In this document: one piece after another, positions 1 through 64,000 of the stretch | How positions within the stretch are numbered: position 1 is the stretch's first letter | How the letters are laid out: the number at the start of each line of letters is the position of its first letter | NCBI GenBank assembly: GCA_964569025.1 | Contig: CAZMSQ010000007.1 | Coordinates: 32,940 to 96,939 of the forward strand | Reading direction: 5' to 3' | Source of the DNA: an uncultured Saprospiraceae bacterium | Lineage (GTDB): Bacteria; Bacteroidota; Bacteroidia; Chitinophagales; Saprospiraceae | Length of the DNA stretch: 64,000 nt | Notes under the pieces: generated by a model | The model's database searches: none | The model's input: the letters and a program-made list of their open reading frames with translations, nothing else | Told to the model about the DNA's origin: nothing | Program-made: the position numbers and the translations under genes

Positions 1-189
1 CTTGTTGCGGCAGGCTGTGCACTCCTGCTTCGTGCTGAATGGATAACCGGAAGTCTGCCAACGTACTACTTTGGAACGACACTACTCCTTGGTGGGGTCT
101 GGGTGAATGGAAACCTCCTTCCGCTGATTCGTCAATGGGTCATTCCGGGAGCATTTGATACCGAAACGCTGAGAAACGAAAATTCGTGA
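1..189 (+). CDS. 3' end of an upstream CDS (partial, hydrophobic C-terminus ...LLGGVWVNGNLLPLIRQWVIPGAFDTETLRNENS*); product unknown
   Basis: Frame-1 reading is open from base 1 to TGA at 187-189. The stop overlaps the downstream ATG (TGATG). No recognisable motif. Confidence 0.3.
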   Translation, partial: LVAAGCALLLRAEWITGSLPTYYFGTTLLLGGVWVNGNLLPLIRQWVIPGAFDTETLRNENS

Positions 190-461
190 TGCAAACTGTG
201 CATTTTACATCTGCCCTCAAGCGGTTTTTTCCTGATATTGAACCACAACACGTCGAAGGCCAGACCGTCGCAGAAGTGCTGGATAGGCTTGAAACCCAAT
301 ATCCCGGACTCAAATCATATCTCGTTACGGAAAATGGTGCGCTTCGTAAGCACATCAACATTTTTGTAGACGGCGACTTGATTTCAGACCGAGATACGCT
401 GACTGATCAGTTAGGCCAGAGTCAGGATATTCTCATTTTTCAAGCTCTCTCCGGAGGGTAA
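189..461 (+). CDS. MoaD/ThiS/CysO-family ubiquitin-like sulfur-carrier protein (ends ...ALSGG*)
   Basis: About 90 aa with a C-terminal Gly-Gly immediately before the stop, typical of MoaD/ThiS thiocarboxylate carriers. ATG at 189 (ORF track starts at GTG 186). Stop abuts the next gene. Confidence 0.65.
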   Translation: MQTVHFTSALKRFFPDIEPQHVEGQTVAEVLDRLETQYPGLKSYLVTENGALRKHINIFVDGDLISDRDTLTDQLGQSQDILIFQALSGG

Positions 462-1565
462 ATGCTATGTGCTGAAATGAACCGCAAACTTCTCGTGGCA
501 ACGTCAAAAGGTCTGGTTGTTTGGGACCGAAAAGGGCAAAAGGAATGGGTCGTCAGAGATGTCCACTTTCAGGGATTTCCAGTTTCGGTCATTTATGCAG
601 ACACCCGGCATCAAGTGTGGTGGGCTGGGGTCTCTCACCGGCACTGGGGTCAGAAATTGCATCGGTCGTTTGATGAGGGTAAGACATGGGATGAAATGCC
701 TGTGCCTGCATACCCTGACAAAGCCGAGTGGCGACCCGGAAAGGCTGCAGTCCTTAAGAAAGTGTGGACGATCAGCAGTGCAGGCCCGGATAAGCCTGAA
801 GGACTGTGGGTTGGCACAGAACCAGGAGGATTGTTTTACAGCAATGACTACGGACAATCATATACACTGGTTGAGAGTCTGTGGAATATGCCGGGCCGTA
901 TGGACCCAACCCAATGGTTTGGGGCAGGGCGCGATTTGCCGTTTATCCATTCCGTGGTAGTTGATCCGGCTGACAGCGATCATGTGTATATCGCGGTGAG
1001 CTGCGCTGGAATCTTCGAAACCACCGATGGCGGAGCAACGTGGGCAGCGAAGAATAAAGGACTCATCGCAGCCTATCTTCCGGACCCGCATGCTGAACAG
1101 GGCCATGACCCACATCTGCTGCTGGCTTGTACCTCCCACCCAAACGTGCTTTGGCAGCAAAACCACTGTGGGGTCTTCCGGACAGAAAATGGAGGGCAGC
1201 ACTGGTCGGATGTGTCAGATCCCAGAGGGTATGTGCATTATGGGTTTGCGCTCGCAGTAGATGAAAGTGATCCGCTCTCAGCCTGGGTGATTCCTGCAAT
1301 GAGCGATGATCAGCGCGTTCCGCCAAATCTGGCACTCCGGGTCTGCCGGACCAGAGATGGCGGAAAAACCTGGCAATCGCTTACCTCCGGATTGCCCGGA
1401 GAATGCTGTTTTGACATTGTCTTTCGACATGCTTTGGCTCGGCAGGGCTCATGCATGGCCTTCGGGTCAACCACCGGGAATCTGTTTTTCTCAGATAATG
1501 ACGGAGACTCATGGACGTGCCTGAGCCATGTGTTGGGCAGAGTCGAAACCGTTACTTTTGCTTGA
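462..1565 (+). CDS. BNR/Asp-box repeat beta-propeller protein (sialidase-like fold; function unknown)
   Basis: Six S-x-D-x-G-x-T-W-like Asp-box motifs: SFDEGKTW, SNDYGQSY, TTDGGATW, TENGGQHW, TRDGGKTW, SDNDGDSW. The ATG sits immediately after the MoaD-like stop, so the two are probably coupled. Confidence 0.65.
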   Translation: MLCAEMNRKLLVATSKGLVVWDRKGQKEWVVRDVHFQGFPVSVIYADTRHQVWWAGVSHRHWGQKLHRSFDEGKTWDEMPVPAYPDKAEWRPGKAAVLKKVWTISSAGPDKPEGLWVGTEPGGLFYSNDYGQSYTLVESLWNMPGRMDPTQWFGAGRDLPFIHSVVVDPADSDHVYIAVSCAGIFETTDGGATWAAKNKGLIAAYLPDPHAEQGHDPHLLLACTSHPNVLWQQNHCGVFRTENGGQHWSDVSDPRGYVHYGFALAVDESDPLSAWVIPAMSDDQRVPPNLALRVCRTRDGGKTWQSLTSGLPGECCFDIVFRHALARQGSCMAFGSTTGNLFFSDNDGDSWTCLSHVLGRVETVTFA

Positions 1566-1640
1566 AAAATTCTATTTTTAGAAAATAAATTCTAATTTCG
1601 AAATCTATTTTATTCATTTACCTTCTTAAATCTACACACC

Positions 1641-2510
1641 ATGATACCTGCTGCTTTTGACTACGCCGCCCCTGGGACGCTGGAGGAAGCCTTCGCGTTG
1701 CTGGAGGAGTACGGCGATGAAGCCAAGATTCTGGCAGGTGGCCACAGCCTGATTCCAATGATGAAGCTGCGATTTGCAGAGCCCGGGCGGTTGATTGACA
1801 TCAACAACATCCCGGGGCTTTCATACATCAAGGAAGAGGATGGTTACCTGAAAATCGGGGCAATGACCAGAGAATCCGACCTTGAAAGGTCCGATCTTAT
1901 CCCGGGGAAATATCAGATTTTCCTCGATGCCAGTAAGTTGATTGCTGACCCTCAGGTGCGGAATATGGGTACGATTGGGGGCAATATTGCACATGGAGAT
2001 GCGGCAAATGACCATCCTGCAGTTATGCTGGCAATGCGGGCAGAAGTGGTCATCAGCAGTTCGGAAGGATCGCGGGTTGTGCCGATCGATGAGTTTTTCT
2101 ATGGCTTCTACATGACAGCTGTGCAACCTCACGAAATTCTGACAGAAATCAGAATTCCAATACCGGGGCAGCATACCGGCAATGCATATCACAAACTTGA
2201 GCGCAAGGTCGGCGATTATGCAACAGCTGGCGTGGCAGCACAAATCGGTATGGATGCGCAAGGGGTTTGCACCTATGCCGGAATCGGGCTCACAAATGTC
2301 AATCCGGTGCCGATGGTTGCATCTCGTTCAGAGGAACTGTTGAAAGGCAATGTACTCACTGATGATCTCATCGCACAAGCTGCTCAGTATGCATCAGAAG
2401 ATTGCAATCCTTCATCAGACCTCCGTGGTGACGAAGATTTTAAGCGCGAAATGGTCAAAGTATTGACCAAGCGCATCATCAATAAAGCCATTGAAAGGGC
2501 GAAAGGGTAA
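1641..2510 (+). CDS. coxM: Carbon-monoxide dehydrogenase medium (FAD-binding) subunit, xanthine dehydrogenase family
   Basis: N-terminus [39 protein letters not shown] is the molybdopterin-dehydrogenase FAD-binding fold. Gene order M-S-L is typical of form I CODH. AT-rich promoter-like gap upstream (1566..1640). Confidence 0.9.
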
Positions 2511-2535
2511 TTATTTCAGACTAAAATCTCATCAG

Positions 2536-3039
2536 ATGACTCAACAGATTACACTCACCGTCAATGGTGAACAACACACCGTCGAGGTCGAACCACGGAC
2601 GCTTCTGGTTCACCTCATCCGCGAACAGCTTAGCATGACCGGTACTCATATCGGCTGCGACACCTCCAGCTGCGGAGCATGCACCATTCTGCTCGATGGT
2701 AAGTCCATCAAATCCTGCACCGTATTGGCCGTTCAGGCCAATGGGAAGGAAGTGATCACCGTCGAAGGACTGGCCACAACTGAAGGGTTGCACCCCATTC
2801 AGGAGGGCTTCAAGGAAAACCACGGACTCCACTGCGGATTCTGCACTCCCGGCATGATGCTGCGGGCTGTAGAGTTGCTCGAAGACAATCCCAATCCCAC
2901 CGAGGAGGAAATCCGCTGGGGAATTTCAGGGAATCTTTGCCGCTGTACCGGATACAATAATATCGTAAAGGCGATTCAATATGCCGGCGCGAAAATGCGC
3001 GGAGAGGAAACGCCATCTACTGAACCGGAATTCGTGTAA
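2536..3039 (+). CDS. coxS: Carbon-monoxide dehydrogenase small [2Fe-2S] subunit
   Basis: Two [2Fe-2S] cysteine motifs ([10 protein letters not shown]... and CGFCTPGM... NLCRCTGY). Start reassigned to ATG 2536 ([11 protein letters not shown]); the ORF-track start at 2491 would overlap coxM. Confidence 0.9.
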
Positions 3040-3090
3040 GTTCACGAATTGGTTCTCTTTCTTTTTTCACCATTCAAATACCTGCATACT

Positions 3091-5463
3091 ATGATACAGT
3101 GTAAAACCTCCAAGGAAATCAGCGGCATGGGGCACTCCATGAAGCGGAAGGAGGACGACCGCTTCATTCAGGGCAAGGGGAATTATGTCGATGACATAAA
3201 ATTGCCCGGCATGCTCTACATGGACATCGTCAGAAGCCCGTACGCCTACGCAAAAATTAAAAATATCAATGCTGAGCCTGCCCTTCAGATCCCCGGTGTT
3301 GTAGCTGTGGTAACCGGCAAAGATCTTGAAAAGTATAACCTGCACTGGATGCCGACGCTGATGTCGGATACACAGATGGTCCTGCCGACAGATACCGTCA
3401 TGTATCAGGCTCAAGAAGTAGCCGCCGTCATCGCTACCAGTAAATATGCGGCCCGGGACGGCCGCGAGGCAGTCCAGGTAGAATACGAAACCATGAAGCC
3501 GGTTGTCGACCCGTATAAGTCGCTCGATCCGGATGCCCCGGTGCTTCGTACTGACAAGGAAGGCAAAACCGATAATCACATCTGGCATTGGGAAGTGGGT
3601 GATAGAGACAAGACAGAGAAAGTCTTTTCGGATGCTGAAGTCGTCGTGAAAGAGCAGATGCACATTCCGCGAATTCATGTTTCTTCCATTGAAACCTGTG
3701 GTTGTGTGGCTGACTATGACAAAGTCAACAATCACCTGACGATGTACATGACTACGCAGGCACCGCACGCCATTCGTACCGTCATCGCACTGGTTGCCGG
3801 TCATGTAGGACTGACAGAAGAGAAAGTCAGAGTGATTTCTCCCGACATCGGGGGTGGATTCGGAGGGAAGGTGCCGGTGTATCCTGGGTATGTGATCGCT
3901 ATTGCCGTTTCATTCCTTGTTGGAAAGCCGGTGAAGTGGATTGAGGACCGGAGCGAAAACCTTCAGGCCGATTCATTCGCCAGAGATTATCACATCACTG
4001 CTGAGATGGCCGCCACCAAGGAAGGGAAAATTCTCGGGACGCGTTTCAAAATCTTAGCAGATCACGGCTATACCGATGCATCTGCCAACCCGTCAAAGTT
4101 CCCGACCGGACTGTTTTCCATCGGTACCGGCTCCTACGATTATGATACAGCCTTCATGGAGGCCGATGCGGTATATACCAACAAGCCACCCGGAGGAGTC
4201 GCCTATCGTTGTTCTTTCCGTGTGACTGAGGCTGTGCATGCTATTGAACGAATTACAGACCGCCTTGCCCTTGAAATCGGAAAAGATCCGGCTCAGCTGC
4301 GGATGGAAAACTTTATCAAAAAAGAGGATTTCCCTTGGAAATCACCCACCGGTTGGGAGTATGACAGCGGTGATTATCACGCGGGTCTGAAGAAGGCAAT
4401 GGATGCCATTGAGTACGACAACCTGCGTGTTGAGCAGGCGGAGAAGCGCAAAAAAGGTGAATTGATGGGCATTGGAATTTCCACGTTCACCGAAATTGTT
4501 GGTGCAGGACCTTCGCGTGATTTCGATATCCTTGGTATCAAGATGTTCGACTCTGCTGAAATCAGGGTCCACCCAACAGGCAAGGCCATCGCACGGTTTG
4601 GTACAAAGTCGCAGGGACAGGGTCACGAGACAACCTATGCACAGATTATTGCCGAAGAGCTCGGCATTCCGGCTGAGCATATTCAGATTGAAGAGGGTGA
4701 CACAGATACTGCGCCCTACGGTCTGGGTACTTACGCCAGCCGGAGTACGCCCACCGCCGGAGCGGCTGCAGCAATGGCAGCCCGCAAGTTGCGTGATAAG
4801 GCCAAAAAAATTGCAGCTTACCTGCTGGAGGTCTCTGAAGATGACCTCGAATGGGAGCCCGGCAAGTTTTTTGTCAAGGGGGCACCTGAAAAGGTGAAGA
4901 CCATTCAGGAAATTGTCTTCGCTGCGTACACCAACCACCCGCTGGGCATGGAGGCAGGATTTGAAGCGACCCACTACTATGATCCTCCAAACTTGACATT
5001 CCCCTCCGGAGCTTATATCTGCGTGGTTGATATCGACAAGGAGACCTACGAAATCAAGGTGCGCCGATTCGTAGCCATCGATGACTGCGGGAATATCATT
5101 AACCCGATGATCGTACAGGGTCAGGTGCACGGCGGTCTGACACAGGGCCTCGCTCCTGCCATGTACGAAGAGCTTATTTACGATGAAGACGGCAATATCC
5201 TGAACGGAACCCTGATGGACTATCTTGTGCCGACTGCGGTCGAGTCACCTAACTGGGAAACCGGCCACACCGTGACACCGTCGCCCCACCACCCGATTGG
5301 TGCCAAAGGTGTAGGAGAATCCCCGACAGTGGGAGCTCCGCCGGCTATTGCCAATGCCATCGTTGATGCCCTTTCTCCATACGGGATTACCCACCTGGAT
5401 ATCCCGATCACGCCCTACAAAATCTGGAAGGCGCTGAAGGAAAAGGGCGTGTCTCTCGCCTGA
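3091..5463 (+). CDS. coxL: Form I aerobic carbon-monoxide dehydrogenase large (Mo-Cu, molybdopterin cytosine dinucleotide) subunit
   Basis: Xanthine dehydrogenase family molybdopterin-binding large subunit. The form-I active-site signature VAYRCSFR is encoded at 4198..4221. Start is uncertain: ATG 3091, 3127 (MGHSMKRKEDDRFIQGKGNYVDD) or 3139. Confidence 0.9.
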   Translation: MIQCKTSKEISGMGHSMKRKEDDRFIQGKGNYVDDIKLPGMLYMDIVRSPYAYAKIKNINAEPALQIPGVVAVVTGKDLEKYNLHWMPTLMSDTQMVLPTDTVMYQAQEVAAVIATSKYAARDGREAVQVEYETMKPVVDPYKSLDPDAPVLRTDKEGKTDNHIWHWEVGDRDKTEKVFSDAEVVVKEQMHIPRIHVSSIETCGCVADYDKVNNHLTMYMTTQAPHAIRTVIALVAGHVGLTEEKVRVISPDIGGGFGGKVPVYPGYVIAIAVSFLVGKPVKWIEDRSENLQADSFARDYHITAEMAATKEGKILGTRFKILADHGYTDASANPSKFPTGLFSIGTGSYDYDTAFMEADAVYTNKPPGGVAYRCSFRVTEAVHAIERITDRLALEIGKDPAQLRMENFIKKEDFPWKSPTGWEYDSGDYHAGLKKAMDAIEYDNLRVEQAEKRKKGELMGIGISTFTEIVGAGPSRDFDILGIKMFDSAEIRVHPTGKAIARFGTKSQGQGHETTYAQIIAEELGIPAEHIQIEEGDTDTAPYGLGTYASRSTPTAGAAAAMAARKLRDKAKKIAAYLLEVSEDDLEWEPGKFFVKGAPEKVKTIQEIVFAAYTNHPLGMEAGFEATHYYDPPNLTFPSGAYICVVDIDKETYEIKVRRFVAIDDCGNIINPMIVQGQVHGGLTQGLAPAMYEELIYDEDGNILNGTLMDYLVPTAVESPNWETGHTVTPSPHHPIGAKGVGESPTVGAPPAIANAIVDALSPYGITHLDIPITPYKIWKALKEKGVSLA

Positions 5464-5480
5464 TCAAATTGCACAAAACC

Positions 5481-5526
5481 GGGAGGGAGCTGTTCGGTAT
5501 CGCCGAATCTCCCTCCCACATTTTCT
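5481..5526 (+). terminator. GC-rich hairpin (GGGAGGGAG...CTCCCTCCC) followed by a T-rich tract, between coxL and coxG; possible intrinsic terminator or attenuator
   Basis: Inverted repeat 5481-5489 / 5509-5517 with an inner TTCGG/CCGAA pairing, followed by ACATTTTCT. Confidence 0.4.
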
Positions 5527-5573
5527 GACCCATTCGAAATGGCCCGAGGGCCATTTAAAAATTCTCGTGCGTT

Positions 5574-6083
5574 ATGAAAGCTACGTTTAATAAAGTCTTT
5601 ACAGTCAACGAACCCGTTGAAAAGGTGTGGGATTACCTCAGCGATCCCAAGAAAGTCGTAACCTGCGTGCCTGGGGCAACGCTTGTTGATCAGATTGATG
5701 ACGATAATTACAAGGGGGAGGTAACCCTGAAGTTCGGCCCCATCAAAGCAAAATATGCCGGACAGATTACCTTTCTCGAACGTGATGGGAACGCCCATAA
5801 GATGGTGATGCAAGGCAAAGGACTCGATTCAAAAGGCAAGGGAAGTGCTGATATGCTGATGAACGGCCTGGTCGAGGAAAAGGACGGTGCCACTCAGGTG
5901 ACAGCCAGCATGGAAGTCTCTGTCACTGGTATGCTCGCCCAATTCGGATCCAGACTCATCAATGATGTCACGGATTCCGTATTCGACAAATTTATCCAAA
6001 ACTTTAAGGATAAGCTCGCCGGTAAAGAAGTTGACAATACAATGACTGCCGGATCCATGCTCAAAGGGATGTTTAAGAGATAA
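5574..6083 (+). CDS. coxG: CoxG-like carbon monoxide dehydrogenase subunit G (SRPBCC ligand-binding fold)
   Basis: N-terminus MKATFNKVFTVNEPVEKVWDYLSDPKKVVTCVPGA matches the CoxG family. Position in the cox cluster supports the call. Confidence 0.8.
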   Translation: MKATFNKVFTVNEPVEKVWDYLSDPKKVVTCVPGATLVDQIDDDNYKGEVTLKFGPIKAKYAGQITFLERDGNAHKMVMQGKGLDSKGKGSADMLMNGLVEEKDGATQVTASMEVSVTGMLAQFGSRLINDVTDSVFDKFIQNFKDKLAGKEVDNTMTAGSMLKGMFKR

Positions 6084-6199
6084 CTGATCTTCCGCCTGAC
6101 ACTTCTGCCGAAACTATCACAGCAAAACTTTCTTTGCAAATAAGTAAGCTCGTGGGGGTGTCTGGCGGAGATGTTTGCTCTTTAGAATTAAACAGTCAC

Positions 6200-7090
6200 A
6201 TGGATTATCTGAACGATACGTTACAACTGACAGAGGGTTTTGACCGCCAGAAATATCTGGTGGACGATGAGCTCGCAACCATTCTGTTTCTGATGATGAA
6301 GTTGCAGAAGCCCCTTCTGCTTGAGGGAAATCCTGGGGTTGGGAAAACAGAAGTTGCAAACGTTCTGGCTGGTTTTCTGGATACACCCCTGATCCGCCTC
6401 CAATGTTATGAGGGGCTTGATGTGCACTCTGCCGTGTATGAGTGGAATTACCAGAAGCAACTCCTTTCAATTAAAATTCAGGAGGGCATCGACCGGTCTG
6501 AAGCAGATAAGGAAGCGCATATTTTTGGAGAAGACTTCTTGCTGAAAAGGCCACTTCTGCAAGCAATAACCGCGGCCACCAAGGCACCGGTTCTGTTGAT
6601 TGATGAAGTAGATCGCGCCGACGAAGAGTTTGAGGCCTTTCTGCTTGAGCTGCTCTCTGCATTTCAAATCAGCATCCCAGAAATGGGTACCATCAAGGCC
6701 ATTCACAAACCATTTGTCGTACTCACCTCCAACCGGACCAGAGAGTTGAGTGACGCCCTGAAACGGAGGTGCCTGTATCATTGGGTGAATTATCCGGATC
6801 AGGAACGGGAAATCCGTATTGTGAGCAAGCACCTTCCGACAATTGATGCTCAGCTTGCAGAGACCTTGGTAAAAGTGGTAGGCGTGCTCCGCTCACGCAA
6901 GTTGAACAAGGCGCCGGGCATTGCTGAAACACTCGATTGGGCTTCGGGGCTGCTCGCCCTTGGATTTGAAAACCTTACAGAAGAAAGCATGTCCAAAACG
7001 CTCGGCTGCGTGCTCAAGTCAGCAGATGACCTAGAACGGATTAAAGCGGAAGGCCTTGGCGTTTTGCTCGCTGATATTCCAGTTTCCTGA
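6200..7090 (+). CDS. coxD: MoxR-like AAA+ ATPase CoxD (maturation of the CODH Mo-Cu centre)
   Basis: Walker A LLEGNPGVGKTEVA and a MoxR-type AAA core. Start placed at ATG 6200 (about 296 aa, the usual CoxD length); the ORF track begins at 6134. Confidence 0.8.
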   Translation: MDYLNDTLQLTEGFDRQKYLVDDELATILFLMMKLQKPLLLEGNPGVGKTEVANVLAGFLDTPLIRLQCYEGLDVHSAVYEWNYQKQLLSIKIQEGIDRSEADKEAHIFGEDFLLKRPLLQAITAATKAPVLLIDEVDRADEEFEAFLLELLSAFQISIPEMGTIKAIHKPFVVLTSNRTRELSDALKRRCLYHWVNYPDQEREIRIVSKHLPTIDAQLAETLVKVVGVLRSRKLNKAPGIAETLDWASGLLALGFENLTEESMSKTLGCVLKSADDLERIKAEGLGVLLADIPVS

Positions 7091-7095
7091 TTCCC

Positions 7096-8241
7096 ATGCC
7101 GGAGCACCACCATTTTACAAACTATGGATCACTGAAAGAGGCACTCATTGCCTTTGGTCAGTTGGCACGTGATAACGGCCTGAAGGTGGGCGTGCAGGAA
7201 ACTCTGGATGCCCTCATTGCTGCGCGGGAAGGGGTGATTATTGACCTGCGTGCCATGAAGTTTGCGCTTAAGGCCCTGTATTGTTGTAGCGAGGAAGACA
7301 GTGATGTCTTTGATGATCTCTTTGATTGGTTCTGGAATAAACCCAGAAATGCCGTGAAGAGCCACATTACCATGAAAAACCGGTCAAATCTGGTCAAGCG
7401 CTCAGCTGCATCGGTGGTCATGCTTGGCACAGGAAAGCAAAAAAACGGCCAGGAAGAGGAGTCAAAAAATACATCAGGCGCCAACGCAGTTGAACGCCTG
7501 CGAAAAACAGATTTCGCCAGTCTATCGGAAATCGACAGCCAATGGCTCGAGGAAATCGCCATGAAACTCTGGAAGCAGATGAGCCTGCGCCTCAAACGCA
7601 AACTGCGCTCGTCACCTGGCCGTGGGCAACTCGACCTGCGGCGTACAATCCGTCAGTGCATTGCTCACGGAGGTGACCCCATTGACTTATTCATAAAAAC
7701 CCGCAAGCCAAAACGCCAGAGGCTGATTGTCCTCCTTGATGTCAGTGGTTCAATGGACAAGTACAGTTTTTTTCTTCTGCGGTTCCTTTGCGCACTGAGC
7801 GCCCATTTTGAGCGCATCGAGGCCTTTTTATTCAGCACTCACCTCGTCCGTATCTCCCCCTGGCTAAATGCCCGCAATCTGGATGCGACGTTTCGCGAAC
7901 TTTCAGCCAGGGCTGACAATTGGTCAAGCGGTACCCGCATCGGAGAGTGCTTCCGCTCATTCAATGAAGAATATGCGAAGCGAATCCTAAACGGTCACTC
8001 GACAGTCATTATCTTGTCCGATGGTCTTGACACAGGATCGCCTGATTTGCTGGCCTCAGAGCTCAAGCGAATCAAGTTGCGCACCCGTCAGTTGCTGTGG
8101 CTCAACCCTCTGAAGGGGATGTCCGGATATCAGCCTGTGCAACAAGGTATGAGTGCAGCCTTGCCGCAGGTCGATGTGTTTGAGTCCGCACACAATCTTG
8201 ACAGCATTCTCGAACTGGAAAATTTCTTGCTGAATGTTTAA
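7096..8241 (+). CDS. coxE: CoxE, von Willebrand factor A domain protein
   Basis: VWA MIDAS motif LLDVSGSM. Lies directly after coxD with a 5-bp gap. Confidence 0.8.
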   Translation: MPEHHHFTNYGSLKEALIAFGQLARDNGLKVGVQETLDALIAAREGVIIDLRAMKFALKALYCCSEEDSDVFDDLFDWFWNKPRNAVKSHITMKNRSNLVKRSAASVVMLGTGKQKNGQEEESKNTSGANAVERLRKTDFASLSEIDSQWLEEIAMKLWKQMSLRLKRKLRSSPGRGQLDLRRTIRQCIAHGGDPIDLFIKTRKPKRQRLIVLLDVSGSMDKYSFFLLRFLCALSAHFERIEAFLFSTHLVRISPWLNARNLDATFRELSARADNWSSGTRIGECFRSFNEEYAKRILNGHSTVIILSDGLDTGSPDLLASELKRIKLRTRQLLWLNPLKGMSGYQPVQQGMSAALPQVDVFESAHNLDSILELENFLLNV

Positions 8242-9217
8242 TGAATTTCTCAAAAAAGTCCAGTCTCTTCACCAACAGCGTGTCCCCTTTGCCATGGCCT
8301 TCGTTGTGAACCGCCAGGTTCCATCATCCGGGAAGCCCGGAGATAAGGCAGTTATCGAGCAGGATGGCACAATCACCGGCTGGATTGGCGGAGGGTGCAC
8401 ACGGGGGATTGTCCTCAAAGAAGCTGCAGATGCCATCCGTGACGGAAAACCACGGATGCTCCGAATTAGCCCTGATCAGGATACCTCACCAAATCCAGGA
8501 GTGATGGATTATACAATGACCTGCCACTCTGGTGGCACCGTAGAACTCTACATTGATCCCGTCCTGCCAAGGCCGGAAATCCTCATTTTCGGCCGGTCGC
8601 ATGTTGCCCGTTCGCTCTCGAGGCTGGCCAAAGCGATGGACTACCACGTCACCGTGGCGTGCAAGGGAGCCGACTCAGTGCATTTTCCGGATGCCGACGA
8701 GTTGCGGGAAGCCCCCGTCGAGGCCCAATCTGCCCGGTCAAATACCTTTGCTGTGGTTTGTACCCAGGGTGAAGATGATGAAACTCATTTGATGCAGGCA
8801 ATCAGGAGTGGGGCAGGTTATGTTGCTTTTGTAGCCAGTCGCCGAAAGGCAAATGCTATTTTTCAGACGCTACGAAGTTTTGATGTCTCATTCGATGAGC
8901 TGCGTGAGATTCATACCCCGGCGGGTCTTGACATCAATGCAAAGCTTCCCGAAGAGGTCGCCGTCAGCATACTTGCACAGATTGTGTCCCATATCAGGAA
9001 TGAGAGTATTCAGGATTCTGCTGAGAAAAAGAGTGCCCATGAGCCAGCTGAAAACTCGGCATACTTCGTGAATCCAGTATGTCAGGTGCCTGTCGAGAAA
9101 AAGACTGCAAAATATGTTGTCCAATTTCAGGAAAGAGATTATTACTTTTGTTGTGACGGTTGCAAAGTTGCCTTTGAGGCTGATCCTGAAAAATATGCCT
9201 TGCCTGAGCCGGTATGA
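8234..9217 (+). CDS. coxF: XdhC/CoxF/CoxI-family maturation factor with a fused C-terminal YHS/TRASH metal-binding domain
   Basis: XdhC_CoxI N-terminal region (GWIGGGCTRGIVLKEAADAIRDGKPRMLRI). XdhC Rossmann-like C-domain. Extra C-terminal segment NPVCQVPVEKKTAKYVVQFQERDYYFCCDGCKVAFEADPEKYA matches the YHS consensus. Overlaps coxE by 8 nt. Confidence 0.8.
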   Translation: MFNEFLKKVQSLHQQRVPFAMAFVVNRQVPSSGKPGDKAVIEQDGTITGWIGGGCTRGIVLKEAADAIRDGKPRMLRISPDQDTSPNPGVMDYTMTCHSGGTVELYIDPVLPRPEILIFGRSHVARSLSRLAKAMDYHVTVACKGADSVHFPDADELREAPVEAQSARSNTFAVVCTQGEDDETHLMQAIRSGAGYVAFVASRRKANAIFQTLRSFDVSFDELREIHTPAGLDINAKLPEEVAVSILAQIVSHIRNESIQDSAEKKSAHEPAENSAYFVNPVCQVPVEKKTAKYVVQFQERDYYFCCDGCKVAFEADPEKYALPEPV

Positions 9218-9828
9218 TATGCGCCATTCTTCTCGCAGCAGGCACTTCTTCGCGGATGGGGTCATCCAACAAGCTTTTGCTTGATGTTGGCAACGGTCAG
9301 CCTCTGGTTCGGACAATGGCCGAGCAGTTGGCGGGAGCGCCATTTGACGAGGTGGTGGTAGTAACTGGCTTTGAGAGTGGGGATGTAAAATGTGCCTTGG
9401 AAGGGCTTCCGGTTCGGATTATCGAAAATCCCGCCTATGAATCCGGAATGACAACTTCCATTATTGCCGGTCTTAGAGCAATTGCACCGGACGCGCATTT
9501 TTTGGTGGGCCTGTCAGATATGCCATTGCTGACTGCCAAACATTACAAATTGCTGCTCGCAGAGTTTGAAGCGGCATTAATCGATACCGCCCACCCAATT
9601 GTAAAACCGTCACTGAACGGAGTCCCGGGTAATCCGGCAATCTTCCATGCAGTCTATCGAGAAGAGGTGCTCTCACTGACTGATCTCCATGCCGGATGTA
9701 AACCCGTTTTGCAGCATCATGCAGACAGTGTGATTCACCCAAAGGGACTTCCGGATGTGTTTTTTCTGGACATGGACCGTCCGGAAGAGTATCAGGAAAT
9801 GAGAATGCGGGTGAACCGCGAGGGATAA
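9214..9828 (+). CDS. mocA: MobA-like NTP transferase, probable molybdenum cofactor cytidylyltransferase (MocA-like)
   Basis: N-terminus ICAILLAAGTSSRMG is the nucleotidyltransferase P-loop of the MobA/MocA family. About 200 aa. Start overlaps the coxF stop (ATGA). Confidence 0.7.
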   Translation: MICAILLAAGTSSRMGSSNKLLLDVGNGQPLVRTMAEQLAGAPFDEVVVVTGFESGDVKCALEGLPVRIIENPAYESGMTTSIIAGLRAIAPDAHFLVGLSDMPLLTAKHYKLLLAEFEAALIDTAHPIVKPSLNGVPGNPAIFHAVYREEVLSLTDLHAGCKPVLQHHADSVIHPKGLPDVFFLDMDRPEEYQEMRMRVNREG

Positions 9829-9840
9829 TGCTTCGAAGAC

Positions 9841-10491
9841 ATGAAGCCAACAAAAAAACGGATACTTCTTGCTGCGAAGGACTGCTTCGCGACCAAAGGC
9901 GTTGCAGCAACAAGGCTTCAGGATATTGCCGAACTCGCAGGTATGAGTATCGGTAATATGGTTTACCACTTCCGTAATCAGGTTGAGATGCTGGAAGTAA
10001 TTTACACTAGCTTCCAACAGCGACAAGAAGAACTCCTACAGGATATTTGCCTAAGCCCGGTTTTTTCTAATATCGATGAGTATCTCCAGAATGCTTTTCA
10101 GCTCCATCAGGAATTTTTGTTTTTCCCCCTTCACACCCCGGAGGTGCTCAGTGCGTCGCCCCGAATTTCCTCTGAATGGCGTGAACATCTCCGGTGGAAG
10201 GACCTGCAGCTTGAGTTGATGTTGCGCTTCAATCAGGCCAGAGGCGCTTTAAGTTGGGATGAGGAAACATATCCTGTCGGTGATTTGGCAGTTTTATGGA
10301 GGCGGACAATCGACGGTTGGCCCATGCATCGGGTGGTTGAGCAAAAAAACCTCGATGATTTTTTGGCTTTTCGTAAGAGTGCATGGTCAGTGCTCCTCTC
10401 CCTGATCACACCTGAAGCCCGTCCTGAATACCTAAGGCTTCACTTTACTTCAGCGCCCCAAGTACAGAACACCGTAATTGATGAAGAATGA
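9841..10491 (+). CDS. TetR/AcrR family transcriptional regulator
   Basis: N-terminal HTH KKRILLAAKDCFATKGVAATRLQDIAELAGMSIGNMVYHFRNQ. Its stop overlaps the start of the next gene (ATGA). Confidence 0.85.
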   Translation: MKPTKKRILLAAKDCFATKGVAATRLQDIAELAGMSIGNMVYHFRNQVEMLEVIYTSFQQRQEELLQDICLSPVFSNIDEYLQNAFQLHQEFLFFPLHTPEVLSASPRISSEWREHLRWKDLQLELMLRFNQARGALSWDEETYPVGDLAVLWRRTIDGWPMHRVVEQKNLDDFLAFRKSAWSVLLSLITPEARPEYLRLHFTSAPQVQNTVIDEE

Positions 10492-11963
10492 GCGAGGCGC
10501 TGCTTGAAAATATCGTTGCGAAGCGCGTTGTGCTTGAAAAAGAGCTTGGGATCGACCTATACATTGACAGGAACGATATTGTACAGCGGGCATCTTGTTC
10601 TGTGACTCATCATCAAGGCGAAAGAGGAATTCTTGTCGGTAGAAATCCGCGTGAGATTCCGTACGTGGCTTCCCATTTGTTTGGATACTCCGGAGGTTCT
10701 CATCAGCAAGCCGCGACCATGGCTCTTGAGCATGCATGGGGTGCAAAGGTGCCCAAGAATGCGCGACTGCTCAGAGCCATCGGACAAGCTGCAGAAATTA
10801 TCCAGAGCTCTGTCAGGTGGATTTACACAGCATTTGGGCCGGGCTTGGCCCACCCTGCATTTTCAGGGCTTCAAGATTCAGAATATATCCGGGACCATTT
10901 TTTAGCGTTCAAAGGCACTTCTTTCCGCAGGGGAATCCTCGGCGCCACGTTCCCCATGTCGGTATATGCAGCAATTGCCGGACAATGGCCGCAGGCCCGG
11001 TTTGCCTGCCCCGGAGGCATCGGAACGATACCTGATGCAGCGGCCCTTGCCAGGGTTTCCGGCCTCCTGAGTCGGTTTCGTACCGAGTGGCTGGAAGGGG
11101 TTCTATTACATACCTCTGTAGATGAGTTTCTCGACATTCGTACGTCGGACCAACTCTTTAATTGGATAGATTCTGCCGGGACTCACCCCAAAAGCGATTT
11201 GGCTGCCATGCTGAGTGGTGCCTTGGAAAGAGGGTACCTCAACTTAGGAGACCACTCAGCGCCAACCCTGACGTATGGTGCATTTCATGTCAGTGATCAG
11301 GAAGAAGAATCGATTCCGGAGTTACTCTCATCCCATTCTTCCATTCCCGGGCTGTGTATCAACGGTAGTTCTGTTGATGTATTGAGCAGGGCATCCGTTC
11401 GAAGCTGTATCGAGTCGTTGGGGCAATCTCATCAAACCTGGTATCAGGGCCAACCGACAGAGGTTGGCCCGCTTGCACGCATGCTTTCCCTCCATGCTGT
11501 CCGCCCGGAAGGCAATCTGATTGGTCACATGGTATCTTGGTCAGGTAAAAATGCCTTTGCCAGAATTCTTGCGAGAATCCGCGAGATTATGGTTCTTGAA
11601 AACCGAATCAGATTCTGGCTGGCACAAATTGATCCAGATGAACCATGGAATCTGCCTGTAGAAGATAGAGATGGCTGGGGACTCGGTCTGACGGAAGCGC
11701 CGCGAGGAGCACTCGCCCATTTGGTTCGGATCAGAGATGGGAAAGTGGCGGATTATCAGATTCTGCCCCCAACTTTGCTGAACGTTTCCTCCGGATCCGG
11801 AGACTCTCCCATCGAGTCTGCCCTCAGCCAATTGGAAATCCCGAATAGAAATAGCCTCCATGAGGTTGGAATCATTGCTCGTTCTTTTGATGCCAGTGTG
11901 TCCTGTAAGGTCAGGCTGTTGAAACATCCCTCCGGAAAGGTGATCTTGACGTCAGATGAATAA
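10488..11963 (+). CDS. [NiFe]-hydrogenase large-subunit homologue with degenerate (cysteine-depleted) metal-binding motifs
   Basis: Read against E. coli HyaB by eye, the conserved blocks line up. [50 protein letters not shown] matches [56 protein letters not shown] and [23 protein letters not shown] also match. C-terminal [15 protein letters not shown] stands against LHSFDPCLACSTHVL. The L1 CxxC is replaced by FGYS and the L2 DPCxxC by DASVSC. Confidence 0.75.
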   Translation: [491 protein letters not shown]

Positions 11964-12143
11964 ACATGACAAATGGACGGCGAAAAGTGTATGAACCTTC
12001 GGTAAAATTGATTGTACTACAAATGATTGTTGTTCTATGAACGAGTATGTGATTATTTTAGAGTGCAGTGAGTCGTGCTGCTAAAGATTTAATTTCGAAG
12101 TTTTTTTCAAAAAGTCTACTTTCCCACACAGAATATCTGATTT

Positions 12144-12404
12144 ATGTGTCTTGCCATCCCCGGACGAATCAAAAGAATTGATCGATCAGATCCATTCTTG
12201 AAAAGAGCCCATGTGGCCTTCGGAACCCTTATGAAAGAGGTGTGCCTTGATATGACCCCTTTGGCTCGCGTAGGCGATTATGTCCTTGTGCATGCGGGCG
12301 TGGCAATTAACGTGGTGAATGAAGAAGAAGCGATGCGCACATTCTTATACCTTGAAGAATACGGGGGTCTTGAAGACCTCTTGCCGGAGAGAGACCAGAC
12401 CTGA
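12144..12404 (+). CDS. hypC: Hydrogenase maturation factor HypC/HupF
   Basis: Canonical N-terminus MCLAIPGRI and about 86 aa. Confidence 0.85.
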   Translation: MCLAIPGRIKRIDRSDPFLKRAHVAFGTLMKEVCLDMTPLARVGDYVLVHAGVAINVVNEEEAMRTFLYLEEYGGLEDLLPERDQT

Positions 12405-12407
12405 TTC

Positions 12408-13526
12408 ATGAAATTTCTCGAAGAATACAGGGACCCGCAATTGGCGGAGCAATACCTCAACCGTCTCCATTCAGTAACCACCGGAGAGTGGGTAATTATG
12501 GAATTCTGCGGGGGGCAAACCCACAGTCTTGTCAAAAACGGCCTCATTGATTTGCTTCCCGCCGGTGTAACAATGGTGCATGGTCCGGGGTGTCCAGTCT
12601 GTGTGACCCCACTCTCTATGATAGACGCAGCCATTCGCCTTGCTGAGGAAAAAGGGGTTATTTTGTGTTCATTCGGAGACATGCTGAGGGTGCCAGGCTC
12701 TTCTCAAAATTTATTGGAAGCCAAAGCAAAAGGTGCCGCAGTCCGTTTTTTTTACTCGCCTATGGAAGCTGTCGAATTGGCGCGTAAACATCCAGATCGG
12801 GAGGTCGTATTTTTTGCGGTTGGTTTTGAAACGACCGCACCTGCAAACGCCCTGTCAGTGCTTTATGCCAAACGGCTGGGTCTGAAAAACTATTCGCTCC
12901 TGACTTCTCATGTGTTGGTTCCTCCGGCTATTTCTGCGATAGTCGAAGATGAGGAGGCCTGTGTAGATGGTTTTCTCGGAGCAGGAAATGTCTGTTCGGT
13001 AATGGGACTCAAAGAGTACGAGCAATTAATCGACAGATACAATAAACCCTTGGTGGTGACAGGGTTTGAGCCCGTTGACCTCCTTCAGGGTATTCTCATG
13101 ACGGTGACACAACTTGAACGGGGGGAGTCGAAACTTGAAAACCAATACAGCCGGGTGGTGCCATATGAAGGGAACCCCGAAGCGCAGGCAGCGGTATATG
13201 AAGTCTTTGAGCGGTGTGACCGCGAGTGGAGAGGAATTGGCGTACTCCCGGGAAGTGGACTTCAGGTGACTGAAGAATATGCTGGATTTGATGCGATCAG
13301 AAAGTTTGGGCTCACGTTCAGATATGTGGCTGAGCCATCTGCCTGTATGGCAGGTGAAATTTTGAAAGGCACGAAGAAGCCAGTTGATTGCCCCCACTTC
13401 GGAACCACGTGCACGCCAGAAAACCCCCTTGGGGCTCCGATGGTTTCTTCAGAAGGGGCATGCGCCGCATACTATCACTTTCGCGCTATTTGCAGCGCTG
13501 ATTCACACCCAATACGTACCTTCTGA
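12408..13526 (+). CDS. hypD: Hydrogenase maturation factor HypD
   Basis: CGxH (EFCGGQTH), GPGCPVCV, FETT (VGFETTAPA), and a C-terminal Cys cluster plus SSEGACAAYY. Collinear with E. coli HypD along its full length. Confidence 0.9.
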   Translation: MKFLEEYRDPQLAEQYLNRLHSVTTGEWVIMEFCGGQTHSLVKNGLIDLLPAGVTMVHGPGCPVCVTPLSMIDAAIRLAEEKGVILCSFGDMLRVPGSSQNLLEAKAKGAAVRFFYSPMEAVELARKHPDREVVFFAVGFETTAPANALSVLYAKRLGLKNYSLLTSHVLVPPAISAIVEDEEACVDGFLGAGNVCSVMGLKEYEQLIDRYNKPLVVTGFEPVDLLQGILMTVTQLERGESKLENQYSRVVPYEGNPEAQAAVYEVFERCDREWRGIGVLPGSGLQVTEEYAGFDAIRKFGLTFRYVAEPSACMAGEILKGTKKPVDCPHFGTTCTPENPLGAPMVSSEGACAAYYHFRAICSADSHPIRTF

Positions 13527-14316
13527 CCACGTCAATGTGGTTTGCCGTTTCAGCTCCCGGGAATCCGGTGATGTGGCTGTTGTTCAATTCCCGTTCTGCG
13601 ATCCTTACGAACTCCGCAGAAAGAGGAAGATACGACCAGTGCCACTTTTCTTCCCGATATCCGCTTTCACGGCCGTCTCCATATGCTGTGTATGGCCTGC
13701 AGAATCCGTATTCGGAAGCGTGTGTTTCAAGCCATTGGAAGAGTTTTTGGCCCTGACCTGTTTCGAAATATGAATTGTCGAGCGCATTCAAGTCAATGTC
13801 AGTCCCCCAGTGATGGCGAGAGGTTCCTGGCATGGCACTGTATTCAAGGATGCGCAAAGCGCGTTCTTTTGGGTCAGCAATATCGAGTGCGGCATTGGTG
13901 CCGTCACTAAGTAGTCGAGCCCCCCCCCATTTGGCAGCCCAAATCGATTGCTGATATTCAAAATTCCTTGTGGCCGACAAAATACGTAGCTCATGGCCCG
14001 CCTGAGCTGCATCCCGGTGCATCCGAATGAAAGCTTCCAGCGCTTCTTTTCGTAAAAACATCCCATCGCGGGTGGCAAATTGACGGGGTATCGGGGCAAA
14101 TAAAGGGTGTTTCGCCGGTTCAAAATGGCCGCTCAGGTATGCAATGCTGGTCATCGTCGAGTCTTTTTGGCGAGTAATTGGTAGACACTCTTGCCCTTCT
14201 TTTCTCTCTTGCGTTGGCATCTGCCCTGGATCATCAACTTGCCTTTGCCCGCATGCTGCGAATGTGAAAGTTGCCATGGTAGCCGAAATTAGACAAAAGT
14301 ATCTGATATGCTTCAT
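13486..14316 (-). CDS. Peptidase M15 family (VanY-like D-Ala-D-Ala carboxypeptidase), lipoprotein
   Basis: Lipoprotein signal MKHIRYFCLISATMATFTFAAC. Zn-peptidase motif SRHHWGTDIDL. Start placed at ATG 14316. The 3' end overlaps hypD convergently by 41 nt. Confidence 0.7.
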   Translation of the reverse strand: MKHIRYFCLISATMATFTFAACGQRQVDDPGQMPTQERKEGQECLPITRQKDSTMTSIAYLSGHFEPAKHPLFAPIPRQFATRDGMFLRKEALEAFIRMHRDAAQAGHELRILSATRNFEYQQSIWAAKWGGARLLSDGTNAALDIADPKERALRILEYSAMPGTSRHHWGTDIDLNALDNSYFETGQGQKLFQWLETHASEYGFCRPYTAYGDGRESGYREEKWHWSYLPLSAEFVRIAERELNNSHITGFPGAETANHIDVVRRYVLGVNQRCK

Positions 14317-14479
14317 CAGGCCTGATGGTTTTGCTCTTGGTAAATTTCCATCCATTTTTATTCAAATTAAATGAAATGTATACTCACCTGATAAGATATG
14401 CTCAATATGCAGTTTTTCTTGCAATTCTTCACTTCGCACCGGTTGCAAGTGGTGGGCAGGGGCAATCAATGTTTAGATC

Positions 14480-14704
14480 ATGAATAGAAAAATATTACGG
14501 TTTATTGGACTTGCATCACTTGTCATAACGGCATGGATTCTTGGCAGAATTTCAGGCATCCATGGCGTACAGCAAAAAAACGCGACGGCCAACCCCATCA
14601 GAAAATCAGACTCAATTCGAGATTCCCTTGTGCTCCGGGATTTGCTCTACAAACAAAATGTGAATGACCAGGACCAGCACGTGGGGTTGGAAAACAAGGA
14701 GTAA
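14480..14704 (+). CDS. Small hypothetical protein with an N-terminal signal peptide or transmembrane segment
   Basis: ORF only. Hydrophobic N-terminus LRFIGLASLVITAWILG. No homology recognised. Confidence 0.2.
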   Translation: MNRKILRFIGLASLVITAWILGRISGIHGVQQKNATANPIRKSDSIRDSLVLRDLLYKQNVNDQDQHVGLENKE

Positions 14705-14811
14705 TGTCCAAAAAGTCCTGAGAAATGTGTATCTTTGCGTCCGCTTTTGTGGGGATGCTCCACTGAGTCATAGTCAATATCTTATTTTTTCACCTTTACG
14801 ATACTTCAATA

Positions 14812-15312
14812 ATGCGTCATTACGAAGTAACTTTCATCGTGGATCCAGTGCTGTCGGGCGATGAAATCAAGTCGGCAGCAACCACGTACGTCGATCACCT
14901 CAAAGGGGAGGGGAGCGAAATTGTACACATTAACGAATTGGGCCTCCGTGAACTTGCCTATCCAATCAACAAGCGCAATTCCGGGGTCTATTACTGTGTT
15001 GAGTTTACCTCAGAGACAGGCGATTTTATTCCAAAACTCGAGTTGGCATTCCGCCGGGACGAGCGCATCATGCGCTTCCTGACAGTGAAACTTGACAAGT
15101 ATGGTGTGAAATACAACGCTGACAAGCGCGCAGGCCTGATTAATGAGTTCAAACCGAAAAAGAAAAAATCGGAAGAACCTGAAAGAAAGGAGCGCGACAG
15201 GCGAGATCGCAAGAAAGAGGCCCCTGCGAAGGAGGCCCCTGCAAAGGAGGGAGCTTCTGTAAAAGAAGGCACTCCTGAAGCGAGCGCTACAGAGTCCGGA
15301 TCACCTGAATAA
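14812..15312 (+). CDS. rpsF: 30S ribosomal protein S6, with a charged low-complexity C-terminal tail
   Basis: MRHYEVTFIVDP... is the S6 N-terminus. The S6-S18-L9 gene order supports the call. Confidence 0.9.
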   Translation: MRHYEVTFIVDPVLSGDEIKSAATTYVDHLKGEGSEIVHINELGLRELAYPINKRNSGVYYCVEFTSETGDFIPKLELAFRRDERIMRFLTVKLDKYGVKYNADKRAGLINEFKPKKKKSEEPERKERDRRDRKKEAPAKEAPAKEGASVKEGTPEASATESGSPE

Positions 15313-15357
15313 ACCAGTTGCCGTTCTCCATTTTCTTCCACTTAAACATACACGATC

Positions 15358-15627
15358 ATGGCAAATAAAAAAGAAGATATTAAGTTTCTGAGCAATCCCA
15401 ATATCGGGCAGTCTCGCAAAAAATATTGCCGATTTAAAAAGTACGGCATCAAGTACATCGATTACAAGGATGCTGAGTTTCTGAAGCAATTTGTCAACGA
15501 ACAAGGGAAAATCCTGCCACGCCGTATTACGGGGAACTCTCTGAAATACCAGCGCAAGGTGTCAACGGCTGTCAAAAGAGCACGCCACCTTGGGATGCTG
15601 CCATTCGTGGCTGACTTGCTGAAGTAA
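15358..15627 (+). CDS. rpsR: 30S ribosomal protein S18
   Basis: Conserved S18 core [29 protein letters not shown]. Confidence 0.95.
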
Positions 15628-15661
15628 TCTTATTCTCTTACCACTCCACAATCCTACTCTC

Positions 15662-16108
15662 ATGGATGTCATTTTGTTAAAAGATATCGACAATCTGGGA
15701 TATAAGCACGAGATTGTGACCGTCAAAAACGGTTATGGTCGCAACTTTCTCATCCCACAAAAACTGGCAGTCATCGCCAATACGCAGAACCTTGGGATGC
15801 TCGATGATATTAAGGCGAAACAAGCCGCCAAGCGTGAAGCCAAGCTCGAAGAGTATCGGGAATTGGCGAAATCACTCGAAGGAAAGGTTCTGAAAATCGG
15901 CGCAAAAGCCGGAACCAGCGGAAAGATTTTCGGAAGTGTCACGACCATCCAATTGGTTGCTGCTCTCAAAGACCAACTCAGCCTTGAGGTTGAGCGAAGG
16001 GACATTGACCTGCCGGAAGAAATCAAAAATCTCGGAAGTTACACAGCAACTCTGAAGCTACACCCTGAAGTGACACCTGTCATCCACTTTGAAGTAGTCG
16101 CTGAGTAA
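15662..16108 (+). CDS. rplI: 50S ribosomal protein L9
   Basis: MDVILLKDIDNLGYKHEIVTVKNGYGRNFLIP is the L9 N-domain. Confidence 0.95.
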   Translation: MDVILLKDIDNLGYKHEIVTVKNGYGRNFLIPQKLAVIANTQNLGMLDDIKAKQAAKREAKLEEYRELAKSLEGKVLKIGAKAGTSGKIFGSVTTIQLVAALKDQLSLEVERRDIDLPEEIKNLGSYTATLKLHPEVTPVIHFEVVAE

Positions 16109-16351
16109 ACTGCTCAAATAAACAAGGCTCCCCCGTCTGGTCTGAGGGGATTTCCTTCACGATGAATGGACGCATCTCTGCTTTGAGTTGCGTCCATTTT
16201 GTATATCCGGCATAACCACCATTTCAAAATCTTCGCATCTCATCTCGTACAACCGGATCAGAGGAATCGGTATTTGGTTTTGTGATGGTGCAAAGTATCT
16301 TTGTTGGAAGAAGTCTCTCAGGAATTTTGCAATACTTTTATCTGTTATTCA

Positions 16352-17089
16352 ATGAAGAAGATGGTCGATGCAATTATTCAAACCAGTTTCGGAAAGATGC
16401 CAGCAAAGATTTGGTTTGAGCCAAGAAGAAACATCAGAGCGTCAATCGGTAAAACTGCTGCCATTCTCAGGATGCCTTATATGATAGGGAAAAAAGATTA
16501 CCAGGATAAGTACGCATGGTTCGAAAACTGGGTCGAAAAACAACTGCATGAGAATCAAGTATTGAAAAATCACTTTTTTCAGGAAGGCTATCAGGATGGA
16601 CAGGCTTTTGAGATTCTCGACCGGACATTCACCCTCAGTATTACCAAAGTTGAAAATCTAACTTCGAGGGCTCGCGTGCGGAACGGGGTCATTGAAATGA
16701 CGGTGTCTGATTCTTTACCGCTTGTCGAAGAGACGAAAGCAATGCGAGTGCTGCTGAGCAGAGTGATGGGGAAAATTTTTCTACCAGAAATTACTGCCAG
16801 GGTCAATGCGCTGAATAAGAAGCATTTCCAAAAACCTGTTCGGGGGGTACGGCTCAAATATACCCACTCCAGATGGGGAAGCTGCTCTTCAGCAGGCAAT
16901 ATCAATCTATCGACCCGGTTGCTGATGGCACCTCGGATTGTGATTGATTATGTCATTATTCATGAATTGGCGCATCTTGTTGAAGCCAATCATTCTCCGC
17001 GATTCTGGGAGGAAGTGACGCGAGTCATGCCCGCTTACAAGGAGCACGAGCAATGGCTGAAGGAAAACGGTCACCTGTGTGATTTCTGA
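16352..17089 (+). CDS. YgjP-like / M48-family metallohydrolase (DUF45, SprT-like)
   Basis: HExxH zinc motif IIHELAHLVEANHSPRFW near the C-terminus, preceded by WGSCSS. Start is uncertain: ATG 16352, with a TTG at 16301 in the ORF track. Confidence 0.7.
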   Translation: MKKMVDAIIQTSFGKMPAKIWFEPRRNIRASIGKTAAILRMPYMIGKKDYQDKYAWFENWVEKQLHENQVLKNHFFQEGYQDGQAFEILDRTFTLSITKVENLTSRARVRNGVIEMTVSDSLPLVEETKAMRVLLSRVMGKIFLPEITARVNALNKKHFQKPVRGVRLKYTHSRWGSCSSAGNINLSTRLLMAPRIVIDYVIIHELAHLVEANHSPRFWEEVTRVMPAYKEHEQWLKENGHLCDF

Positions 17090-17107
17090 CAGAACCGCCT
17101 TCAGGGG

Positions 17108-18541
17108 TCACTCTTCTTGTTGTGGCTCGTAGTCAAGTTGCCTGAGCAACCACTCCCGCTCTGTGAGAGGCTGGGCTTCGCTGATTTCATGCCCCAGTTT
17201 TTGTTTTGCTTCCCTGTCATAGGGGTTTACCCTGAGCAGCCTGCGCGTGTACCGGATGATGTTTCGATAGTTGGATTTGTGATATCCAATCACCTTTTTC
17301 CGCTGCACATAATTGCGCATACTCTCAAGGAGTGATTCAAGGACATCAAATTCTTCTTCCTCATAATACATCTTGAGAAGCATGGTCTTGGCATTCAGGG
17401 TCATCAGAATATCATCGAAGTCAAACTGCATCAAAAGCGGCCGTGCTTTAGCGTAGTCCCCTTTCTCAAAATACAACTTGGCAAGATTGAAATCCACCAT
17501 ACTTTCCCGGTGCCTCTTTTCAAGAAATCTCTGGTAATCCTGAATAAAAGCATAGACCCAGTCATACTTCTTGAGGTACAAACCTGCTGCAACCACATTG
17601 CGGAAGGTCCATCGGGAAAGGATGTTATTTTCAATCAAAATGCGTTCTTCCAACCCTTTCCGGTAGAGATCGAACGATTCCTTGATGTAGTCACGCCGTC
17701 CTGCATTCAGTTGCTGGATGCAGTAATTGATGGCGAGCAGATAGATGTCACGTATCTCTGCATTGGTAAACAGGTGCCCGTGCTCGAACATGGTTTGCTT
17801 CAGGGCTTTGAAATTTTTCTCCTGCCCGTCTTCCTGGCCGATTGTTTTGTAGGTGTGGTAGTAAATGGAAATGGCCGGTAAAGCCAGCAATTCGGACCTT
17901 CCCTCAATATAGGAAATGGCAAAATCCGTGAGTTCAAAATCGTAGTCAACATTGTATACCTGTTTGTGCGACAACATTATGCAACTTTGGCGAAGTTTGT
18001 CAACCAAATAAGCAATGTCAAGGGCATCAGTCATCTCCTGCAGATTAAGCTCTGCAAGCCGCTTCTGTTCACTGAGTGCCAGGTATTGTTCCTGTTGCAG
18101 CAAATAATTGGTGCGGTAATACAGTTCGTTTCGGTATGGCTGCTTTTCTTGTTCTTTGTGAGCTTGATTTAATGTGCGCAGGAATGTTTTATGGAGCTGA
18201 CGCTTTCGGAAGACTCGTGCGAGAGTGATGCGGACCTGAGTATCCTTCTCTGTATATTCTGCAAAAAGGAGATAGGCCTCTACCACTTTCATCAAAAAGT
18301 GCATACTCTGTCTCAAACGGTCATCGTCATATGGTGCATCCGGATAAGCAGCCTCAAATGCCACCCGGCGATCTCCTTCCGGCGCTTCCGACTCTAATAT
18401 TCCGCTCTGTAGTATCCAGTCAAGAAGGCGTACAACATCCTCTCGTTGGTTGTGGGCCGGACTTAAGACCCACTTCTGTAATTCGCGGAACTCCTTTTTT
18501 GAAAAAGTCTGTAAAACCCTGATCAGCTGACTGCTCTTCAT
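17108..18541 (-). CDS. Hypothetical all-alpha (TPR-like) protein; paralogue of the CDS at 58276..59856
   Basis: Long ORF. The N-terminal block YPDAPYDDDRLRQSMHFLMKVVEAYLLF resembles YGASPSDRRYRKLKSVLKYRLIDLLFL in the other protein. No known domain recognised. Confidence 0.55.
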   Translation of the reverse strand: MKSSQLIRVLQTFSKKEFRELQKWVLSPAHNQREDVVRLLDWILQSGILESEAPEGDRRVAFEAAYPDAPYDDDRLRQSMHFLMKVVEAYLLFAEYTEKDTQVRITLARVFRKRQLHKTFLRTLNQAHKEQEKQPYRNELYYRTNYLLQQEQYLALSEQKRLAELNLQEMTDALDIAYLVDKLRQSCIMLSHKQVYNVDYDFELTDFAISYIEGRSELLALPAISIYYHTYKTIGQEDGQEKNFKALKQTMFEHGHLFTNAEIRDIYLLAINYCIQQLNAGRRDYIKESFDLYRKGLEERILIENNILSRWTFRNVVAAGLYLKKYDWVYAFIQDYQRFLEKRHRESMVDFNLAKLYFEKGDYAKARPLLMQFDFDDILMTLNAKTMLLKMYYEEEEFDVLESLLESMRNYVQRKKVIGYHKSNYRNIIRYTRRLLRVNPYDREAKQKLGHEISEAQPLTEREWLLRQLDYEPQQEE

Positions 18542-18758
18542 CGTGCACTTTTTTGGTCAGCCCAAGAAATATTTTCCATCATGCAGAAAAAGAATTTTCA
18601 ACAAATATACTCAATTTAAGAGATTTTGTAAATAAGTAAAAAATTGGAAAAGAGGGTTTTATAATATTTTCTTTCATAGGCTTTCATCACTAAACGAATG
18701 TTTTCATTCAACAACAGGCGTTTTTTGTCATTGGTATGCCTCAGAAAACAGACGATGT

Positions 18759-21700
18759 TTGTATCGTCAAAGAAAAGTATTGACACAATCACAACTCTTG
18801 AAAAACGCTGGTCACATATTCTCTCTTTTTCTCACCTTCCTGCTGGTCCTTGCCATTCAGGTGGGATTCATGTCTTCTGCCCACGCTCAGGGTTGGGAAA
18901 GGAGTTATGGTCTGATCAACGACCTCAGTGATGAGGGATTCGATTTGGTTCCTTTGGCTGACGGAGGTGTGCTCGCAGTTGGGGTGTCTACGTTTTATTC
19001 GTCACAAGATGTGTTTCTGTTACGAGTGGATGTAGACGGAGATATCCTGTGGACAAGGAATATTGGTGGTACTTTTTCTCAGGAGTATGGCCGGGCAGTG
19101 GTGGTCGGGACGGATGGTTCTTTTTTCATAGGCGGCTACCGGTACAGCGGTAACATCGAGAAAAACAATCCATTTTTCCTGAAGGTCAGTCCCTCAGGTC
19201 AACCGCTTGCAACTCGTGAGCTCAAGCTTCCCAATGACGAAATCGTTACTGATATCATTTTGACCACGGAAGGCAAAATTGCTTTCATAGGAAGTGCTCA
19301 AAATCAAGATAGTCCCTCCGATCCATCGGATAATGTGCTGTTTGGCATCCTCGACCAGAACCTCAATGAGGAGGTAATGACGATTATTGCCGACACGCTG
19401 GCCAATGAAGCTACCGCCATGATTGAAACGGGAGATGGCAATCTGGTTTTCATTGGTGTGGCAGAGAATCCGGCAAGCAATAACTCACGGGACATTTATC
19501 TTCGCAAAATTCAGAAGTCCGGTACTCCGGTCTGGTCCTCCCCTGTGTATATCGGCGGTGAGGAAAATGATCAGGGAACTGACCTTGTAGAAGCCCCTAA
19601 TGGTGATTTGGTGATTTGTGGCTCAACTCGCAGCCAAGGCGCCGGGAGTTCAGATGTATTTGTTTCCCGCTTAAGCGCAGAAGGCCAAACACTTTGGTCA
19701 GAACCGCTGATCCTCGGCACCTCTCTTGTCGATGAGGCAACCCGTATCATCAGGACGATTGATGGCAATTACATCGTATCAGGCTATATTGAAACCTCAA
19801 GCCAGAATGTCGACCTGCTCATGGTCAAGATTGATGGTGATGGGAATATTCTGTGGGAGAAGACATTTGGCGATGAGGAAAAAATTGAGCAAGGTTTCGG
19901 AGTCGTGGAACAAGCTGACGGGTCACTCACGCTTGCGGGCGCAGTCATCCAGATTCCAAGTTTCGAAAGTGACTTGTATCTGGTTCGCACCAATGCTGAG
20001 GGTTCATTCCTGTCAAATTGGGTAAAAGGTCGTATTGCCGCTGATGCAAACCTCGACTGTTTTGCAGATACTGATGAAGAGGGTTTTCGTGATTGGATAG
20101 TTACGGCGACTCATGTATCAACTAACAAAGTGTTCATCGGTGATACCGACGCAGAGGGCAACTATCATATTCGCATTGATACTGGAACATATCAGGTACA
20201 ACTGACTCCATCAACAGATATCTGGTCGGCTTGTGTTCCATCTGTTGTGGTTTCGCAGACCTCGTTTTTTGATAGCTCAACGGTTGACTTCGCCGTACAA
20301 AGTACGGTAGATTGCCCGGTCATGCAGGTAGACATTAGTACACCGTTCCTGCGTCGATGCGTTGAAAACCGCTACTCTGTAAGATATTGCAATAACGGAT
20401 CTGTAACTGCTGAGGATGCCCGAATCGAGGTGGTTCTCGACCCGAATCTCACTGTCATTGAAGTTGTCAATGGCCCAGCTTATACCGGGACTGATACTCT
20501 GCTCTTTGATTTGGGGAATGTTCCTGCACAAGAGTGTGGTCGCTTTGAAATCCTGGTTCAGCATAACTGCACTGAGACAATCGAAGGACAAGCCCACTGT
20601 GTCTCAGCTCGTATTTTCCCGGATACGCTCTGTACGCTTCCCAACCCTGATTGGGACGGAAGCAGTCTCGCGGTAAGTGCACGCTGTGAAAACGGCCAGT
20701 TGCAGTTTTTACTCGAGAATAAGGGAGAGGAGGTTTTTGTACAGCCGCTTGATCAGTTGGTTCAGTACATTGTCATTGAAGATGACATCATGCTTCGTCA
20801 AGAGCCTGTGAAACCTCTGCAGCCTGGAGAGATTGATACCATTGATATTTCTAGCAATCAATTTTCAACATACAGAATGATGGTTGACCAGACTCCTGGT
20901 CATCCTGGAAAAAGTAATCCGACCATCGCAGTTGAGGGGTGTGTAGACAACACCGGAACACCTTTCGCCGTTGGCTACCTCACCATGTTTCCGGAAGATG
21001 ATGGCAATCCATCGGTTTCCATCAGCTGCGAAGAGTCAATCAATTCTCTTGTTTCTAATGTGAAAAGGGGCTATCCCAAAGGCTTCGGTGCGGGTAACTA
21101 CATCGAACGCCAAACCGATTTAACCTACACCGTCGTGTTCCATAACGTTGGAACCGACACCGCGTTCTATGTCGCAATCCGCGATACGCTTCCGGCCGAA
21201 GTACAACCCAACACACTCCGTTTTCTGAACAGCAGTCCTTCGGAGCCGACAAGCGTATCGTGGATTTCCGATGGCATTCTCAAGGTCGTCTTCGAATCAG
21301 CAGACCTCCTGCCAGACACTTCTCTGTATGAGTTCGGACACATTACTTTTGAAGTTTCCCAAAACCCTTCAAATGTTTCCGGCGACCAGATTATGAACAG
21401 CGCAGAGATTTATTTTGACTACAACGCACCCATTCAGACTGAGAAAACACTGCATACCGTTATTGACAGCCTCCAAGAGGTCATCATTGTCAGTGTGGAC
21501 CCTGCTCCGGGTTCCAACCAAAATCAACCTTTTCCCATAACCGTCTACCCAAACCCGTTTACACAAACTGCTACGTTTGAGTTGCACGCAGCTCAAACAA
21601 CAGAACCCAATTCCGTACATCTGTCCCAAAACCGTTTTTATCTGTTTGATGTAACTGGTAGACTAGTCAGGCACAATTATTTCGGCGGAACCAAATTTGA

Positions 21701-21794
21701 GTTCCGCCGGAATGGCCTGCATTCCGGGTTTTATGTGTGGCGCATTGAAGTTGGAGGAGAAAAATTTGCAACTGGCACGATAATTGCAAAATAA
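18759..21794 (+). CDS. Large secreted T9SS cargo protein: signal peptide, beta-propeller-like repeats, carboxypeptidase-regulatory-like and DUF11-like segments, and a C-terminal Por/T9SS sorting domain
   Basis: N-terminal signal (…LLVLAIQVGFMSSAHAQ). Repeated about 45-aa units (…DGNLVFIGV…, NGDLVICGS…, DGNYIVSGY…, DGSLTLAGA…). The C-terminus TVYPNPFTQTATFEL…GFYVWRIEVGGEKFATGTIIAK is a typical T9SS C-terminal domain. Confidence 0.85.
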   Translation: MYRQRKVLTQSQLLKNAGHIFSLFLTFLLVLAIQVGFMSSAHAQGWERSYGLINDLSDEGFDLVPLADGGVLAVGVSTFYSSQDVFLLRVDVDGDILWTRNIGGTFSQEYGRAVVVGTDGSFFIGGYRYSGNIEKNNPFFLKVSPSGQPLATRELKLPNDEIVTDIILTTEGKIAFIGSAQNQDSPSDPSDNVLFGILDQNLNEEVMTIIADTLANEATAMIETGDGNLVFIGVAENPASNNSRDIYLRKIQKSGTPVWSSPVYIGGEENDQGTDLVEAPNGDLVICGSTRSQGAGSSDVFVSRLSAEGQTLWSEPLILGTSLVDEATRIIRTIDGNYIVSGYIETSSQNVDLLMVKIDGDGNILWEKTFGDEEKIEQGFGVVEQADGSLTLAGAVIQIPSFESDLYLVRTNAEGSFLSNWVKGRIAADANLDCFADTDEEGFRDWIVTATHVSTNKVFIGDTDAEGNYHIRIDTGTYQVQLTPSTDIWSACVPSVVVSQTSFFDSSTVDFAVQSTVDCPVMQVDISTPFLRRCVENRYSVRYCNNGSVTAEDARIEVVLDPNLTVIEVVNGPAYTGTDTLLFDLGNVPAQECGRFEILVQHNCTETIEGQAHCVSARIFPDTLCTLPNPDWDGSSLAVSARCENGQLQFLLENKGEEVFVQPLDQLVQYIVIEDDIMLRQEPVKPLQPGEIDTIDISSNQFSTYRMMVDQTPGHPGKSNPTIAVEGCVDNTGTPFAVGYLTMFPEDDGNPSVSISCEESINSLVSNVKRGYPKGFGAGNYIERQTDLTYTVVFHNVGTDTAFYVAIRDTLPAEVQPNTLRFLNSSPSEPTSVSWISDGILKVVFESADLLPDTSLYEFGHITFEVSQNPSNVSGDQIMNSAEIYFDYNAPIQTEKTLHTVIDSLQEVIIVSVDPAPGSNQNQPFPITVYPNPFTQTATFELHAAQTTEPNSVHLSQNRFYLFDVTGRLVRHNYFGGTKFEFRRNGLHSGFYVWRIEVGGEKFATGTIIAK

Positions 21795-21940
21795 ATAATA
21801 GTGTAAATAATTAAAATACAGATAGTTGAAGCCGGAAAAGTTGTATTCTAAGTACCAGTTTCAGCCCAAAATAACACGATAAAAAAGCGTCAGCTTTCAA
21901 GATACGTTCGTATATTTTCATGGGATTATAATTATTGGAA

Positions 21941-21965
21941 TCGCCCCTCGGGGCGATTTTTTTTT
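21941..21965 (+). terminator. Rho-independent terminator (TCGCCCC-tcg-GGGCGA followed by T9)
   Basis: Perfect 6-7 bp GC stem with a 3-nt loop, then nine T residues. Lies downstream of the T9SS cargo gene. Confidence 0.6.
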
Positions 21966-22113
21966 ATGCTTGTTCCAACACCACTCTGTGATTTGCCATC
22001 GTGACAACTCAGTTGTGAATAGAATGGCCCGAGGTTTCAACACTCGAACGTCGGGCTGATCAGAACAGGTACATCTGGCGGAAGGAAGTAATGAGCGTAG
22101 ATCCGGTAGGCAT

Positions 22114-23544
22114 CTAAAACTCAGCGTTGCCTGGGAACCTTGGGAAAGGGATGACGTCGCGGATATTATTCATCCCGGCAACAAACTGGACGAGTCGTTC
22201 GAAGCCGAGACCAAAACCGGCGTGGGGGCAAGTACCGAATCGGCGGGTGTCGAGGTACCAGGAGAGGTTTTCTTCAGGGATGTGCATCTCTTGCATGCGC
22301 TGGGTCAGCACATTGAGACGCTCTTCGCGTTGTGAACCACCCACAATCTCACCGATGCCCGGGAAAAGGATATCCATGGCAGCAACCGTTTTGCCATCGT
22401 CATTGAGCCGCATGTAAAAGGCCTTGATATCTTTTGGATAGTCGGACAAGATGACGGGCTTTTTGAAATGCTTTTCAACCAGATAACGCTCATGCTCAGA
22501 TTGCAAATCAGCACCCCAGCCCTCTATCAGATAGTTGAATTTCTTTTTCTTATTGGGTTTTGATTGCCTGAGAATTTCAATAGCCTCAGTGTAGGTCAGT
22601 CGCTCAAATGTATGGTCAACGCAAAATTGCAGCCGTTCGAGCAGGGTCATTTCGGAGCGCTCGTGCTGAGGCTTTTGTTTCTCTTCGTCTGCAAGACGTT
22701 TCGAAAGAAATTCGAGATCATCTCCACAGCGTTCAAGGGTGTAGCTGATTACAGACTTGAGCATCTTTTCAGCAAGGTCCATGTTATCGGCAAGATTGGC
22801 AAATGCAATCTCGGGTTCTATCATCCAAAATTCAGCCAGGTGGCGTGACGTATTGGAGTTTTCTGCCCTGAATGTTGGCCCGAACGTGTACACTCTGCTG
22901 AGGGCAAGTGCCCCTAATTCTGCCTCCAACTGACCGGAAACGGTCAGATGAGTCGGGCGGTCAAAGAAATCCTGTCGATAATCAACTTCTCCGGTCTCTG
23001 TTTTCGGTACGCCATTCAAATCAAGGGCGGTCACCTGAAACATTTCCCCTGCACCTTCTGCATCTGAGGCTGTGATAATGGGGCTATGGAGATAGTAAAA
23101 ACCGTTATCGTTGAAAAACTGATGGATGCCAAAAGCGAGGGCATGTCGGACACGAAAAACGGCGCCAAATGTATTGGTCCGGAAGCGCAGATGGGCATTT
23201 TCCCTGAGGAATTCCAGACTGTGCTTCTTCGGTTGCAGAGGATAATCGCCCGGATCTGAGGTCCCGACAACTTCGATATCGGAGGCCTTAATTTCGATGT
23301 GTTGCCCTTTCCCCTGAGAGGGTACCACTTCGCCGGTGACACTGAGTGCAGCACCCGTTGTGATTTGCCGAAGAAGCTCAGAGTCAGCATTATCCAAGGC
23401 AAGAACTACCTGAATTGTCTGCAGACAGGAACCATCGTTGAGGGCGATAAACTGATTGTTGCGAAACGTTCTGACCCATCCGTTGATGGTCACCTCGTAG
23501 TTTGTCTTTTCGGAAGACAGCACATCAGCAATTCTGGACTTCAT
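22114..23544 (-). CDS. asnS: Asparagine--tRNA ligase
   Basis: Class II aaRS motifs. C-terminus [34 protein letters not shown] is characteristic of AsnRS. Start placed at ATG 23544 (MKSRIADVL). Confidence 0.9.
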
Positions 23545-23612
23545 AATCGTATCGGTAAGGCGTTTATGCCGCGAAAATACGGAAAATTGGTTCAGAAGGT
23601 GGCGCAGTATCT

Positions 23613-24425
23613 TTACCAATTATCACCGCTCAGAATATTTCCCAAGCCTCCGAGCACGCTCCCTTCTCCTTTACCGGACCCGAAACTGCTCCGTCGAGCA
23701 TTTGATAAGACACGGTCAGAGAGGCGAGCAAATGGAAGGGACTGAATCCAGACGGAACCCGGTCCGCGGAGACGCGCAAAAAACAGGCCTTCTCCGCCGA
23801 AGACGGCATTGCGGATTCCCTTGACCATTTCTATGTCATAATCGATATCCCGGGTAAACGCAACCAGGCACCCGGTATCCACCATCAGGGTTTCTCCCGG
23901 TTGGAGCTCCCGCTCGACAATCGTTCCTCCAGCATGCAGGAATGCCCATCCGTCTCCCTCAAGTCGTTGCATAATGAAACCCTCACCGCCAAACAGGCCG
24001 CGACCGAGGCGTTTCGAAAATTCAATGCCGACAGAAACACCCTTTGCGGCGCACAAGAAAGCATCTTTCTGGCAGATAATCCGCTCACCGCGAGAGCTCA
24101 GGTCCAGAGGGATAATTTTTCCCGGATACGGAGATGCGAATGAGACCCGCTTTTTTCCGGGCCCGCTGTGGGTAAAAGCAGTCATGAACAAACTCTCACC
24201 GGCCAACAGCCGCTTGCCGGCAGAAAATAATTGTCCCCAAACTCCGCCGGAGCCCGATGAGTTACTCCCATCTCCAAACAGTGTTGTCATTTCCATCCCT
24301 TCTTCCATCATCATGAATGCTCCAGACTCGGCAATGACGGTTTCCAACGGATCTAATTCAATTTCTACAAACTGCATCTCCTCTCCGTAAATAAAATAGT
24401 CGATTTCGTGTGCGTGCTTTTCCAT
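23613..24425 (-). CDS. AIM24/TIGR00266 family protein (DUF124)
   Basis: About 270 aa. Pattern …[14 protein letters not shown]…GESLFMTAF…[22 protein letters not shown]… is typical of the AIM24 family. Confidence 0.75.
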
Positions 24426-24442
24426 GAGATTTTAACATTTTA

Positions 24443-24775
24443 ATGAGCCACATTTCCGTGGGTGCAGACAATATAAACAGGTTCGCTCCTGTTAAAGAAA
24501 TGATTTTTCAAAATTTTTCACACAATATTTACACGCTTATGATGCGAGAACTTACACTGAATGCGCTTGTCAAGTCACTTTACAAGGAAGGTTCCCGTGC
24601 CGATCGGAGAATGTTCCAGGCAGCTGCTGCCGCAGATCCCGTTTTGCGTGATGAAATGCAGGATGTGCGTTTGGCGTGGCAACACCTCCCGAGAGTGAGG
24701 TTCAGGCCCCCACAAAGAAGTCTGCGCAATATTCTGAAATACAGCAGAGAAACTCCAGTGCAGGCACCCTGTTAA
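24443..24775 (+). CDS. Possible small hypothetical protein in the 570-bp recA upstream region
   Basis: ORF only. The middle segment MMRELTLNALVKSLYKEGSRADRRMFQAAAAADPVLRDEMQDVRLAWQHL looks helical and protein-like. No homology recognised. Confidence 0.2.
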   Translation: MSHISVGADNINRFAPVKEMIFQNFSHNIYTLMMRELTLNALVKSLYKEGSRADRRMFQAAAAADPVLRDEMQDVRLAWQHLPRVRFRPPQRSLRNILKYSRETPVQAPC

Positions 24776-24997
24776 ACAGGTGGCGTACCATACTGTATGG
24801 TGCTTGTGACTTGGCAGGCAATCCTGAAAGGGGAGTGGTTTCATGACCATTCCCCTTTTCTATGAAAATTAAATTGCAGATGTTTTTTGTTGGACAACTT
24901 GCGCGAGACAAACAAAATGTTTACTTTTGTAGTGCTCCTTTGCTGATTTCTTCACGGCAGCTGTCGTAAAGATTTTTTCACGACTAAATCCAACAAA

Positions 24998-26074
24998 ATG
25001 GCAAATTCTGACCAACAAGCAAAAATGAAAGCCCTTCAGCTGACCATGGACCGGCTCGACAAAACGTATGGCAAAGGGACCGTGATGCGACTCGGAGATC
25101 AGCAAATTGTTGATGTTGACATAATCCCGACTGGCTCTCTCGGCCTCGATATTGCACTTGGAATCAATGGCTTTCCGAAGGGGCGGATCATTGAAATCTA
25201 CGGACCAGAATCTTCAGGAAAAACCACATTGGCCATTCATGCCATCGCCGAAGTACACCGAAAAGGAGGGGTTGCCGCTTTTATTGATGCTGAGCACGCG
25301 TTTGACAGATTCTACGCTGAATCTCTCGGGGTAGATACTGAAAACCTGCTAATCGCACAACCTGATAACGGAGAGCAGGCCCTGGAAATCGCCGAAAACT
25401 TGATTCGTTCCGGTGCCATTGACTTGCTGGTGGTTGACTCAGTTGCAGCCCTTACCCCACGATCTGAAATCGAAGGAGAGATGGGTGACTCAAAAATGGG
25501 CTTGCAGGCCCGCCTGATGTCCCAGGCTATGCGAAAACTGACCTCCGCCATCGGACGCACCGGTTGCTCAAGTATTTTTATCAACCAGCTCCGTGAGAAA
25601 ATCGGCGTCATGTTCGGCAACCCCGAAACAACTACAGGAGGAAATGCCCTTAAATTCTACGCCTCCATCCGACTCGATATACGCCGGTCTGGTTCCGCTA
25701 TTAAGGACAAGGAAGGAAATGTCGTTGGAAATCACGTGAAGGTCAAAGTGGTCAAAAATAAACTGGCCCCCCCCTTCCGTGTGGCAGAATTTGATATCAT
25801 GTACGGTGAAGGCATTTCAAAGTCAGGAGAAATCGTTGATCTCGGGGTCGATCTCGATATTGTCCAGAAAAGTGGTTCATGGTATAGCTACAAAGATGCC
25901 AAGATCGCACAGGGAAGAGATGCCGCTAAACAGTTTTTTGAAGATAACCCCGAAGTTGCAGCTGAAGTGGAAAGTCTGATCAAAGATAAATTGTCTACCC
26001 GCCCAAGAAATGGCAAAGCCGCTGAAGCAGAAGAAGCCCCATCTGGCAAAAATAAGGCTGAAAAAGGTGAATAA
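24998..26074 (+). CDS. recA: Recombinase RecA
   Basis: Walker [12 protein letters not shown]. Full-length collinearity with RecA. Confidence 0.97.
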
Positions 26075-26381
26075 CAGCTGACAAAATCCCCCCCCCCCAC
26101 ATCCCGGTATCACCATATTCACGCAGACAGGTTCGGAAGAATAGATTCCTTTGAGTTATTCCTTCCGATCCTGCCTGTTACTGTCAGATGGTACGACCAA
26201 ATCCCATTCAGGTGTTTTGAAACAACTGTTTCATTGGTGGGCCATTTGAATCAAATTCACTGATCTCGTGTTATCGGATAATCAATAAGCGTTCATATGA
26301 GAACAAATCATGTGATGTGATTTTTTTTCATCAAATTGGGGCCGATATGAGAAATTCTCTGGGTACGAAACAGGCAAGTGT

Positions 26382-26972
26382 ATGGTGATTGATATCATTT
26401 TTCTGATGATTTCGGCCTGGGGCTTTTATGTTGGCTTCAACAGGGGAATTATCAAAACAGTTTTCTGGGTTCTTTCTATTTTGATTGGCCTTTTGACAGG
26501 TTTCAAACTGGCTCCGGCAACCACAGTATTTCTGGAGACAGCATTCAATACGACCAATCCTCTGATGTTTCTCGCTGGCTTTCTGCTTACGTTCATCCTG
26601 AGTATGGTTATCGTCCGTGTCATCGCCCGCCTGCTCGAAGGGCTTCTGAAGAAAGCAAATGTCAATTTCATCAATCAAATGGCGGGCGGTGCCCTGCTTG
26701 CCGGAGTTTTTGTCTTGTTGTATAGCTGGGTGCTCTGGTTTGCCAATGAATCAACCCTCTTATCAGAGCAGGAGCGAACAAACTCCAGAACGTATCCATA
26801 CCTTAAGGAGTTTCCGACTGAGATGTCAAGACTGGGAATCCACCTTCAGCCTGTATTTACTGACTTTTGGGAGCGTACAGTGGGAATGATGAATAAGCTC
26901 GAGGAAATGAGCAAGGAAAAAGTGGTGCCGGAGAATGGACCCAAAGACGAAGCCGGTTCGGAATCTCTTTAA
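26382..26972 (+). CDS. cvpA: CvpA family membrane protein (colicin V production protein-like)
   Basis: N-terminal multi-transmembrane region MVIDIIFLMISAWGFYVGFNRGIIKTVFWVLSILIGLL is typical of CvpA. Confidence 0.75.
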   Translation: MVIDIIFLMISAWGFYVGFNRGIIKTVFWVLSILIGLLTGFKLAPATTVFLETAFNTTNPLMFLAGFLLTFILSMVIVRVIARLLEGLLKKANVNFINQMAGGALLAGVFVLLYSWVLWFANESTLLSEQERTNSRTYPYLKEFPTEMSRLGIHLQPVFTDFWERTVGMMNKLEEMSKEKVVPENGPKDEAGSESL

Positions 26973-27085
26973 TGATTGAAAATCGCTTCAGTTGCTTACA
27001 ATAAAAGCGCACCCTTCATCTCAGGGGGTTTCTGGCCCTGAACTCTCTGCAGAAATGACCGTTTATCATTTGAAATGAAAACCTG

Positions 27086-27694
27086 ATGCGGTCAATTTGG
27101 CGAAAATTAAGGCAGTGGGGAAGGGAGGAACAAGCCAGTTCATCGTCTCATCCGTTTGTTCACGAAGTGATTACCCGTTCAGATGCAGAACAAGAAGCTT
27201 ACCGACGGTGGAGGCAGTCTCCGGTTTGTCGTCTTTTGATAGAATGGATCAACAGACAATATCAGCTGTTTCTGCTTCAGCCGGAACAAATTGACGATTC
27301 AATAGACTTTCTCCAAACCCCATCCTCCAATGGGTTTGTCATTCACTTTTCGACTTTGAATTACACAGCTGCTGAGGCGATGTATACATTTGACTTATTC
27401 AAAGAGCGCATTCTTGAATCCCTCCAATACAAGCCTTCACTCTCAGATGTCCGAAAGTTTCGTAAATCGGGTACAGTAGAGGAGGTGCAGCGACACTATC
27501 TCAAGCCTCGCATTCAGATTCAGGATGGGCAAAAAATAAACCAGCAATTTGGTAATGTGACCATTGAATATATTGCCAGAGATGATCGGCCTTATCAATT
27601 GAAAATCAGTGCAACCCGATATTCTGACCGGATGTATACTGAAGGGCGTGACTTCGGTGGCCTGTTCGAAGTATTGGTTGATCTGAGGGCTTGA
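27086..27694 (+). CDS. Hypothetical cytoplasmic protein
   Basis: ORF of 202 aa with no recognisable motif. Confidence 0.45.
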   Translation: MRSIWRKLRQWGREEQASSSSHPFVHEVITRSDAEQEAYRRWRQSPVCRLLIEWINRQYQLFLLQPEQIDDSIDFLQTPSSNGFVIHFSTLNYTAAEAMYTFDLFKERILESLQYKPSLSDVRKFRKSGTVEEVQRHYLKPRIQIQDGQKINQQFGNVTIEYIARDDRPYQLKISATRYSDRMYTEGRDFGGLFEVLVDLRA

Positions 27695-27756
27695 GATAGA
27701 GGGTGTGTATGGCTAATCCTGAGTGGTGAGTTGCCAGAGAAAGAATTCAAAGGGGG

Positions 27757-28779
27757 TTAGGGATGTTCCTCATGCTCACCGATTGGATCGGCGTTTAGCG
27801 CTTCCCAGAGTAAATCCTTAAGCTGGATAATTCCTTTGCCGGTGACGGCTGAGATAAACACATGGGGGATATGATTTGGGATTTCGGCTGAAAGCAACTC
27901 TTGAAGTTCTTCATCAATCAAGTCTGCCTTTGTGATGGCAAGCACCTGTGGTTTATCCAGCAATTCAGGGTTATACTCCTGAAGTTCATTCATCAATATG
28001 GCATATTCCTTTTTGATATTCTCTGTATCGCAGGGAATCATAAAGAGTAGGACCGCATTTCTCTCTATGTGTCGGAGGAATCTGTGCCCGAGTCCTTTTC
28101 CGAGGTGGGCATTTTCAATGATGCCTGGTATGTCTGCCATGACAAACGACCGGTGGTCGCGGTAGGCAACAATACCCAGATTCGGCGTCAGTGTGGTAAA
28201 GGGATAATTGGCAATCTTGGGTTTTGCGGCAGATACAACGGAGAGCAGGGTAGACTTTCCGGCATTCGGGAAACCAACCAAACCGACATCTGCGAGAGTT
28301 TTGAGCTCCAGAATCTTCCATTCCTCTTGACCCGGCTCTCCAGGTTGGGCATACCGAGGTGTTTGTCGTGTTGAAGATTTGAAGTGAGAATTTCCCAGTC
28401 CGCCACGCCCGCCATTGAGCAAGATGATGCGTTGCCCATGTTCAGTCACCTCGCATTCCACCTCGCCTGACTCTGCATTTTTGGCAACGGTGCCCAGTGG
28501 AACTTCCAGGATGACATCCTCCCCATCAGCACCAGACATATGGTTGCCTCCTCCGGGTTGACCGGCCTGGGCAATGACATGCTTTCGGTATTTCAGATGT
28601 AGGAGCGTCCACTTGTTGCGATTCCCTTCAAGGATGATATTTCCTCCCCTGCCACCATCTCCGCCATCAGGGCCACCTTTGGCGTTCGATTTTTCGCGAA
28701 GGAAATGGACAGACCCTGCACCCCCTGCTCCGGATCGGCAGCAGATTTTCACATAATCCACAAAATTGCGTTCCGACAT
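27757..28779 (-). CDS. obg: GTPase Obg/CgtA
   Basis: Obg fold with Gly-rich N-domain ([12 protein letters not shown]). G-motifs GFPNAGKST and DIPG. Confidence 0.95.
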
Positions 28780-28818
28780 TGTGCTTGATGCGTTTTGGCT
28801 TCAGGGGCGATTCCAGCC

Positions 28819-29394
28819 TTATTGAAAGGTGTCAATGCGGGCACAAAGCCGCGCAAAGATCTCGTCAATTGACCCCATTCCGTCTATTTTCCACGACTTT
28901 CCTGATTGGGCATAATAACCGAAAACCGGAGCAGTTTCCTGCTCGTATACGGCAATTCGGTTCCGAATAATTCCTTCGTCGTTATCGTCTAGACGACCAG
29001 AGGTTTTTCCGCGGTTCAGGATTCTGTTGACAATTTCCTGCTCTGAAACATCGAGTGCAATGAGGCCTGAAATGCTGGTTCCTTTTCCTGTCAGCAAAGT
29101 ATCGAGTGCTTCAGCCTGGGGGATTGTGCGGGGAAATCCGTCAAAAATGAATCCGTTCGCTTCCGGATGAGCCTCTACCTTATTCTTAAGCATACCTACG
29201 GTCACTTCGTCAGGAACAAGTTCTCCTTTGGAAATGTATGCCTTTGCCTGTTTGCCGAGCTCCGTATCTGCACCCATTTCACTCCGGAATAAATCTCCGG
29301 TTGAAATATGAACCAAGCCGTACTTTTCTGCCAATCCGACTGCTTGAGTGCCTTTTCCCGAGCCGGGAGGGCCGAATAATATCAGGTTAATCAT
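28819..29394 (-). CDS. adk: Adenylate kinase
   Basis: P-loop MINLILFGPPGSGKGTQA. Confidence 0.95.
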   Translation of the reverse strand: MINLILFGPPGSGKGTQAVGLAEKYGLVHISTGDLFRSEMGADTELGKQAKAYISKGELVPDEVTVGMLKNKVEAHPEANGFIFDGFPRTIPQAEALDTLLTGKGTSISGLIALDVSEQEIVNRILNRGKTSGRLDDNDEGIIRNRIAVYEQETAPVFGYYAQSGKSWKIDGMGSIDEIFARLCARIDTFQ

Positions 29395-29509
29395 GAATCC
29401 GATCGTTTATAGATGAGGGATTGCAAACTTGCGGAGTTAGCCAAGATACAAAATTTTCATGGCATCCTGACGCTCAGGAGCGCTGATCCTTGCCTTCAGG
29501 AGTGCTGCG

Positions 29510-30295
29510 TTAATCCTTTGGCCGATTGAGGCTGAAAGAATCTCGATCTTCGAGAAATGCAAATTTTTGGCGGTAGGCATGCAGCAATTCCCAATCCAGA
29601 CTGGTGGTTGCGACCTGTTCGGAATGGGCCATATGCGTCAGAATCCTTCCACTGTAGTCAATCACCATGGAATCTCCATCATAGGTATGCCCGTTAGCGT
29701 CCAGACCAACCCGATTTACTCCGATGGTATAGGCTTGATTTTCAATAGCCCGGGCGGTAAGCAGGCTGCGCCAATGGTGTCCTCTGGCAGAGGGCCAATT
29801 GGCAACGTACAGCAGTACATCATAGCCTGATGTGTTGCGGCTCCAGACAGGAAAGCGAAGATCGTAACAGATGAGTGGGAAAATTTTCCAGCCTTTATAC
29901 GTTATGAGCCTTTGACTTTCACCCGGACTGTAAAACTGATGTTCCCCAGCGTGGCTAAAGAGGTGATGCTTGTCGTAGGTGATGGAGCTCCCATCGGGAT
30001 TAACCCACAAGAGACGATTGAAGATTTGCCCGTCTTCCTTGACAATGATGCTGCCTGTAATGGCGGCCTGCAATTTGACTGCCTGGCTTTGCATCCATCC
30101 AAATGTGGGGCCTTTGGGAGGTTCCGCCAATTGCTCAGCAGACATGGAAAATCCTGTGGTAAACATCTCAGGAAGGACTACAAGATCTGTTTTTCCTCTA
30201 AGGTCCGAAATCTTTAGGCCAATAGCCTTGAGATTCTCTCTTGGAGATTCCCAGACTAAGTCGGTTTGCACCGTTGAAATATTCAGCGCGTACAT
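29510..30295 (-). CDS. Carbon-nitrogen hydrolase family amidohydrolase (omega-amidase/YafV-like)
   Basis: Nitrilase-superfamily catalytic Glu (LVVLPEMF), Lys, and Cys (ICYDLRFP). Confidence 0.85.
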   Translation of the reverse strand: MYALNISTVQTDLVWESPRENLKAIGLKISDLRGKTDLVVLPEMFTTGFSMSAEQLAEPPKGPTFGWMQSQAVKLQAAITGSIIVKEDGQIFNRLLWVNPDGSSITYDKHHLFSHAGEHQFYSPGESQRLITYKGWKIFPLICYDLRFPVWSRNTSGYDVLLYVANWPSARGHHWRSLLTARAIENQAYTIGVNRVGLDANGHTYDGDSMVIDYSGRILTHMAHSEQVATTSLDWELLHAYRQKFAFLEDRDSFSLNRPKD

Positions 30296-30328
30296 ACCTT
30301 CTTTCTCATTGTAAGGGATACCCTGAAA

Positions 30329-30931
30329 TTAGGCGTTTTCTCCTTTGGCGGTGGCCTTTTTCTCTGCAGTGGCTGCAGAACGCATCGAACGAGGAATATT
30401 TATGGTCGCGACCGGAATGGCCGGGGCGTTCATAATTTCGATTCCATCTCGTGCTTCAATGTCCCGAACCCGAATCGACTGACCCATTTCGAGTTTGGAA
30501 ATATCAACGAGTAATTGGTCGACTAAGTGCTCAGGTGTCGTCAGAACTTTTGCACGGCGCATTTTCTGGATGAGCTTTCCTCCAAGGCGAACGCCCGGGG
30601 AGTCACCCTTAAAGCGGACAGGAAGTTCTACTTTCACTTTTTTGCCCGGAGAGAGCTGAAGGAAATCAATATGTTGGACCTCATCTGTGACAGGATGATA
30701 TTGAACGTCTTTCAGGATGCAGCGAAGAGAGTCAGGACCGATTGTCAACTCAGCAATCTGAAAGTTTGGTGAATAGACCAGAGGTCTGACCGCCATGGGC
30801 TCCAAATAAATGTGGATAGGCTGATCACCACCATAAATGACAGCCGGAATATGTCCTTGTTCGCGAACCTTCCGGCTCGATGATTTGCCTGTGCTCTCCC
30901 TGTGCTGAGCGGAGATCGTGAGGGTGTTCAT
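30329..30931 (-). CDS. rplY: 50S ribosomal protein L25/general stress protein Ctc
   Basis: MNTLTISAQHRESTGKSSSRKVREQGHIPAVIYGG is the L25 N-domain. Start placed at ATG 30931. Confidence 0.85.
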   Translation of the reverse strand: MNTLTISAQHRESTGKSSSRKVREQGHIPAVIYGGDQPIHIYLEPMAVRPLVYSPNFQIAELTIGPDSLRCILKDVQYHPVTDEVQHIDFLQLSPGKKVKVELPVRFKGDSPGVRLGGKLIQKMRRAKVLTTPEHLVDQLLVDISKLEMGQSIRVRDIEARDGIEIMNAPAIPVATINIPRSMRSAATAEKKATAKGENA

Positions 30932-31012
30932 GATATCCTGTTTTTTAAGCGATCCAATGATTATCAATTGGGCACGCAAAGGTAAGAAAAAAAAGAATAG
31001 ATAACTCCCTTT

Positions 31013-31948
31013 TTATTCTCCCTCAACGAAAAGAGCTGAGATTGATCGGTGCTCATGGGTATTGCGAATGGCCCGCGCAAACAATTTGGCAGTAGACAGT
31101 TGCTTAATTTTTGAAGACTCTTGTTTCAAGGGGATTGTGTCGCAGACAATCAGCTCTTCAAGTCTGGATTGCTCAATGGTTTCGTAGGCTTTTCCTGAAA
31201 GAACCGGATGGGCGCAAATCGCTCTGACGCTTCTGGCTCCTTTTTCCATGATGATGTTTGCAGCTCTTGAAAGCGTGCCGGCTGTATCGATGATGTCATC
31301 AACAAGGACCACATCTGCATCAGTCACATCTCCGATAACGGTCATCCCTGCGACTTCATTTGCTTTTTTTCGGTATTTGTCACAGATGACGAGACCGCGT
31401 TCAAAGTGCTTGGCATAGGTACGGGCACGTTTTACGCCACCCACATCCGGGGAGGCAAACACGGTCTGGCTCAAATCAAGATTCTGCAGCCACGGAATAA
31501 AAATTGCCTCGCTCCGCAGATGGTCAACCGGGATGTCAAAGAAGCCCTGGATTTGGTCGGCATGAAGATCCATGGTCATTATCCGGTCAGCACCGGCAGC
31601 CTCGAGCAGGTTCGCGATCAGTTTGGAAGATATTGGCACTCTGGGTTTGTCTTTCCGGTCTTGTCTGGCGTACCCGAAATACGGAATAACCGCCGTTATA
31701 TACCCGGCGCTCGCCCTCTTGGCAGCATCTATCATGAGCAGAAGCTCAAGGATATTGTCTGCGGGCGCAAAGGAAGACTGAATTAAAAAGACGTAAGCTC
31801 CCCGAACAGACTCATTGATGACTGGGTGCATCTCTCCGTCACTGAATCGCTTCAACGAAATATCGCCAAGCTTGAGGCCATAATAATCTGAAATCTTCTC
31901 AGCCAGATACTTAGAACTGGTCCCTGAAAAGAGCTTTACGTCAACCAT
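31013..31948 (-). CDS. prs: Ribose-phosphate pyrophosphokinase
   Basis: PRPP synthetase motifs, including the PRPP-binding loop DDIIDTAGT. Confidence 0.95.
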   Translation of the reverse strand: MVDVKLFSGTSSKYLAEKISDYYGLKLGDISLKRFSDGEMHPVINESVRGAYVFLIQSSFAPADNILELLLMIDAAKRASAGYITAVIPYFGYARQDRKDKPRVPISSKLIANLLEAAGADRIMTMDLHADQIQGFFDIPVDHLRSEAIFIPWLQNLDLSQTVFASPDVGGVKRARTYAKHFERGLVICDKYRKKANEVAGMTVIGDVTDADVVLVDDIIDTAGTLSRAANIIMEKGARSVRAICAHPVLSGKAYETIEQSRLEELIVCDTIPLKQESSKIKQLSTAKLFARAIRNTHEHRSISALFVEGE

Positions 31949-32164
31949 GGTGAAAGGGGAATTGTGCTTCTACAAGTTAAGTGCCTTGACAAAGGTATGA
32001 ATCCAAATGGAGGAATGAAACTTTTCATCCGACACATTTTACCGAAGAATCTGTGAAGTTAGTCGATGAGGGTGGGAGAATTCCAGAAATAATGCTCAAT
32101 TTAGGACATGTGTTGAGTGCTCAAAGGAAGAAAGCACCCAAATTGACGCATCAGGTAATCAAAT

Positions 32165-32791
32165 GTGACTATGCTCCAGATTCAATTGAGTGAATGGTGG
32201 GATCTCCTTTCCGAAACGCAGAAAGTTTTCTGGGGGGTCTCCATTATTTTTTCCGTCCTCTTTCTGATCCAGTTTGTGGTCAGCCTGTTCGGTGTTGACT
32301 TTGATGGGGACGCGGATGTAGATTTCGAAACCGATGGTCATGCGGTGCCGCAAGGGACGACCATGGACGGGGATTTTGCCTTGTTTTCCGTGCGGAGTGT
32401 CATTGCGTTTTTCACTTTCTTCGGGTGGACAGGTGTACTTGCTCTTCATGGGGGGGCGAGTGTCTTGGTGACAGTTATTTTGTCGAGTCTTTCCGGCATG
32501 GCTGCCATGCTCCTGGTTGCTTTTATGATGTTTTGGTTTTCGCGTCTGACACAGTCTGGTACGCTTGATATCCAGGAGGCCGTCCACAAACGCGGAGAGG
32601 TATACCTGCCCGTACCTGCACACAAACTTGGGGTCGGGAAAGTTCACGTTCAACTCAAAGGCTCCTTACGGGAGATGGATGCCGTCACGGACGGTGACGC
32701 ACTCTCCACCGGGACTCCGGTTCGCATTCTCGAAGTCATCGACGGAGAGGTTTTACTGGTCGAGAAAGGAGAGCCCCTCCTTCACCAATAA
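32165..32791 (+). CDS. NfeD/YqiJ-like membrane protein (OB-fold C-domain), partner of flotillin
   Basis: N-terminal transmembrane helices, a C-terminal soluble beta-domain, and position directly upstream of a flotillin gene. Confidence 0.65.
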   Translation: MTMLQIQLSEWWDLLSETQKVFWGVSIIFSVLFLIQFVVSLFGVDFDGDADVDFETDGHAVPQGTTMDGDFALFSVRSVIAFFTFFGWTGVLALHGGASVLVTVILSSLSGMAAMLLVAFMMFWFSRLTQSGTLDIQEAVHKRGEVYLPVPAHKLGVGKVHVQLKGSLREMDAVTDGDALSTGTPVRILEVIDGEVLLVEKGEPLLHQ

Positions 32792-32821
32792 TATTCTCAC
32801 ATATTCAAAACATTCAAAGCT

Positions 32822-34264
32822 ATGGGTGCAGGTTCTTTTATCATCATTCTCGCAGGATTCATCGGACTCCTATTCCTGATGCTTTTGTTTTTCATCGCTC
32901 GGTACAAGAGGTGTCCGTCAGACCAGATTCTGGTCATATACGGTCGGACCGGCTCGGGATCTGCGCGTTGCCTCGCCGGGGGTGCAGCATTTGTGTGGCC
33001 TGTGATTCAGGCCTATGAATACCTTGATCTTTCCCCCATCTCGATAGATGTGGATTTGCAGGGAGCCTTAAGCAAGCAAAATATTCGGGTCGGAGTCCCG
33101 AGTCGCTTCACAGTGGCGGTCTCCAACCAGGAAGGCGTCATGCTCAACGCTGCGGAGCGTCTTCTCGGAAAAAGTATTACGGAAATCAGAGACATTGCCA
33201 AAGATATCATCTTCGGTCAGCTCCGTCTTGTAGTGGCTACCATGGATATCGAAGAAATCAACTCCGACAGAGATAAGTTTTTAACGAATGTCAGCAACAA
33301 TGTCGGGAGTGAGCTTCGCAAAATTGGGCTTCAACTGATCAATGTCAATGTAACGGATATCCATGACGAGTCTGGGTATATTGAAGCCTTGGGTAAGGAG
33401 GCTGCAGCCAAGGCCATCAATGAGGCCAAGAAGATTGTAGCTGAGAAAAATCGAGACGGTTCGGTCGGTGAGGCCGAGGCACAGCGTGACCAGCGCATCA
33501 AGGTAGCTGCAGCGGATGCGGAGGCCAAGATTGGGGAGGCCAATGCAGATGCGAATTCCACCCACGGGAAAAACGAGGCAGCAGTCCGCATCGCCCAGTC
33601 GAATGCAGAGCGGCGGGTCAGAGAAGCCGATGCTCAGCGTCTCGCGACAGCCGCCGAGAAGATACAGGCCGCCAAGGCTATGGAGGAATCCTATCAGGCC
33701 CAGCGAGAAGCAGAGCAAGCCAGAGCCCTGCTCGAGAAGGCAACCAAAGAAGCTGATGCCATCGTTCAGGCAGAAATCGCAAAACGAGAAGTAGAAATTC
33801 AGGCCGATGCCGAGGCCGAACGGCTGCGCCGCCTCGCAAAAGGTGAGGCCGATGCAATCTATGCCAAGCGAGAGGCTGAAGCGCGCGGTATCCTTGAAAT
33901 TCTGAACCGACAGGCAGAAGGATTCGACCGCATCGTGAAAGCCGCAAATGGCAACACCCGCGATGCTGTACTCATGGTGATTGCTGATAAACTTGAAGAA
34001 CTCGTCAAAACCCAGGTCGAAGCCATCAAAAATATCAAAATCGATAAGGTAACTGTCTGGGAAAATGGTCAACAACAGGAAGGAAACGGGAATTCGACAT
34101 CACGCTTTGTATCAGGCCTCTACAAAAGTGTGCCTCCGCTGAGTGATTTGTTTAATATGGCAGGTATGGACCTTCCGGCCTATCTTGGAGCTAAAGGAGA
34201 CGAATCTGATGGAAATCCGACCGAGGAAGAAAATCGCACTTCCAATCCCGGACATGATGCGTGA
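32822..34264 (+). CDS. Flotillin/SPFH-domain protein (YqiK-like)
   Basis: N-terminal transmembrane segment, SPFH domain, then Ala/Glu-rich coiled-coil (AEAQRDQRIKVAAADAEAKIGEA…). Confidence 0.85.
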   Translation: MGAGSFIIILAGFIGLLFLMLLFFIARYKRCPSDQILVIYGRTGSGSARCLAGGAAFVWPVIQAYEYLDLSPISIDVDLQGALSKQNIRVGVPSRFTVAVSNQEGVMLNAAERLLGKSITEIRDIAKDIIFGQLRLVVATMDIEEINSDRDKFLTNVSNNVGSELRKIGLQLINVNVTDIHDESGYIEALGKEAAAKAINEAKKIVAEKNRDGSVGEAEAQRDQRIKVAAADAEAKIGEANADANSTHGKNEAAVRIAQSNAERRVREADAQRLATAAEKIQAAKAMEESYQAQREAEQARALLEKATKEADAIVQAEIAKREVEIQADAEAERLRRLAKGEADAIYAKREAEARGILEILNRQAEGFDRIVKAANGNTRDAVLMVIADKLEELVKTQVEAIKNIKIDKVTVWENGQQQEGNGNSTSRFVSGLYKSVPPLSDLFNMAGMDLPAYLGAKGDESDGNPTEEENRTSNPGHDA

Positions 34265-34268
34265 TGAA

Positions 34269-35996
34269 CTATTCAGCTGAAACTGCTGCGGAATAGCGAT
34301 ACTGTCCGCCGACAATGGTGTGAAGGACCCGGGCCTGAAGCAGTTGTTCCTCTGGACAATTGAACAGATCTGTATCAAGGATGACAAGATCGGCAAGCTT
34401 GCCAGGGGTCAGCGATCCCTTCTTTTCGGATTCAAAGGCAGCCCGGGCATTACCCATCGTGTACGAGTACAGGGCTTCTTGGCGGGTCATGCACTGTTCC
34501 GGAAAAAATGCTTCGCTGCCGTCTTCGCGTTTTCTGGTGACCGAGGCATACAGGCACTTCAGCGGGTCTACGTCTTCGACCGGGGCGTCTGTTCCATTTG
34601 CGACGTGCACGCCCGCATCCAAAAGGCTGCGCCATGGATAAGCCCCTTGCCGGGCCCGAGCTTCTCCGAGTCGTCTGACGACAAAAGGTGCATCTGATGT
34701 GCAGTGGATGCCCTGCATTGAGGCAATGACATCCAGTTTGCGAAATCGCGGAATATCAGTAGTGTCGAGGTGCTGGGCATGTTCTACTCTCCAACGCAAA
34801 TCCCGGGCTTCTGGATTGGCATCGAATACCCGGCTGTAAAGATCGAGCAATTCCCGATTGGCACGATCACCGATTGCATGCACGCACAGCTGCATTCCGG
34901 CGGACATAGCCAGGCTCGCTATTTCTTCAAGCTCACTGATCTGCGTCACGTTCTGACCGGTGAATCCGGGCTTGTCGCGGTATGGTTGTAACAGCCATGC
35001 ACCAAAGGAGCCCAGGGCTCCATCCAGGTAAGCTTTGATGGCCCGGCAGGTGAGAAAATCTCTGCCGGCACCGATTACCGGAAAACCTTTAAGCCCGGCT
35101 TCAAGACGCTCAGGTGATTCATTCAGCATGACCCACAGCCGCAGGTTCAGAGCGTCACTTACAGCCAGCGAGCGATAGCGCTCAACTTCCTCAAATGAGG
35201 AGCCTGCGTCCTGAAATGATGTAATGCCCTTGGAGAGACATTCCTGCTCAGCGACTTCCACGGCCTTGTGCCAATCTCCCAGCTTCGCTGATTCAGGCAA
35301 TAAATCGCGCCATCTCTCATAGACTCCTGTAATCAGGCGCTCCGCATTTTCTTCAAAGACCCCTGTTGCATGTCCTGCCTCATCTCTGACGATTACACCA
35401 CCTCTCGGTGATCTGGTCTCCGGATTGATACCTGCCAGCGACATTGCCGCCGCATTGGCAAAAATGGCATGACCGCTCGCATGGTGAAGCATCACAGGGT
35501 GGTCAGGGGAGATGGCACTGAGCTTTTCATGAAAAGGATATCCTCCGACGGCACCTGCCGGCACAGAGTCCCACTTCTCCTGATGCCAGCCCCGGCCCAC
35601 AATCCACTGGCCTGCTGGTGTTTCCGCCACGCGGTCGGCCACACGGTTAATAACTTCCTCCCAACTCTTGGTATCATTGAGATTCAGCCTGACCAGACTT
35701 TCCCCAAGCGCATGAAAATGACCATGCCCTTCAATAAACCCGGGCATCACAAACTGACCACCTAAATCCTGAACCCGGGTGTCAGATCCTGCATATGTCA
35801 TGACCTTTGACTCACTGCCCACCACAAGAATCCTGTCGCCTTGTATGGCCAATGCCTGAGCTACAGGCTGGCCTTCATCCATAGTATATATGGTCCCGTT
35901 TTTTAGGATAAGGTCTGCCTCTTCTCTGGGTGAACACCCAGTGACAAAGTACAAGACCACACATGCAAAAATCCAGAAGCGGAGGTCTCTTTTCAT
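34269..35996 (-). CDS. Amidohydrolase-3 family metal-dependent hydrolase, lipoprotein
   Basis: Lipobox …VTGCSPRE. Metal-binding motif HGHFHALGESL and an amidohydrolase TIM-barrel pattern. Confidence 0.8.
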   Translation of the reverse strand: MKRDLRFWIFACVVLYFVTGCSPREEADLILKNGTIYTMDEGQPVAQALAIQGDRILVVGSESKVMTYAGSDTRVQDLGGQFVMPGFIEGHGHFHALGESLVRLNLNDTKSWEEVINRVADRVAETPAGQWIVGRGWHQEKWDSVPAGAVGGYPFHEKLSAISPDHPVMLHHASGHAIFANAAAMSLAGINPETRSPRGGVIVRDEAGHATGVFEENAERLITGVYERWRDLLPESAKLGDWHKAVEVAEQECLSKGITSFQDAGSSFEEVERYRSLAVSDALNLRLWVMLNESPERLEAGLKGFPVIGAGRDFLTCRAIKAYLDGALGSFGAWLLQPYRDKPGFTGQNVTQISELEEIASLAMSAGMQLCVHAIGDRANRELLDLYSRVFDANPEARDLRWRVEHAQHLDTTDIPRFRKLDVIASMQGIHCTSDAPFVVRRLGEARARQGAYPWRSLLDAGVHVANGTDAPVEDVDPLKCLYASVTRKREDGSEAFFPEQCMTRQEALYSYTMGNARAAFESEKKGSLTPGKLADLVILDTDLFNCPEEQLLQARVLHTIVGGQYRYSAAVSAE

Positions 35997-36091
35997 CTTG
36001 TGGCTAATTATCTCTTTCAGTGATTTTCAGAACATCAGACGTATCTTCGCGTTTTCCTACTCCCTTTTCATTTCTCCAAACACTACATGAC

Positions 36092-38944
36092 ATGCCTGCT
36101 GTCACTTCTCATACCACTGCCCCAGACTCCGGGCAGTTGCCCAAAAATACAATCTTTATTAAGGGCGCAAAGGGCAATAACCTGAAAAATATCGATGTCT
36201 TCATTCCAAAAGGAAAGTTGGTGGTGGTCACGGGAGTTTCAGGCTCCGGAAAGTCCTCCCTCACTATGGACACTCTTTTTGCAGAAGGTCAGCGTCGTTA
36301 TGTCGAAAGTCTCTCCTCCTATGCCCGCCAGTTTTTGATGCGGATGAAAAAGCCCGAGGTGGATTTCATCAAGGGAATCTGCCCAGCCATCGCCATCGAG
36401 CAAAAAGTCAGTACCACCAACGCTCGCTCGACTGTCGGTACGCTCACAGAAATTTATGATTATCTCCGCCTTTTGTACGCGAGAGCAGGAGTTACCATAT
36501 CTCCTGTTTCCGGGCATCCAGTCAAAAAGCACGAAGTTTCAGATGTCATCGATTACATCGAAGGAGCCCGGGAGGGCGACAAAGTGCTTCTGCTCTCGCC
36601 TATAACAACCCGCTATGCAGACCGCACGCTTGAGCAAGAACTCAACCTGCTCCTGCAAAAAGGTTATACCCGGATTATGGCACATGGGGAAATGATTTAC
36701 GCTGAGGATATGCTCGGAAACCAGAAATGGGATGTCTCTAAAACTCTGAATCATTATACAGACAGCCAGTTGAGTATTCTCATTGACAGGTTTGTTATTG
36801 CCCATGATGATGCTGAAAACTGGAAACGGATTGCAGACTCTGTTCAGACCGCATTTTATGAGAGTGAAGGAGAATGCGTGGTGCAAATAGCTGGGGAAAA
36901 GGAGGCATCGTTTAATAACAGGTTTGAGCTGGATGGCATAGAATTTCCCGAGCCCACTCCTCAGCTATTCAATTTCAACAATCCCTACGGTGCCTGCCCC
37001 CGGTGCGAGGGGTTCAGCAAGGTCATGGGAATTGATGAAGACAAGGTCATCCCTGACCCGTCTCTCTCAGTCTACGAGGGTGCCATAGCGTGTTGGAGAG
37101 GTGAAAAGCTCGGGCAGTGGCTTGAAAATTTTCTCCGAGTAGCCCACCACCATGATTTTCCCGTTCACAGGGCTTATCAGGACCTGAATCAAGCCGAGCG
37201 GCAGCTGCTTTGGAAAGGGGGGAAAGGGTTTGGGGGAATCTATGATTTTTTCGCTGAGCTGGAGGAAAAGACCTACAAAATCCAAAACAGGGTCATGTTG
37301 GCTCGCTACCGTGGACGGACAATCTGCCCGGAATGCCGTGGAGGGCGCCTGCGCAAAGAGGCGACCTACGTGAAAGTAGGAGGGAAAAGTCTGCCAGAAT
37401 TGATGGAGTTACCGATCGATCAGCTGTCTGCATTTTTTGAGACTTTGACCTTCGATCAGTCAATGGAAGCAATCGCCAATCGGCTCCTTCCGGAAGTGAA
37501 CAACCGTCTGCAGTTCATGCTTAACGTCGGCCTCAGCTACCTTACACTCGGACGACTGTCGAACTCCCTGAGCGGGGGTGAAACTCAACGCATCAATTTG
37601 ACACGTACCCTTGGCTCCAACCTGACATCCTCTATGTACATACTCGATGAGCCAAGCATCGGACTGCACCCACGCGATACGAGCCGGTTGGTCGGAGTGC
37701 TTAAAACCCTCAGGGATCTCGGCAACACGGTCGTGGTAGTCGAACACGAGGAAGACATCATCGCCAATGCCGACTATCTCATTGATATCGGCCCGGAGGC
37801 CGGAGTGCACGGCGGAGAGGTGGTTTTTGCCGGCCCCTATCATCACATCTACAACGAGGCTCCAGCCAGCCTGACTGCCGGTTACATGAGTGGCACCATG
37901 CAAATCCCACTACCTGCCAATCGGCGGACGGCACGCCATCACCTCCATGTCATTGGCGCGAGACAGCACAATCTCAAGCAAATTGATGTGACCTTTCCTC
38001 TCAATACCCTGACCGTGGTAAGCGGTGTATCCGGTTCTGGGAAGACAACTTTGGTCAAATCCATTCTCTATCCCGCCCTCATGCGTGCAGCCGGGGGTGG
38101 TTACTCCGGGACCCCCGGAAAATTCTCAGAGCTCAGTGGAGATGTCAGAAGGCTGACAGCGATCGAAATGATATCTCAAAGCCCGATCGGGCGCTCCAGC
38201 CGCTCGAATCCGGTGACGTATGTCAAGGCATACGACGCCATCAGAGCGATGATGGCCGGACAACAACTCTCCATCATCCGAGGATTTCAGCCCAGACATT
38301 TTTCCTTCAATGTGGAAGGGGGAAGGTGCGAAGAATGCAAAGGGGAGGGTGAGCAGGTCGTCGAAATGCAGTTTCTTGCCGATGTGCGTCTGGAGTGTGA
38401 GGCCTGCCGTGGCAAGAGATTCAAAAATGAGGTGCTTGATGTGGAGTACAAAGGGAAAAATATCTTCGATATCCTCAATATGAGTGTCGAGGAGGCACTT
38501 ACATTTTTTGAAACAGAAAAAGATATTTCTGCCAAACTGCAGCCACTCGCAGATGTGGGGTTGGGGTATGTCAAGCTGGGACAATCCTCGAGCACATTAT
38601 CCGGCGGAGAGGCCCAGCGGGTTAAGCTGGCAGCTTTTCTCGGGCGCGGCAAAACCAGTGAACACATCTTTTTTATCTTCGATGAACCCACCACCGGACT
38701 CCATTTCCATGATATTCGAAAACTACTGACCGCCTTGAACGCGCTGGTTGAAAACGGCCATACGGTCGTCGTGGTCGAACACAATCTCGAAGTGATTAAA
38801 TCAGCCGACTGGCTGATTGACCTGGGTCCCGAGGGGGGTATACACGGAGGTCATCTTGTGGGGCAAGGGACTCCTGAGGAGCTTGCAGCCAACCCTGATT
38901 CACTGACCGGATTTTATCTGCGTGAAAAGCTGAATGTCATTTGA
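36092..38944 (+). CDS. uvrA: Excinuclease ABC subunit A
   Basis: Two ABC modules: GVSGSGKSSL twice, LSGGE signatures, and Zn-finger Cys pairs. Start placed at ATG 36092. Confidence 0.95.
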   Translation: MPAVTSHTTAPDSGQLPKNTIFIKGAKGNNLKNIDVFIPKGKLVVVTGVSGSGKSSLTMDTLFAEGQRRYVESLSSYARQFLMRMKKPEVDFIKGICPAIAIEQKVSTTNARSTVGTLTEIYDYLRLLYARAGVTISPVSGHPVKKHEVSDVIDYIEGAREGDKVLLLSPITTRYADRTLEQELNLLLQKGYTRIMAHGEMIYAEDMLGNQKWDVSKTLNHYTDSQLSILIDRFVIAHDDAENWKRIADSVQTAFYESEGECVVQIAGEKEASFNNRFELDGIEFPEPTPQLFNFNNPYGACPRCEGFSKVMGIDEDKVIPDPSLSVYEGAIACWRGEKLGQWLENFLRVAHHHDFPVHRAYQDLNQAERQLLWKGGKGFGGIYDFFAELEEKTYKIQNRVMLARYRGRTICPECRGGRLRKEATYVKVGGKSLPELMELPIDQLSAFFETLTFDQSMEAIANRLLPEVNNRLQFMLNVGLSYLTLGRLSNSLSGGETQRINLTRTLGSNLTSSMYILDEPSIGLHPRDTSRLVGVLKTLRDLGNTVVVVEHEEDIIANADYLIDIGPEAGVHGGEVVFAGPYHHIYNEAPASLTAGYMSGTMQIPLPANRRTARHHLHVIGARQHNLKQIDVTFPLNTLTVVSGVSGSGKTTLVKSILYPALMRAAGGGYSGTPGKFSELSGDVRRLTAIEMISQSPIGRSSRSNPVTYVKAYDAIRAMMAGQQLSIIRGFQPRHFSFNVEGGRCEECKGEGEQVVEMQFLADVRLECEACRGKRFKNEVLDVEYKGKNIFDILNMSVEEALTFFETEKDISAKLQPLADVGLGYVKLGQSSSTLSGGEAQRVKLAAFLGRGKTSEHIFFIFDEPTTGLHFHDIRKLLTALNALVENGHTVVVVEHNLEVIKSADWLIDLGPEGGIHGGHLVGQGTPEELAANPDSLTGFYLREKLNVI

Positions 38945-39680
38945 CTGTATGCGCGGGCACATAAAGGCGCATAGCCCCCGGTGACCAGTGTGCCTTCTCC
39001 AGATGACCCATTCCCTCCCGGTTCTTTGTTAATACATGAACGTGGATGTAGGTGTCATGGTGGGTGAAGATGCCCTGATGCTTTCTTGAAAAAAAGCCAA
39101 GTAAATCAACCTCATACCTGCCATTCACATACGTGACTTGCCCGGTATGGGCGTCCTCCGGAGATCGAATCACCGTGCCAGCAGGTAAATTCTGAATGTG
39201 AAAAGCGGCACTGTCAACAAACCCCTCCAGCCAAAAGACGAATGGATCCGAATATCCGTTGGCATATGCGTCAAGAAAATGTTCCAGCGAAGGTACATTG
39301 AGCACACTGTCAGGAATGGGTATTTGTTTCCATTCCCTGACTTCAGCATATACAAAGAAAGGAGCTGAGCGTTCGTGGGCATAATCTACCAGCATAAAGG
39401 AGTCATGACCAACAAAAGAATAATACGGCATACCATCAAACAACATCAATTCACCAGCCAGGCTCTCCAGCGGGCCAATTCCATACATCCCGGGTCTAGC
39501 CAGACTGTCCATTTTTATGATGCCCTCAATTTCCCCTTTCCACATCACATTTTTCATGGCACCGGCAACCCTGACCACGCCGTCGACTTTATTCTGAGCG
39601 CAGGCAGGCAAAACAAAACCTGTGGTGTAAAGGAGAATGAAAAGGCTGAAAATTCGGATGAATGATGGCGTGAATTTCAT
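38937..39680 (-). CDS. Alpha-acetolactate decarboxylase family protein, secreted
   Basis: Signal peptide. C-terminal region FFSRKHQGIFTHHDTYIHVHVL with the ALDC His cluster. Confidence 0.75.
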   Translation of the reverse strand: MKFTPSFIRIFSLFILLYTTGFVLPACAQNKVDGVVRVAGAMKNVMWKGEIEGIIKMDSLARPGMYGIGPLESLAGELMLFDGMPYYSFVGHDSFMLVDYAHERSAPFFVYAEVREWKQIPIPDSVLNVPSLEHFLDAYANGYSDPFVFWLEGFVDSAAFHIQNLPAGTVIRSPEDAHTGQVTYVNGRYEVDLLGFFSRKHQGIFTHHDTYIHVHVLTKNREGMGHLEKAHWSPGAMRLYVPAHTVK

Positions 39681-40042
39681 AAGTGCTGGAGGTATCTATG
39701 GTTTGTGATGTAAGGATAGTCAAATGTAAATAATTCATGGAACCATGTACGCAGGTTTGTGTGTTTTCCACGCTGAATAATACAAGCCTCGGTACATTTA
39801 ATCGTGAAGGTTCAGTTCCTACTAAAATGGAACATAGGAGGGGTTCCTGCCCGGAATCCCGCTCTGGCCATCTGTCAGATTGACGCTGATTTGGTTGATT
39901 CGGGACATAATTCCTAATGATTTCGTACAATTGTGTAGAAAAAAAACGTTTCATGTGTAGGCATTAGTCAATGCTTAGCCTTGTTTGAGATTGATTTTAT
40001 CTGCCATGAACTACCCTGCCAAAGAACACAAAAAAGCACACC

Positions 40043-40435
40043 ATGCATACATTTGCCATCATCGCATTTCTTCTCATTACTGCCCCTATGTTGGGACAGG
40101 ATACTGAGATTGCCGCTATCTCTGATGCGCTCAGTCAAGGAAATGCCAGCAGACTGTCGGCCTTTTTTGACCGCTCTGTCGACTTGATGATAGAGGGGGA
40201 GGGAGAGGTGCTTTCCAGAGATCAGGCGCGCATGCGCCTTGATCGGTTCTTTGCGAATCATGAAGTCACCTCGTTTGCGGTCGTCCACAAGGGGGCTGCT
40301 AAGGGCAACGCTTCAAATTATTGCATTGGGGATTTAAAAACCAGCAAGAAGACCTATCGCGTCTACCTTTACCTCAAGCCAACTCCGTCTTCTGAAGGAG
40401 CATTTCGGATAGTCGAACTGAGGTTTGACTCCTGA
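40043..40435 (+). CDS. DUF4783 domain protein, secreted
   Basis: Signal peptide and the pattern typical of Bacteroidetes DUF4783. Confidence 0.65.
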   Translation: MHTFAIIAFLLITAPMLGQDTEIAAISDALSQGNASRLSAFFDRSVDLMIEGEGEVLSRDQARMRLDRFFANHEVTSFAVVHKGAAKGNASNYCIGDLKTSKKTYRVYLYLKPTPSSEGAFRIVELRFDS

Positions 40436-41217
40436 TTTTCGAGGACGCCGCTGCCGAACAATGCAAAATCATAGCGGACCGGGTCTTCCTTATCGAGGAT
40501 TCGCACAGCTTCAGTCAATTCCAGAACTGCCTTCCAGTCAGAAGCCTTTCTGTTGAGCAACCCAAGTCGACGGGCTACGCGCCCCACGTGTACGTCCAGA
40601 GGCATCAGTAATTGGCGCGGGTGGATTTCTTTCCACACGCCGAGATCGACCCCGGATTTGTCATTTCTTACCATCCATCGCAGGAACATATTCAACCGCT
40701 TACACGAAGACCCTCGCTCTGGCGTGGCTACATGTTTTTTGGTACGCTCGGGTGCCCACGGAAGTGAAAAAAACGTTTTGTGAAACCGGATGAGTGCCGG
40801 GCCAACATCAACGCTTTGAAGGGTGCCCCCCCCAGTGAAGGCAGATTCAAGACTTTTATTGTTTTGGTAATGGTGTTGGAGAAAGGCCAGAAAATAGAGG
40901 GCGTCTGTCGGTTGAAAGGTGCGGTGTTTGAAATTGAGGAAGGCTTTCCGATCTTCTTCTGAATGCTCCATGACAAATCGATAAGGCTCTCCCTCCATGA
41001 GTTCAATAAATTCAGAGGCCTTGGAGATGATGGTCTGGCGTCTTCCCCAGGCGAGCATGGCCACTATGAAACCGGCAATTTCTACGTCTTGCTGTTTGGA
41101 AAACCGATGGGGAATGCAAATCGGATCATCAGTGATGAACGGGGGTCGGTTATAATGGTCGGCCATCGCATCCAGCCATTCTTTGAGTTGGGCCGCATCT
41201 TTGGGAAGAGAATCCAA
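40369..41217 (-). CDS. TIGR02757 family protein (DUF2400)
   Basis: Conserved …FITDDPICIPHRF… and …GFIVAMLAWGRR… blocks. The ORF track (TTG at 41331) would overlap radA by 65 nt, so start is proposed at in-frame TTG 41217 (MDSLPKDAAQLKEWL…). The 3' end overlaps the DUF4783 gene by 67 nt. Confidence 0.6.
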   Translation of the reverse strand: MDSLPKDAAQLKEWLDAMADHYNRPPFITDDPICIPHRFSKQQDVEIAGFIVAMLAWGRRQTIISKASEFIELMEGEPYRFVMEHSEEDRKAFLNFKHRTFQPTDALYFLAFLQHHYQNNKSLESAFTGGGTLQSVDVGPALIRFHKTFFSLPWAPERTKKHVATPERGSSCKRLNMFLRWMVRNDKSGVDLGVWKEIHPRQLLMPLDVHVGRVARRLGLLNRKASDWKAVLELTEAVRILDKEDPVRYDFALFGSGVLENQESNLSSTIRNAPSEDGVGLR

Positions 41218-41266
41218 TAGGGTGAATGTTGGGATTTGAAAAAGAAGGAGTGAGGAGAATGGTTGA

Positions 41267-42634
41267 TTAGTGCGAAAACAGCTGGTCGTAAAGATCGCTG
41301 ACACGGCCGGTTTCTGCAATCTCGATGTCAAATTGGGCTCTGTTCAGTCCTTTAGTATTGTATTTGGAAATATATATTCGCTTGAATCCGAGCCTTGCTG
41401 CTTCCTGTATACGCTGCTCAATTTTACTGACAGCCCTCACTTCCCCAGACAGTCCAACCTCGCCTGTGAAACAATAATCTGGAGGTAAACTGAGGTCTTC
41501 CAAAGAAGAAATAAGTGCGGCCACAACCCCGAGGTCCATTGCTGGATCAGAGACCTTCAGCCCACCGGCAAGATTCAGAAAGACATCCTGAGTGCCGAAC
41601 GGAAAGCCTCCACGCTTTTCCAGCACGGCGAGCAGCATGTTGAGCCTTCGCAGGTCAAATCCTGTAGCTGAGCGCTGCGGATTGCCGTACACGGCTTTTG
41701 TGACCAGTCCCTGGGTTTCGATGAGCATTGGCCGGAGCCCTTCCATGGTCACAGCGACGGCACTGCCGCTGAGGGATTCCTCATGCTGGGAGAGCAATAA
41801 CTCCGAGGGGTTGCTCACTTCGCGAAGCCCGTCAGTACGCATTTCATAAATGCCCATCTCATCTGTACTCCCAAAGCGGTTTTTGATGGTTCGCAAAATC
41901 CGATAGCTGTAGTGCCTGTCTCCTTCAAATTGCAGAACACAATCGACAATGTGCTCCAGCAATTTAGGCCCGGCAATCGCACCCTCCTTGTTGATATGGC
42001 CGATGAGAACGACTGGAATTCCCGTTTCTTTGGCAAATCGCTGAAGCTCAGCGGCGCATTCCCGCACCTGGGAGACACTTCCGGGAGGCGAGTCCAGATA
42101 CGGAGCTGAAAGGGTTTGAATTGAATCGACAACCAGGAGGTCGGGCCCCAGCTTTTTTGCCTGGCTCAGTATGGCGGGCATTTGTGTTTCTGTCAGCAAA
42201 TAACAGCCTGAGTCAGCCTGACTGATTCGGCTGGCCCTCATTTTGATCTGCTCTTCACTTTCCTCACCAGACACGTATAAAACCGTTCTTCCACTTTGCA
42301 GGGCTACTTGCAGCAGGAGGGTTGATTTTCCAATGCCTGGCTGGCCGCCAATCAGGATGATTGAGCCGCTGACCAGCCCTCCGCCAAGCACTCTGTTGAA
42401 CTCTGAATCAGGGAGAACCAACCGCACATTTCCCACCTCTTTGACATCCTGAATCCGAACAACCCGCGGACCAGAGTCCTCTCTCCAGCTCTGTCGTTCA
42501 GTACCAGCAGCCGGTTTGTGGAGCACTTCTTCGACATACGTATTCCATTCTCCGCAGGAGTGGCACTTTCCCTCCCATTTCGGAGATGTGACACCACAGT
42601 TTGAGCAGGCAAATACTTTTTTGACTTTCCCCAA
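41267..42634 (-). CDS. radA: DNA repair protein RadA/Sms
   Basis: N-terminal Zn-ribbon CSNCGVTSPKWEGKCHSCGEWNT. Walker A GGQPGIGKSTL. KNRFG motif. Lon-like C-domain. Confidence 0.92.
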   Translation of the reverse strand: MGKVKKVFACSNCGVTSPKWEGKCHSCGEWNTYVEEVLHKPAAGTERQSWREDSGPRVVRIQDVKEVGNVRLVLPDSEFNRVLGGGLVSGSIILIGGQPGIGKSTLLLQVALQSGRTVLYVSGEESEEQIKMRASRISQADSGCYLLTETQMPAILSQAKKLGPDLLVVDSIQTLSAPYLDSPPGSVSQVRECAAELQRFAKETGIPVVLIGHINKEGAIAGPKLLEHIVDCVLQFEGDRHYSYRILRTIKNRFGSTDEMGIYEMRTDGLREVSNPSELLLSQHEESLSGSAVAVTMEGLRPMLIETQGLVTKAVYGNPQRSATGFDLRRLNMLLAVLEKRGGFPFGTQDVFLNLAGGLKVSDPAMDLGVVAALISSLEDLSLPPDYCFTGEVGLSGEVRAVSKIEQRIQEAARLGFKRIYISKYNTKGLNRAQFDIEIAETGRVSDLYDQLFSH

Positions 42635-42743
42635 AGGATTCGTGTTTGATGGGCAACAAATATAAAGAAAATGTGTTAAAATTGAACTTGGAAAATACCT
42701 GATTACAGGAAATCTAAAAGACCGTCATATCTTCACAACGAAC

Positions 42744-43748
42744 TTGAGGCTCGCTATGGAATCACTTCAACCTGACAGAAACCTTGCGCTTGAGTTGGTG
42801 CGCGTCACAGAGGCTGCCGCTATTTCTGCCGCCCGGCTGATGGGGAGGGGCGATAAAAACGCCGGTGATGGTGCCGCAGTTGACGCCATGCGGAGTTTTT
42901 TGAAAACTGTCCAAATGGATGGACGGGTAGTAATCGGGGAGGGGGAGAAAGACGAGGCACCAATGTTGTATAACGGAGAGTGGGTCGGGAGTGGAAAAGG
43001 GCCCGCTGTGGATGTGGCCGTTGATCCGGTTGAAGGCACCAATCTGCTCGCATATGGACGCGACCATGCTATAGCCGTCATTGCCGTATCCGAACGCGGA
43101 ACGATGTGGGACCCGGCACCTTCTTTGTATATGAAGAAGTTGGTGGTTCCTCCGGCAGCACGTCACGTGATTGACATCCGGCAATCTGCAGGTGAAAATC
43201 TGGAGCAAATTGCCGGGGCGCTCCAGCGACCTGTAACCGATCTGACAGTGTTTGTTCTCGATAAGCCCAGGCATGCAGGTTTGATTGAGGAAATCAGGAA
43301 GACGGGAGCCCGGATTACCCTGCACACCGACGGGGATGTCATGGGTGCCTTGCTGGCGGCAATTCCGGGGACCGGGGTTGACGTCATGATGGGGACTGGC
43401 GGCACGCCGGAGGGGGTTATTACGGCCGCAGCAGTTAAAGCGCTGGGCGCAGGCATGCAGGGCATGCGCGATCCTCAACTTGAATCGGAAAAACAGGAAT
43501 TGGTCAGGCTCGGTGCAGATCTTTCAGCGGTAATAGGCCTGGATGATCTCATTCGGTCGGACAATACATTTTTCGCCGCAACGGGCATTACCGGAGGTTC
43601 GTTTCTCGAAGGGGTCCATTTTGACCGGTCCGGCGGGGTCACGACGCACAGTCTTGTGATTCGCTCGAAAACTGGTTCTTTGCGCTATATCAAAGGGGTC
43701 CATCAACTTGGGAAGAAAGGACTGGAATCACTTTCCGGACATCATTAA
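42744..43748 (+). CDS. glpX: Fructose-1,6-bisphosphatase class II
   Basis: Collinear with GlpX (…RVTEAAAISAARLMGRGDKNAGDGAAVDAMR…). Confidence 0.9.
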   Translation: MRLAMESLQPDRNLALELVRVTEAAAISAARLMGRGDKNAGDGAAVDAMRSFLKTVQMDGRVVIGEGEKDEAPMLYNGEWVGSGKGPAVDVAVDPVEGTNLLAYGRDHAIAVIAVSERGTMWDPAPSLYMKKLVVPPAARHVIDIRQSAGENLEQIAGALQRPVTDLTVFVLDKPRHAGLIEEIRKTGARITLHTDGDVMGALLAAIPGTGVDVMMGTGGTPEGVITAAAVKALGAGMQGMRDPQLESEKQELVRLGADLSAVIGLDDLIRSDNTFFAATGITGGSFLEGVHFDRSGGVTTHSLVIRSKTGSLRYIKGVHQLGKKGLESLSGHH

Positions 43749-43766
43749 TGCGGTAATTGCAGAACA

Positions 43767-44954
43767 ATGATATATCTGGATTACAATGCGACCACTCCCA
43801 CAGATCCGTTGGTTGTCGAGGCCATGTTGCCTTGGTTTTACGAGCATCCCGGAAACCCTTCAAGTCGGGCTCACCGTTTCGGGTGGGAAGCTCAAGAGGC
43901 CATCGATCAGGCACAGTACCAGATTGCAGGACTCATTGGTGCAGATCCCCGCGAAATTATCTTCACCTCCGGGGCGACTGAGTCAGATAACCTCGGCCTT
44001 CTGGGAGTCTTCAAAAAGTACAGGCACAAGGGGCAGCATTTCATCACCCTCGGCACGGAGCATCAGGCCGTACGAGACGCCTGTAGCGAAATTGAACGCC
44101 GGGGAGGTCAGGTGACCGTTCTTCCTGTCGGGCAGGACGGATTGGTGAATCCGGAAACCATCGACCGGGCTATTCGAGATGACACGGTGCTGGTCAGTGT
44201 CATGTGGGCAAATAATGAAACTGGGGTCATTCAGCCAATGGCAGAAATCGGGGAAGTATGCAAAAGGCGAGGTGTTCTGTTTTTATCCGATGGTGCCCAG
44301 GCAGTTGGGAAAATACCAGTGAATGTGAAAGATGCCGGTGTTCACCTAATGGCGCTTTCTGCACATAAAATGTATGGCCCGAAAGGAGTTGGTGCGCTGT
44401 ATGTGAGCAGTCGGAGCCCCCGGGTTGGAATTGCGCCCCAAATGTTTGGCGGCGGTCAGCAAGGCGGGATAAGGCCTGGTACGCTGAATGTGCCGGGCAT
44501 TGTCGGATTCGGCAAAGCTGCAGAAATTGCTTTGGACTCCATGCATCAGGAAATGGAACGACTTTCGGGGTTTCGTGATGCCCTCGAACAGGCGCTGACT
44601 GTTTCGCTTCCCGCTGTATTTGTGAATGGCTCTCGTTCCAATCGGCTCCCCCATGTTTCAAACCTCTCTTTCACCGGCCTCGAAGGTGATGCCATTCTCA
44701 TGGCTTGTGCCCGTGAGCTCGCGCTCTCTACCGGCTCCGCCTGTTCCTCTGCCACTCCAGATCCTTCCCACGTACTCACTGCCATGGGACTTGGCCGGCA
44801 CCGCTCAAAAGCGGCACTTCGATTCAGCGCTGGGCGGTTTACAACCGAAACTGAAATAAGCCGGTCCATTGAGCTGATCACAACCACCGTTAAAAGTCTG
44901 CGAGCCACCAGTCCCCTCTGGGACCTCTATCAGGATGGTGTCGAATTACCCTGA
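43767..44954 (+). CDS. iscS: Cysteine desulfurase (IscS/NifS family)
   Basis: PLP-dependent class V aminotransferase. Starts with IYLDYNATTP and has the active-site SxHK (SAHKMYGPKG). Confidence 0.9.
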   Translation: MIYLDYNATTPTDPLVVEAMLPWFYEHPGNPSSRAHRFGWEAQEAIDQAQYQIAGLIGADPREIIFTSGATESDNLGLLGVFKKYRHKGQHFITLGTEHQAVRDACSEIERRGGQVTVLPVGQDGLVNPETIDRAIRDDTVLVSVMWANNETGVIQPMAEIGEVCKRRGVLFLSDGAQAVGKIPVNVKDAGVHLMALSAHKMYGPKGVGALYVSSRSPRVGIAPQMFGGGQQGGIRPGTLNVPGIVGFGKAAEIALDSMHQEMERLSGFRDALEQALTVSLPAVFVNGSRSNRLPHVSNLSFTGLEGDAILMACARELALSTGSACSSATPDPSHVLTAMGLGRHRSKAALRFSAGRFTTETEISRSIELITTTVKSLRATSPLWDLYQDGVELP

Positions 44955-45065
44955 AAGATCTTGAGGGAAACCTTTTTTCCCATTATATTTGTTTGAGTCA
45001 TGATTGGAGAATGATCTGAATTTTTCTGCCAGTCGCTCCACCTGAACCTTCAAACTTTTCGTGCA

Positions 45066-45392
45066 ATGATCAGTGTCGCAGAAAGTGCAAAAACGAGAAT
45101 TGAGCGCATACGTGAAGACCAGAATATGTCAGAAGAGCATTTTCTGAGGGTCTCTGTCGTGAGCGGAGGGTGCTCAGGCTTATCCTACAAAATAGAATTC
45201 GATGACCAGCCGAAGCCAGACGATCAAATTTTTGAAGATAAGGGGATAAAAATTGTGACTGATTTGAGATCCTTTCTTTATCTCTGTAACTCAACGCTCG
45301 AGTTTTCCGGAGGCCTAAACGGGCAAGGGTTTTACTTTCATAATCCAAATGCAAGTCGAACTTGCAGTTGTGGAGAGAGTTTTGCTGTCTGA
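45066..45392 (+). CDS. Fe-S cluster insertion A-type carrier (IscA/ErpA/HesB family)
   Basis: Motif GGCSGLSY and C-terminal CSCGESF. Confidence 0.85.
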   Translation: MISVAESAKTRIERIREDQNMSEEHFLRVSVVSGGCSGLSYKIEFDDQPKPDDQIFEDKGIKIVTDLRSFLYLCNSTLEFSGGLNGQGFYFHNPNASRTCSCGESFAV

Positions 45393-45486
45393 TTCTTTTT
45401 CGGACGAATTATTTTGAATATCAAGAGGTGGTGTTCCGAGAATCCCTGAGCATTATTGTATCTTTGCGCGCAAACTCCGCCCACCC

Positions 45487-48303
45487 ATGCCCAAGGATAA
45501 TTCCATTAAGTCCGTACTGATTATCGGAAGCGGCCCTATTGTTATTGGACAGGCCTGCGAATTTGATTACTCCGGATCCCAAGCTTCACGATCGCTGCGC
45601 GAGGAAGGAATTGAGGTCACCCTCATTAATTCCAATCCAGCCACCATCATGACTGACCCTCTTACTGCAGACCATATCTATCTGCTGCCGCTTACGGTAG
45701 AGAGTCTGGAGCACATTCTCAACGAACAACAAATTGATGCTGTCCTGCCGACTATGGGAGGACAAACAGCATTGAATCTTGCCATTGAAGCCGGTGAGCA
45801 GGGACTGTGGGAACGATACAATGTACGGCTGATTGGCGTTGATCTCGAGGCCATTGAACTGGCTGAAAACAGGGAGGCATTCAGAAAGCATATGATTGAT
45901 ATCGGGCTGGCCGTTGCACCGTCCTTCATTGCCAACTCGTTTCTCGAAGGCATGGAGGCGGCACAGAAAATTGGCTTCCCGCTGGTTATCAGACCTTCCT
46001 ACACGCTTGGCGGTACGGGAGGAAGCTTTGTGCATGAAGCTGACCAGTTTGAGGCCGCTTTGAGGAGAGGCCTCCAGATGTCACCAACTCATGAGGTGCT
46101 GGTTGAAAAAGCCGTTCTGGGTTGGAAAGAATTTGAATTGGAGTTGCTCCGCGATGCTGCGGATAATGTGGTCATCATTTGTACGGTCGAGAATCTCGAC
46201 CCGATGGGAATTCATACAGGAGACAGCATTACCATCGCACCGGCCATGACCCTCAGTGATCGCACCTATCAGGAAATGCGTGATCAGGCCATAAAGGCAA
46301 TGCGCTCCCTTGGGAATTTCGCGGGTGGCTGCAATATCCAGTTTTCCGTCAACCCGGAAACAGAAGAGCTCATTGTCATTGAAATCAATCCACGCGTCTC
46401 CCGATCATCAGCTCTGGCCAGTAAGGCCACCGGATACCCTATCGCGAAGATTGCTGCAAAGCTGGCCATCGGCTACCGGCTGGATGAGCTCAACAACCAG
46501 ATTACCGGTAATACATCTGCTTATTTTGAGCCTACCCTGGACTATGTCATCGTCAAAATGCCAAGGTGGAATTTCTCAAAGTTCCCGGGAGCAGACCACA
46601 CGCTCGGCCTGCAGATGAAGTCTGTCGGAGAGGTGATGGCCATCGGGCGCACTTTCCAGGAGGCGCTGCAGAAAGCCTGCCAGAGTCAGGAAAATAACCG
46701 GATGGGACTCGGGGCAGACCGGAAAGAGTGGATTCGGACCTCTGATATTCTCGAGCGTCTTCAAACTGCCAGCGATGATCGGATTTATCGCGTCAAGGAT
46801 GCCCTCAGATTGGGTGTGCCGGAAAAGACGGTCTTCAAACTTACGCACATAGACCCCTGGTTTCTCGACCAGATCAAGTCGTTGGTAAAAATGGAGGACC
46901 GTTTGTCGAGATACAATGTGCCGGAAGACATCCCGGAAGCGTTTCTGCGAGAGTTGAAAATGGCTGGATATTCCGATGGGCAGATTGCCTGGATTATGCG
47001 TGTACGGGAGGAGGAGGTGAGCCGCTACCGCAAAAGACTTGGTATCAGAAGGGTATTCAAAACCGTTGACTCCTGCGCTGCTGAATTTGATGCCCGTACC
47101 CCCTATTTCTATTCCACCTTCGAAACTGAAAACGAAAGCATCCCATCAGATAAGAAAAAAGTTGTGGTTCTCGGCTCCGGGCCCAACCGCATCGGGCAGG
47201 GAATTGAGTTCGATTACTGCTGCGTGCATGGCCTCCATGCAATTAAAGAGGCAGGGTATGAGGCAATCATGATCAACTGCAACCCCGAAACGGTATCGAC
47301 TGATTTCGACATTGCCGACAAACTCTACTTTGAGCCTGTTTTCTGGGAACATATCGAGGAGATCCTCGATTTGGAAAAGCCGGATGGCGTGGTTGTTCAG
47401 CTCGGAGGTCAGACAGCCCTCAAACTGGCGAAGGAGTTTTACAACAGAGGAATTCACATCTTCGGTACGACCTATGAATTTATGGACCTTGCTGAAGACA
47501 GGGGCAGGTTTTCGGATTTGTTGAAGGATCTGGATATTCCCTACCCACGGTACGGCGTAGCTGATGATGCCGACCAGGCCCTGTCTATCGCCAACAAGGT
47601 GACCTATCCGGTACTTGTTCGGCCTTCGTATGTGCTTGGCGGGCAGAGCATGCGTATTGTTATCAATGACCAGGAGCTTGAGCGGCATGTGCTGAGTATT
47701 TTCAAACACCTCCCGGACAACCGCGTACTGATTGACCAGTTTCTCGACAGAGCCAAAGAGGCTGAGATTGATGCAATTTGTGATGGGGAGGATGTCCACA
47801 TCATGGGAATCATGGAGCACATCGAACCCGCAGGGATTCATTCAGGCGACAGCTCAGCCGTGCTTCCTACCTATAGCCTTTCCGAGCAAGTACTGGAGAC
47901 CATGCAACACTACACCCGCAAGCTGTGCCTCGCCCTGAAGGTCAGAGGCTTGATTAATATTCAGTTTGCGATTAAGGACGAAAAAGTTTTCGTTATCGAG
48001 GCCAACCCAAGGGCTTCGCGCACTACTCCATTTATCGCCAAAGCATATGGGGTGCCCTATCTCAATATTGCGACCAAGGTCATGTTGGGGACTCACAAGC
48101 TCAAGGATTTCGACATTCGAAAGCACCTCGACGGCTACGCTATCAAAGTGCCGGTCTTCTCTTTTGAGAAATTTCCGAACGTGGATAAAAACCTTGGTCC
48201 TGAGATGAAATCGACCGGCGAGGCCATCCGCTTTATCAAAGATTTGAAAGACCCGTTTTTCCGCGATCTGGATCTCAATCGTTCAATGTATCTGACGCGG
48301 TAG
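45487..48303 (+). CDS. carB: Carbamoyl-phosphate synthase large subunit
   Basis: Two ATP-grasp halves, an oligomerisation domain and an MGS-like domain. Full-length collinearity. Confidence 0.95.
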
Positions 48304-48697
48304 TTGAACTTTGAGCATTTACAGAAAACCAGACAGCCTCCTGCTGGAGGCCCTCGTGGTAATTCAGTGTGATTTCCTCTCCTTCCTGAATATCCCGGAT
48401 GGATGTGATGAGCATGGTTTCATCCTGATAGTCAAATGAAAAGGTAGCATTTGGATGTGGAGAATGGTTATATAGGGACCCATATCCAAGTGCAATGGCC
48501 GGCTGGTCTTGGCCCTCACCCCAGAGAAAATAATAATCATGCAACTCTGAATGGTGTATCCGTTCGAGCTGGGAGGTAGACAGTACAAGCATCGGACAGA
48601 TTTCGATGACCGAGCCCGCGCCGATGGCTCCCGCCGTCATGACTCCCCGCCGATGCAGGGAGCTGGGTCCGAAATAAATCAGCGGGTGCCTTTGCAT
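48275..48697 (-). CDS. SET-domain protein (putative protein-lysine methyltransferase)
   Basis: SET motifs …[16 protein letters not shown]… and …EEITLNY. Start placed at ATG 48697. Confidence 0.65.
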
Positions 48698-48716
48698 GAT
48701 TTTTAGGTGATTGGCG

Positions 48717-50183
48717 TCAATACGCTTTGGCAAATAACACCCTTTGGGAAGACGGCTTGCCGGTGAGGATGCAAGCGCCTTGCTCCTCCGGCGCGTCCAT
48801 CGGGATGCACCGTATGGTGGCTTTCGTCAGTTCTTTTATTTTGAGTTCAGTTTCAGTGGTCCCGTCCCAATGCGCTGATAAAAAGCCGCCTTTGCTGTCG
48901 AGCAGCAATTTGAAGGTCTCAAAGTCATCGACTGGTGTGATGTGTTCGTCGCGGTAGGTTCGTGCTTTTTGATACAGATTTTGCTGGATGTCTTCCAGCA
49001 GGTCTGCCACGAAACGCTCGATTCCTTCGATGCCTTGGGATGATTTCTCTCCGGTGTCTCGCCTGGCTACCTCCACTTGCTGTTTCTCAAGGTCGCGCTT
49101 GCCAATTCCCAATCTGACAGGAACTCCTTTCATTTCGTGTTCGGCAAACTTAAAACCGGGGCGTTTTCTGTCATCACGGTCATACTGAACCGAGATTCCT
49201 TTGCTGCGCAGCGCTGTCATGATGCGCTGAGCTGCCTCATCAATTTCCGGCCCTGGCTTGGGGATGGGCACGATCACCACTTGGATGGGTGCGATGCGAG
49301 GTGGCACGATGAGGCCGTTATCATCGGAGTGAGTCATAATCAGGGCTCCCATCAGGCGGGTCGACACGCCCCATGAAGTGGCCCAGACATATTCCTGAGT
49401 TTGCTTTTCGTTCAGGAAGGTTACGTCAAATGCCTTTGCAAAATTCTGACCCAGAAAATGTGATGTCCCTGCTTGCAAGGCCTTGCCGTCTTGCATCAAA
49501 GCCTCGATACAATATGTGTCTTCAGCTCCAGCAAACCGCTCATTGACAGTTTTCAGCCCTTTGATGACTGGCATGGCCATGTATTCTTCAGCAAATTGGG
49601 CATATATATCAAGGATTTTCAGCGTTTCTTCAACTGCCTCTTGTTTGGTGGCGTGAGCTGTATGGCCCTCCTGCCAGAGAAATTCGGCAGTGCGCAGAAA
49701 CAGGCGTGTCCGCATTTCCCACCGTACCACATTGGCCCACTGGTTGATGAGCAGTGGCAAATCCCGATAGGAACTGATCCAATCCTTGTATGTGTGCCAG
49801 ATAATCGTCTCTGATGTGGGTCGTACAATCAATTCTTCCTCAAGTCGGGCTTCTGGATCTACAATCACCCCTGAGCCATTAGGGTCATTCATCAGTCTGT
49901 GGTGTGTCACCACAGCACATTCCTTGGCAAACCCCTCAACGTGCTCTGCTTCGCGGCTCAGAAAACTTTTGGGGATGAACAGCGGAAAGTATGCATTGAC
50001 ATGGCCTGTTTCCTTAAACATCCGGTCGAGCTGGTCACGCATGTGCTCCCAAATGCCAAAGCCGTTTGGCTTGATAACCATGCAACCACGAACGGCTGAA
50101 TGGTCGGCAAGGCCTGCCTTGCGGACAATATCATTGTACCATTGGGAGTAATCTTCAGCCCGGCTGGTGATTTCTTTGGACAT
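48717..50183 (-). CDS. proS: Proline--tRNA ligase (archaeal/eukaryotic type)
   Basis: Class II motifs. An N-terminus like [29 protein letters not shown] and a C-terminal Zn-binding-like domain. Confidence 0.9.
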
Positions 50184-50324
50184 GAGCGCTTGAGTTTTGT
50201 ACTTTAGTGGAAGAAACGGGTTGACCTTAATACATCCTTAACAGAATCGAAGGCACAAAATTACGGAATTTCGTGTTTGAAAAGACGGATGCCATATTCA
50301 GGACTTGCCCATAATACTTACGAG

Positions 50325-51701
50325 ATGATGAACTACCAGTCGATTTTCCGTTCTTTTTGGATGCTTTTTGCCATTCTCATACCTTCCATTCTTCCGGCAC
50401 AGTACGATGATATCTACTATAACCCCGACGACGATGCTGATTACTTCAGCTGGCATAACGGGGGGACCCGTCATGACCCAGACCAGTATTATGAAGAATC
50501 ATGGCGTGACAATTCCGGACAGATTTCGGATAGAGGGATTGATGATGCTGGAGATTTCCGAACATTTAACGACCGGGATTATACTTACTTTGACGATTAC
50601 GCCTACCACTACTCATCGCGGATTCGGCGTTTTCACAGACCGGTATACGGGGCTGGTTTCTTCGATCCTTTCTATACCAACATGGGGTTTTATGATCCTT
50701 TTCTCATGAACCCATTCGGACCAAACCTGAGCATTTATGTCGGGTTTAATCAATTTGGAGGAGGCATGTTTTCTCCATGGAATCGCATGAACAGATGGAA
50801 CCGCTGGAATTCATGGAACCAGTGGGATCCGTTTTTTGGCGGAGGGTGGAATGCGATGAATCCGTGGGGATGGAATACTATGGGTGGTGGTTTTGGAAAT
50901 ACCTTTTTCGTAAATAATTATTTTGGCAACCCCTGGTTTGGCAACCCGTATTTCTCCAATGCCATGTGTCCGCCAACGCATTGGGTCAATACAGGCGGGT
51001 TTAGCGGGGATGTCGATACGCGTGAGGTGTATTATGGCCCGAGGAGTTCCAGAACGGGAGTGGCACCGCATTCAGGGGTCGTCTCACGAAGTGGAGATGG
51101 GAATACCCGGGATGACCTCAGGGAAGCTCGTCTGAGAGAAGGGCGCAGCGCCTCACAGTCGGAGTCAGGGGGAGATGAGCCGGGCAGGACACTGAATTGG
51201 GGTGATGAAAGGCCTGAGTCACGTCGTGCTGACCGGATTGCCGATGAAACCGGTCGTTCATCCGGGTCTATCCGCATGAGCGAGGTGCCTCGTACTGGAA
51301 ATAATGTCCGTCAACAGCCGGCGACCCGGCAGAACCCCGGAACAACGACCCGTCCTGATTCTCGCTATACACGCCCGTCAACAAGGCAGTCTTCTGCTAC
51401 TGAGCCCCGCGCTACAGAAAGACCAACACGTAGCAGGTCTGTTGAGCGTCCGGCGCGCCGGTCTCAGCCTTCATGGGAAAGTCCCACTCGATCTGGGAGT
51501 CGCTCTTCGGGCTCTTCGGGCAGCTATCAACGGTCCCAATCACCGAGTCGGTCATCAGGAGCAACTCCCAGCCGCTCGTCCGGGTCATCACGGTCTTCCG
51601 GTGCTTCTTCGACCGGTAAGTCCTCAGGTGGGTCGTCTTCAGTTCCTTCATCAGGAGGAAGCCGGAGTTCTTCGCCGAGGAGAGGTGGAGGTGGTGAATA
51701 A
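50325..51701 (+). CDS. Secreted low-complexity protein with a Trp/Asn/Gly/Phe-rich central region and an Arg/Ser-rich C-terminal tail
   Basis: Signal peptide MMNYQSIFRSFWMLFAILIPSILPAQ. Repeats such as NRMNRWNRWNSWNQW, GWNAMNPWGWNTMGGGFGNTFFVNNYFGNPWFGNPYF, then …RSRSVERPARRSQ…SGSRSSGSSGSY…. Start is uncertain: TTG at 50277, ATG at 50289 or 50325. Confidence 0.5.
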   Translation: MMNYQSIFRSFWMLFAILIPSILPAQYDDIYYNPDDDADYFSWHNGGTRHDPDQYYEESWRDNSGQISDRGIDDAGDFRTFNDRDYTYFDDYAYHYSSRIRRFHRPVYGAGFFDPFYTNMGFYDPFLMNPFGPNLSIYVGFNQFGGGMFSPWNRMNRWNRWNSWNQWDPFFGGGWNAMNPWGWNTMGGGFGNTFFVNNYFGNPWFGNPYFSNAMCPPTHWVNTGGFSGDVDTREVYYGPRSSRTGVAPHSGVVSRSGDGNTRDDLREARLREGRSASQSESGGDEPGRTLNWGDERPESRRADRIADETGRSSGSIRMSEVPRTGNNVRQQPATRQNPGTTTRPDSRYTRPSTRQSSATEPRATERPTRSRSVERPARRSQPSWESPTRSGSRSSGSSGSYQRSQSPSRSSGATPSRSSGSSRSSGASSTGKSSGGSSSVPSSGGSRSSSPRRGGGGE

Positions 51702-51769
51702 ACCGGTGGTGTTTTTCTCCTCGCTTTTCGATTCACGCACCCGCATCCCACTGATAAAATATAATCGCC

Positions 51770-53251
51770 ATGAAGATTCGCTTTTTCATAGCTCTGATGC
51801 TCCTATGTGTAGCTGCAAGCTTGCAGGCACAATCTGTTCGTGATGCTCTGAGATACAGCAAAACTTCACCCGGATTCACAGCGCGCTCATTGGGAGTGGG
51901 GGGGAGTCTTGGATCCTTGGGGGCTGATCTCTCTGTATTGACTACCAATCCGGCTGGTCTTGCATGGTACAGGAGTTCAGAAATTTCAATCACGCCCGGC
52001 GTTGCTGGCCTCTCTGCGAAGTCACGCTTGACAACAGGACTTGCAAACCCTGAGGAGTCAGAGTCTGTAACCAGTTTCATTCTTGGGAATGCAGGCCTGG
52101 TGATACACTCCCGACCGAAACAACCCAGCAAGTGGAGGACTTTTAATTTTGCTGCTTCTCTCAGCCGAACAGCCTCATTCAGGCGTGAACTCTACTACAC
52201 AGGTGAGTCGCCCGGGTCAATGACTGACCGGTTTGTGGAGCTGGCCAATGGCTATCTGCCTGAGGAATTAGAGCAAATCGATCCTTTTGAGGCCTATCCG
52301 GCCTGGCAGGTTTTTGCGATTGATAATCCAGACCCTGATGCACCACGCACCTATGTCAATGATTTTGCCGCTCAACCCTCAGTTATGCGGAGCCAAAGCC
52401 TGGTGGAGCGGGGATCAATCATGGAGTTGGCTTTGTCATTTGCCACCAATTATGACGAGAAGCTCATGCTCGGAGCAACCATTGGTTTCCCGCTGTTGAA
52501 TTATGAGTATCGGTCTGCCTACAACGAAACTGATATAGATTCTATTGATGTATTCGAGGCACTTGATTTCAATGAGCAACTTGATACGAGGGGCATCGGA
52601 GTCAATCTGCGACTGGGTTTTATTTACCGGGCCTCCCAGCTTGTCAGGGTCGGTCTTGCATTTCATACACCCTCGTGGATCAGCATGGATGATACATGGT
52701 CGACCACGATTGCCTTTTTGAATGATGTGAACTTTGAACGATTGGAGGCTGAGTCTCCCATCGGAGAGTTCAGCTATAATCTCGCTACACCTTGGAGAGT
52801 CATCGGGAGCGCCGGAATGGTGTTTGGAGCATCTGGATTTCTCACAGCAGAGGTTGAATACCTTGACTATGGCTCAGCTAATTTCAATTTTACCAAGAAT
52901 GACCCCTCCTTTCAAGGTGAAGAGTCATCTGTGAACCGCCAGATTGATGATCAGCTTGGATCTGCCATTGCAGTCCGGGTAGGCGGTGAAATGGCATGGG
53001 AAGTATTTCGGTTTCGCGCTGGTCTGGGTCTGCAGCAATCGCCTTTCCAGGATGATCGTTCCCTCAATGAGTCTATTCACTTTGGTTTGGGAATTCGCGA
53101 AAACGGATTTTTTCTGGATTTAGGCTACCGGTACTTCAACATGAAGGAGGGCTATGTTCCATACACCCTTGTCAGTCCCTCCCGCCAGCAGCAGGTCGAT
53201 CTGACCACAAACCGGTCAGATTTTTTGCTGACCCTCGGTTTCCGCTTTTGA
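51770..53251 (+). CDS. Outer-membrane beta-barrel protein (FadL/OmpP1-like or related porin family)
   Basis: Signal peptide. FadL-like N-terminal segment …ARSLGVGGSLGSLGADLSVLTTNPAGLAW…. Alternating amphipathic beta-strands. Ends in the C-terminal Phe typical of outer-membrane proteins (…LTLGFRF). Confidence 0.55.
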   Translation: MKIRFFIALMLLCVAASLQAQSVRDALRYSKTSPGFTARSLGVGGSLGSLGADLSVLTTNPAGLAWYRSSEISITPGVAGLSAKSRLTTGLANPEESESVTSFILGNAGLVIHSRPKQPSKWRTFNFAASLSRTASFRRELYYTGESPGSMTDRFVELANGYLPEELEQIDPFEAYPAWQVFAIDNPDPDAPRTYVNDFAAQPSVMRSQSLVERGSIMELALSFATNYDEKLMLGATIGFPLLNYEYRSAYNETDIDSIDVFEALDFNEQLDTRGIGVNLRLGFIYRASQLVRVGLAFHTPSWISMDDTWSTTIAFLNDVNFERLEAESPIGEFSYNLATPWRVIGSAGMVFGASGFLTAEVEYLDYGSANFNFTKNDPSFQGEESSVNRQIDDQLGSAIAVRVGGEMAWEVFRFRAGLGLQQSPFQDDRSLNESIHFGLGIRENGFFLDLGYRYFNMKEGYVPYTLVSPSRQQQVDLTTNRSDFLLTLGFRF

Positions 53252-53364
53252 TTCCTCCTGGCATAAACTCTTTCTCCCAACCATACTGATTTTTGGCAAC
53301 GAGCTTTGCGAATAGGGAATGCTTCATTATCTTGCAAATAATTCGCATAACAAATAATTGAGGG

Positions 53365-53808
53365 ATGGTACAGCGTGGAAAGGAAGACAGGCTTGAAATA
53401 TCCGGGTTCATACTTGAGCGTACGGCGAGGAAGATGAAGCAGGCATTTCAGCGCTTGTTGAAAGACATTTCTGCGGGAATTACGGCTGACCAGTGGGTTG
53501 TTTTGGATACCTTGCGGAAGGGCGATGGGCTCAGTCAGTTTGAGATTTCGGAGTTGGTATTCAAGGATCCGCCTACGCTTACGCGCATCATTGATTTGCT
53601 GTGTCAGAAAGGGCTTGTCAAGCGGAAAGCCCACGCTGAAGACCGCCGACGGATGCAGGTATTTCTCACTGAGTCGGGCAACCGGTTGATCCAGGACCTT
53701 TTACCGGTGGTTCGGGAATTCCGGAGCCGGGGATGGAACAATTTGAGTGAGGAGGAATTACATCACTTACAGCGCCTTCTTGATCGCGTATTTTCCAATT
53801 TCGAATAA
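53365..53808 (+). CDS. MarR family transcriptional regulator
   Basis: Winged-HTH …LSQFEISELVFKDPPTLTRIIDLLCQKGLVKRKAHAEDRR…. Confidence 0.8.
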   Translation: MVQRGKEDRLEISGFILERTARKMKQAFQRLLKDISAGITADQWVVLDTLRKGDGLSQFEISELVFKDPPTLTRIIDLLCQKGLVKRKAHAEDRRRMQVFLTESGNRLIQDLLPVVREFRSRGWNNLSEEELHHLQRLLDRVFSNFE

Positions 53809-53828
53809 AATATTTAATCCAAAGGATC

Positions 53829-54986
53829 ATGCATTATTACAGTTTGGGATCAGTGCCAGGCAAGCGGCACACGCAATTTCGAAAACCTGATGGTACGTTG
53901 TATCACGAGGAGCTCTTTTCAACAGAGGGTTTCAGTAATATGTATTCGACCTTGTATCATGCCAACGCCCCAACACAGATTGTTCAGGTGGGCGAGCCTC
54001 GCTCGATAGAGCCGAAGGTGGTGCACGACAAGCAGTTAAAGCACCGTTGCTTGCAGGGTTTTGAGGTGGAGCCGACCGACGATTATCTGGAGAGTCGGCA
54101 GCCAGTGTTGGTCAATGATGATTGTAAGATTATTCTGGCCGCCCCGCGGAAGAGTATGACCGATTATTTTTTCAAAAATGCGGATGCTGACGAGGTCATT
54201 TTTGTACATCGGGGCACTGGAGTGATGAAGAGCATGTATGGAAAGTTGCCTTTTGAGTACGGAGATTATCTTGTAGTGCCGCGTGGCACAGTCTATCAAC
54301 TCGAGTTTGATGGGTCTGACAATCGATTGCTCATTATCGAATCGACTGGTCCTGTGACAACACCCAAGCGTTATCGGAATGGTTTCGGGCAGCTGTTGGA
54401 GCATTCACCATTCTGTGAGCGCGATATTCGGAAACCATCTTCTCTGGAGACCTATGACGAGCAGGGAGAATTTCTATTCTACATCAAAAAACAGGATAAC
54501 CTCTATCCCTATCGATATCTGAGCCATCCATTTGACGTAATCGGGTGGGACGGATATGTTTATCCATATGCTTTCTCCATTCATAATTTTGAACCTATCA
54601 CAGGCCGTGTGCACCAGCCACCGCCTGTCCATCAGACTTTTGACGGGCATAATTTTGTGATCTGCTCGTTTGTGCCTCGCCTTTACGACTACCATCCGCT
54701 TGCCATCCCTGCGCCTTATAATCACTCCAATATCGACAGCGATGAGGTATTGTATTATGTGGATGGTGATTTCATGAGCCGGAAGCACGTTGATAAGGGT
54801 ATGATTACCCTTCATCCGGGGGGAATTCCTCATGGGCCACACCCGGGAACAGTTGAAAAAAGCATTGGGAAGAAAGGCACTGAGGAGTTGGCGGTGATGA
54901 TTGATACATTCCGGCCTCTGAAGCTCACAGAACAGGCAGCCGGAATTGAGATTCCGGATTATTACCGGAGTTGGTTGACTGAATGA
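53829..54986 (+). CDS. hmgA: Homogentisate 1,2-dioxygenase
   Basis: Full-length collinearity with the HGD family (cupin core …YVDGDFMSRKHVDKGMITLHPGGIPHGPHPG…). Confidence 0.9.
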   Translation: MHYYSLGSVPGKRHTQFRKPDGTLYHEELFSTEGFSNMYSTLYHANAPTQIVQVGEPRSIEPKVVHDKQLKHRCLQGFEVEPTDDYLESRQPVLVNDDCKIILAAPRKSMTDYFFKNADADEVIFVHRGTGVMKSMYGKLPFEYGDYLVVPRGTVYQLEFDGSDNRLLIIESTGPVTTPKRYRNGFGQLLEHSPFCERDIRKPSSLETYDEQGEFLFYIKKQDNLYPYRYLSHPFDVIGWDGYVYPYAFSIHNFEPITGRVHQPPPVHQTFDGHNFVICSFVPRLYDYHPLAIPAPYNHSNIDSDEVLYYVDGDFMSRKHVDKGMITLHPGGIPHGPHPGTVEKSIGKKGTEELAVMIDTFRPLKLTEQAAGIEIPDYYRSWLTE

Positions 54987-55007
54987 TTTTCTTACTCGAC
55001 TCAAAAA

Positions 55008-56147
55008 ATGATTGTAATGAATACTATGATCCAAACAACAGCTGACCCCCGTTCTGTGACGGATGCTTTTCCCATCAAAGGGACTGATCATATCGAGTTT
55101 TATGTCGGTAATGCCAAACAGGCCAGTTTGTATTATCAGGCTGCCTTTGGCTTTCGGCAGGTGGCCTATCGCGGTCCGGAGACCGGGGTTCGCGATCGGT
55201 GTACTTATGTACTGGAGCAGGGGAAGATTCGATTTCTGCTGACCTCGGCCTTTGATCCGGACCACGAGGTTTCCAGACATGTGGCCTTGCATGGGGATGG
55301 AGTGAAGGTGCTGGCTCTTTGGGTGGATGATGCCAAACAAGCCTATGAGTTGGCCTTAGAACGCGGTGCTCAGTCGGCTGCAGTCCCGGAAGTCCATTCA
55401 GACGACAACGGACAGGTCGTGACGGCATCCATCCATACTTATGGAGAGACCATTCATACTTTCGTAGAACGCTCAGATTATTCCGGTGCTTTTATGCCTG
55501 GTTTTATGGCTCGCACGAGTGAGCGGGTTGTTGACCCAGTTGGACTTGAGTATGTGGATCACTGTGTCGGGAATGTCGAATTGGGAGGCATGAATAAGTG
55601 GGTCAAATTTTACCAGGAAGTCCTTGGATTTCAGCTCCTCATCACTTTTGATGACAAGGATATTTCGACCAAGTATACTGCTCTGATGAGCAAGGTTGTA
55701 TCCAATGGGAATGGCTATATCAAGTTTCCGATTAACGAGCCGGCACAAGGATTGAAGAAGTCCCAGATTGAGGAATATCTCGATTTTTACAAGGGTGCCG
55801 GCGTGCAGCACATTGCCGTTGCTACGGATGATATACTCACCACGGTTGATAAGCTCCGGAAAAACGGAGTTGATTTTCTGTATGTGCCGGAGACTTACTA
55901 CGAAACCGTCACAGATCGGGTGGGTGACATTGAGGAAAATCTCGAGGAGTTGAAACGCCTGAATATTCTCATAGACAGGGATGAGGAGGGGTATCTTCTT
56001 CAAATCTTCACGAAGCCTGTTCAGGACCGGCCCACAGTGTTCTATGAAATCATTCAGCGTAAAGGTGCCAAATCATTTGGGAAGGGGAATTTTCAGGCGC
56101 TTTTTGAAGCAATCGAGCGGGAGCAGGAGCTTCGCGGCACACTTTGA
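55008..56147 (+). CDS. hppD: 4-hydroxyphenylpyruvate dioxygenase
   Basis: Two VOC/glyoxalase-like modules. Motifs …DHIEFYVGNAKQ… and …GVQHIAVATDDI… with the C-terminal …FQALFEAIEREQ…. Confidence 0.9.
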   Translation: MIVMNTMIQTTADPRSVTDAFPIKGTDHIEFYVGNAKQASLYYQAAFGFRQVAYRGPETGVRDRCTYVLEQGKIRFLLTSAFDPDHEVSRHVALHGDGVKVLALWVDDAKQAYELALERGAQSAAVPEVHSDDNGQVVTASIHTYGETIHTFVERSDYSGAFMPGFMARTSERVVDPVGLEYVDHCVGNVELGGMNKWVKFYQEVLGFQLLITFDDKDISTKYTALMSKVVSNGNGYIKFPINEPAQGLKKSQIEEYLDFYKGAGVQHIAVATDDILTTVDKLRKNGVDFLYVPETYYETVTDRVGDIEENLEELKRLNILIDRDEEGYLLQIFTKPVQDRPTVFYEIIQRKGAKSFGKGNFQALFEAIEREQELRGTL

Positions 56148-56154
56148 GAGCCAG

Positions 56155-57336
56155 TCAGCGCTCATGGTGGGAAGGTGGTGAGTCATACCCATAGAGCAGG
56201 TCCTTCAGTTTGGAACCTCTCAGTGCAGAGATGTTGTACGCCTCGTTAAATTTTGAAATGGATTGGAGAATGTCCTGTTTGAGTTGTGTGAATTCAGCCG
56301 GGAGCTCATTCTGACAGTCGTGTTGGTTGGGATAGGTTTCTGCAATCACGAGGAATTTCTGGTAGTACTTTTCTCCTTGGTTGATAAACGAGTTATAGCG
56401 GTCAATGAAGTTAATGAGCCGGTCGACTGAGAATTCCAGGTCAGTGACCTGCCGGTACAGGCCGGACCGCTCTTCCGACAGGCTTGACTCCATTGCCCGG
56501 CCCAGTGTCTGGAACAATTGTTCTATAGCATCATAGACCTCCTCCCAGTCATCATTCCTGCGGCACTCTTCAAGGGGAGTATTGTAGCCGATGACTTTCA
56601 TGTATTCCGTAAACAAGGAGGCGCAAGTATTTCGCAGGTCAGTATTACTCTGCTTCAGGAATTCTGTTTCATAGTAGATGGTAGACAATTCAGAGTGCAT
56701 TCTGGCGGTAAAGTCCAGGATGCAGGAAATTTCGTCAAGTTGTTCTTCCCTTTTCTGCGGATGGTCAGAGCCCAGGACAGACGTAATTAAGGAGAATGTT
56801 GTTGAGAGGTAGGGATTGCTTTGCAGAATGGCTGGCAGGGAAATGGCATGATCTTTCTTTTGGGCTTTTGAAAGATGCTGCTCAGCTTCTCTGAATGCGG
56901 CATAGTGGTGCGGATTGGAGACAGCAGCAATCTGTTGTTGCACTTGGATTGAGGAGAAGTGATGGTCAAGGGCCAGGATTTTTTCATAGAGTAATCGGAT
57001 GATCTCCAGTCCTTTTGTGTACCGAAGCCTGGTGAGTTCGAGTTGGAATTTCTGATCGATGAGTCGGAGTTCGCGCAAGAGTTTCTCGCGTTTGTATTGG
57101 ATGCGAAGGTGCGCCCGCAGATTGGGGATATTCGCTTTCACGCTCTTTCTGAGAAGGTCATCTGCGCGGTTTACATCTTCCAGAATTTCTGAAGATGCTC
57201 TCGCAAACTTCTCAGCAACAGAGATTTCAGCAATTTCCAAATCAATGAGAAAGGTGGTAAGTGTGTCGGTGGCTTTGACAGGCATTGCGAGGGTGATCAG
57301 AGCGGCCACCGCACAAAGGAAGGAGGTCGGGTTCAT
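56155..57336 (-). CDS. Hypothetical secreted helical protein
   Basis: Signal peptide MNPTSFLCAVAALITLAMPVKA. The remainder is predicted coiled-coil or helical. No known domain. Confidence 0.5.
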   Translation of the reverse strand: MNPTSFLCAVAALITLAMPVKATDTLTTFLIDLEIAEISVAEKFARASSEILEDVNRADDLLRKSVKANIPNLRAHLRIQYKREKLLRELRLIDQKFQLELTRLRYTKGLEIIRLLYEKILALDHHFSSIQVQQQIAAVSNPHHYAAFREAEQHLSKAQKKDHAISLPAILQSNPYLSTTFSLITSVLGSDHPQKREEQLDEISCILDFTARMHSELSTIYYETEFLKQSNTDLRNTCASLFTEYMKVIGYNTPLEECRRNDDWEEVYDAIEQLFQTLGRAMESSLSEERSGLYRQVTDLEFSVDRLINFIDRYNSFINQGEKYYQKFLVIAETYPNQHDCQNELPAEFTQLKQDILQSISKFNEAYNISALRGSKLKDLLYGYDSPPSHHER

Positions 57337-57341
57337 GGGAG

Positions 57342-57375
57342 CACATTAAAAAGCGGGGGGGAGGAAATACTCCCC
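57342..57375 (-). terminator. Rho-independent terminator on the minus strand (GAGCGGGGGGAG-loop-CTCCCCCCGCT followed by TTTTTAAT)
   Basis: Perfect 10-11 bp G/C stem followed by a T5 run when read on the minus strand. Lies between the two minus-strand genes. Confidence 0.6.
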
Positions 57376-57412
57376 CCGCTCAAAGTTTCAATGGTTGTTT
57401 CAGGGTCTTCTT

Positions 57413-57868
57413 TTAGAAGAAGATATACAGGGTGTCAGAAGTACGGGTGGTTCGGTATCGGCCCGGGCTCAGACTCGCAGATTTTGAGCCTCGCAGGGCA
57501 CTGGCAATTTGTTGTGGAAGCGGAATCGTCTCCTCGATCTGGAGATAGCCGTCTTTTGAGGGCAGTGTCCACAGGTCGGAATTACAGTGATCAGCCGGTA
57601 TTTTGAGCAAAAGGTGCCCGCGTTGGTCAAGACAGAGAATTCCCGCGGCTTCTGCCCCGTTCGGGCCGGCTGTTGCCGGGGTCAGTTTGCACAGTCCACG
57701 GCCAGTGCACCATGGAGGCCTGCCGATATGGATGTCAACAGGCACTGTTGCAGAGCGGAGGGCGGTTGTGCTTGGTGTAAGCGCTGTCATGCCGGCCCCT
57801 GCAGCAATGGCCATCAGGATGAGTGAGATGGATTTCCCAGCTCTGCGGCGTTTCCTCTGGCCACTCAT
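57413..57868 (-). CDS. Hypothetical small secreted protein
   Basis: ORF with a basic N-terminus plus hydrophobic segment (signal-like). A terminator follows directly downstream on the same strand. Confidence 0.4.
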   Translation of the reverse strand: MSGQRKRRRAGKSISLILMAIAAGAGMTALTPSTTALRSATVPVDIHIGRPPWCTGRGLCKLTPATAGPNGAEAAGILCLDQRGHLLLKIPADHCNSDLWTLPSKDGYLQIEETIPLPQQIASALRGSKSASLSPGRYRTTRTSDTLYIFF

Positions 57869-58275
57869 AGGCAGCCATCGTGGTCAATGATAATTCGGTT
57901 CCGATCTGGCGAATAAGAAGGTGGAAGTGTGTTGAATTGCTTCATGGTAGGGGGATTTAGTGAGTGAAGAAAAGCAAGCAACGCGTCTTTGAGTGCACTG
58001 TAACAAAGATAGGGTAGCAGTGCGGGCCGCACACGGACAAGCAGACTGCAAACGTTACCGAGAAATTTATGCGCCTTTTCGGACTCGATTCCACAAAACT
58101 TACCGATTTTGACCAGAATCGATATGATTTGGCGATTGCCGTCTTGATAGAAATAAAATTATGCAGAATATTAATTTAAGGCATAAATAGTATAAAAATG
58201 GGGTAAATGACAACAATTTAGGAAGGCAATTGTCATTTTAATGTTGTTTTCATAATTTCACCAAAGCCAAATGCC

Positions 58276-59856
58276 ATGGATTTGATTCGTGACCTTCTCT
58301 CGATCATTACCAGAAACAAATTAAAGCACCTGCACATTTTGGGGCAGTCGGCGGGTGGTGAAAGCAGCAATCTTCTGGATGATTTGTACACTTTGCTTTC
58401 CAATGGCGGTGACCATGGCGATGAAGAGGCTGCACGCAAATTGTATGGAGCGTCGCCATCGGACAGGCGCTATCGAAAGTTAAAGAGTGTCTTGAAGTAC
58501 CGACTGATTGACTTGCTGTTTCTTGTTGACGGGAATCAGGCAAAGTATCAGGAACACCGGGTGGCGTTTCAGCAGGCTGTCAAATATCTTGCTGCATCGA
58601 GAATTATGGTGGCAAGAGGAGCGGCAAAAAGTCCGGCTGAATTATTGAATAAAGCCCTGGATATTTCTCTCCGCAATGAATTTACTGACATTACGGTACA
58701 GTGCCTCAAGCATTTGAGGAATCACTTTGGGCTCATTCAGCCTGACTGGAAAAAGTACAGGGAATACGACGAACGACTCAAGGCCATGCTGTCGGTTCAG
58801 GAAGCTGAAACGTGTGCTGAAGAATATTTCATCCTGCTTGCCAGAAAGCATCTTGGGCGAAGTGCATCTCAGCCAGTTCTGGATGCACCTATTGAAGAAA
58901 TTCTTTCATTGCTGGAGAACCAGATGGCACAGTATGATTCTTTCAGGCTGCATTTTCATGGGAGAATGGTGCAGATGGTCTCCTTTATGAACAAGCATGA
59001 CTACCAGTCAGCTGCATCTGTCTGCCGGGATGCCATCGCATTTTTTGAAGCAAAACCATTTACCTACCGAATCGGGTTATCTTCATTTGCCAATAACCTG
59101 ATCATCTGCTGCACTCAGCTAAAGCGATATGATGAGGGGTGGAAGGTGCTCGCCCGATTCAGTACGTTGTATAAAAAGGGGCATTATAACTGGTTTAATC
59201 AGAAGTTGCTGCATGTGACATTATGCTTGCACACAGCCCGATATGATGAGGGCTGGATGGTATACCGAGAAGTCATAAAACAGGGGAGTGCCAGTGCGTT
59301 GCCTCCAGAAGAAGGGGAAAAGTGGACCATCATTGGGGCATATTTGCATTATCTTGATGCTGTCGGAAAAGTCAACGTACCGGAGAATGAAAAGCGAAGT
59401 CGGAAATTTCGGATTTCCAAATTTTTGAACGAAGTACCGGTCTATTCGGCGGATAAGCGCGGCTATAATGTGGCAATTCTCATCATTCAGATATTGCTGT
59501 TAATTGCCCAGCGCTCTTACCAGACCGCGCTGGATCGGGTAGAGGCACTCGGAAAGTATCGAGTCAGGTATTTGAGAAAAGATGCCCAGTTTCGGAGCAA
59601 CTGCTTCATCCAGTTGGTGTTGCTCATCCCCATTTCAGGGTTCCATCGGAAATCCGTTGAGCGGCGAGCCGACAAATATCTCAAGAAACTAGAATCAATG
59701 CCGCTGGAGCTTGCGAGACAACCGTATGAGGCTGAGTTGATTCCCTTTGAGAAGCTTTGGCAAATTGCACTTGATTCGCTTGGCACGCAGTTTGTTCGCA
59801 ACCGTATTTACCAAAAATACAGGACGGGAGTCAATCCGTATGAAAGGCAGGATTGA
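58276..59856 (+). CDS. Hypothetical all-alpha (TPR-like) protein; paralogue of 17108..18541
   Basis: Long ORF. N-terminal block resembles the other family member. No recognised catalytic motif. Confidence 0.55.
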   Translation: MDLIRDLLSIITRNKLKHLHILGQSAGGESSNLLDDLYTLLSNGGDHGDEEAARKLYGASPSDRRYRKLKSVLKYRLIDLLFLVDGNQAKYQEHRVAFQQAVKYLAASRIMVARGAAKSPAELLNKALDISLRNEFTDITVQCLKHLRNHFGLIQPDWKKYREYDERLKAMLSVQEAETCAEEYFILLARKHLGRSASQPVLDAPIEEILSLLENQMAQYDSFRLHFHGRMVQMVSFMNKHDYQSAASVCRDAIAFFEAKPFTYRIGLSSFANNLIICCTQLKRYDEGWKVLARFSTLYKKGHYNWFNQKLLHVTLCLHTARYDEGWMVYREVIKQGSASALPPEEGEKWTIIGAYLHYLDAVGKVNVPENEKRSRKFRISKFLNEVPVYSADKRGYNVAILIIQILLLIAQRSYQTALDRVEALGKYRVRYLRKDAQFRSNCFIQLVLLIPISGFHRKSVERRADKYLKKLESMPLELARQPYEAELIPFEKLWQIALDSLGTQFVRNRIYQKYRTGVNPYERQD

Positions 59857-61455
59857 TCAGATAATTGTATGTTGAATAATAGGCAGTTTCTCCGGGTAAT
59901 CTGTGGTAAAGTGCAACCCCCTGCTTTCGCGTCTCATGGCGGCAGATCTTGTAATCAGATACCCCATCGTGATGAGGTTGCGAAGTTCGCAGAGTTGTGG
60001 AGAGAGAATGGAATTCTGGTACAAAGCTTCTGTTTCGCGGTGCAGGAGGTACAGCCTGTCGAGGGCTCTTTTGAGACGTACATCTGAGCGGACTATTCCG
60101 ACATAGCTGCTCATTATTTCCCGAACTTCTTTCAAGCTTTGAGTAATAAGAACCATTTCTTGCGGGTGGGTCGTTCCTTCGGCATGCCAGTCGGGCAATC
60201 CGGATTGCCATGTCAGGGTATCGATGGTTGGAAGCAGATGAGCCTGACTGCGATGAGCAAACACCAGAGCCTCCAGCAGTGAGTTGGAAGCCAGTCTGTT
60301 GGCGCCGTGAAGTCCGGTGCTTGTGCATTCGCCACAAGCGTAGAGTTGACTGATATTTGTCTGCCCCCACTCGTTTGTACTGATGCCCCCACACAAGTAG
60401 TGGCAGGCTGGAACCACTGGAATCATATCAGTGGCAGGGTTAATGCCTTCCTCAAGGCATTTCTCAAGGATGGTCGGAAAATGGGCTTTGAATCCATCTG
60501 GGTCGATGTGGCGGCAATCCAGAAACACATGATCAGCGCCTGCCTTTTTCATTTCACTGTCTATGGCTCGCGCAACAATATCCCGAGGAGCGAGAGACCC
60601 CCGGCGGTCGTAGGCATACATAAATGCTTCGCCCTCTCTGGTTTTCAATTCCCCCCCAAATCCACGGACAGCCTCAGAAATCAGAAAAGACGGGGAAGCT
60701 CCCGAATGCAGGTACAGGGCCGTGGGATGAAACTGAACGAATTCCATGTCTTCGATATGGCCTTTGGCCCTGTAAAACATGGCGATACCATCACCGGTGG
60801 CAATGGTGGGATTGGTGGTATTGCGGTAGACCTGGCCCCCGCCACCTGTTGCAATGATGGTAGTGCGTGCCAGAATGGTTTCGATATGACCGGTTTCCTT
60901 GTTCAGGGCGTAAGCGCCGAAGCAGGTGATGTCGGGGGTGAGCCGGGTCACGGTATACCCGAGGTGATGCTGTGTGAGCAAATCAATGGCAAAAAACTCT
61001 TCGCGGATTTCGATGGAAGGGTGACGGGCGGCCTCTGCGAGCAGGGTGCGTTGTATTTCCCATCCAGTCAAATCTTTATAGTGCAGGATTCTGTTGGCAG
61101 AGTGCCCCCCTTCCCGCCCGAGGTCATACTCATTAGTTGATGCCCGGTCAAAACGCGCACCCCATTCTATGATCTCCCGCACTCGCTCCGGGCCTTCATT
61201 GACAACCAACTGTACAATCTCCTCCCGGCACAATCCGTCGCCAGCATCAAGCGTATCTGAAATGTGGTCTTCGTAAGAATCTTTTTCGAGATTCCACACT
61301 GCGGCAACACCCCCCTGGGCATAGCGCGTATTGCTTTCATCCCTGCTGGTCTTGGTCAGTACGAGAATGCGCAGATCCGGCCGCAGACGAGCTACCTTAA
61401 TCGAGAATGACAGTCCGGCAATACCGGCTCCGATGACGAGGATGTCTGTTTTCAT
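59857..61455 (-). CDS. nadB: L-aspartate oxidase
   Basis: FAD-binding GxGxxG (ILVIGAGIAGLS). Succinate dehydrogenase/fumarate reductase flavoprotein-like fold. Start placed at ATG 61455. Confidence 0.9.
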   Translation of the reverse strand: MKTDILVIGAGIAGLSFSIKVARLRPDLRILVLTKTSRDESNTRYAQGGVAAVWNLEKDSYEDHISDTLDAGDGLCREEIVQLVVNEGPERVREIIEWGARFDRASTNEYDLGREGGHSANRILHYKDLTGWEIQRTLLAEAARHPSIEIREEFFAIDLLTQHHLGYTVTRLTPDITCFGAYALNKETGHIETILARTTIIATGGGGQVYRNTTNPTIATGDGIAMFYRAKGHIEDMEFVQFHPTALYLHSGASPSFLISEAVRGFGGELKTREGEAFMYAYDRRGSLAPRDIVARAIDSEMKKAGADHVFLDCRHIDPDGFKAHFPTILEKCLEEGINPATDMIPVVPACHYLCGGISTNEWGQTNISQLYACGECTSTGLHGANRLASNSLLEALVFAHRSQAHLLPTIDTLTWQSGLPDWHAEGTTHPQEMVLITQSLKEVREIMSSYVGIVRSDVRLKRALDRLYLLHRETEALYQNSILSPQLCELRNLITMGYLITRSAAMRRESRGLHFTTDYPEKLPIIQHTII

Positions 61456-61609
61456 CCGGACAGCGTGCGATTTTTGTTGATTGCACAGGGCTGTAAGGTA
61501 TGCATTTCGACGCTTTTTCATGAGATTGAGGGGTCCGGAAGGATGGTTTGCAGGATTTTCCGCATCTTGTCAGGTGGTGACTGTATATGCCCGGAAGAAA
61601 GAGAATAGT

Positions 61610-62734
61610 ATGCGGATTGGTGTCAATGCCAGGTTGTTGATTGATGGCCGTATGGAGGGGGTTGGCTGGTATGCTCATGAGGTAATCAGTCGGTTGGTTG
61701 CAATGTTTCCTGATATCGAGTTTGTCTTATTTTTTGACCGACAGCCGGACCCGCGCTTTGTGTATGCCTCCAATGTAAGAGCAGTGGTGTTGAGCCCTCA
61801 GGCCAGACATCCGCTCTTGTATCTGGCGTGGTTTGAGGGCGCGCTGCCAGCGGCGATGCGGGCTCATGAGGTAGACCTGTTTTTTTCGCCAGAGCCATTT
61901 ATGAGCCTCCGGTCTGATGTGCCGGCAGTCATCACGGTACATGATATTGCCTACGTTCATTTTCCGCAATACATATCAGCACTGACCGGTTTGTTTTACC
62001 GGGTGTTTTTTCACAGGTATATGCGGAAGGCGCGTCAGATTGTCTCGGTATCTGGTTATACTACGGAAGATGTGGTGGAGCATTACAGCATCAGTCGGGA
62101 TAAATTTGTGCAAGCTGGCAATGGATGTCGGAGTAGCTTTGCGCCACTCGGAGAGTCTGAACGACAGGCTCTCCGGGATAGGTGGGCTGAGGGGAATCCC
62201 TATTTTTGCTATCTGGGATCTATTCATCCAAGGAAAAATACCCTTCACCTCATCAAGGCTTTTGAAAAGATGAAAGTTGACACGGGGTGTCCGCACCATT
62301 TAATTCTTGCTGGTCGGTGGGGATGGAAGCAAAAGGCGGTGGCTCGGGCTCTTCGGCAAAGTCCGTTTCGCGATGCGATTACCCTAACCGGGTACCTGCC
62401 CGAACCCGAACCGGCTCGCATTCTCGCTGCGAGTGATGGGTTGGTGTACCCCTCTCTTTTTGAGGGGTTCGGCCTGCCAGTCTTGGAGGCCATGCATGCA
62501 GAGGTGCCCATATTGACGAGCAGTGTGTCTTCCATGACCGAGGTGGCCGGAGAGGCAGCTTTATTGGTCGATCCACATTCGGTTGATTCTATTGCAGCCG
62601 GAATGAAACAGTTGGTGACTGACCCGGAATTGCGACACAGGCTTGTTGCGGCCGGATGCCGGGAGCGCAAGCGCTACAGCTGGGATTTGACGGCCAAAGT
62701 GACGGCCCGGGCTCTGGGACTTATCCCTCAGTGA
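61610..62734 (+). CDS. Glycosyltransferase family 4 (GT-B fold)
   Basis: C-terminal GT1/GT4 motif …VYPSLFEGFGLPVLEAMHAEVPILTS…. Start placed at ATG 61610 (MRIGVNARLL). Confidence 0.85.
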   Translation: MRIGVNARLLIDGRMEGVGWYAHEVISRLVAMFPDIEFVLFFDRQPDPRFVYASNVRAVVLSPQARHPLLYLAWFEGALPAAMRAHEVDLFFSPEPFMSLRSDVPAVITVHDIAYVHFPQYISALTGLFYRVFFHRYMRKARQIVSVSGYTTEDVVEHYSISRDKFVQAGNGCRSSFAPLGESERQALRDRWAEGNPYFCYLGSIHPRKNTLHLIKAFEKMKVDTGCPHHLILAGRWGWKQKAVARALRQSPFRDAITLTGYLPEPEPARILAASDGLVYPSLFEGFGLPVLEAMHAEVPILTSSVSSMTEVAGEAALLVDPHSVDSIAAGMKQLVTDPELRHRLVAAGCRERKRYSWDLTAKVTARALGLIPQ

Positions 62735-63551
62735 TGAGATTGTGAATTACAACCCTCAGTCGAGGTTCTGCGTGTTCTACAGCCCGAATGACATCTTCAA
62801 GGGTTGTTTCGCCCAGCTGGTCGATCGGATAGCATTGATTTGAGACGATAGAGGCGACGAACACCGGGATTTCCATGTGGCGTGCTACCAAAACCTCTGG
62901 AACGGTCGACATGCCGACAAGGTCGGCTCCGATGGTATGCAGGTAGTGATACTCTGCCGGGGTTTCGAGGTTTGGTCCGGGAAGTGCAGCGTAAACCCCT
63001 TCGTGAGCCCTGTATCCAAGGTCGTGAGCCATTCGCAAGGCACGTGCTACCATTTTTTTGTCATAGGTATGGAGCAAATCCGGAAATCTTGGCCCGAACC
63101 GCTCATCGTTTGGTCCGCGCAAGGGGTTGTCGGGCATCAGATTGATGTGGTCGGTCAGGAAAACCAAGTCTCCTACATGCATGCGCTCATTGACGCTGCC
63201 TGCGGCATTCGACAAGAACAGACGTTTAACTCCCAGCGCTTTCATAACCCTGATGGGGAATGTCACCTGCTGCATGGTATAGCCCTCGTAGTAGTGAAAC
63301 CTTCCTGCCATTGCGACGACCTTGCGATCTCCAATCTGTCCGATGAGCAGCTCACCGGCGTGGCTCTTTACGGTCGAAACCGGAAAGTGAGGGATGTCTC
63401 TGTATGGGATTACTGCCTCTACATCGATGTCTTCACGGAGGTTACCCATGCCCGTACCGAGCACAATCCCAATTTCTGCCCCTCTTCCCGAAGCTTTCGT
63501 AATGAATGCAGCAGCCTCCTGCGTGTGGTCGTATAGCATTTTTTCCACCAA
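62721..63551 (-). CDS. Purine nucleoside phosphorylase (PNP/MTAP family I)
   Basis: …GIVLGTGMG…, …GRFHYYEGY…, …LSNAAGS…, and the C-terminal …GMSTVPEV… motif. Confidence 0.9.
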   Translation of the reverse strand: MVEKMLYDHTQEAAAFITKASGRGAEIGIVLGTGMGNLREDIDVEAVIPYRDIPHFPVSTVKSHAGELLIGQIGDRKVVAMAGRFHYYEGYTMQQVTFPIRVMKALGVKRLFLSNAAGSVNERMHVGDLVFLTDHINLMPDNPLRGPNDERFGPRFPDLLHTYDKKMVARALRMAHDLGYRAHEGVYAALPGPNLETPAEYHYLHTIGADLVGMSTVPEVLVARHMEIPVFVASIVSNQCYPIDQLGETTLEDVIRAVEHAEPRLRVVIHNLITEG

Positions 63552-63629
63552 AAATAGCCGTTCTGTAGAAAACTCTTTACCTTCAGACGGCGTTCAGATT
63601 TTATTTACCCAAAAAGACATTCATCAACT

Positions 63630-64000
63630 ATGAGCAGGCTCAAACGGTTTACCGAATCTACGAATCCATTTATGACTGAAAAAGCCTACGAAAAGGCTCG
63701 TCAGGAGGTCACCCTCAGTGAGGGTGCAATGCCACGGACTATGACCGTGCAGGGCGCCATCAATAAATCATTCATTCTTTTTGGCATTTTATTCATTGGC
63801 GCAGCCGCAGGGTTTGCCTACCCAAATCCGTTATTTCTAATTGGAGGGGCCATTGGTGGGCTCATTGTCGTTCTCCTTACTGTATTTAAGGTGCACCTGT
63901 CACCCATTACGGCGCCGATCTATGCAGCCCTTGAAGGATTATTTATTGGTTCTGCCTCTGCAGTTTTTGCCTCTGCATACGACGGCATCATTTTTCAGGC
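63630..64000 (+). CDS. Bax inhibitor-1/YccA family membrane protein (5' part; continues beyond the window)
   Basis: N-terminal cytoplasmic segment followed by transmembrane helices typical of the BI-1/YccA family. ORF is open to the window end. Confidence 0.65.
   Translation, partial: MSRLKRFTESTNPFMTEKAYEKARQEVTLSEGAMPRTMTVQGAINKSFILFGILFIGAAAGFAYPNPLFLIGGAIGGLIVVLLTVFKVHLSPITAPIYAALEGLFIGSASAVFASAYDGIIFQ

Follow-up and report, generated by a model that had tools for sequence, protein, structure and literature searches.

Why should the genes for a form I CO dehydrogenase (CODH) in an uncultured Saprospiraceae bacterium run into those for a TetR-family regulator, a paralog of the [NiFe]-hydrogenase large subunit and the chaperones HypC and HypD, and is this a functional unit or a chance adjacency? 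We examined the question in a 64,000-nucleotide stretch of DNA, referred to here as the window. A cut-down hydrogenase module joined to cox is present in every related genome found, and no role in CO oxidation has yet been described for such a module. With moderate confidence, we explain the locus as a co-inherited and probably co-regulated CODH cluster of 15 same-strand genes, in which the hydrogenase paralog, HydL*, would serve as a Ni-free cofactor holder.

Positions 186-13526 hold an unbroken run of 14 plus-strand genes (Table 1). The first-pass annotation had counted seventeen plus-strand genes from the MoaD-like gene to hypD; the strand is correct and the count is too high. Its start of the unit at 186 also has to move, as a further gene on the same strand fills bases 1-189 and is cut by the window edge. 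Metagenome contigs from the same organism place the true left end of the locus outside the window, with a divergent XdhC/CoxI gene beyond the cut membrane-protein gene. The tight junctions reported earlier are exact to the nucleotide, from the abutting ThiS and BNR genes (TAA ATG), through the overlaps of coxE with coxF (8 nt, kept in most related loci) and of coxF with mocA and tetR with hydL* (4 nt each, ATGA), to the 3 nt between hypC and hypD. So are the sizes of the gaps before coxM (75 bp), after coxL (110 bp) and before hypC (180 bp); to call these the only sizeable gaps was slightly generous, since coxG and coxD are separated by 50-74 bp and coxS and coxL by 9-51 bp, depending on the choice of start codon. 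The open reading frame list starts coxS at TTG 2491 and coxL at 3049; the coxS start used here, giving 167 aa, was taken from gene calls made for the same organism. For coxD the start is TTG 6134 or GTG 6158, the gene call being 310 aa. Downstream, a convergent peptidase followed by ribosomal protein genes had been noted, and we find VanY and then rpsF, rpsR and rplI.

Table 1. Features of the locus and its immediate surroundings, by position in the window
Feature	Position	Strand	Remarks
Cut first gene, small membrane protein with CPxC motif	1-189	+	3' end only; 155 aa when complete
ThiS/MoaD-like carrier	186/189-461	+	PF02597, E = 3.8e-8
BNR beta-propeller gene	462-1565	+	Pfam BNR, Sortilin-Vps10, PSII_BNR
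Operator-like palindrome TTAGAAAATAAATTCTAA, TTAGWA-N6-TWCTAA, 18 bp	1578-1595		46 bp upstream of coxM start codon
TAATTTCGAA motif, copy 1	1593-1602	+	overlaps right arm of operator palindrome
coxM, FAD-binding medium subunit	1641-2510	+	PF00941, PF03450
coxS, [2Fe-2S] small subunit	2536-3039	+	PF01799, PF00111
coxL, form I Mo-Cu CO dehydrogenase large subunit	3091-5463	+	TIGR02416
Two stem-loops after coxL	5481-5517 and 5537-5556	+	within 110-bp gap
coxG, SRPBCC fold	5574-6083	+	PF06240, E = 2.5e-24
coxD, AAA+ ATPase, active-site maturation	6134/6158-7090	+	PF07728, PF00004
coxE, VWA-domain maturation factor	7096-8241	+	PF05762, E = 2e-58
coxF, XdhC family with C-terminal YHS domain	8234-9217	+	PF02625, PF13478, PF04945
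mocA, molybdenum cofactor cytidylyltransferase-like	9214-9828	+	PF12804; TIGR03310 below cut-off
tetR-family regulator	9841-10491	+	PF00440
hydL*, [NiFe]-hydrogenase large-subunit paralog	10488-11963	+	PF00374 weakly
TAATTTCGAA motif, copy 2	12090-12099	+	45 bp upstream of hypC
hypC, Fe(CN)2CO chaperone	12144-12404	+	PF01455 and TIGR00074, both above cut-off
hypD, Fe-S scaffold of HypCD complex	12408-13526	+	TIGR00075
VanY peptidase, convergent	13486-14355	-	overlaps hypD end by 41 nt

The assignment of the CODH to form I is borne out by CoxL, which has the signature AYRCSFR and scores 1235.7 bits against TIGR02416 (cut-off 991). CoxL is 92-93% identical across clades and CoxM 76-83%. In other CO oxidisers the coxG product serves as a quinone/membrane adaptor. 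Across diverged related genomes CoxF shows about 60% identity, and it has the same XdhC and YHS architecture in all related loci, the YHS domain being putatively metal-binding. mocA is confined to the window's sub-clade (loci L017, L018, L026-28 and L030-32) and was not found at the post-coxF position in the loci of the other clades. At the left end, the first gene is complete in a metagenome contig of the same organism (L019:733-1200); it overlaps the ThiS start (GTGATG), its membrane-protein product matched no Pfam family, and a gene of 154-159 aa occupies its position in L001, L002 and L027. The ThiS/MoaD-like protein has a Gly-Gly end (ALSGG before the stop), matches SAMP1/MoaD-like in NCBIfam below the cut-off, and is encoded at the same position in L001, L002, L011-13 and L016. 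In L030 a moaE gene was found further upstream. The BNR protein, 60-72% identical across clades, matches PDB 3b7f (E = 3e-53); inspection of its N-terminus revealed no signal peptide, and this BNR/Sortilin-type propeller is predicted to be cytoplasmic.

Comparison of gene neighbourhoods had been set beforehand as the test that could refute an integrated unit. Among Saprospiraceae/Lewinellaceae MAGs and metagenome contigs synteny is conserved, not lacking: about 20 loci with differing flanks share the order [membrane gene]-moaD/thiS-BNR-coxMSL-coxG-coxDEF-(mocA)-tetR-hydL*-hypC-hypD. Such conservation across diverged genomes with unrelated flanks supports the earlier claim of an integrated unit over chance adjacency. 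No hydL* without cox was seen among loci with enough flanking sequence. The linkage is kept despite insertions in L026, and also in the rearranged L014, where tetR-hydL*-hypCD lies upstream rather than downstream of coxMS. In one natural variant coxMSL-coxG-coxDE is apparently deleted and the tetR-hydL*-hypCD module retained intact; because this variant seems to lose most of cox and keep the module, the latter would not be strictly CODH-dependent.

What, then, is HydL*? Its scores against NCBIfam families fall far below the cut-offs, and among PDB sequences it matches the Huc large subunit best (7UUS, E = 3e-50), in an alignment that shows the Cys replacements. An AF2 model (pLDDT 85; Foldseek top match 7utd_A, TM 0.84) predicts that the protein keeps the hydrogenase large-subunit fold. 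The Ni-site positions of the window protein are F65, S68, S470 and C473, that is, one of four Cys is kept. Phe always replaces the first Ni-binding Cys in the family, and the lineages hold three, two, two or one of the four Cys. The successive states of the site are FC/CC, FS/CC in L023, F(Y)S/SC in the window protein and finally the C473F variants. Most lineages retain both Fe-bridging Cys together with the conserved Arg and Thr. No small-subunit gene accompanies hydL*, and because Phe invariably stands in place of the first Ni ligand and the electron-transfer subunit is missing, we infer that HydL* cannot be a hydrogenase. Across diverged related genomes the protein is 38-50% identical. An apparent split of hydL* in L023 was rejected as real, the break being an N-gap. 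In a conserved metal site one would not expect the number of Cys to vary by lineage, and in this respect the family speaks against a cofactor holder.

HypC, which begins MCLAIPG with an N-terminal Met-Cys, and HypD, which scores 468.7 bits against TIGR00075 (cut-off 192.8) and carries the CGGQTH, GPGCPVC and GFETT motifs and a C-terminal Cys, look fully functional from their sequences. hypE and hypF, which are required for the CN ligands, are absent from the locus and from the window, a point against a cofactor holder. Magalon and Bock reportedly found in 2000 that in E. coli HypC docks to the large subunit at its first N-terminal Cys; this Cys is missing throughout the HydL* family, which also counts against a holder.

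A canonical hydrogenase cluster of Saprospiraceae (L021/L022) has the order tetR-hucS-hucL-hycI...hypA, with hypB-C-D-E on the opposite strand. Its large subunit matches Huc 7UUS (E = 1e-200) and is 37% identical to HydL*. The window TetR is a paralog of the regulator of this Huc-type cluster, being 28-35% identical to the L021 TetR over its full length with a nearly identical recognition helix. The tetR-hydL*-hypCD module is thus a reduced copy of the Saprospiraceae's own Huc-type (group 2a) hydrogenase cluster.

The two clusters also have a DNA element in common. TTAGWA-N6-TWCTAA matches the 64 kb window only before coxM, even with one mismatch (0.25 expected). Ten other loci spanning this gap each have a single exact palindrome before coxM (L001, L003, L006, L007, L009, L011-13, L016 and L026; nine are distinct, L001 and L013 being one contig). 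Only two loci with this gap depart from the pattern: L002 has a two-mismatch variant, and L027, in which the BNR region is disrupted, has none before coxM within one mismatch. A second palindrome lies upstream of the cluster's first gene in L019, L020 and L027, and a one-mismatch copy upstream of tetR in L014. In the canonical TetR-linked cluster (L021/L022) four exact palindromes lie at promoters, preceding hucSL and the hyp operon; no other exact match occurred in about 390 kb searched. The window palindrome is a probable TetR binding site, and the co-occurrence of palindrome and TetR points to a repressor common to the cox and hydrogenase clusters, whose common regulation we argue for because the element occurs at promoters of both. 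The TetR subfamily is large (1147 matches), which counts against pinning the palindrome on this TetR. Across diverged related genomes TetR is 34-54% identical.

The hairpin noted in the gap after coxL proved to be two strong ones (MFE -43.6 kcal/mol, z = -5.1, none of 200 shuffles folding as well). Lying between structural and accessory genes, the two probably serve to attenuate or to stabilise the transcript. L002 has different hairpins at this position (z = -7.4), as do L001, L011 and L012 (z between -2.7 and -3.3), and L007 has no clear one. The 10-mer TAATTTCGAA resembles the Bacteroidota -7 promoter element and occurs exactly twice in the window (0.15 expected; at least two copies in 0 of 100 shuffles); the copy before hypC is a possible internal promoter. 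Neither a significant RNA structure (z = +0.9) nor an Rfam match was found in the 180-bp gap there. Given the conserved large gaps, the post-coxL hairpin and the promoter-like motif before hypC, the locus is probably not a single operon and seems to comprise internal units.

Supply genes (CPxC protein, Gly-Gly carrier and BNR protein) lead the cluster, followed by coxMSL, the hairpin, coxG, coxDEF with mocA added in this sub-clade, and then tetR-hydL*-hypCD. In the explanation we prefer, TetR would bind the palindrome and repress two promoters, one ahead of the first gene and one ahead of coxM; because no operator precedes tetR itself in the window, its transcription would continue from the cox promoter and hence be autoregulated. 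HypCD would most likely hand a Ni-free Fe(CN)2CO-type centre to HydL*, because Fe-bridging Cys, Arg and Thr are kept in most lineages and HypCD look functional. Loaded HydL* would then hold the centre without catalysing a reaction, as a storage, scaffold or signal protein in a CO/H2 trace-gas regulon.

Within the window species hydL* has the highest pN/pS of the locus, about 0.30 compared with 0.04 for tetR, 0.05 for hypD and 0 for hypC, and coxM/S/L/G/D/E together have 0 nonsynonymous versus 67 synonymous changes. HydL* is here the least constrained gene and under relaxed constraint, while cox, tetR and hypCD are tightly constrained. Its last Cys is polymorphic, with C473F in two variants. 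On our explanation HydL* would be drifting in this species, three of four Cys being lost, with CODH, TetR and HypCD still strongly selected.

Because HypCD stay constrained while HydL* has lost ligands, they cannot be serving HydL* alone in the window species, which counts against the holder. This would suit a second explanation, possible but unlikely, in which the module supplies ordinary maturation factors (HydL* as a scaffold like HoxV/HupK, with the HypCD complex) for a hydrogenase encoded elsewhere, and lies beside cox only through one CO/H2 TetR regulon. HoxV/HupK provide a precedent, Saprospiraceae do have Huc-type hydrogenases with full hyp sets, the operator is common to both clusters, and HypD and HypC are as conserved as the canonical Saprospiraceae copies (65% and 57% identity to them, CGGQTH in both HypD proteins, very low dN/dS). 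However, the canonical cluster already has its own hypC-hypD, the module is always beside cox and never beside a hydrogenase among the recovered loci, and the window contains no hydrogenase structural gene within 50 kb.

The position of tetR directly upstream of hydL* in all loci, often with the ATGA overlap or 2-17 nt of spacing, raises a third explanation modelled on regulatory (group 2b) hydrogenases: HydL* loaded by HypCD would be a gas or redox sensor that informs the TetR co-translated with it about CO, H2 or O2, and the module the input device of the cox regulon. TetR and HydL* are moreover the fastest-evolving proteins of the locus, both extra-divergent in the window lineage, the HydL* family stems from group 2 hydrogenases, home of the known sensors, and the palindrome connects TetR to cox promoters. 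We nevertheless find a sensor distinctly unlikely. The canonical TetR precedes a normal hucSL, so loss of hucS alone can explain the adjacency; tetR is constrained beside a relaxed hydL* that is losing its last Cys, and its function seems HydL*-independent; small ligands normally bind to TetR proteins without an intermediary; and known sensor hydrogenases have all four Cys and a small subunit.

The relaxed constraint on hydL*, the stepwise loss of Cys ligands from FC/CC through FS/CC and F(Y)S/SC to C473F, and the disappearance of the small subunit, protease and hypA/B/E/F could also be read as decay, the module being a functionless hydrogenase-operon remnant, ancestrally beside cox by chance and carried along. 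This is very improbable, as the hydL* reading frame is intact at about 490 aa in every lineage despite saturated synonymous sites, its dN/dS is 0.05-0.17 in other clades with 76 alignment columns invariant, purifying selection acts very strongly on hypC and hypD, and the linkage has outlasted rearrangement (L014) and insertions (L026). Least credible is a recruitment of HypCD and HydL* to mature or protect the CODH, through Fe, CO/CO2, cyanide-type ligands or thiol redox at Mo-S-Cu assembly, for although the module is strictly linked to coxDEF, binding of Fe and CO2 has been reported for HypC and a thiol/disulfide cascade for HypD (PMC12134894), and the lineage-specific CoxF-YHS fusion and extra supply genes hint at an altered maturation route, none of the known steps in CODH maturation calls for chemistry of this kind, the CODH clusters in other phyla function without HypCD/HydL*, and the apparently cox-deleted variant still has an intact module.

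A Ni-free cofactor holder thus remains our best guess for HydL*, by analogy with HoxV/HupK. The cox-linked module differs from the canonical Huc-type cluster in being without small subunit, endopeptidase and hypA/B/E/F. HoxV/HupK are themselves large-subunit-like, Ni-free Fe(CN)2CO carriers that work with HypC-type chaperones (PMC12134894, PMC3534401), and in their likeness HydL* would hold a Ni-free Fe(CN)2CO-type centre supplied by HypCD.

Between positions 186 and 13526 of the window lies an unbroken series of plus-strand genes, which begins with a MoaD/ThiS-like gene and ends with hypD. The first-pass annotation counted 17 genes in this interval; the ORF map together with Pfam and NCBIfam scans gives 14 (see the table). 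Its account of the junctions is exact: the ThiS and BNR genes abut with zero gap (TAA-ATG), coxE and coxF overlap by 8 nt, coxF/mocA and tetR/hydL* overlap by 4 nt (ATGA at both), hypC and hypD are separated by 3 nt, and the three larger gaps measure 75, 110 and 180 bp. The hairpin described for the 110-bp gap is predicted as two strong hairpins (z = −5.1), and downstream lie, again as described, a convergent peptidase gene (VanY) and the ribosomal protein genes rpsF-rpsR-rplI. The extent of the unit has to be amended: the genes do form a same-strand unit, but its left boundary is cut by the window edge and the unit extends beyond base 1. Metagenome contigs of the same organism show that the cut first gene encodes a membrane protein of 155 aa that carries a CPxC motif, with a divergent XdhC/CoxI gene to its left and moaE further out. 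The remaining 50 kb of the window holds housekeeping genes, and neither a hydrogenase small subunit nor hypA, hypB, hypE or hypF was found in the 64-kb window. The VanY-type gene and the 3′ end of hypD share 41 nt (13486-13526), and L023, the closest relative, has this overlap too. Some 5 kb beyond the locus, positions 18759-21794 encode a 1011-aa protein that has DUF7619 and a sorting tail for type IX secretion, and it appears to have no relation to the locus.

Genes of the cox-hydL*-hypCD locus, in window coordinates
Feature	Position	Strand	Domains and motifs
3′ end of a further gene (overlaps ThiS start)	1-189	+	
MoaD/ThiS-like gene	189-461 (from 186 in the first-pass annotation)	+	product C-terminus Gly-Gly
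BNR/Sortilin-type propeller	462-1565	+	
coxM	1641-2510	+	PF00941, PF03450
coxS	2536-3039	+	PF01799, PF00111
coxL	3091-5463	+	TIGR02416, AYRCSFR
coxG	5574-6083	+	
coxD	6134/6158-7090	+	AAA+, AAA_5
coxE	7096-8241	+	VWA_CoxE
coxF, XdhC-YHS fusion	8234-9217	+	XdhC_CoxI, XdhC_C
mocA	9214-9828	+	
tetR	9841-10491	+	PF00440
hydL*, hydrogenase large-subunit-like	10488-11963	+	
hypC	12144-12404	+	TIGR00074
hypD	12408-13526	+	TIGR00075

The predicted products amount to a complete structural and maturation set for a form I CO dehydrogenase (CODH). The active-site loop of CoxL has the form I signature (VAYRCSFRVTEA is found in the sequence), the protein scores 1235.7 bits against the aerobic CODH equivalog model (cut-off 991.15), and adjacent genes encode CoxM (FAD), CoxS (2x[2Fe-2S]) and the maturation factors CoxD, CoxE and CoxF of a [MoCu]-CODH. 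In all these Bacteroidota loci CoxF ends in a YHS domain (residues 280-322 in the window) that is absent from classical CoxF; a role of the fusion in handling a metal, perhaps Cu, is possible.

The first-pass annotation had read the locus as an integrated unit rather than a chance adjacency, to be checked by comparing gene neighborhoods. Context look-ups for homologues of HydL*, the [NiFe]-hydrogenase large-subunit paralog, covered about 20 independent loci, and scanning a single genome for each GTDB species brought in 14 more, each of them in a MAG assigned to Saprospiraceae, Lewinellaceae or unclassified Bacteroidota. When window proteins were mapped onto these, the order ThiS-BNR-coxM-coxS-coxL-coxG-coxD-coxE-coxF-tetR-hydL*-hypC-hypD was found in every locus with a long enough contig, while the flanking genes differ and are unrelated between clades. 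One locus, L014, is rearranged with tetR-hydL*-hypC-hypD upstream of coxMS, and keeps the linkage. Two distant HydL* sub-families (P0122 and P0125, in L024 and L025) retain (coxF-)tetR-hydL*-hypC-hypD. The gene mocA separates coxF from tetR only in the sub-clade of the window (L017, L018, L026-28, L030-32), and L026 and L027 have one additional gene between hydL* and hypC. No hydL* without cox was found among loci with sufficient flank. Between clades the identity is 92-93% for CoxL, 74-93% for CoxS, 69-83% for CoxM, ∼73% for CoxD, 67-76% for HypD, 64-76% for HypC, ∼60% for CoxE and CoxF, 38-50% for HydL* and 34-54% for TetR, and synonymous sites are saturated, or nearly so, even inside clades. 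With clades this well diverged the conserved gene order reflects selection, and its retention in about 20 loci of Saprospiraceae and Lewinellaceae, amid clade-specific flanks, supports the integrated unit.

Several loci differ by repeats or by apparent deletions. In Lewinellaceae the intergenic regions are inflated (the hydL-hypC gap of L009, the tetR-hydL gap of L005 and regions in L003, L006, L008 and L010) by a common palindromic element of ∼130 bp (CTACCCGTCTAAGGTTGGACA...TGTCCAACCT.AGACGGG) and by short tandem repeats of the CAATCAAA/CAATATAG and GGAATGAA types; gene order is kept despite these insertions. A tandem array of an 18-mer, GGACGGACCACGGGAGAC, precedes coxM in L026 (1447-1640). 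In the strain-level variant L027 (663-1825) the ThiS frame continues into a tandem repeat and there is no BNR gene, owing either to repeat-mediated deletion or to an assembly artefact. A contig from JGI sample 3300041081 (L030) joins window position 677 straight to 8460, so that 7,782 bp (678-8459) are missing, including most of BNR, coxMSL, coxG, coxD, coxE and the 5′ end of coxF, and mocA-tetR-hydL*-hypCD is intact. The independent assembly SRR29936174 (L031) starts or breaks exactly at 8460, and the loss is probably a natural CODH-deletion allele within the population.

HydL* has the fold of a [NiFe]-hydrogenase large subunit without the full set of metal ligands. Its AlphaFold (AF2) model is a complete large-subunit fold (pLDDT 85, pTM 0.88) for which the top Foldseek match is the large subunit of the Huc hydrogenase (7utd_A, TM 0.84). 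The protein retains the Arg of EAPRGALAH and the PPT..N motif. Of the four cysteines in RxCGxC ... DPCxxC, the family consensus (FGFC...DxCxxC) holds three, C1 being invariably Phe; P0122 and P0125 have F C / S C at the four positions, so that exactly both Fe-bridging cysteines remain, L023 has F S / C C, and the window protein (HLFGYSGGSH / DASVSC) has F S / S C, with Tyr67 where the family has Phe and one Cys left. That residue, C473 (codon at 11904-11906), does not vary in the wider family. Among 15 near-identical strain variants, P0391 and P0400 carry C473F and so have no Cys ligand. The His or Arg that follows the fourth Cys at a C-terminal processing site is missing (CKVRL in the window, CxVN/K/E in the family). 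No HycI-type endopeptidase gene lies in the cox-linked locus; one is present in the canonical Saprospiraceae hydrogenase cluster L021. No partner small subunit (PF01058/PF14720) was found in the locus, the 64-kb window or any related cox-linked locus. A working or sensory hydrogenase was rejected as a reading of HydL* on the Cys and small-subunit tests, and on these residues and genes HydL* is unable to bind Ni canonically and has no electron-transfer partner. Other, unrelated large-subunit-like lineages are also partly or wholly devoid of Cys ligands (P0126, P0127, P0128, P0199, P0047 and P0048, with motifs such as RICGVC...DTCLVS, RLTGAASGAQ and RISGIS...DPNITA), and degenerate large subunits seem to have arisen several times.

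The hydL* gene is not a pseudogene, yet constraint on it is the weakest in the locus. Its reading frame is intact in all lineages, its alignment has 76 invariant columns, and dN/dS is 0.05-0.17 in two other clades. A split of hydL in L023 was considered as a frameshift or pseudogene, which would indicate decay, and was rejected because the split is a 10-N scaffold gap. Among strain variants of the window species pN/pS is ∼0.30 for hydL* (34 synonymous and 32 nonsynonymous changes from pooled, non-independent comparisons), 0.04 for tetR, 0.05 for hypD and 0 for hypC, and coxM/S/L/G/D/E together have 0 nonsynonymous against 67 synonymous changes. HypC, which starts MCLAIPG and so has the N-terminal Met-Cys of its family, scores 61.1 bits (cut-off 48) against its NCBIfam model, and HypD scores 468.7 bits (cut-off 192.8) and carries all hallmark motifs (CGGQTH, GPGCPVC, GFETT and a C-terminal Cys).

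Outside its own family HydL* is closest to Bacteroidota proteins of 530 aa in which the RICGICGGSH...DSCLVCTVH motifs are intact. The canonical Saprospiraceae cluster of this type (L021 and L022) reads tetR (PF00440 + PF13972)-hucS-hucL-hycI-...-hypA with hypB-hypC-hypD-hypE on the opposite strand, and its large subunit matches mycobacterial Huc with E = 1e-200. Over their full length the cox-linked proteins share 65% (HypD), 57% (HypC), 37% (HydL*) and 28-35% (TetR) identity with those of L021/L022, and the TetR recognition helix is near-identical. This full-length homology makes the tail of the locus a pared-down descendant of a Huc-type (group 2a) hydrogenase cluster, in which the endopeptidase, hypA/B/E/F and the small subunit are gone.

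Reading the intergenic regions revealed a palindrome, TTAGWA-N6-TWCTAA, upstream of coxM. In the window it lies at 1578-1595 (TTAGAAAATAAATTCTAA), 46 bp ahead of the coxM ATG, and is the sole match in 64 kb even with one mismatch allowed (0.25 expected). Across ∼390 kb of fetched sequence each cox locus that covers the coxM gap has one exact copy there, except L002, which has a two-mismatch variant, and L027, where the BNR region is disrupted and the gap has no palindrome within one mismatch. L019, L020 and L027 carry a further copy 40-60 bp ahead of the membrane-protein gene that opens the cluster; in the organism of the window this copy is ∼330 bp left of position 1, and L014, in which tetR leads, has a one-mismatch palindrome upstream of tetR. 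L021 contains four exact copies of TTAGAA-N6-TTCTAA (3604-3621, 4741-4758, 4765-4782 and 15872-15889), as does L022: one ahead of the small gene that precedes tetR, a tandem pair in the tetR-hucS interval and one ahead of hypB-C-D-E. The small gene of L021 encodes an uncharacterized protein of 119 aa. No exact palindromes were found elsewhere in the ∼390 kb. With an N-terminal HTH (PF00440, E = 3e-9) and a palindromic candidate operator at its predicted target promoters, TetR has the features of a TetR-family repressor, and from the co-occurrence of regulator and operator we infer that TTAGWA-N6-TWCTAA is the binding site of this TetR subfamily, a large one with 1147 hits. If so, one repressor type would govern both Huc hydrogenase and CODH clusters.

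The right arm of the operator overlaps a 10-mer, TAATTTCGAA, that resembles the Bacteroidota −7 element, TAnnTTTG. It occurs twice in the window (0.15 expected), in the operator arm and 45 bp upstream of hypC, and the second copy suggests an internal promoter. A full operator before hypC was rejected, the only match having two mismatches and being poorly palindromic, and TAATTTCGAA was kept there as a promoter-like motif. Hairpins after coxL recur in three of four clades with differing sequences, which fits attenuation or transcript stabilization between the structural and accessory genes. Given the internal promoter-like motif and these hairpins, the locus is better described as comprising two to four transcription units than as a single operon. 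No RNA structure was detected in the 180-bp gap before hypC (z = +0.9), and an Rfam scan of positions 1-15000 returned nothing at E ≤ 1. A sigma-70 promoter scan, the coverage of which does not extend to Bacteroidota promoters, gave 19 hits against 14 expected, and an intrinsic-terminator scan 11 against 15.5 expected.

The form I CODH genes, the conserved tetR-hydL*-hypCD linkage and the palindrome common to the promoters can be read from the sequences themselves; the strict linkage of CODH to HypCD and a pseudo-hydrogenase and the common palindrome were unexpected, and the mechanism we propose for them is conjectural. TetR would repress the cluster, and the window tetR, only 12 bp from mocA, would be read through from the cox promoter. 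In most lineages HypCD would hand HydL* a Ni-free Fe(CN)2CO-type centre, in parallel to the scaffold proteins HoxV and HupK, and the loaded HydL* would serve as a non-catalytic holder or signal protein in a CO/H2 trace-gas regulon; in the species of the window this holding capacity would be largely lost. Against a holder count the lack of hypE and hypF near the locus, the differing Cys content of HydL* lineages, and the docking of HypC, which is reported to occur on a large-subunit Cys that HydL* does not have.

HydL* and HypCD could instead be maturation factors for a real hydrogenase encoded elsewhere in the genome. This explanation has gained weight from the window species, where constraint on HypCD persists despite the loss of ligands in HydL*; HypCD must therefore have another client there, which also counts against the holder. 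A search for genomes with both the module and a real hydrogenase or hypE found that NCBI accessions of cluster members fall in different genomes, and the HypE search gave thousands of close HypE sequences among its matches. More ambitiously, HydL* might represent a new class of Ni-free, small-subunit-less hydrogenase-fold proteins with an Fe-carbonyl/cyanide centre built by a dedicated HypCD pair, which would serve aerobic CO oxidation and not a hydrogenase, as a CO-responsive input to TetR or a CO/CO2-handling partner of the Mo-Cu enzyme. We consider this improbable; if true, HypCD and the large-subunit fold would for the first time have a role other than in complex I and the biogenesis of hydrogenases. 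That HydL* is a sensor for TetR, its neighbor in the module, has become less likely, because in the window species tetR is constrained and hydL* is not.

Aerobic oxidation of CO and H2 at trace levels is now regarded as a major survival strategy. To our knowledge the regulation of Mo-CODH is poorly understood, and the CO oxidizers we know of among Bacteroidota come almost only from metagenomes. TetR and TTAGAA-N6-TTCTAA form a candidate repressor-operator pair that appears to connect CODH and Huc-type clusters in one bacterial family. The HydL* proteins offer a natural series of large-subunit paralogs that lose metal ligands (3, 2, 2, 1, then 0 Cys) while HypC and HypD are conserved throughout, and this series bears on the roles of HoxV-like “Fe(CN)2CO storage” proteins and of HypCD beyond classical maturation. 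Public records label HydL* proteins (P0015, P0023, P0392 and others) as “nickel-dependent hydrogenase large subunit” or “coenzyme F420-reducing hydrogenase alpha subunit”. As Ni ligands and the small subunit are missing from HydL*, such labels would inflate counts of H2 oxidizers in metagenomic surveys.

Compared with known systems, the cox part is, by gene content, a standard form I cluster to which the lineage has added CoxF-YHS, MoaD-like/BNR and the membrane gene. Like coxBCMSLDEFGHIK of Oligotropha carboxidovorans and coxMSL-coxG-coxDEF of Mycobacterium smegmatis, it combines coxM-coxS-coxL with coxG, an AAA+ CoxD, a VWA CoxE and an XdhC-like CoxF, has an extra XdhC/CoxI-like gene nearby and keeps most genes on one strand. 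It differs in its head (the CPxC membrane protein, the MoaD/ThiS-like gene and the BNR propeller), in the fusion of CoxF to YHS and in its tetR-hydL*-hypC-hypD tail. No description of a hydrogenase-like/hypCD link with Mo-CODH in Bacteroidota was found in the literature searched, which included 2026 surveys of marine Mo-CODH contexts. In O. carboxidovorans, cox and hox genes are reportedly co-located on megaplasmid pHCG3 (a finding attributed to Fuhrmann et al. 2003), so that there too genes for CO oxidation and hydrogenase function are physically clustered in an aerobic carboxydotroph. However, the hox genes of pHCG3 specify a functional hydrogenase that is complete and has all its maturation factors, whereas the window has a regulator, a degenerate large subunit and HypCD alone.

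Among hydrogenases the best match to HydL* in sequence and structure is group 2a Huc of M. smegmatis (7UUS/7UTD; E = 3e-50, TM 0.84), and the canonical Saprospiraceae Huc-type cluster has the same TetR type and the same palindrome as the cox locus. Relative to Huc, all HydL* members are without Cys1 and the window protein is also without Cys2 and Cys3; the His after Cys4, a segment of ∼35 residues, the small subunit and the protease are missing as well. The group 2b regulatory hydrogenases (HoxBC/HupUV) are group 2 relatives with an unprocessed C-terminus that serve regulation rather than energy conservation, but they retain all four Cys and pair with a small subunit, and a histidine kinase, not a TetR, relays their signal; none of these three hallmarks is present at the window locus or related cox loci.

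HoxV of Cupriavidus necator and HupK of Rhizobium leguminosarum are large-subunit-like, Ni-free scaffold proteins that work with HypC paralogs (PMC12134894, PMC3534401). HydL* would resemble them as a predicted non-catalytic, Ni-free, large-subunit-like protein, encoded with a HypC-type chaperone and HypD; HoxV and HupK likewise come from aerobes. It matched no HoxV/HupK family in the NCBIfam or Pfam scans. At ∼490 aa it is of full length and nearest to Huc-type enzymes, whereas HupK is a protein of ∼37 kDa. HoxV and HupK sit inside complete hydrogenase clusters and pass their cofactor to a real large subunit, whereas HydL* belongs to a CODH cluster and has no client hydrogenase in its vicinity. 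Its architecture and its neighbors fit the HoxV/HupK pattern in a protein longer than HupK, and by this analogy HydL* would work most like HoxV and HupK.

What the first reader, a model, noticed from the sequence alone, without database searches (positions are those of the whole stretch)
186..1565. MoaD/ThiS-like sulfur-carrier gene coupled to a BNR/Asp-box beta-propeller gene directly upstream of coxMSL
The 91-aa product ends in Gly-Gly followed by the stop. That is the hallmark of thiocarboxylate-forming sulfur carriers (MoaD, ThiS, CysO). Its stop is immediately followed by the ATG of a six-Asp-box propeller protein. The CODH active site contains a Mo-S-Cu mu-sulfido bridge whose sulfur donor is not established. 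A dedicated sulfur-carrier protein next to the structural genes is therefore intriguing. Alternatively it is simply a MoaD paralogue for molybdopterin synthesis placed near a molybdoenzyme, and the role of the propeller protein is unclear.
Basis: inference. Interest (0 to 1): 0.5.

Follow-up and report, generated by a model that had tools for sequence, protein, structure and literature searches.

The report
Sulfur-carrier-like protein paired with propeller
A small ThiS/MoaD-like protein ending in Gly-Gly and a cytoplasmic beta-propeller form a widespread, uncharacterised module (two genes here, one fused protein in other phyla); in this bacterial group it sits among molybdenum-cofactor maturation genes and shares a regulatory site with CO dehydrogenase, but it is not specific to that enzyme.

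Summary
A 90-aa ThiS/MoaD-fold protein (189-461) ends in Gly-Gly-stop and is followed at once by a six-Asp-box, seven-bladed propeller gene (462-1565). A true form I coxMSL-GDEF cluster starts 75 nt downstream.

The CODH-specific interpretation is only partly supported. The pair is a conserved module in Bacteroidota, Chloroflexota, Planctomycetota and beta/gamma-Proteobacteria. In Actinomycetota and Acidobacteriota it is a single fused protein that keeps Gly-Gly at the junction. Most copies are not next to cox, and three cox loci keep the propeller but lack the small protein. It is also not the housekeeping MoaD, because relatives carry a separate 80-aa MoaD in the same loci.

The propeller is the function-unknown PDB 3b7f family, not a sialidase. 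In Bacteroidota the pair is embedded with XdhC, SufS/SufU, a MoeZ-like E1, MocA and cox maturation genes. In the window's lineage its operon and coxMSL share an 18-bp palindrome.

Best reading (inferred): an E1-activated sulfur carrier plus a new partner enzyme that feeds sulfur to xanthine-oxidase-family molybdenum cofactor, with CODH as one client. The function is untested. I found no literature on the pair.

The parts
1..189 (+). 3' end of an upstream gene ('unk129'): a small protein with about four hydrophobic (putative membrane-spanning) segments. Homologues carry an invariant LPKCPFC motif. Its TGA (187-189) overlaps the ATG of the next gene.
   Evidence: Translation. blastp match to L002 9302-9691. 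Alignment and hydropathy. No Pfam hit. Detected in 15 of the 82 relative loci, all cox-bearing except three contigs too short to tell.
189..461 (+). ThiS90: a 90-aa ThiS/MoaD-fold (beta-grasp) protein with a C-terminal QALSGG and a TAA stop at 459-461. The alternative GTG start at 186 would give 91 aa.
   Evidence: PF02597 at 34.2 bits. NCBIfam best hit SAMP1 at 51.7 bits (below the cut-off of 60). Best PDB hits are CysO (4n6e_B), 2m19, 1v8c, SAMP1 and Mtb CysO. 120 of 120 homologues end in LSGG.
453..458 (+). The Gly-Gly codons (GGA GGG), the site where ThiS/MoaD-type carriers are adenylated and thiocarboxylated.
   Evidence: Read directly. Invariant in homologues and at the junction of the fused forms.
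462..1565 (+). Cytoplasmic seven-bladed Asp-box beta-propeller of the PDB 3b7f family (367 aa; possible true start at ATG 477). The six Asp-boxes lie at nt 666-689, 840-863, 1020-1043, 1182-1205, 1350-1373 and 1491-1514.
   Evidence: 3b7f matched at E 3.3e-53. AF2 model pLDDT 87, pTM 0.88, TM-score 0.88 to 3b7f. Residues invariant across distant members: H163, S180, H218, Q233, H235, D282, R285, R322. The N-terminus runs straight into the first beta-strand, so I see no signal peptide.
1578..1595 (.). 18-bp palindrome TTAGAAAATAAATTCTAA (TTAGAA-N6-TTCTAA) in the propeller-coxM spacer. It is a likely operator.
   Evidence: Unique in the window, with 0 expected in shuffles. Relatives have a second copy in the XdhC/unk129 spacer. 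It is absent from cox-less loci.
1641..2510 (+). coxM (FAD subunit).
   Evidence: FAD_binding_5 and CO_deh_flav_C domains.
2536..3039 (+). coxS ([2Fe-2S] subunit).
   Evidence: Fer2_2 and Fer2 domains.
3127..5463 (+). coxL, the form I CODH large subunit, with the AYRCSFR motif.
   Evidence: TIGR02416 at 1236 bits (cut-off 991). The motif is visible in the translation.
5574..6083 (+). coxG.
   Evidence: PF06240.
6134..7090 (+). coxD-like AAA+ ATPase.
   Evidence: AAA_5 and AAA domains.
7096..8241 (+). coxE (VWA domain).
   Evidence: PF05762 at 198 bits.
8234..9217 (+). coxF-like XdhC-family protein with a C-terminal YHS domain.
   Evidence: XdhC_CoxI, XdhC_C and YHS domains.
9214..9828 (+). MocA-like molybdenum cofactor cytidylyltransferase.
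   Evidence: NTP_transf_3. TIGR03310 at 108.7 bits, below the cut-off of 186.
9841..10491 (+). TetR-family regulator, the candidate binder of the palindrome.
   Evidence: TetR_N domain. The link to the palindrome is inference only.

Best explanation
SHOWN. The 90-aa gene and the propeller gene are the two halves of one conserved module.
- The small half is a CysO/SAMP1-like member of the ThiS/MoaD fold with an invariant QALSGG tail.
- The large half is a cytoplasmic seven-bladed Asp-box propeller of the function-unknown 3b7f family.
- The two are adjacent genes in at least four phyla. In Actinomycetota and Acidobacteriota they form one polypeptide, with Gly-Gly kept at the junction.
- The small protein is not the housekeeping MoaD.
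- The module is not specific to cox.

INFERRED (mechanism).
1. A MoeZ-type ThiF-rhodanese E1 adenylates the Gly-Gly tail and converts it to a thiocarboxylate. The sulfur comes from SufS/SufU.
2. The flexible tail then docks in the conserved His/Arg/Asp/Gln pocket on the top face of the propeller.
3. The propeller passes the sulfur to an acceptor.

INFERRED (acceptor). In Bacteroidota the module lives in the XdhC/Moco island, so the most likely acceptor there is molybdenum cofactor destined for xanthine-oxidase-family enzymes (Mo=O converted to Mo=S). Form I CODH would be one client. In the window's lineage the module has been drawn into the cox regulon, where that sulfur would become the Mo-S-Cu bridge.
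For: The module is real.
- The pair is present in 61 of 82 Bacteroidota loci.
- The same QALSGG carrier sits next to the propeller in Chloroflexota, Planctomycetota, Cupriavidus, Ralstonia, Burkholderia, Mitsuaria and P. aeruginosa.
- The 120 best hits to the fusion P0290 are all 441-485 aa and all match the ThiS90 profile. I83, G85 and G86 are invariant at the junction, and the linker is variable.
- In the fusion clade, 24 loci have the protein split, and the small ORF always ends in GG-stop.

E1 link.
- Contiguous gene orders: ThiF-Rhd>ThiS90>BNR (L056), BNR>ThiF-Rhd>ThiS90 (L031), ThiS90>BNR>ThiF-Rhd (L024, L048).
- The E1's best NCBIfam match is MoeZ, and it passes the MoeB subfamily cut-off.
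- MoeZR is known to serve both MoaD and CysO (PMC3227635).

Not MoaD.
- A separate 80-aa MoaD-type gene follows SufS-SufU in the same loci.
- The ThiS90 profile HMM does not hit it.

Link to Moco and the XO family.
- XdhC lies within 3 kb in 29 of 48 full-flank loci. Some Moco, XdhC, cox or SufSU gene is nearby in 32 of 48.
- L101: XdhC< ThiS90> BNR> MocA>.
- L038, L032, L036, L052: the pair abuts coxG/coxD/coxE.
- Independent lineages: fusion L095 lies directly after an XO-family S-L-M operon. Acidobacterial fusion L105 lies 2.2 kb from XdhC-MocA-CoxE-CoxG.

Shared operator. The palindrome occurs before unk129-ThiS90-BNR and before coxM.

Pocket and tail.
- The conserved polar residues sit at the starts of A strands and in B-C loops. 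This is inferred from the model's strand order, not from coordinates.
- The tail is flexible in the AF2 model of the fusion, with pLDDT below 50 for residues 82-95.

Precedents. Fused carriers are cleaved after GG: MoaX (PMC4326299) and DRJAMM acting on DrMoaD-MoaE (PMC8832034).
Against: - No biochemical step is shown.
- Outside Bacteroidota the link to Moco is sporadic. None of the 80 fusion-clade metagenome loci has XO-family, XdhC or cox neighbours, and only two have MoaE.
- Proteobacterial, Chloroflexota and Planctomycetota pairs sit among unrelated genes such as YciI, VOC/glyoxalase, SnoaL and GNAT.
- One actinobacterial fusion sits in the rho-prfA-Sua5-glyA housekeeping row.
- The propeller occurs without the carrier in three cox loci, in five other full-flank Bacteroidota loci that have no Moco/XdhC/cox neighbours, and in Streptomyces and Rhodobacterales.
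- In the fused forms the Gly-Gly is internal, so activation would need a cleavage step that has not been shown.
- AF2 gives no confident docking of the two domains (pTM 0.76).
- In O. carboxidovorans, sulfuration happens on cofactor buried about 17 A inside the folded CODH, and small thiols can reach it (PMC4240915). A protein donor is therefore not required.
- No E1, JAMM protease or second ThiS-like gene lies in the 64-kb window.
Confidence: 0.4

Rival explanations
1. The module is a sulfur-carrier/propeller enzyme pair for some other thiolation or stress-related reaction, with an unknown small-molecule or protein acceptor. Its place in the Bacteroidota Moco island, and next to cox, would be a lineage-specific arrangement without a direct role in cofactor sulfuration.
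For: - None of the 80 fusion-clade loci has Moco, cox or XdhC neighbours, and only two have MoaE.
- The recurrent neighbours elsewhere are YciI, VOC/glyoxalase, SnoaL, GNAT, SRPBCC and ArsR-type genes.
- 16 of 48 Bacteroidota loci have no Moco-related neighbour.
- One actinobacterial fusion sits in a housekeeping operon.
Against: - XdhC is a neighbour in 29 of 48 loci spread over several families whose wider flanks have been rearranged.
- Links to XO-family enzymes, XdhC or MocA recur independently in L095, L101 and L105.
- The cox operator is shared.
- The pair lies directly against coxG/D/E in several loci.
Confidence: 0.3
2. One reading: the pair is a dedicated donor of the mu-sulfido sulfur of the CODH Mo-S-Cu centre.
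For: - The pair is adjacent to coxMSL here and in 12 of 48 relatives.
- It shares a palindrome with coxM in this lineage.
- The sulfur source for CODH is unknown (PMC4240915).
Against: - Most orthologues are not near cox, and many phyla carry the pair with no cox in the locus.
- Three cox loci lack the small protein.
- In cox-less loci the pair sits with XdhC and general Moco genes.
Confidence: 0.07
3. The small protein is simply a MoaD paralogue that serves molybdopterin (dithiolene) synthesis with MoaE. The propeller would be an unrelated neighbour.
For: - It has the ThiS/MoaD fold with a Gly-Gly tail, and sources annotate it as MoaD.
- In Chondrinema L086 a MoaE, but no 80-aa MoaD, lies in the cluster.
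Against: - It gives no hit to the bacterial moaD model TIGR01682, whereas the 80-aa neighbour does.
- Both genes co-exist in the same loci.
- The constant partner is the propeller, not MoaE, and the two are fused in at least 120 proteins.
Confidence: 0.05
4. The role has nothing to do with sulfur. The beta-grasp domain would be a ubiquitin-like modifier, or a structural or regulatory subunit of a propeller hydrolase, which might itself cut after Gly-Gly. No thiocarboxylate would ever form.
For: - Gly-Gly is internal in the fused forms.
- The closest NCBIfam model is SAMP1, a protein modifier.
- Three invariant His plus an Asp on the propeller could form a metal-hydrolase site.
- Related Asp-box propellers (sortilin, Ycf48, DAIP) are among the structural matches; that they bind peptides or proteins is from my own knowledge.
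Against: - An E1 with a rhodanese (sulfur-transfer) domain is the recurrent neighbour.
- No JAMM or E2-like genes appear in any locus. This comes only from the Pfam lists of the roughly 20 loci returned by the look-up of encoding contigs. No JAMM or E2 seed was used in my blastp classifications.
- There are no PADLOC hits.
- SufS/SufU and Moco genes surround the pair in Bacteroidota.
Confidence: 0.13

Closest known systems
MoaD-MoaE molybdopterin synthase, including the fused MoaX of M. tuberculosis and DrMoaD-MoaE
   Same: - A small beta-grasp carrier with a C-terminal Gly-Gly, paired with (and in some lineages fused to) its partner enzyme.
- The fused forms keep Gly-Gly at the junction and must be cleaved there to work (PMC4326299; PMC8832034).
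- Activation is by a MoeB/MoeZ-type E1.
   Different: - The partner here is a seven-bladed Asp-box propeller, not MoaE.
- The carrier falls in a different orthologous group (best model SAMP1, best PDB hit CysO; no hit to TIGR01682).
- A canonical MoaD co-exists in the same loci.
CysO-CysM/Mec+ and BexX-CysO (actinobacterial thiocarboxylate-dependent cysteine and thiosugar synthesis), activated by MoeZ
   Same: - CysO is the closest solved relative of the carrier (4n6e_B, 3dwg_C).
- In that system one E1 with a rhodanese domain serves several carriers (PMC3227635).
   Different: - No CysM, Mec+/JAMM or BexX homologue appears in any locus examined.
- The partner is a propeller of unknown activity.
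XdhC/NifS4-dependent Moco sulfuration (R. capsulatus) and eukaryotic Moco sulfurase (ABA3/MOCOS)
   Same: - In Bacteroidota the genomic setting is XdhC, a cysteine desulfurase (SufS/SufU) and MocA next to XO-family enzymes.
- The proposed end product, sulfurated Moco, is the same.
   Different: - The known systems pass a persulfide directly from the desulfurase.
- No protein thiocarboxylate and no propeller is known in either of them.
CoxD/CoxE/CoxF maturation of the CODH [CuSMoO2] cluster (O. carboxidovorans)
   Same: - The same cox accessory genes lie downstream here.
- The sulfur donor of the CoxD-dependent step is unknown (PMC4240915).
   Different: - PMC4240915 describes the O. carboxidovorans cox accessory genes as coxDEFG and mentions no ThiS-like or propeller gene.
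- There, sulfuration occurs on cofactor already buried in the folded enzyme.
PDB 3b7f (Reut_B4987, 'putative glycosyl hydrolase with BNR repeats') and other non-glycosidase Asp-box propellers (sortilin Vps10, Ycf48, DAIP)
   Same: - Same family as 3b7f (E 3e-53, TM-score 0.88).
- The homologue in C. metallidurans also has the QALSGG gene directly upstream.
- Sortilin, Ycf48 and DAIP are Asp-box propellers among the structural matches; from my own knowledge they bind peptides or proteins rather than sugars.
   Different: - 3b7f has no assigned function (PMC2716378).
- Sortilin, Ycf48 and DAIP are only fold relatives (12-17% identity).

Membership tests
ThiS/MoaD superfamily (PF02597) sulfur-carrier proteins | Beta-grasp domain that matches the family model. 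| tested here: met
   PF02597 at 34.2 bits against a cut-off of 22.5. PDB hits to CysO, SAMP1 and MoaD-related proteins.
ThiS/MoaD superfamily (PF02597) sulfur-carrier proteins | C-terminal Gly-Gly directly before the stop codon. | tested here: met
   GGA GGG TAA at 453-461. 120 of 120 homologues end in LSGG. The tail is QALSGG across phyla.
ThiS/MoaD superfamily (PF02597) sulfur-carrier proteins | A cognate E1-like adenylyltransferase (MoeB/ThiF/MoeZ). | tested here: inconclusive
   None in the 64-kb window, and the window starts at the pair. A ThiF-rhodanese E1 is contiguous with the pair in L056, L031, L024, L048, L077 and L001-type loci.
ThiS/MoaD superfamily (PF02597) sulfur-carrier proteins | Formation of a C-terminal thiocarboxylate. 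| not testable with these tools
   This needs mass spectrometry of the protein.
MoaD proper (molybdopterin synthase small subunit, TIGR01682) | Matches the moaD equivalog and partners with MoaE. | tested here: not met
   No TIGR01682 hit. The separate 80-aa gene in relatives does hit it, at 49 bits. The constant or fused partner is the propeller.
SAMP1 (NF041918) | Score above the curated cut-off. | tested here: not met
   51.7 bits against a cut-off of 60.
CysO-type carrier | Neighbouring CysM sulfhydrylase and Mec+ JAMM protease. | tested here: not met
   Neither appears among the called genes of the roughly 20 encoding-contig loci that carry Pfam lists. The window and the 160 related-loci loci were not searched for CysM or JAMM.
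Exo-alpha-sialidase / GH33 (the common database name for the propeller) | Match to the sialidase catalytic domain and to solved sialidases. Secreted or surface location. | tested here: not met
   No BNR_2 hit at the threshold used. PDB sialidases match only at E 0.29 or worse over about 25 residues. The N-terminus runs straight into strand 1, so I see no signal peptide.
GH74 xyloglucanase | Two tandem seven-bladed propellers of about 730 aa. | tested here: not met
   This is a single 367-aa propeller. The match is fold-level only (15-17% identity, TM-score normalised to the query 0.6).
Ycf48/HCF136 | Score above the curated cut-off. | tested here: not met
   NF010237 at 37 bits against a cut-off of 326.
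3b7f family of single seven-bladed Asp-box propellers | Full-length sequence and fold match. | tested here: met
   E 3.3e-53 over residues 10-361. Foldseek TM-score 0.88 in both directions.
Form I aerobic CODH (the neighbouring coxL) | TIGR02416 above its cut-off, plus the AYXCSFR active-site loop. | tested here: met
   1236 bits against 991. AYRCSFR is present in the translation.
Anti-phage ubiquitin-like systems (PADLOC) | Match to any defence-system model. | tested here: not met
   No hits for the carrier, the propeller or the fusion.

The most novel reading that the evidence does not exclude
The ThiS-like carrier plus 3b7f-type propeller is a previously unrecognised, protein-thiocarboxylate-dependent molybdenum-cofactor sulfurase. 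It would be the bacterial counterpart of eukaryotic Moco sulfurase. It would install the Mo=S ligand of xanthine-oxidase-family enzymes and, in CO oxidisers, the sulfur that becomes the Mo-S-Cu bridge of CODH.
Probability: 0.2. Interest if true: 0.85.

Novelty: new variant of a known kind. Interest (0 to 1): 0.58.

Why it matters
Two questions about molybdoenzymes remain open. One is how bacteria deliver the terminal sulfido ligand to the cofactor of the xanthine-oxidase family. The other is where the bridging sulfur of the CODH Mo-S-Cu centre comes from (PMC4240915).

This module gives a concrete, genetically tractable candidate. It occurs in Cupriavidus, Ralstonia, Burkholderia and P. aeruginosa, and the propeller already has a crystal structure (3b7f).

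Whatever the acceptor turns out to be, the work assigns a partner and a context to a large family now mis-named 'exo-alpha-sialidase/glycosyl hydrolase'. It also shows a new partner class for ThiS/MoaD-type carriers, supported by hundreds of natural fusions.

Tried and rejected
- Literature: six searches aimed at the pair, 3b7f/Reut_B4987 or PA1355/PA1356 found nothing on function; a seventh query was rejected by the tool. One further query ('ThiS family' + sialidase) was uninformative because it matched the phrase 'this family'.
- Defence-system idea: no PADLOC hits.
- E1, MoaE or a second ThiS-like gene inside the window: none found by tblastn with seeds. No JAMM seed was used. The window begins at the pair, so its upstream side cannot be seen.
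- Conserved extra neighbours in Bacteroidota loci where the pair stands alone: clustering of unassigned ORFs gave none.
- The same clustering for the fusion clade was noisy because of high GC content. It gave only generic small stress-type genes.
- Mixed alignment of the fusion with separate carriers and propellers, intended for structure prediction: MAFFT misplaced the short sequences, so I dropped it. I used the 120 natural fusions instead. That model folds both domains, but the tail is disordered and the docking is not confident, so it neither supports nor refutes tail insertion.
- Programmed read-through idea, prompted by the in-frame GG-TAA-ATG here: Bacteroidota pairs show no frame preference (23/20/13), so I rejected it for this lineage.
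- Intrinsic terminator between the propeller gene and coxM: none found.
- Mapping conserved residues in three dimensions: not possible, because the tools return no coordinates. The only evidence is a topology argument from the strand order.
Full report
**1. What is in the sequence**

- An ORF from ATG 189 (GTG 186 is an alternative start) to 461 encodes 90 aa ending ...QALSGG. The codons are GGA GGG at 453-458 and TAA at 459-461.
- ATG 462 follows the stop directly, in the same frame. It opens a 367-aa ORF that ends at 1565.
- The small protein matches Pfam ThiS at 34.2 bits (cut-off 22.5). Its best NCBIfam models are SAMP1 (51.7 bits, below the cut-off of 60) and archaeal-type MoaD. It does not hit the bacterial moaD model.
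- Its best solved relatives are CysO (4n6e_B, 3dwg_C), 2m19, 1v8c and SAMP1. E. coli-type MoaD and ThiS are not among the hits at E up to 1.
- The large protein has six Asp-boxes.
- coxM starts at 1641. It is followed by coxS, coxL (TIGR02416 at 1236 bits against 991; AYRCSFR loop), coxG, a coxD-like AAA+ ATPase, coxE, an XdhC-type coxF with a YHS domain, a MocA-like transferase and a TetR regulator.

Two refinements apply.
- Window 1-189 is the 3' end of another gene, whose TGA overlaps ATG 189.
- The propeller's real start may be ATG 477.

**2. The propeller**

- It is a full-length homologue of PDB 3b7f (Reut_B4987), at E 3.3e-53.
- 3b7f is a seven-bladed Asp-box propeller listed with function 'not known' (PMC2716378).
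- An AF2 model (pLDDT 87, pTM 0.88) superposes on 3b7f with TM-score 0.88. The next matches are only fold relatives: GH74 enzymes, DAIP, sortilin Vps10 and Ycf48.
- Solved sialidases match only at E 0.29 or worse over about 25 residues. The N-terminus runs straight into the first strand, so I see no signal peptide.
- The database names 'exo-alpha-sialidase' and 'glycosyl hydrolase' are therefore not supported.
- Across members from Bacteroidota, Proteobacteria, Streptomyces and Rhodobacterales, the invariant polar residues are H163, S180, H218, Q233, H235, D282, R285 and R322.
- In the model's strand order these residues all sit at the starts of inner strands or in B-C loops. That is the top face around the axis, the usual propeller active site. 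This is my inference, because the tools return no coordinates.

**3. The pair is a conserved module, and often one protein**

- The propeller family is large. More than 6,500 proteins scored among the 8,000 candidates. There are 618 clusters at 50% identity with E of 1e-30 or better, some of which are giant multi-repeat proteins.
- All 120 listed homologues of the small protein end in LSGG.
- The 80 closest species-level genome loci are, with one exception, Bacteroidota. Together with two further loci they make 82. In 61 of them the small gene lies beside the propeller gene.
- The same QALSGG gene sits directly upstream of the propeller gene in Ralstonia, Burkholderia, Cupriavidus, Mitsuaria, P. 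aeruginosa, Chloroflexota and Planctomycetota.
- A search with one long representative (P0290, 453 aa) returned 120 proteins of 441-485 aa. All of them match the ThiS90 profile and carry propeller-type Pfam domains. The sources name them as Actinomycetota and Thermoanaerobaculia.
- At the junction, I83, G85 and G86 are invariant. The linker that follows varies from 4 to 33 residues.
- In 80 metagenome loci of this clade, 55 encode the fusion. In 24 the protein is split exactly after GG-stop, and 20 of those splits are in frame with a 3-6 nt gap.
- This is strong 'Rosetta-stone' evidence that the two proteins work together.
- There is precedent for fused carriers that must be cut after Gly-Gly: MoaX (PMC4326299) and DrMoaD-MoaE cut by DRJAMM (PMC8832034).
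- An AF2 model of the fusion folds both domains (pLDDT 89.6). It leaves residues 82-95, the GG tail plus linker, disordered. It gives no confident docking (pTM 0.76).

**4. It is not the housekeeping MoaD**

In Cyclobacteriaceae-type loci the order is MoaA< SufS> SufU> MoaD(80 aa)> XdhC< ThiS90> propeller> ThiF-rhodanese< MoaE> MoaC< MoeA>.
- The 80-aa gene's best model is bacterial moaD.
- The 90-aa family does not hit that model.
- The ThiS90 profile does not detect the 80-aa gene.
- Both genes also co-exist in cox-bearing loci (L027, L033).

**5. It is not specific to cox**

Among 48 Bacteroidota loci with at least 4 kb on both sides:

| Feature near the pair | Loci |
|---|---|
| CoxL nearby | 12 |
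| XdhC within 3 kb | 29 |
| Any Moco, XdhC, cox or SufSU gene | 32 |
| None of these | 16 |

- Proteobacterial, Chloroflexota and Planctomycetota pairs have no Moco or cox neighbours. Their recurrent neighbours are YciI, VOC/glyoxalase, SnoaL and GNAT genes.
- None of the 80 fusion-clade loci has cox, XdhC or XO-family neighbours (two have a MoaE).
- One actinobacterial fusion sits in the rho-prfA-Sua5-glyA row.
- Three cox loci (L023, L045, L100) keep the propeller but lack the small gene.

**6. Evidence that still ties the module to XO-family cofactor maturation**

- XdhC is divergently adjacent in most Bacteroidota loci, although the wider flanks differ.
- L101 reads XdhC< ThiS90> propeller> MocA>.
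- In L032, L036 and L052 the propeller gene is followed directly by coxG-coxD-coxE. In L038 the pair lies between coxG and coxD/E.
- In unrelated lineages, a fusion follows an XO-family S-L-M operon (L095). An acidobacterial fusion lies 2.2 kb from XdhC-MocA-CoxE-CoxG (L105).
- A MoeZ-like ThiF-rhodanese E1 is contiguous with the pair in several orders. In L056 it is there with no other Moco gene present.
- MoeZR is known to serve both MoaD and CysO (PMC3227635).
- The spacer between the propeller gene and coxM contains an 18-bp palindrome, TTAGAA-N6-TTCTAA, at 1578-1595. It is unique in the window, with none expected by chance.
- In the closest relatives the same palindrome occurs twice: before coxM, and in the XdhC/unk129 spacer ahead of unk129-ThiS90-propeller. 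It occurs in no cox-less locus.
- In this lineage, therefore, the pair's operon and coxMSL appear to belong to one regulon.
- No terminator separates them.

**7. Most likely mechanism**

Shown:
- a two-part module whose parts are often fused;
- an invariant Gly-Gly tail;
- a conserved polar pocket on the propeller;
- recurrent E1, SufS/SufU, XdhC and MocA neighbours in Bacteroidota;
- an operator shared with cox.

Inferred:
- the E1 adenylates and thiocarboxylates the tail;
- the flexible tail enters the propeller pocket;
- the sulfur is passed to molybdenum cofactor for XO-family enzymes, either on XdhC or in the apoenzyme. CODH is one client.

The literature confirms that the CODH sulfur source is unknown and that CoxD is needed for sulfuration. 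It also shows that this step takes place on cofactor buried about 17 A inside the folded enzyme, and that small thiols can reach it (PMC4240915). That argues against any need for a protein donor.

I put this reading at about 0.4. The main rival, an unrelated thiolation or stress function with a lineage-specific location, is at about 0.3.

**8. Novelty**

I found no paper on the pair, on 3b7f's function or on the P. aeruginosa genes. The locus tags PA1355/PA1356 come from my memory of the gene order and are unverified. The library does not cover most subscription journals.

The carrier is a member of a known superfamily. The obligate propeller partner and the fusion architecture are, as far as I can tell, undescribed. 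I therefore rate it a new variant of a known kind.

Noticed in passing
window 1578-1595; L002 9150-9167 and 11219-11236; L004, L006, L018, L045: The 18-bp palindrome TTAGAA-N6-TTCTAA lies before coxM. In relatives a second copy lies in the XdhC/unk129 spacer. It is found only in cox-bearing loci. It is a likely operator, and the TetR gene at 9841-10491 is the candidate regulator.
   Followed up: partly
window 1-189 (partial); L002 9302-9691: A small protein with about four hydrophobic (putative membrane-spanning) segments, an invariant LPKCPFC motif and a second conserved Cys (AITxCS). It has no Pfam match. Wherever the contig is long enough to tell it occurs only in cox-bearing loci, always just upstream of the carrier or propeller gene. 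It may be a metal (copper?) handling protein for CODH.
   Followed up: partly
window 8234-9217: The coxF-like XdhC-family protein carries a C-terminal YHS domain; from my own knowledge YHS is a putative copper-binding domain. This architecture is conserved in relatives.
   Followed up: no
window 10488-13526: A 491-aa protein resembling a [NiFe]-hydrogenase large subunit matches the models only in part. It lies directly after the TetR gene, with HypD further on. In relatives the order TetR> NiFe-like> HypC> is conserved downstream of cox. No small-subunit gene was looked for.
   Followed up: no
L124-L185 (metagenome loci of the fusion clade): Where the fusion is split into two genes, the split is exactly after Gly-Gly. 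In 20 of 24 cases the two ORFs are in the same frame, 3-6 nt apart. This points to repeated gene fission and fusion by single mutations at one stop codon. Bacteroidota pairs show no such frame bias.
   Followed up: yes
L088 7983-9131; L090 8022-9149: The Rhodobacterales propeller homologues have no ThiS-like partner. The Fuscovulum one (L088) carries a His-rich insert (GDAHGHDHGACGHEVGHCVH) next to the conserved His218 position, and its gene lies beside SCO-family and multicopper-oxidase genes. This hints that the propeller pocket may bind a metal.
   Followed up: no
L023 53-3854; L027, L032, L036 (upstream of XdhC): Several relatives carry a second XO/CODH-family enzyme, in S-L-M gene order and about 40% identical to CoxL, on the other side of XdhC from the pair.
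   Followed up: no
L001 5754-7629 and similar loci: SufS, SufU and the 80-aa MoaD form one apparent operon in Bacteroidota Moco clusters. This suggests a dedicated sulfur relay for molybdopterin synthase.
   Followed up: no
L085, L093, L096, L087, L095, L097: Outside Bacteroidota the pair or fusion repeatedly neighbours small YciI, VOC/glyoxalase, SnoaL and GNAT genes. I have no explanation for this.
   Followed up: partly
window 18759-21794: A 1011-aa protein with a C-terminal Por_Secre_tail (type IX secretion sorting) domain. This is consistent with a Bacteroidota origin for the window.
   Followed up: no

Follow-up and report, generated by a model that had tools for sequence, protein, structure and literature searches.

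A CoxF protein with a fused, Cys-based C-terminal tail bears on how aerobic CO dehydrogenase (CODH) acquires the copper of its buried [CuSMoO2] site. In O. carboxidovorans, CODH from coxF::km mutants lacks Cu, so the enzyme needs CoxF to obtain this metal; this role rested so far on knock-outs and short-motif arguments from that single organism (PMC4240915). The gene analysed here, found in a 64,000-nucleotide stretch of DNA from an uncultured Saprospiraceae bacterium (hereafter, the window), raises the question of whether such a tail could be the part that handles the copper. We consider it probable that the gene product, of the XdhC family, serves a form I Mo-Cu CODH as its CoxF-type maturation factor, and that its YHS domain is a tethered module binding Cu(I) through thiolates.

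The coxF-YHS gene spans positions 8234–9217 of the forward strand, stop included, and its translation confirmed an ORF of 327 aa plus the stop, with the tail in frame with the XdhC core and no internal stops. The gene begins within the end of coxE, with which it shares 8 nt, and it is translationally coupled to the mocA-like gene through an ATGA overlap of stop and start. Membership in the XdhC family was supported by two Pfam domains in N-to-C order, the XdhC_CoxI domain (PF02625, 62.3 bits against a cut-off of 24.3, E 4.1e-17; aa 13–78, positions 8270–8467), which holds the near-invariant GGGC55, and the Rossmann-like XdhC_C domain (PF13478, 101.5 bits against 29.7, E 6.3e-29; aa 117–250, positions 8582–8983). 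A second near-invariant motif, MTC97HSGG (aa 95–101), was identified by alignment conservation just upstream of XdhC_C. The protein scored far under the NCBIfam XdhC equivalog cut-offs (43.5 against 161.6 bits). Current database annotations of such tailed proteins go no further than "XdhC family protein" or "xanthine dehydrogenase accessory factor".

Beyond the core, a polar linker (aa 251–279, positions 8984–9070) leads to the YHS domain (aa 280–322, positions 9071–9199). The alignment-based AlphaFold (AF2) model of the product reached a pLDDT of 93, the single-sequence run giving 34, and it matched the XdhC-like structures 2we7/2we8 and 3on5 (Foldseek E 1e-17). In this model, the YHS domain appeared as a small folded beta-hairpin/helix domain (pLDDT 90–96), preceded by a helix (residues 239–268) and then coil, the linker being of lower confidence than the domain, with mean pLDDT values of 70 for residues 261–270 and 76 for residues 271–280. 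The linker also varies in length among the relatives recovered with the XdhC core, some having about 20 aa and others over 100.

A preliminary description of this DNA, made without database searches, had proposed an XdhC/CoxF factor with a fused C-terminal YHS/TRASH domain. The fusion was borne out, as the three Pfam domains were all called above their cut-offs, and the string then quoted as matching the YHS consensus corresponds exactly to residues 280–322. Of the double name given to the tail, the YHS half stood (PF04945, 45.5 bits, gathering score 30.3, E 7.7e-12) and the TRASH half, taken strictly, did not: the TRASH-named families PF08394 and PF24273 remained at 19.8 and 17.5 bits, under the cut-off of 27, which leaves YHS as the proper name for the tail. 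The TRASH pattern C-X2-C-X19-22-C-X3-C was not matched either, the first knuckle of the tail having a single Cys (NPVC). By its sequence, the tail is thus best described as related to TRASH, without strict membership.

The hallmark YHS cysteines (D/N-P-x-C and F-C-x3-C) are all present in the tail. In an alignment of 83 fusion proteins with 31–76% identity to the window CoxF, P281, C283 (positions 9080–9082), F305, C306 (9149–9151), and C310 (9161–9163) were invariant, and C307 (9152–9154) was Cys in most relatives. The residue preceding PVC is Asn in the window protein and in all fusion loci of the genome scan; of the 82 representatives that bear the motif in the core-based survey described below, six have Asn and 74 Asp. 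Linder proposed this Asp as a ligand, and the Asn counts against the reading of the tail as a Cu(I)-binding module.

The genes around coxF, all on the forward strand, follow the order coxM-S-L-G-D-E-F-mocA. The three CODH subunits are encoded by coxM (1641–2510; FAD-binding medium subunit, Pfam FAD_binding_5 at E 3.4e-52 and CO_deh_flav_C), coxS (2491–3039; [2Fe-2S] small subunit, Fer2_2 and Fer2, with a listed TTG start, although the real one may lie downstream), and coxL (3049–5463; large subunit, MoCoBD_1 and MoCoBD_2, start codon uncertain). They are followed by coxG (5574–6083; COXG, E 2.5e-24), by coxD, encoding a MoxR-like AAA+ ATPase (6134–7090; AAA_5 and AAA), and by coxE, encoding a VWA-domain protein (7096–8241; VWA_CoxE, E 2.2e-58). 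Downstream of coxF lies a gene for a MocA-like molybdenum cofactor cytidylyltransferase (9214–9828; NTP_transf_3, E 7e-33), whose best NCBIfam matches, both sub-cut-off, were NF045665 (DVU_1551-family NTP transferase, E 6.9e-34) and TIGR03310 (MocA, E 3.5e-31). The large subunit showed the form I active-site loop VAYRCSFR and scored 1235.7 bits with TIGR02416 (cut-off 991), and coxD and coxE stand directly upstream of coxF in the coxMSL cluster, a context that identifies the XdhC-family protein as CoxF and agrees with the form I cluster of the preliminary description. The same coxMSL-D-E-F synteny recurs in at least 20 related loci. No second XdhC was found in the remainder of the window, nor were copper-handling genes detected among its other ORFs of at least 180 aa, all of them housekeeping genes (small CopZ-like genes fall outside the scope of such a scan).

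The three-domain architecture XdhC_CoxI + XdhC_C + YHS was present in all of the 120 best database homologues (55–99% identity), so that the tail was neither missing nor frameshifted in the close orthologues. Intact coxF-YHS fusions were found in 22 genomes, each representing a species of Bacteroidota or Proteobacteria, in every case inside coxMSL-G-D-E-F operons, and tailed CoxF proteins were located on haloarchaeal-like and actinobacterial contigs as well. The coxL gene products beside them carried the motif AYRCSFR in the window, in 12 Bacteroidota loci, in R. marinus, and on the haloarchaeal-like and actinobacterial contigs, and AYRCSLR in five proteobacterial loci; wherever CoxL was visible beside a tailed CoxF, it was of form I, with the Cu-ligating Cys loop present. 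The scan of genome contigs was based on peptide patterns, including DYYFCCDG, and detects fusions only, so the frequency of the tail was taken instead from an unbiased search with the XdhC core alone as query (150 representatives at 50% clustering). Pfam called a YHS domain in 82 of these 150 representatives and an HMA domain in two of them; by motif, 83 had YHS, three an HMA-like tail (CopZ-like, GMSCAHC), and about 24 a short tail with a CC pair, and 14 had no tail. The contigs of P0152 and P0200 were too short to be informative about gene context. The coxF-YHS fusion is common and not rare. Searches of the non-subscription literature for XdhC with YHS, for CoxF with YHS, TRASH, HMA, or CopZ, and for XdhC with copper and CO dehydrogenase returned no description of it.

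The tail types were found to interchange. In Rhodothermus marinus (AP019797), the operon reads coxM-S-L-G-D-E-F-mocA, with the CoxF ending in an HMA domain (GMSCAHC) whose best matches were CopZ families (E 3e-15); among the 120 nearest homologues of this CoxF, 38 presented HMA and 79 presented YHS. The closest cores to those of the HMA-tailed CoxF proteins belong to YHS-tailed proteins, and the P0132 core was nearest, among the 150 representatives, to that of the YHS-bearing P0158 (55% identity). At one and the same operon position, then, YHS is exchanged across lineages for an HMA/CopZ-type domain or for Cys-Cys tails. The long-form XdhC paralogue encoded beside cox clusters showed no tail, with YHS or HMA in 0 of 120 homologues; the tails are restricted to the CoxF-type paralogues of form I cox clusters. 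In addition, the DYYFCCDGC variant of YHS was found at the N-terminus of an 837-aa copper-translocating P1B ATPase (locus L027; TIGR01511 score 595.6 bits, cut-off 397); at another locus (L028), a protein of 787 aa showed the same variant, CPC motif, and layout, as judged by eye from its translation. Tail-less CoxF proteins also occur in cox contexts, as in O. carboxidovorans and in P0265 (locus L042), one of the 14 tail-less representatives, for which a coxE-mocA-coxF context was confirmed. Some lineages thus dispense with the arm, which makes it an aid and not a requirement.

Taken together, the presence of a soft-metal module on most nearby CoxF proteins, the swapping of tail types, and the tail-less paralogue amount to a separate, comparative line of evidence for CoxF as a Cu chaperone. 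The delivery of copper already suggested in the preliminary description is strengthened by the HMA/CopZ-type or Cys-Cys tails that replace YHS at the same operon position and by the XdhC paralogue that has none. From these data we infer that the tail binds Cu(I), as well as the direction of the transfer and the docking partner. With C283, C306, and C310, usually joined by C307, the YHS domain would capture Cu(I) supplied by a chaperone or by the pool in the cytoplasm, its flexible linker being roughly 30 residues long. The XdhC-like core would dock, with CoxD and CoxE, on the folded and already sulfurated apo-CODH, and the arm would then pass Cu(I) to the site formed by Mo-SH and the CoxL Cys, completing the [CuSMoO2] cluster. 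This transfer could be direct or could proceed via C55 and C97, the conserved cysteines of the core.

Several other explanations have to be weighed against this one, starting with the possibility that the fusion is an artefact of read-through, of a missed stop, or of a mis-assembly with a separate small YHS gene. At the related locus L013, the YHS tail does lie in a different frame from the coxF core; however, coxL is also fragmented there, so this frameshift was attributed to an error-rich contig, and the ORF is continuous in all 120 close homologues, in independent assemblies, and in complete genomes, by which the artefact is effectively refuted. The tail could also be a structural Zn-ribbon of the treble-clef type, used for docking to CoxE, CoxD, or CoxL, for instance, and not for carrying the metal of the enzyme. 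YHS is grouped with TRASH and zf-FCS-like Cys-knuckle folds, and structural Zn binding is possible as well for YHS/TRASH-like treble-clef modules; Pfam does give faint hits, all under threshold, to zf-FCS and the TRASH families within this family, and the sole solved-structure match of the tail in a PDB sequence search was a region of phenol hydroxylase, which, with a non-significant E of 0.38, was given no weight. Nevertheless, the swaps to HMA/CopZ-like and to unstructured CC-containing tails fit soft-metal binding and hardly a conserved docking surface, and the same YHS variant is carried by a Cu-translocating ATPase, which makes a Zn-ribbon unlikely.

A role as a copper sensor or buffer, either gating CoxF by the Cu supply or sequestering stray Cu(I) and so protecting the sulfurated Moco, in both cases without donating Cu, seems improbable to us too. 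CODH is, to our knowledge, the only Cu-requiring enzyme of its family, and the tails are confined to its CoxF-type factors and missing from the paralogue, whereas a general protection ought to benefit other XdhC proteins too; moreover, metal transfer is the usual function of an HMA domain when it is fused to a partner protein. In favour of sensing or buffering, the one YHS domain studied experimentally, that of the M. phlei adenylyl cyclase, showed a Cu-specific response and is probably a Cu-responsive regulatory module (PMC4626032), and XdhC-type proteins are thought to shield the sulfurated Moco (PMC4240915). Finally, we give very little credit to a sulfur relay, in which the Cys-rich tail would serve, as a persulfide carrier, the bridging sulfide of [CuSMoO2] and not its copper. 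Cys-Cys tails could hold a persulfide, and the XdhC of R. capsulatus works together with a cysteine desulfurase, but HMA and YHS are metal-binding folds for which we know of no sulfur-carrier role. Sulfuration in O. carboxidovorans, furthermore, depends on CoxD, and its coxE and coxF mutants keep a sulfurated Mo that lacks Cu (PMC4240915).

The reading of the tail as a Cu(I)-donating arm of CoxF can be extended beyond this locus, to a proposal to which we assign roughly even chances: that Mo-Cu CODHs have in CoxF a Cu(I) insertase of their own, whose copper-acquisition C-terminus is interchangeable in evolution (YHS, HMA/CopZ-like, or Cys-Cys). If this is true, the type of tail would serve as a genomic marker for truly Cu-dependent form I enzymes, and tailed CoxF would supply the missing ingredient for a fully Cu-loaded recombinant CODH. 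The tail offers a small, soluble, and mutable handle for biochemistry, with three invariant cysteines; tailed CoxF could aid the heterologous production of active CODH, and recognition of the tail could improve the annotation of atmospheric CO oxidisers.

Compared with known systems, the window CoxF shares with that of O. carboxidovorans OM5 the XdhC_CoxI + XdhC_C core and the position after coxD-coxE in a coxMSL cluster, although coxG precedes coxD in the window, unlike in OM5. The OM5 motif M107CPSHGTM, whose Cys (M-x-C-x-S-x-G) was proposed as a Cu site, corresponds to MTC97HSGG of the window protein; however, OM5 CoxF has 280 aa, without any YHS, HMA, or CC tail, and a phytase-like motif was invoked by the authors for its C-terminus (PMC4240915). 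The R. capsulatus XdhC and E. coli PaoD proteins share with the window CoxF the two-domain fold and the conserved cysteines of the core, and likewise each mature the molybdo-flavoenzyme of one particular system (PMC2997495, where the XdhC family is reviewed), but they bind and insert sulfurated Moco and lack a metal-binding appendage. A further parallel is the HMA-tailed CoxF of R. marinus and about 38 related clusters, with an identical operon, a form I CoxL, the same core, and a C-terminal Cys-based module on a linker, this module being a ferredoxin-like HMA domain with GMSCAHC, closest to CopZ, in place of YHS. As for the tail itself, the YHS domains of the P1B Cu-ATPases (L027 and L028) and of the M. 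phlei cyclase belong to the same Pfam family and show the same D/N-P-x-C ... Y-Y-F-C-C-x-x-C pattern. In the ATPases, the cyclase, and the window CoxF alike, a small metal module is joined by a linker to an effector; in the first two this effector is a pump or a cyclase to be regulated, whereas in the window it is a factor that matures a molybdoenzyme, the client to which metal would be donated.

The reading frame at 8234–9217 (+) was confirmed as a coxF gene, and its 327-residue product carries, according to Pfam, an XdhC_CoxI domain (residues 13–78, E 4.1e-17), an XdhC_C domain (residues 117–250, E 6.3e-29), and a YHS domain (PF04945, residues 280–322, E 7.7e-12; 45.5 bits, the gathering threshold being 30.3). 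Both XdhC domains expected in the preliminary description were therefore called, and the YHS-like string quoted there is exactly residues 280–322 of the translated ORF. The label YHS/TRASH given to this tail held in its first half, as shown by the YHS score, and failed in its second: all the TRASH-named Pfam families remained under cut-off and the first knuckle has a single Cys (NPVC), on account of which the tail is classed, by sequence, as YHS and not as TRASH in the strict sense.

This gene, coxF-YHS, is the seventh of a closely packed cox operon, formed by coxM (1641–2510), coxS (2491–3039), coxL (3049–5463), coxG (5574–6083), coxD (6134–7090, AAA+/MoxR), coxE (7096–8241, VWA_CoxE), coxF-YHS itself, and a gene for a MocA-like cytidylyltransferase (9214–9828). 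The end of coxE overlaps coxF by 8 nt, and the coxF stop overlaps the mocA start within an ATGA. The translated CoxL presents the loop VAYRCSFR, AYRCSFR being the textbook form I loop, and scores 1235.7 bits against TIGR02416 (cut-off 991), an equivalog model of NCBIfam for “aerobic carbon-monoxide dehydrogenase large subunit”; on both grounds, the encoded CODH is assigned to the Cu-dependent form I, as had been proposed. The top NCBIfam likenesses of CoxD (“MadB family AAA-type ATPase”, 267 bits vs. a cut-off of 475) and CoxE (“MadC family VWA domain-containing protein”, also sub-cut-off) suggest a kindred ATPase/VWA pair in a different system. Directly upstream of coxM, a BNR/Asp-box (sortilin-Vps10-like) beta-propeller protein is encoded (462–1565), which is kept at the same place, with 52–63% identity, in many Bacteroidota cox loci (L003–L005, L007–L009, L013, L023, L024, and L026).

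A TetR gene (9841–10,491) directly follows the operon, and after it, within 10,488–13,526, come a 491-aa homologue of NiFe-hydrogenase large subunits (Pfam NiFeSe_Hases, 94.9 bits), a HypC-like ORF starting with MCLAIPG (12,144–12,404), and HypD (12,408–13,526). By eye, the hydrogenase-like ORF lacks the canonical Ni-Fe Cys motifs, with RASCSVTHH vs. the expected RxCGxC and FDASVSC vs. the expected DPCxxC; neither a hydrogenase small subunit nor further hyp genes turned up in its vicinity, and it had no match at any related cox locus. The remaining genes of the window are ordinary chromosomal ones (ribosomal proteins, RecA, tRNA synthetases, CarB, a T9SS-sorting-domain protein), a content compatible with a Bacteroidota genome. 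No second XdhC gene was found within the 64 kb, and no copper-handling gene among the scanned window ORFs of at least 180 aa.

A search of 5.8 billion proteins returned the precomputed architecture PF02625 + PF13478 + PF04945 in all of the best 120 homologues (55–99% identity), whose named members belong to Saprospiraceae, Phaeodactylibacter, Chitinophagales, and other Bacteroidota. In addition, scanning species-representative genomes with peptide patterns including DYYFCCDG, an approach that informs on distribution and not on frequency, yielded 22 intact fusions in Bacteroidota (Saprospiraceae, Cyclobacteriaceae, Cytophagales, Ohtaekwangia) and in Beta- and Gammaproteobacteria (Casimicrobiaceae, Steroidobacteraceae, Burkholderiales), with the order coxM-S-L-G-D-E-F(YHS) at every locus with enough flank. 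The tail was out of frame, split from the core, at one locus, the Saprospiraceae MAG contig L013 (coxF, 10,001–10,964). Its coxL (4285–6642) is also broken over three frames, which marks the contig as error-rich, and the frameshifts are most likely due to assembly or sequencing error rather than to pseudogenisation. A read-through or artefactual origin of the tail was rejected on the basis of the 120 homologues and the 22 genome fusions.

The frequency of the fusion was estimated with the XdhC core alone (residues 1–262) against 1.84 billion 50%-identity representatives, typing the best 150 (E 1e-82 to 4e-41; 32–71% identity over matched stretches, typically 35–55%). Pfam called YHS in 82 of these and HMA in 2. 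Reading the tails directly gave 83 YHS, 3 HMA-like (P0132 and P0175, GMSC(A/S)HC; P0238, NCGSC), about 24 short Cys-Cys tails, 14 proteins whose tail does not exceed 20 aa, 14 fragments, and 12 others, with P0172 and P0262 resembling frameshifted YHS. Among the YHS representatives, one (P0124) bears the domain in two copies, and several have MocA fused N-terminally. The Cys-Cys tails consist of a low-complexity linker and a CC motif, at times duplicated (e.g., ...GGCCGG, ...SCCxx; P0152, P0165, P0183, P0213, P0223, P0225, P0236, P0250, P0258, P0270, and others, as well as loci L033–L035); the genes of P0258 and P0213 come after coxD-coxE. Cys-Cys tails of this kind may represent a so far undescribed minimal metal-binding tail. 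As a specificity control, the long-form XdhC paralogue adjoining the cox cluster of Cyclobacteriaceae L005 (338 aa, no Cys tail) was used, and neither YHS nor HMA appeared in its best 120 homologues. Such paralogues, possibly CoxI/PaoD-like Moco chaperones, flank cox clusters in L005 (457–1473, −) and in Rhodothermus marinus (L031, 12,047–13,234, −); L005 also contains ORFs resembling, by eye on translations, MoeB/ThiF-rhodanese, MoaE, MoaC, and MoeA Moco biosynthesis genes (10,979–14,904).

The HMA-tailed P0132 is the CoxF of R. marinus (AP019797.1; PMC6952675), encoded in a locus, coxM-S-L-G-D-E-F-mocA, with the order of the window operon and a CoxL loop AYRCSFR. Its tail, containing LHIEGMSCAHCLHTVEKTLKALPGV, matches best the CopZ copper-chaperone families of NCBIfam (E 3e-15), and its best 120 homologues include 38 with HMA, 79 with YHS, and 3 with neither. 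The cores nearest to those of HMA-tailed proteins belong to proteins with YHS (55% and 43% identity), which indicates that one module replaced the other on a single core lineage. Form I loops (AYRCSFR) were also found beside tailed XdhC proteins in a contig that resembles haloarchaea in its acidic proteome and Pelota gene (coxM-S-L-F(YHS)-D-E), in an actinobacterial one (Pup ligase; coxM-S-L, then XdhC with a degenerate YHS tail), and in L039, where a 565-aa MocA-XdhC-YHS triple fusion (1669–3366) adjoins coxG and coxL. Five proteobacterial loci (L016–L019, L021) have AYRCSLR, retaining the Cu-ligating Cys, and in L040 and L041 coxF(YHS) lies immediately ahead of coxD. A 377-aa CoxF with two tandem YHS domains was seen in L038 (1271–2404). 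The tail is not obligatory, as the tail-less P0265 sits in a coxE-mocA-coxF context. In the small sample of contexts examined, none combined a tailed XdhC with an adjacent cluster for form II or xanthine dehydrogenase.

When 83 fusion proteins (31–76% identity to the window protein) were aligned, five tail columns proved invariant, P281, C283, F305, C306, and C310. At position 307, 58 of 82 sequences have Cys, 14 Ser, and 6 Gly. Directly ahead of P-x-C, 74 of the same 82 carry Asp and 6 carry Asn, the latter being present in the window protein and all fusion loci from the genome scan. The AlphaFold model from this alignment (mean pLDDT 93, pTM 0.84) has a core that Foldseek matches to the XdhC-like 2we7/2we8 and 3on5 with an E of about 1e-17, a final core helix running to about residue 268 and then coil (mean pLDDT 70 for residues 261–270 and 76 for 271–280), and a compact tail with four short strands plus two helices (pLDDT 90–96). 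An 837-aa P1B ATPase from the Olavius Gamma 3 symbiont (L027, 9923–12,433) likewise starts with a YHS domain of the coxF-type variant DYYFCCDGC; repeated CPxC modules come next, a CPC motif is present, and the protein passes the copper-translocating model TIGR01511 (595.6 bits vs. 397). A 787-aa protein of a Halobacteria MAG (L028, 3–2363) has DYYFCCDGC, CPC, and the same layout, as read from translation only.

In Oligotropha carboxidovorans, coxE and coxF mutants produce CODH with sulfurated Mo and without Cu (PMC4240915), and the sole experimentally studied YHS domain gives an adenylyl cyclase a Cu-specific response, probably via one Asp and three Cys (PMC4626032). Together with what was observed here on CoxF tails, namely their domain architecture, their conservation and specificity, and the swapping of modules, these data make a tethered Cu(I)-binding arm that passes Cu to apo-CODH the best-supported and rather probable reading. 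Three elements of this reading are inferred, namely that the tail binds Cu, which way the ion moves, and with what the core docks: the tail would pick up Cu(I) from the cytoplasmic pool and hand it to the Mo-SH/Cys site of folded apo-CODH, directly or through conserved core cysteines, while the XdhC-like core would dock on CODH along with CoxD and CoxE. That the tail is a structural Zn-ribbon for docking seems unlikely, and equally so that it acts as a Cu sensor or protective buffer; a persulfide relay is very improbable, and an artefactual fusion has a negligible probability.

Precomputed Pfam annotations already list the XdhC + YHS combination, and the name “YHS domain-containing protein” is attached to one NCBI entry. 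No NCBIfam model names a CoxF-YHS family, and no paper pairing XdhC or CoxF with YHS, TRASH, HMA, or CopZ was found among openly accessible full texts. CoxF/XdhC maturation factors are known, and it is their conserved, interchangeable C-terminal module, predicted to bind Cu, that appears not to have been described before. Such a tail makes Cu insertion into Mo-Cu CODH a directly testable question. As for the core, the O. carboxidovorans study proposed CoxF as a Cu escort via the short motif M107CPSHGTM (PMC4240915), the counterpart of which in the window CoxF is MTC97HSGG.
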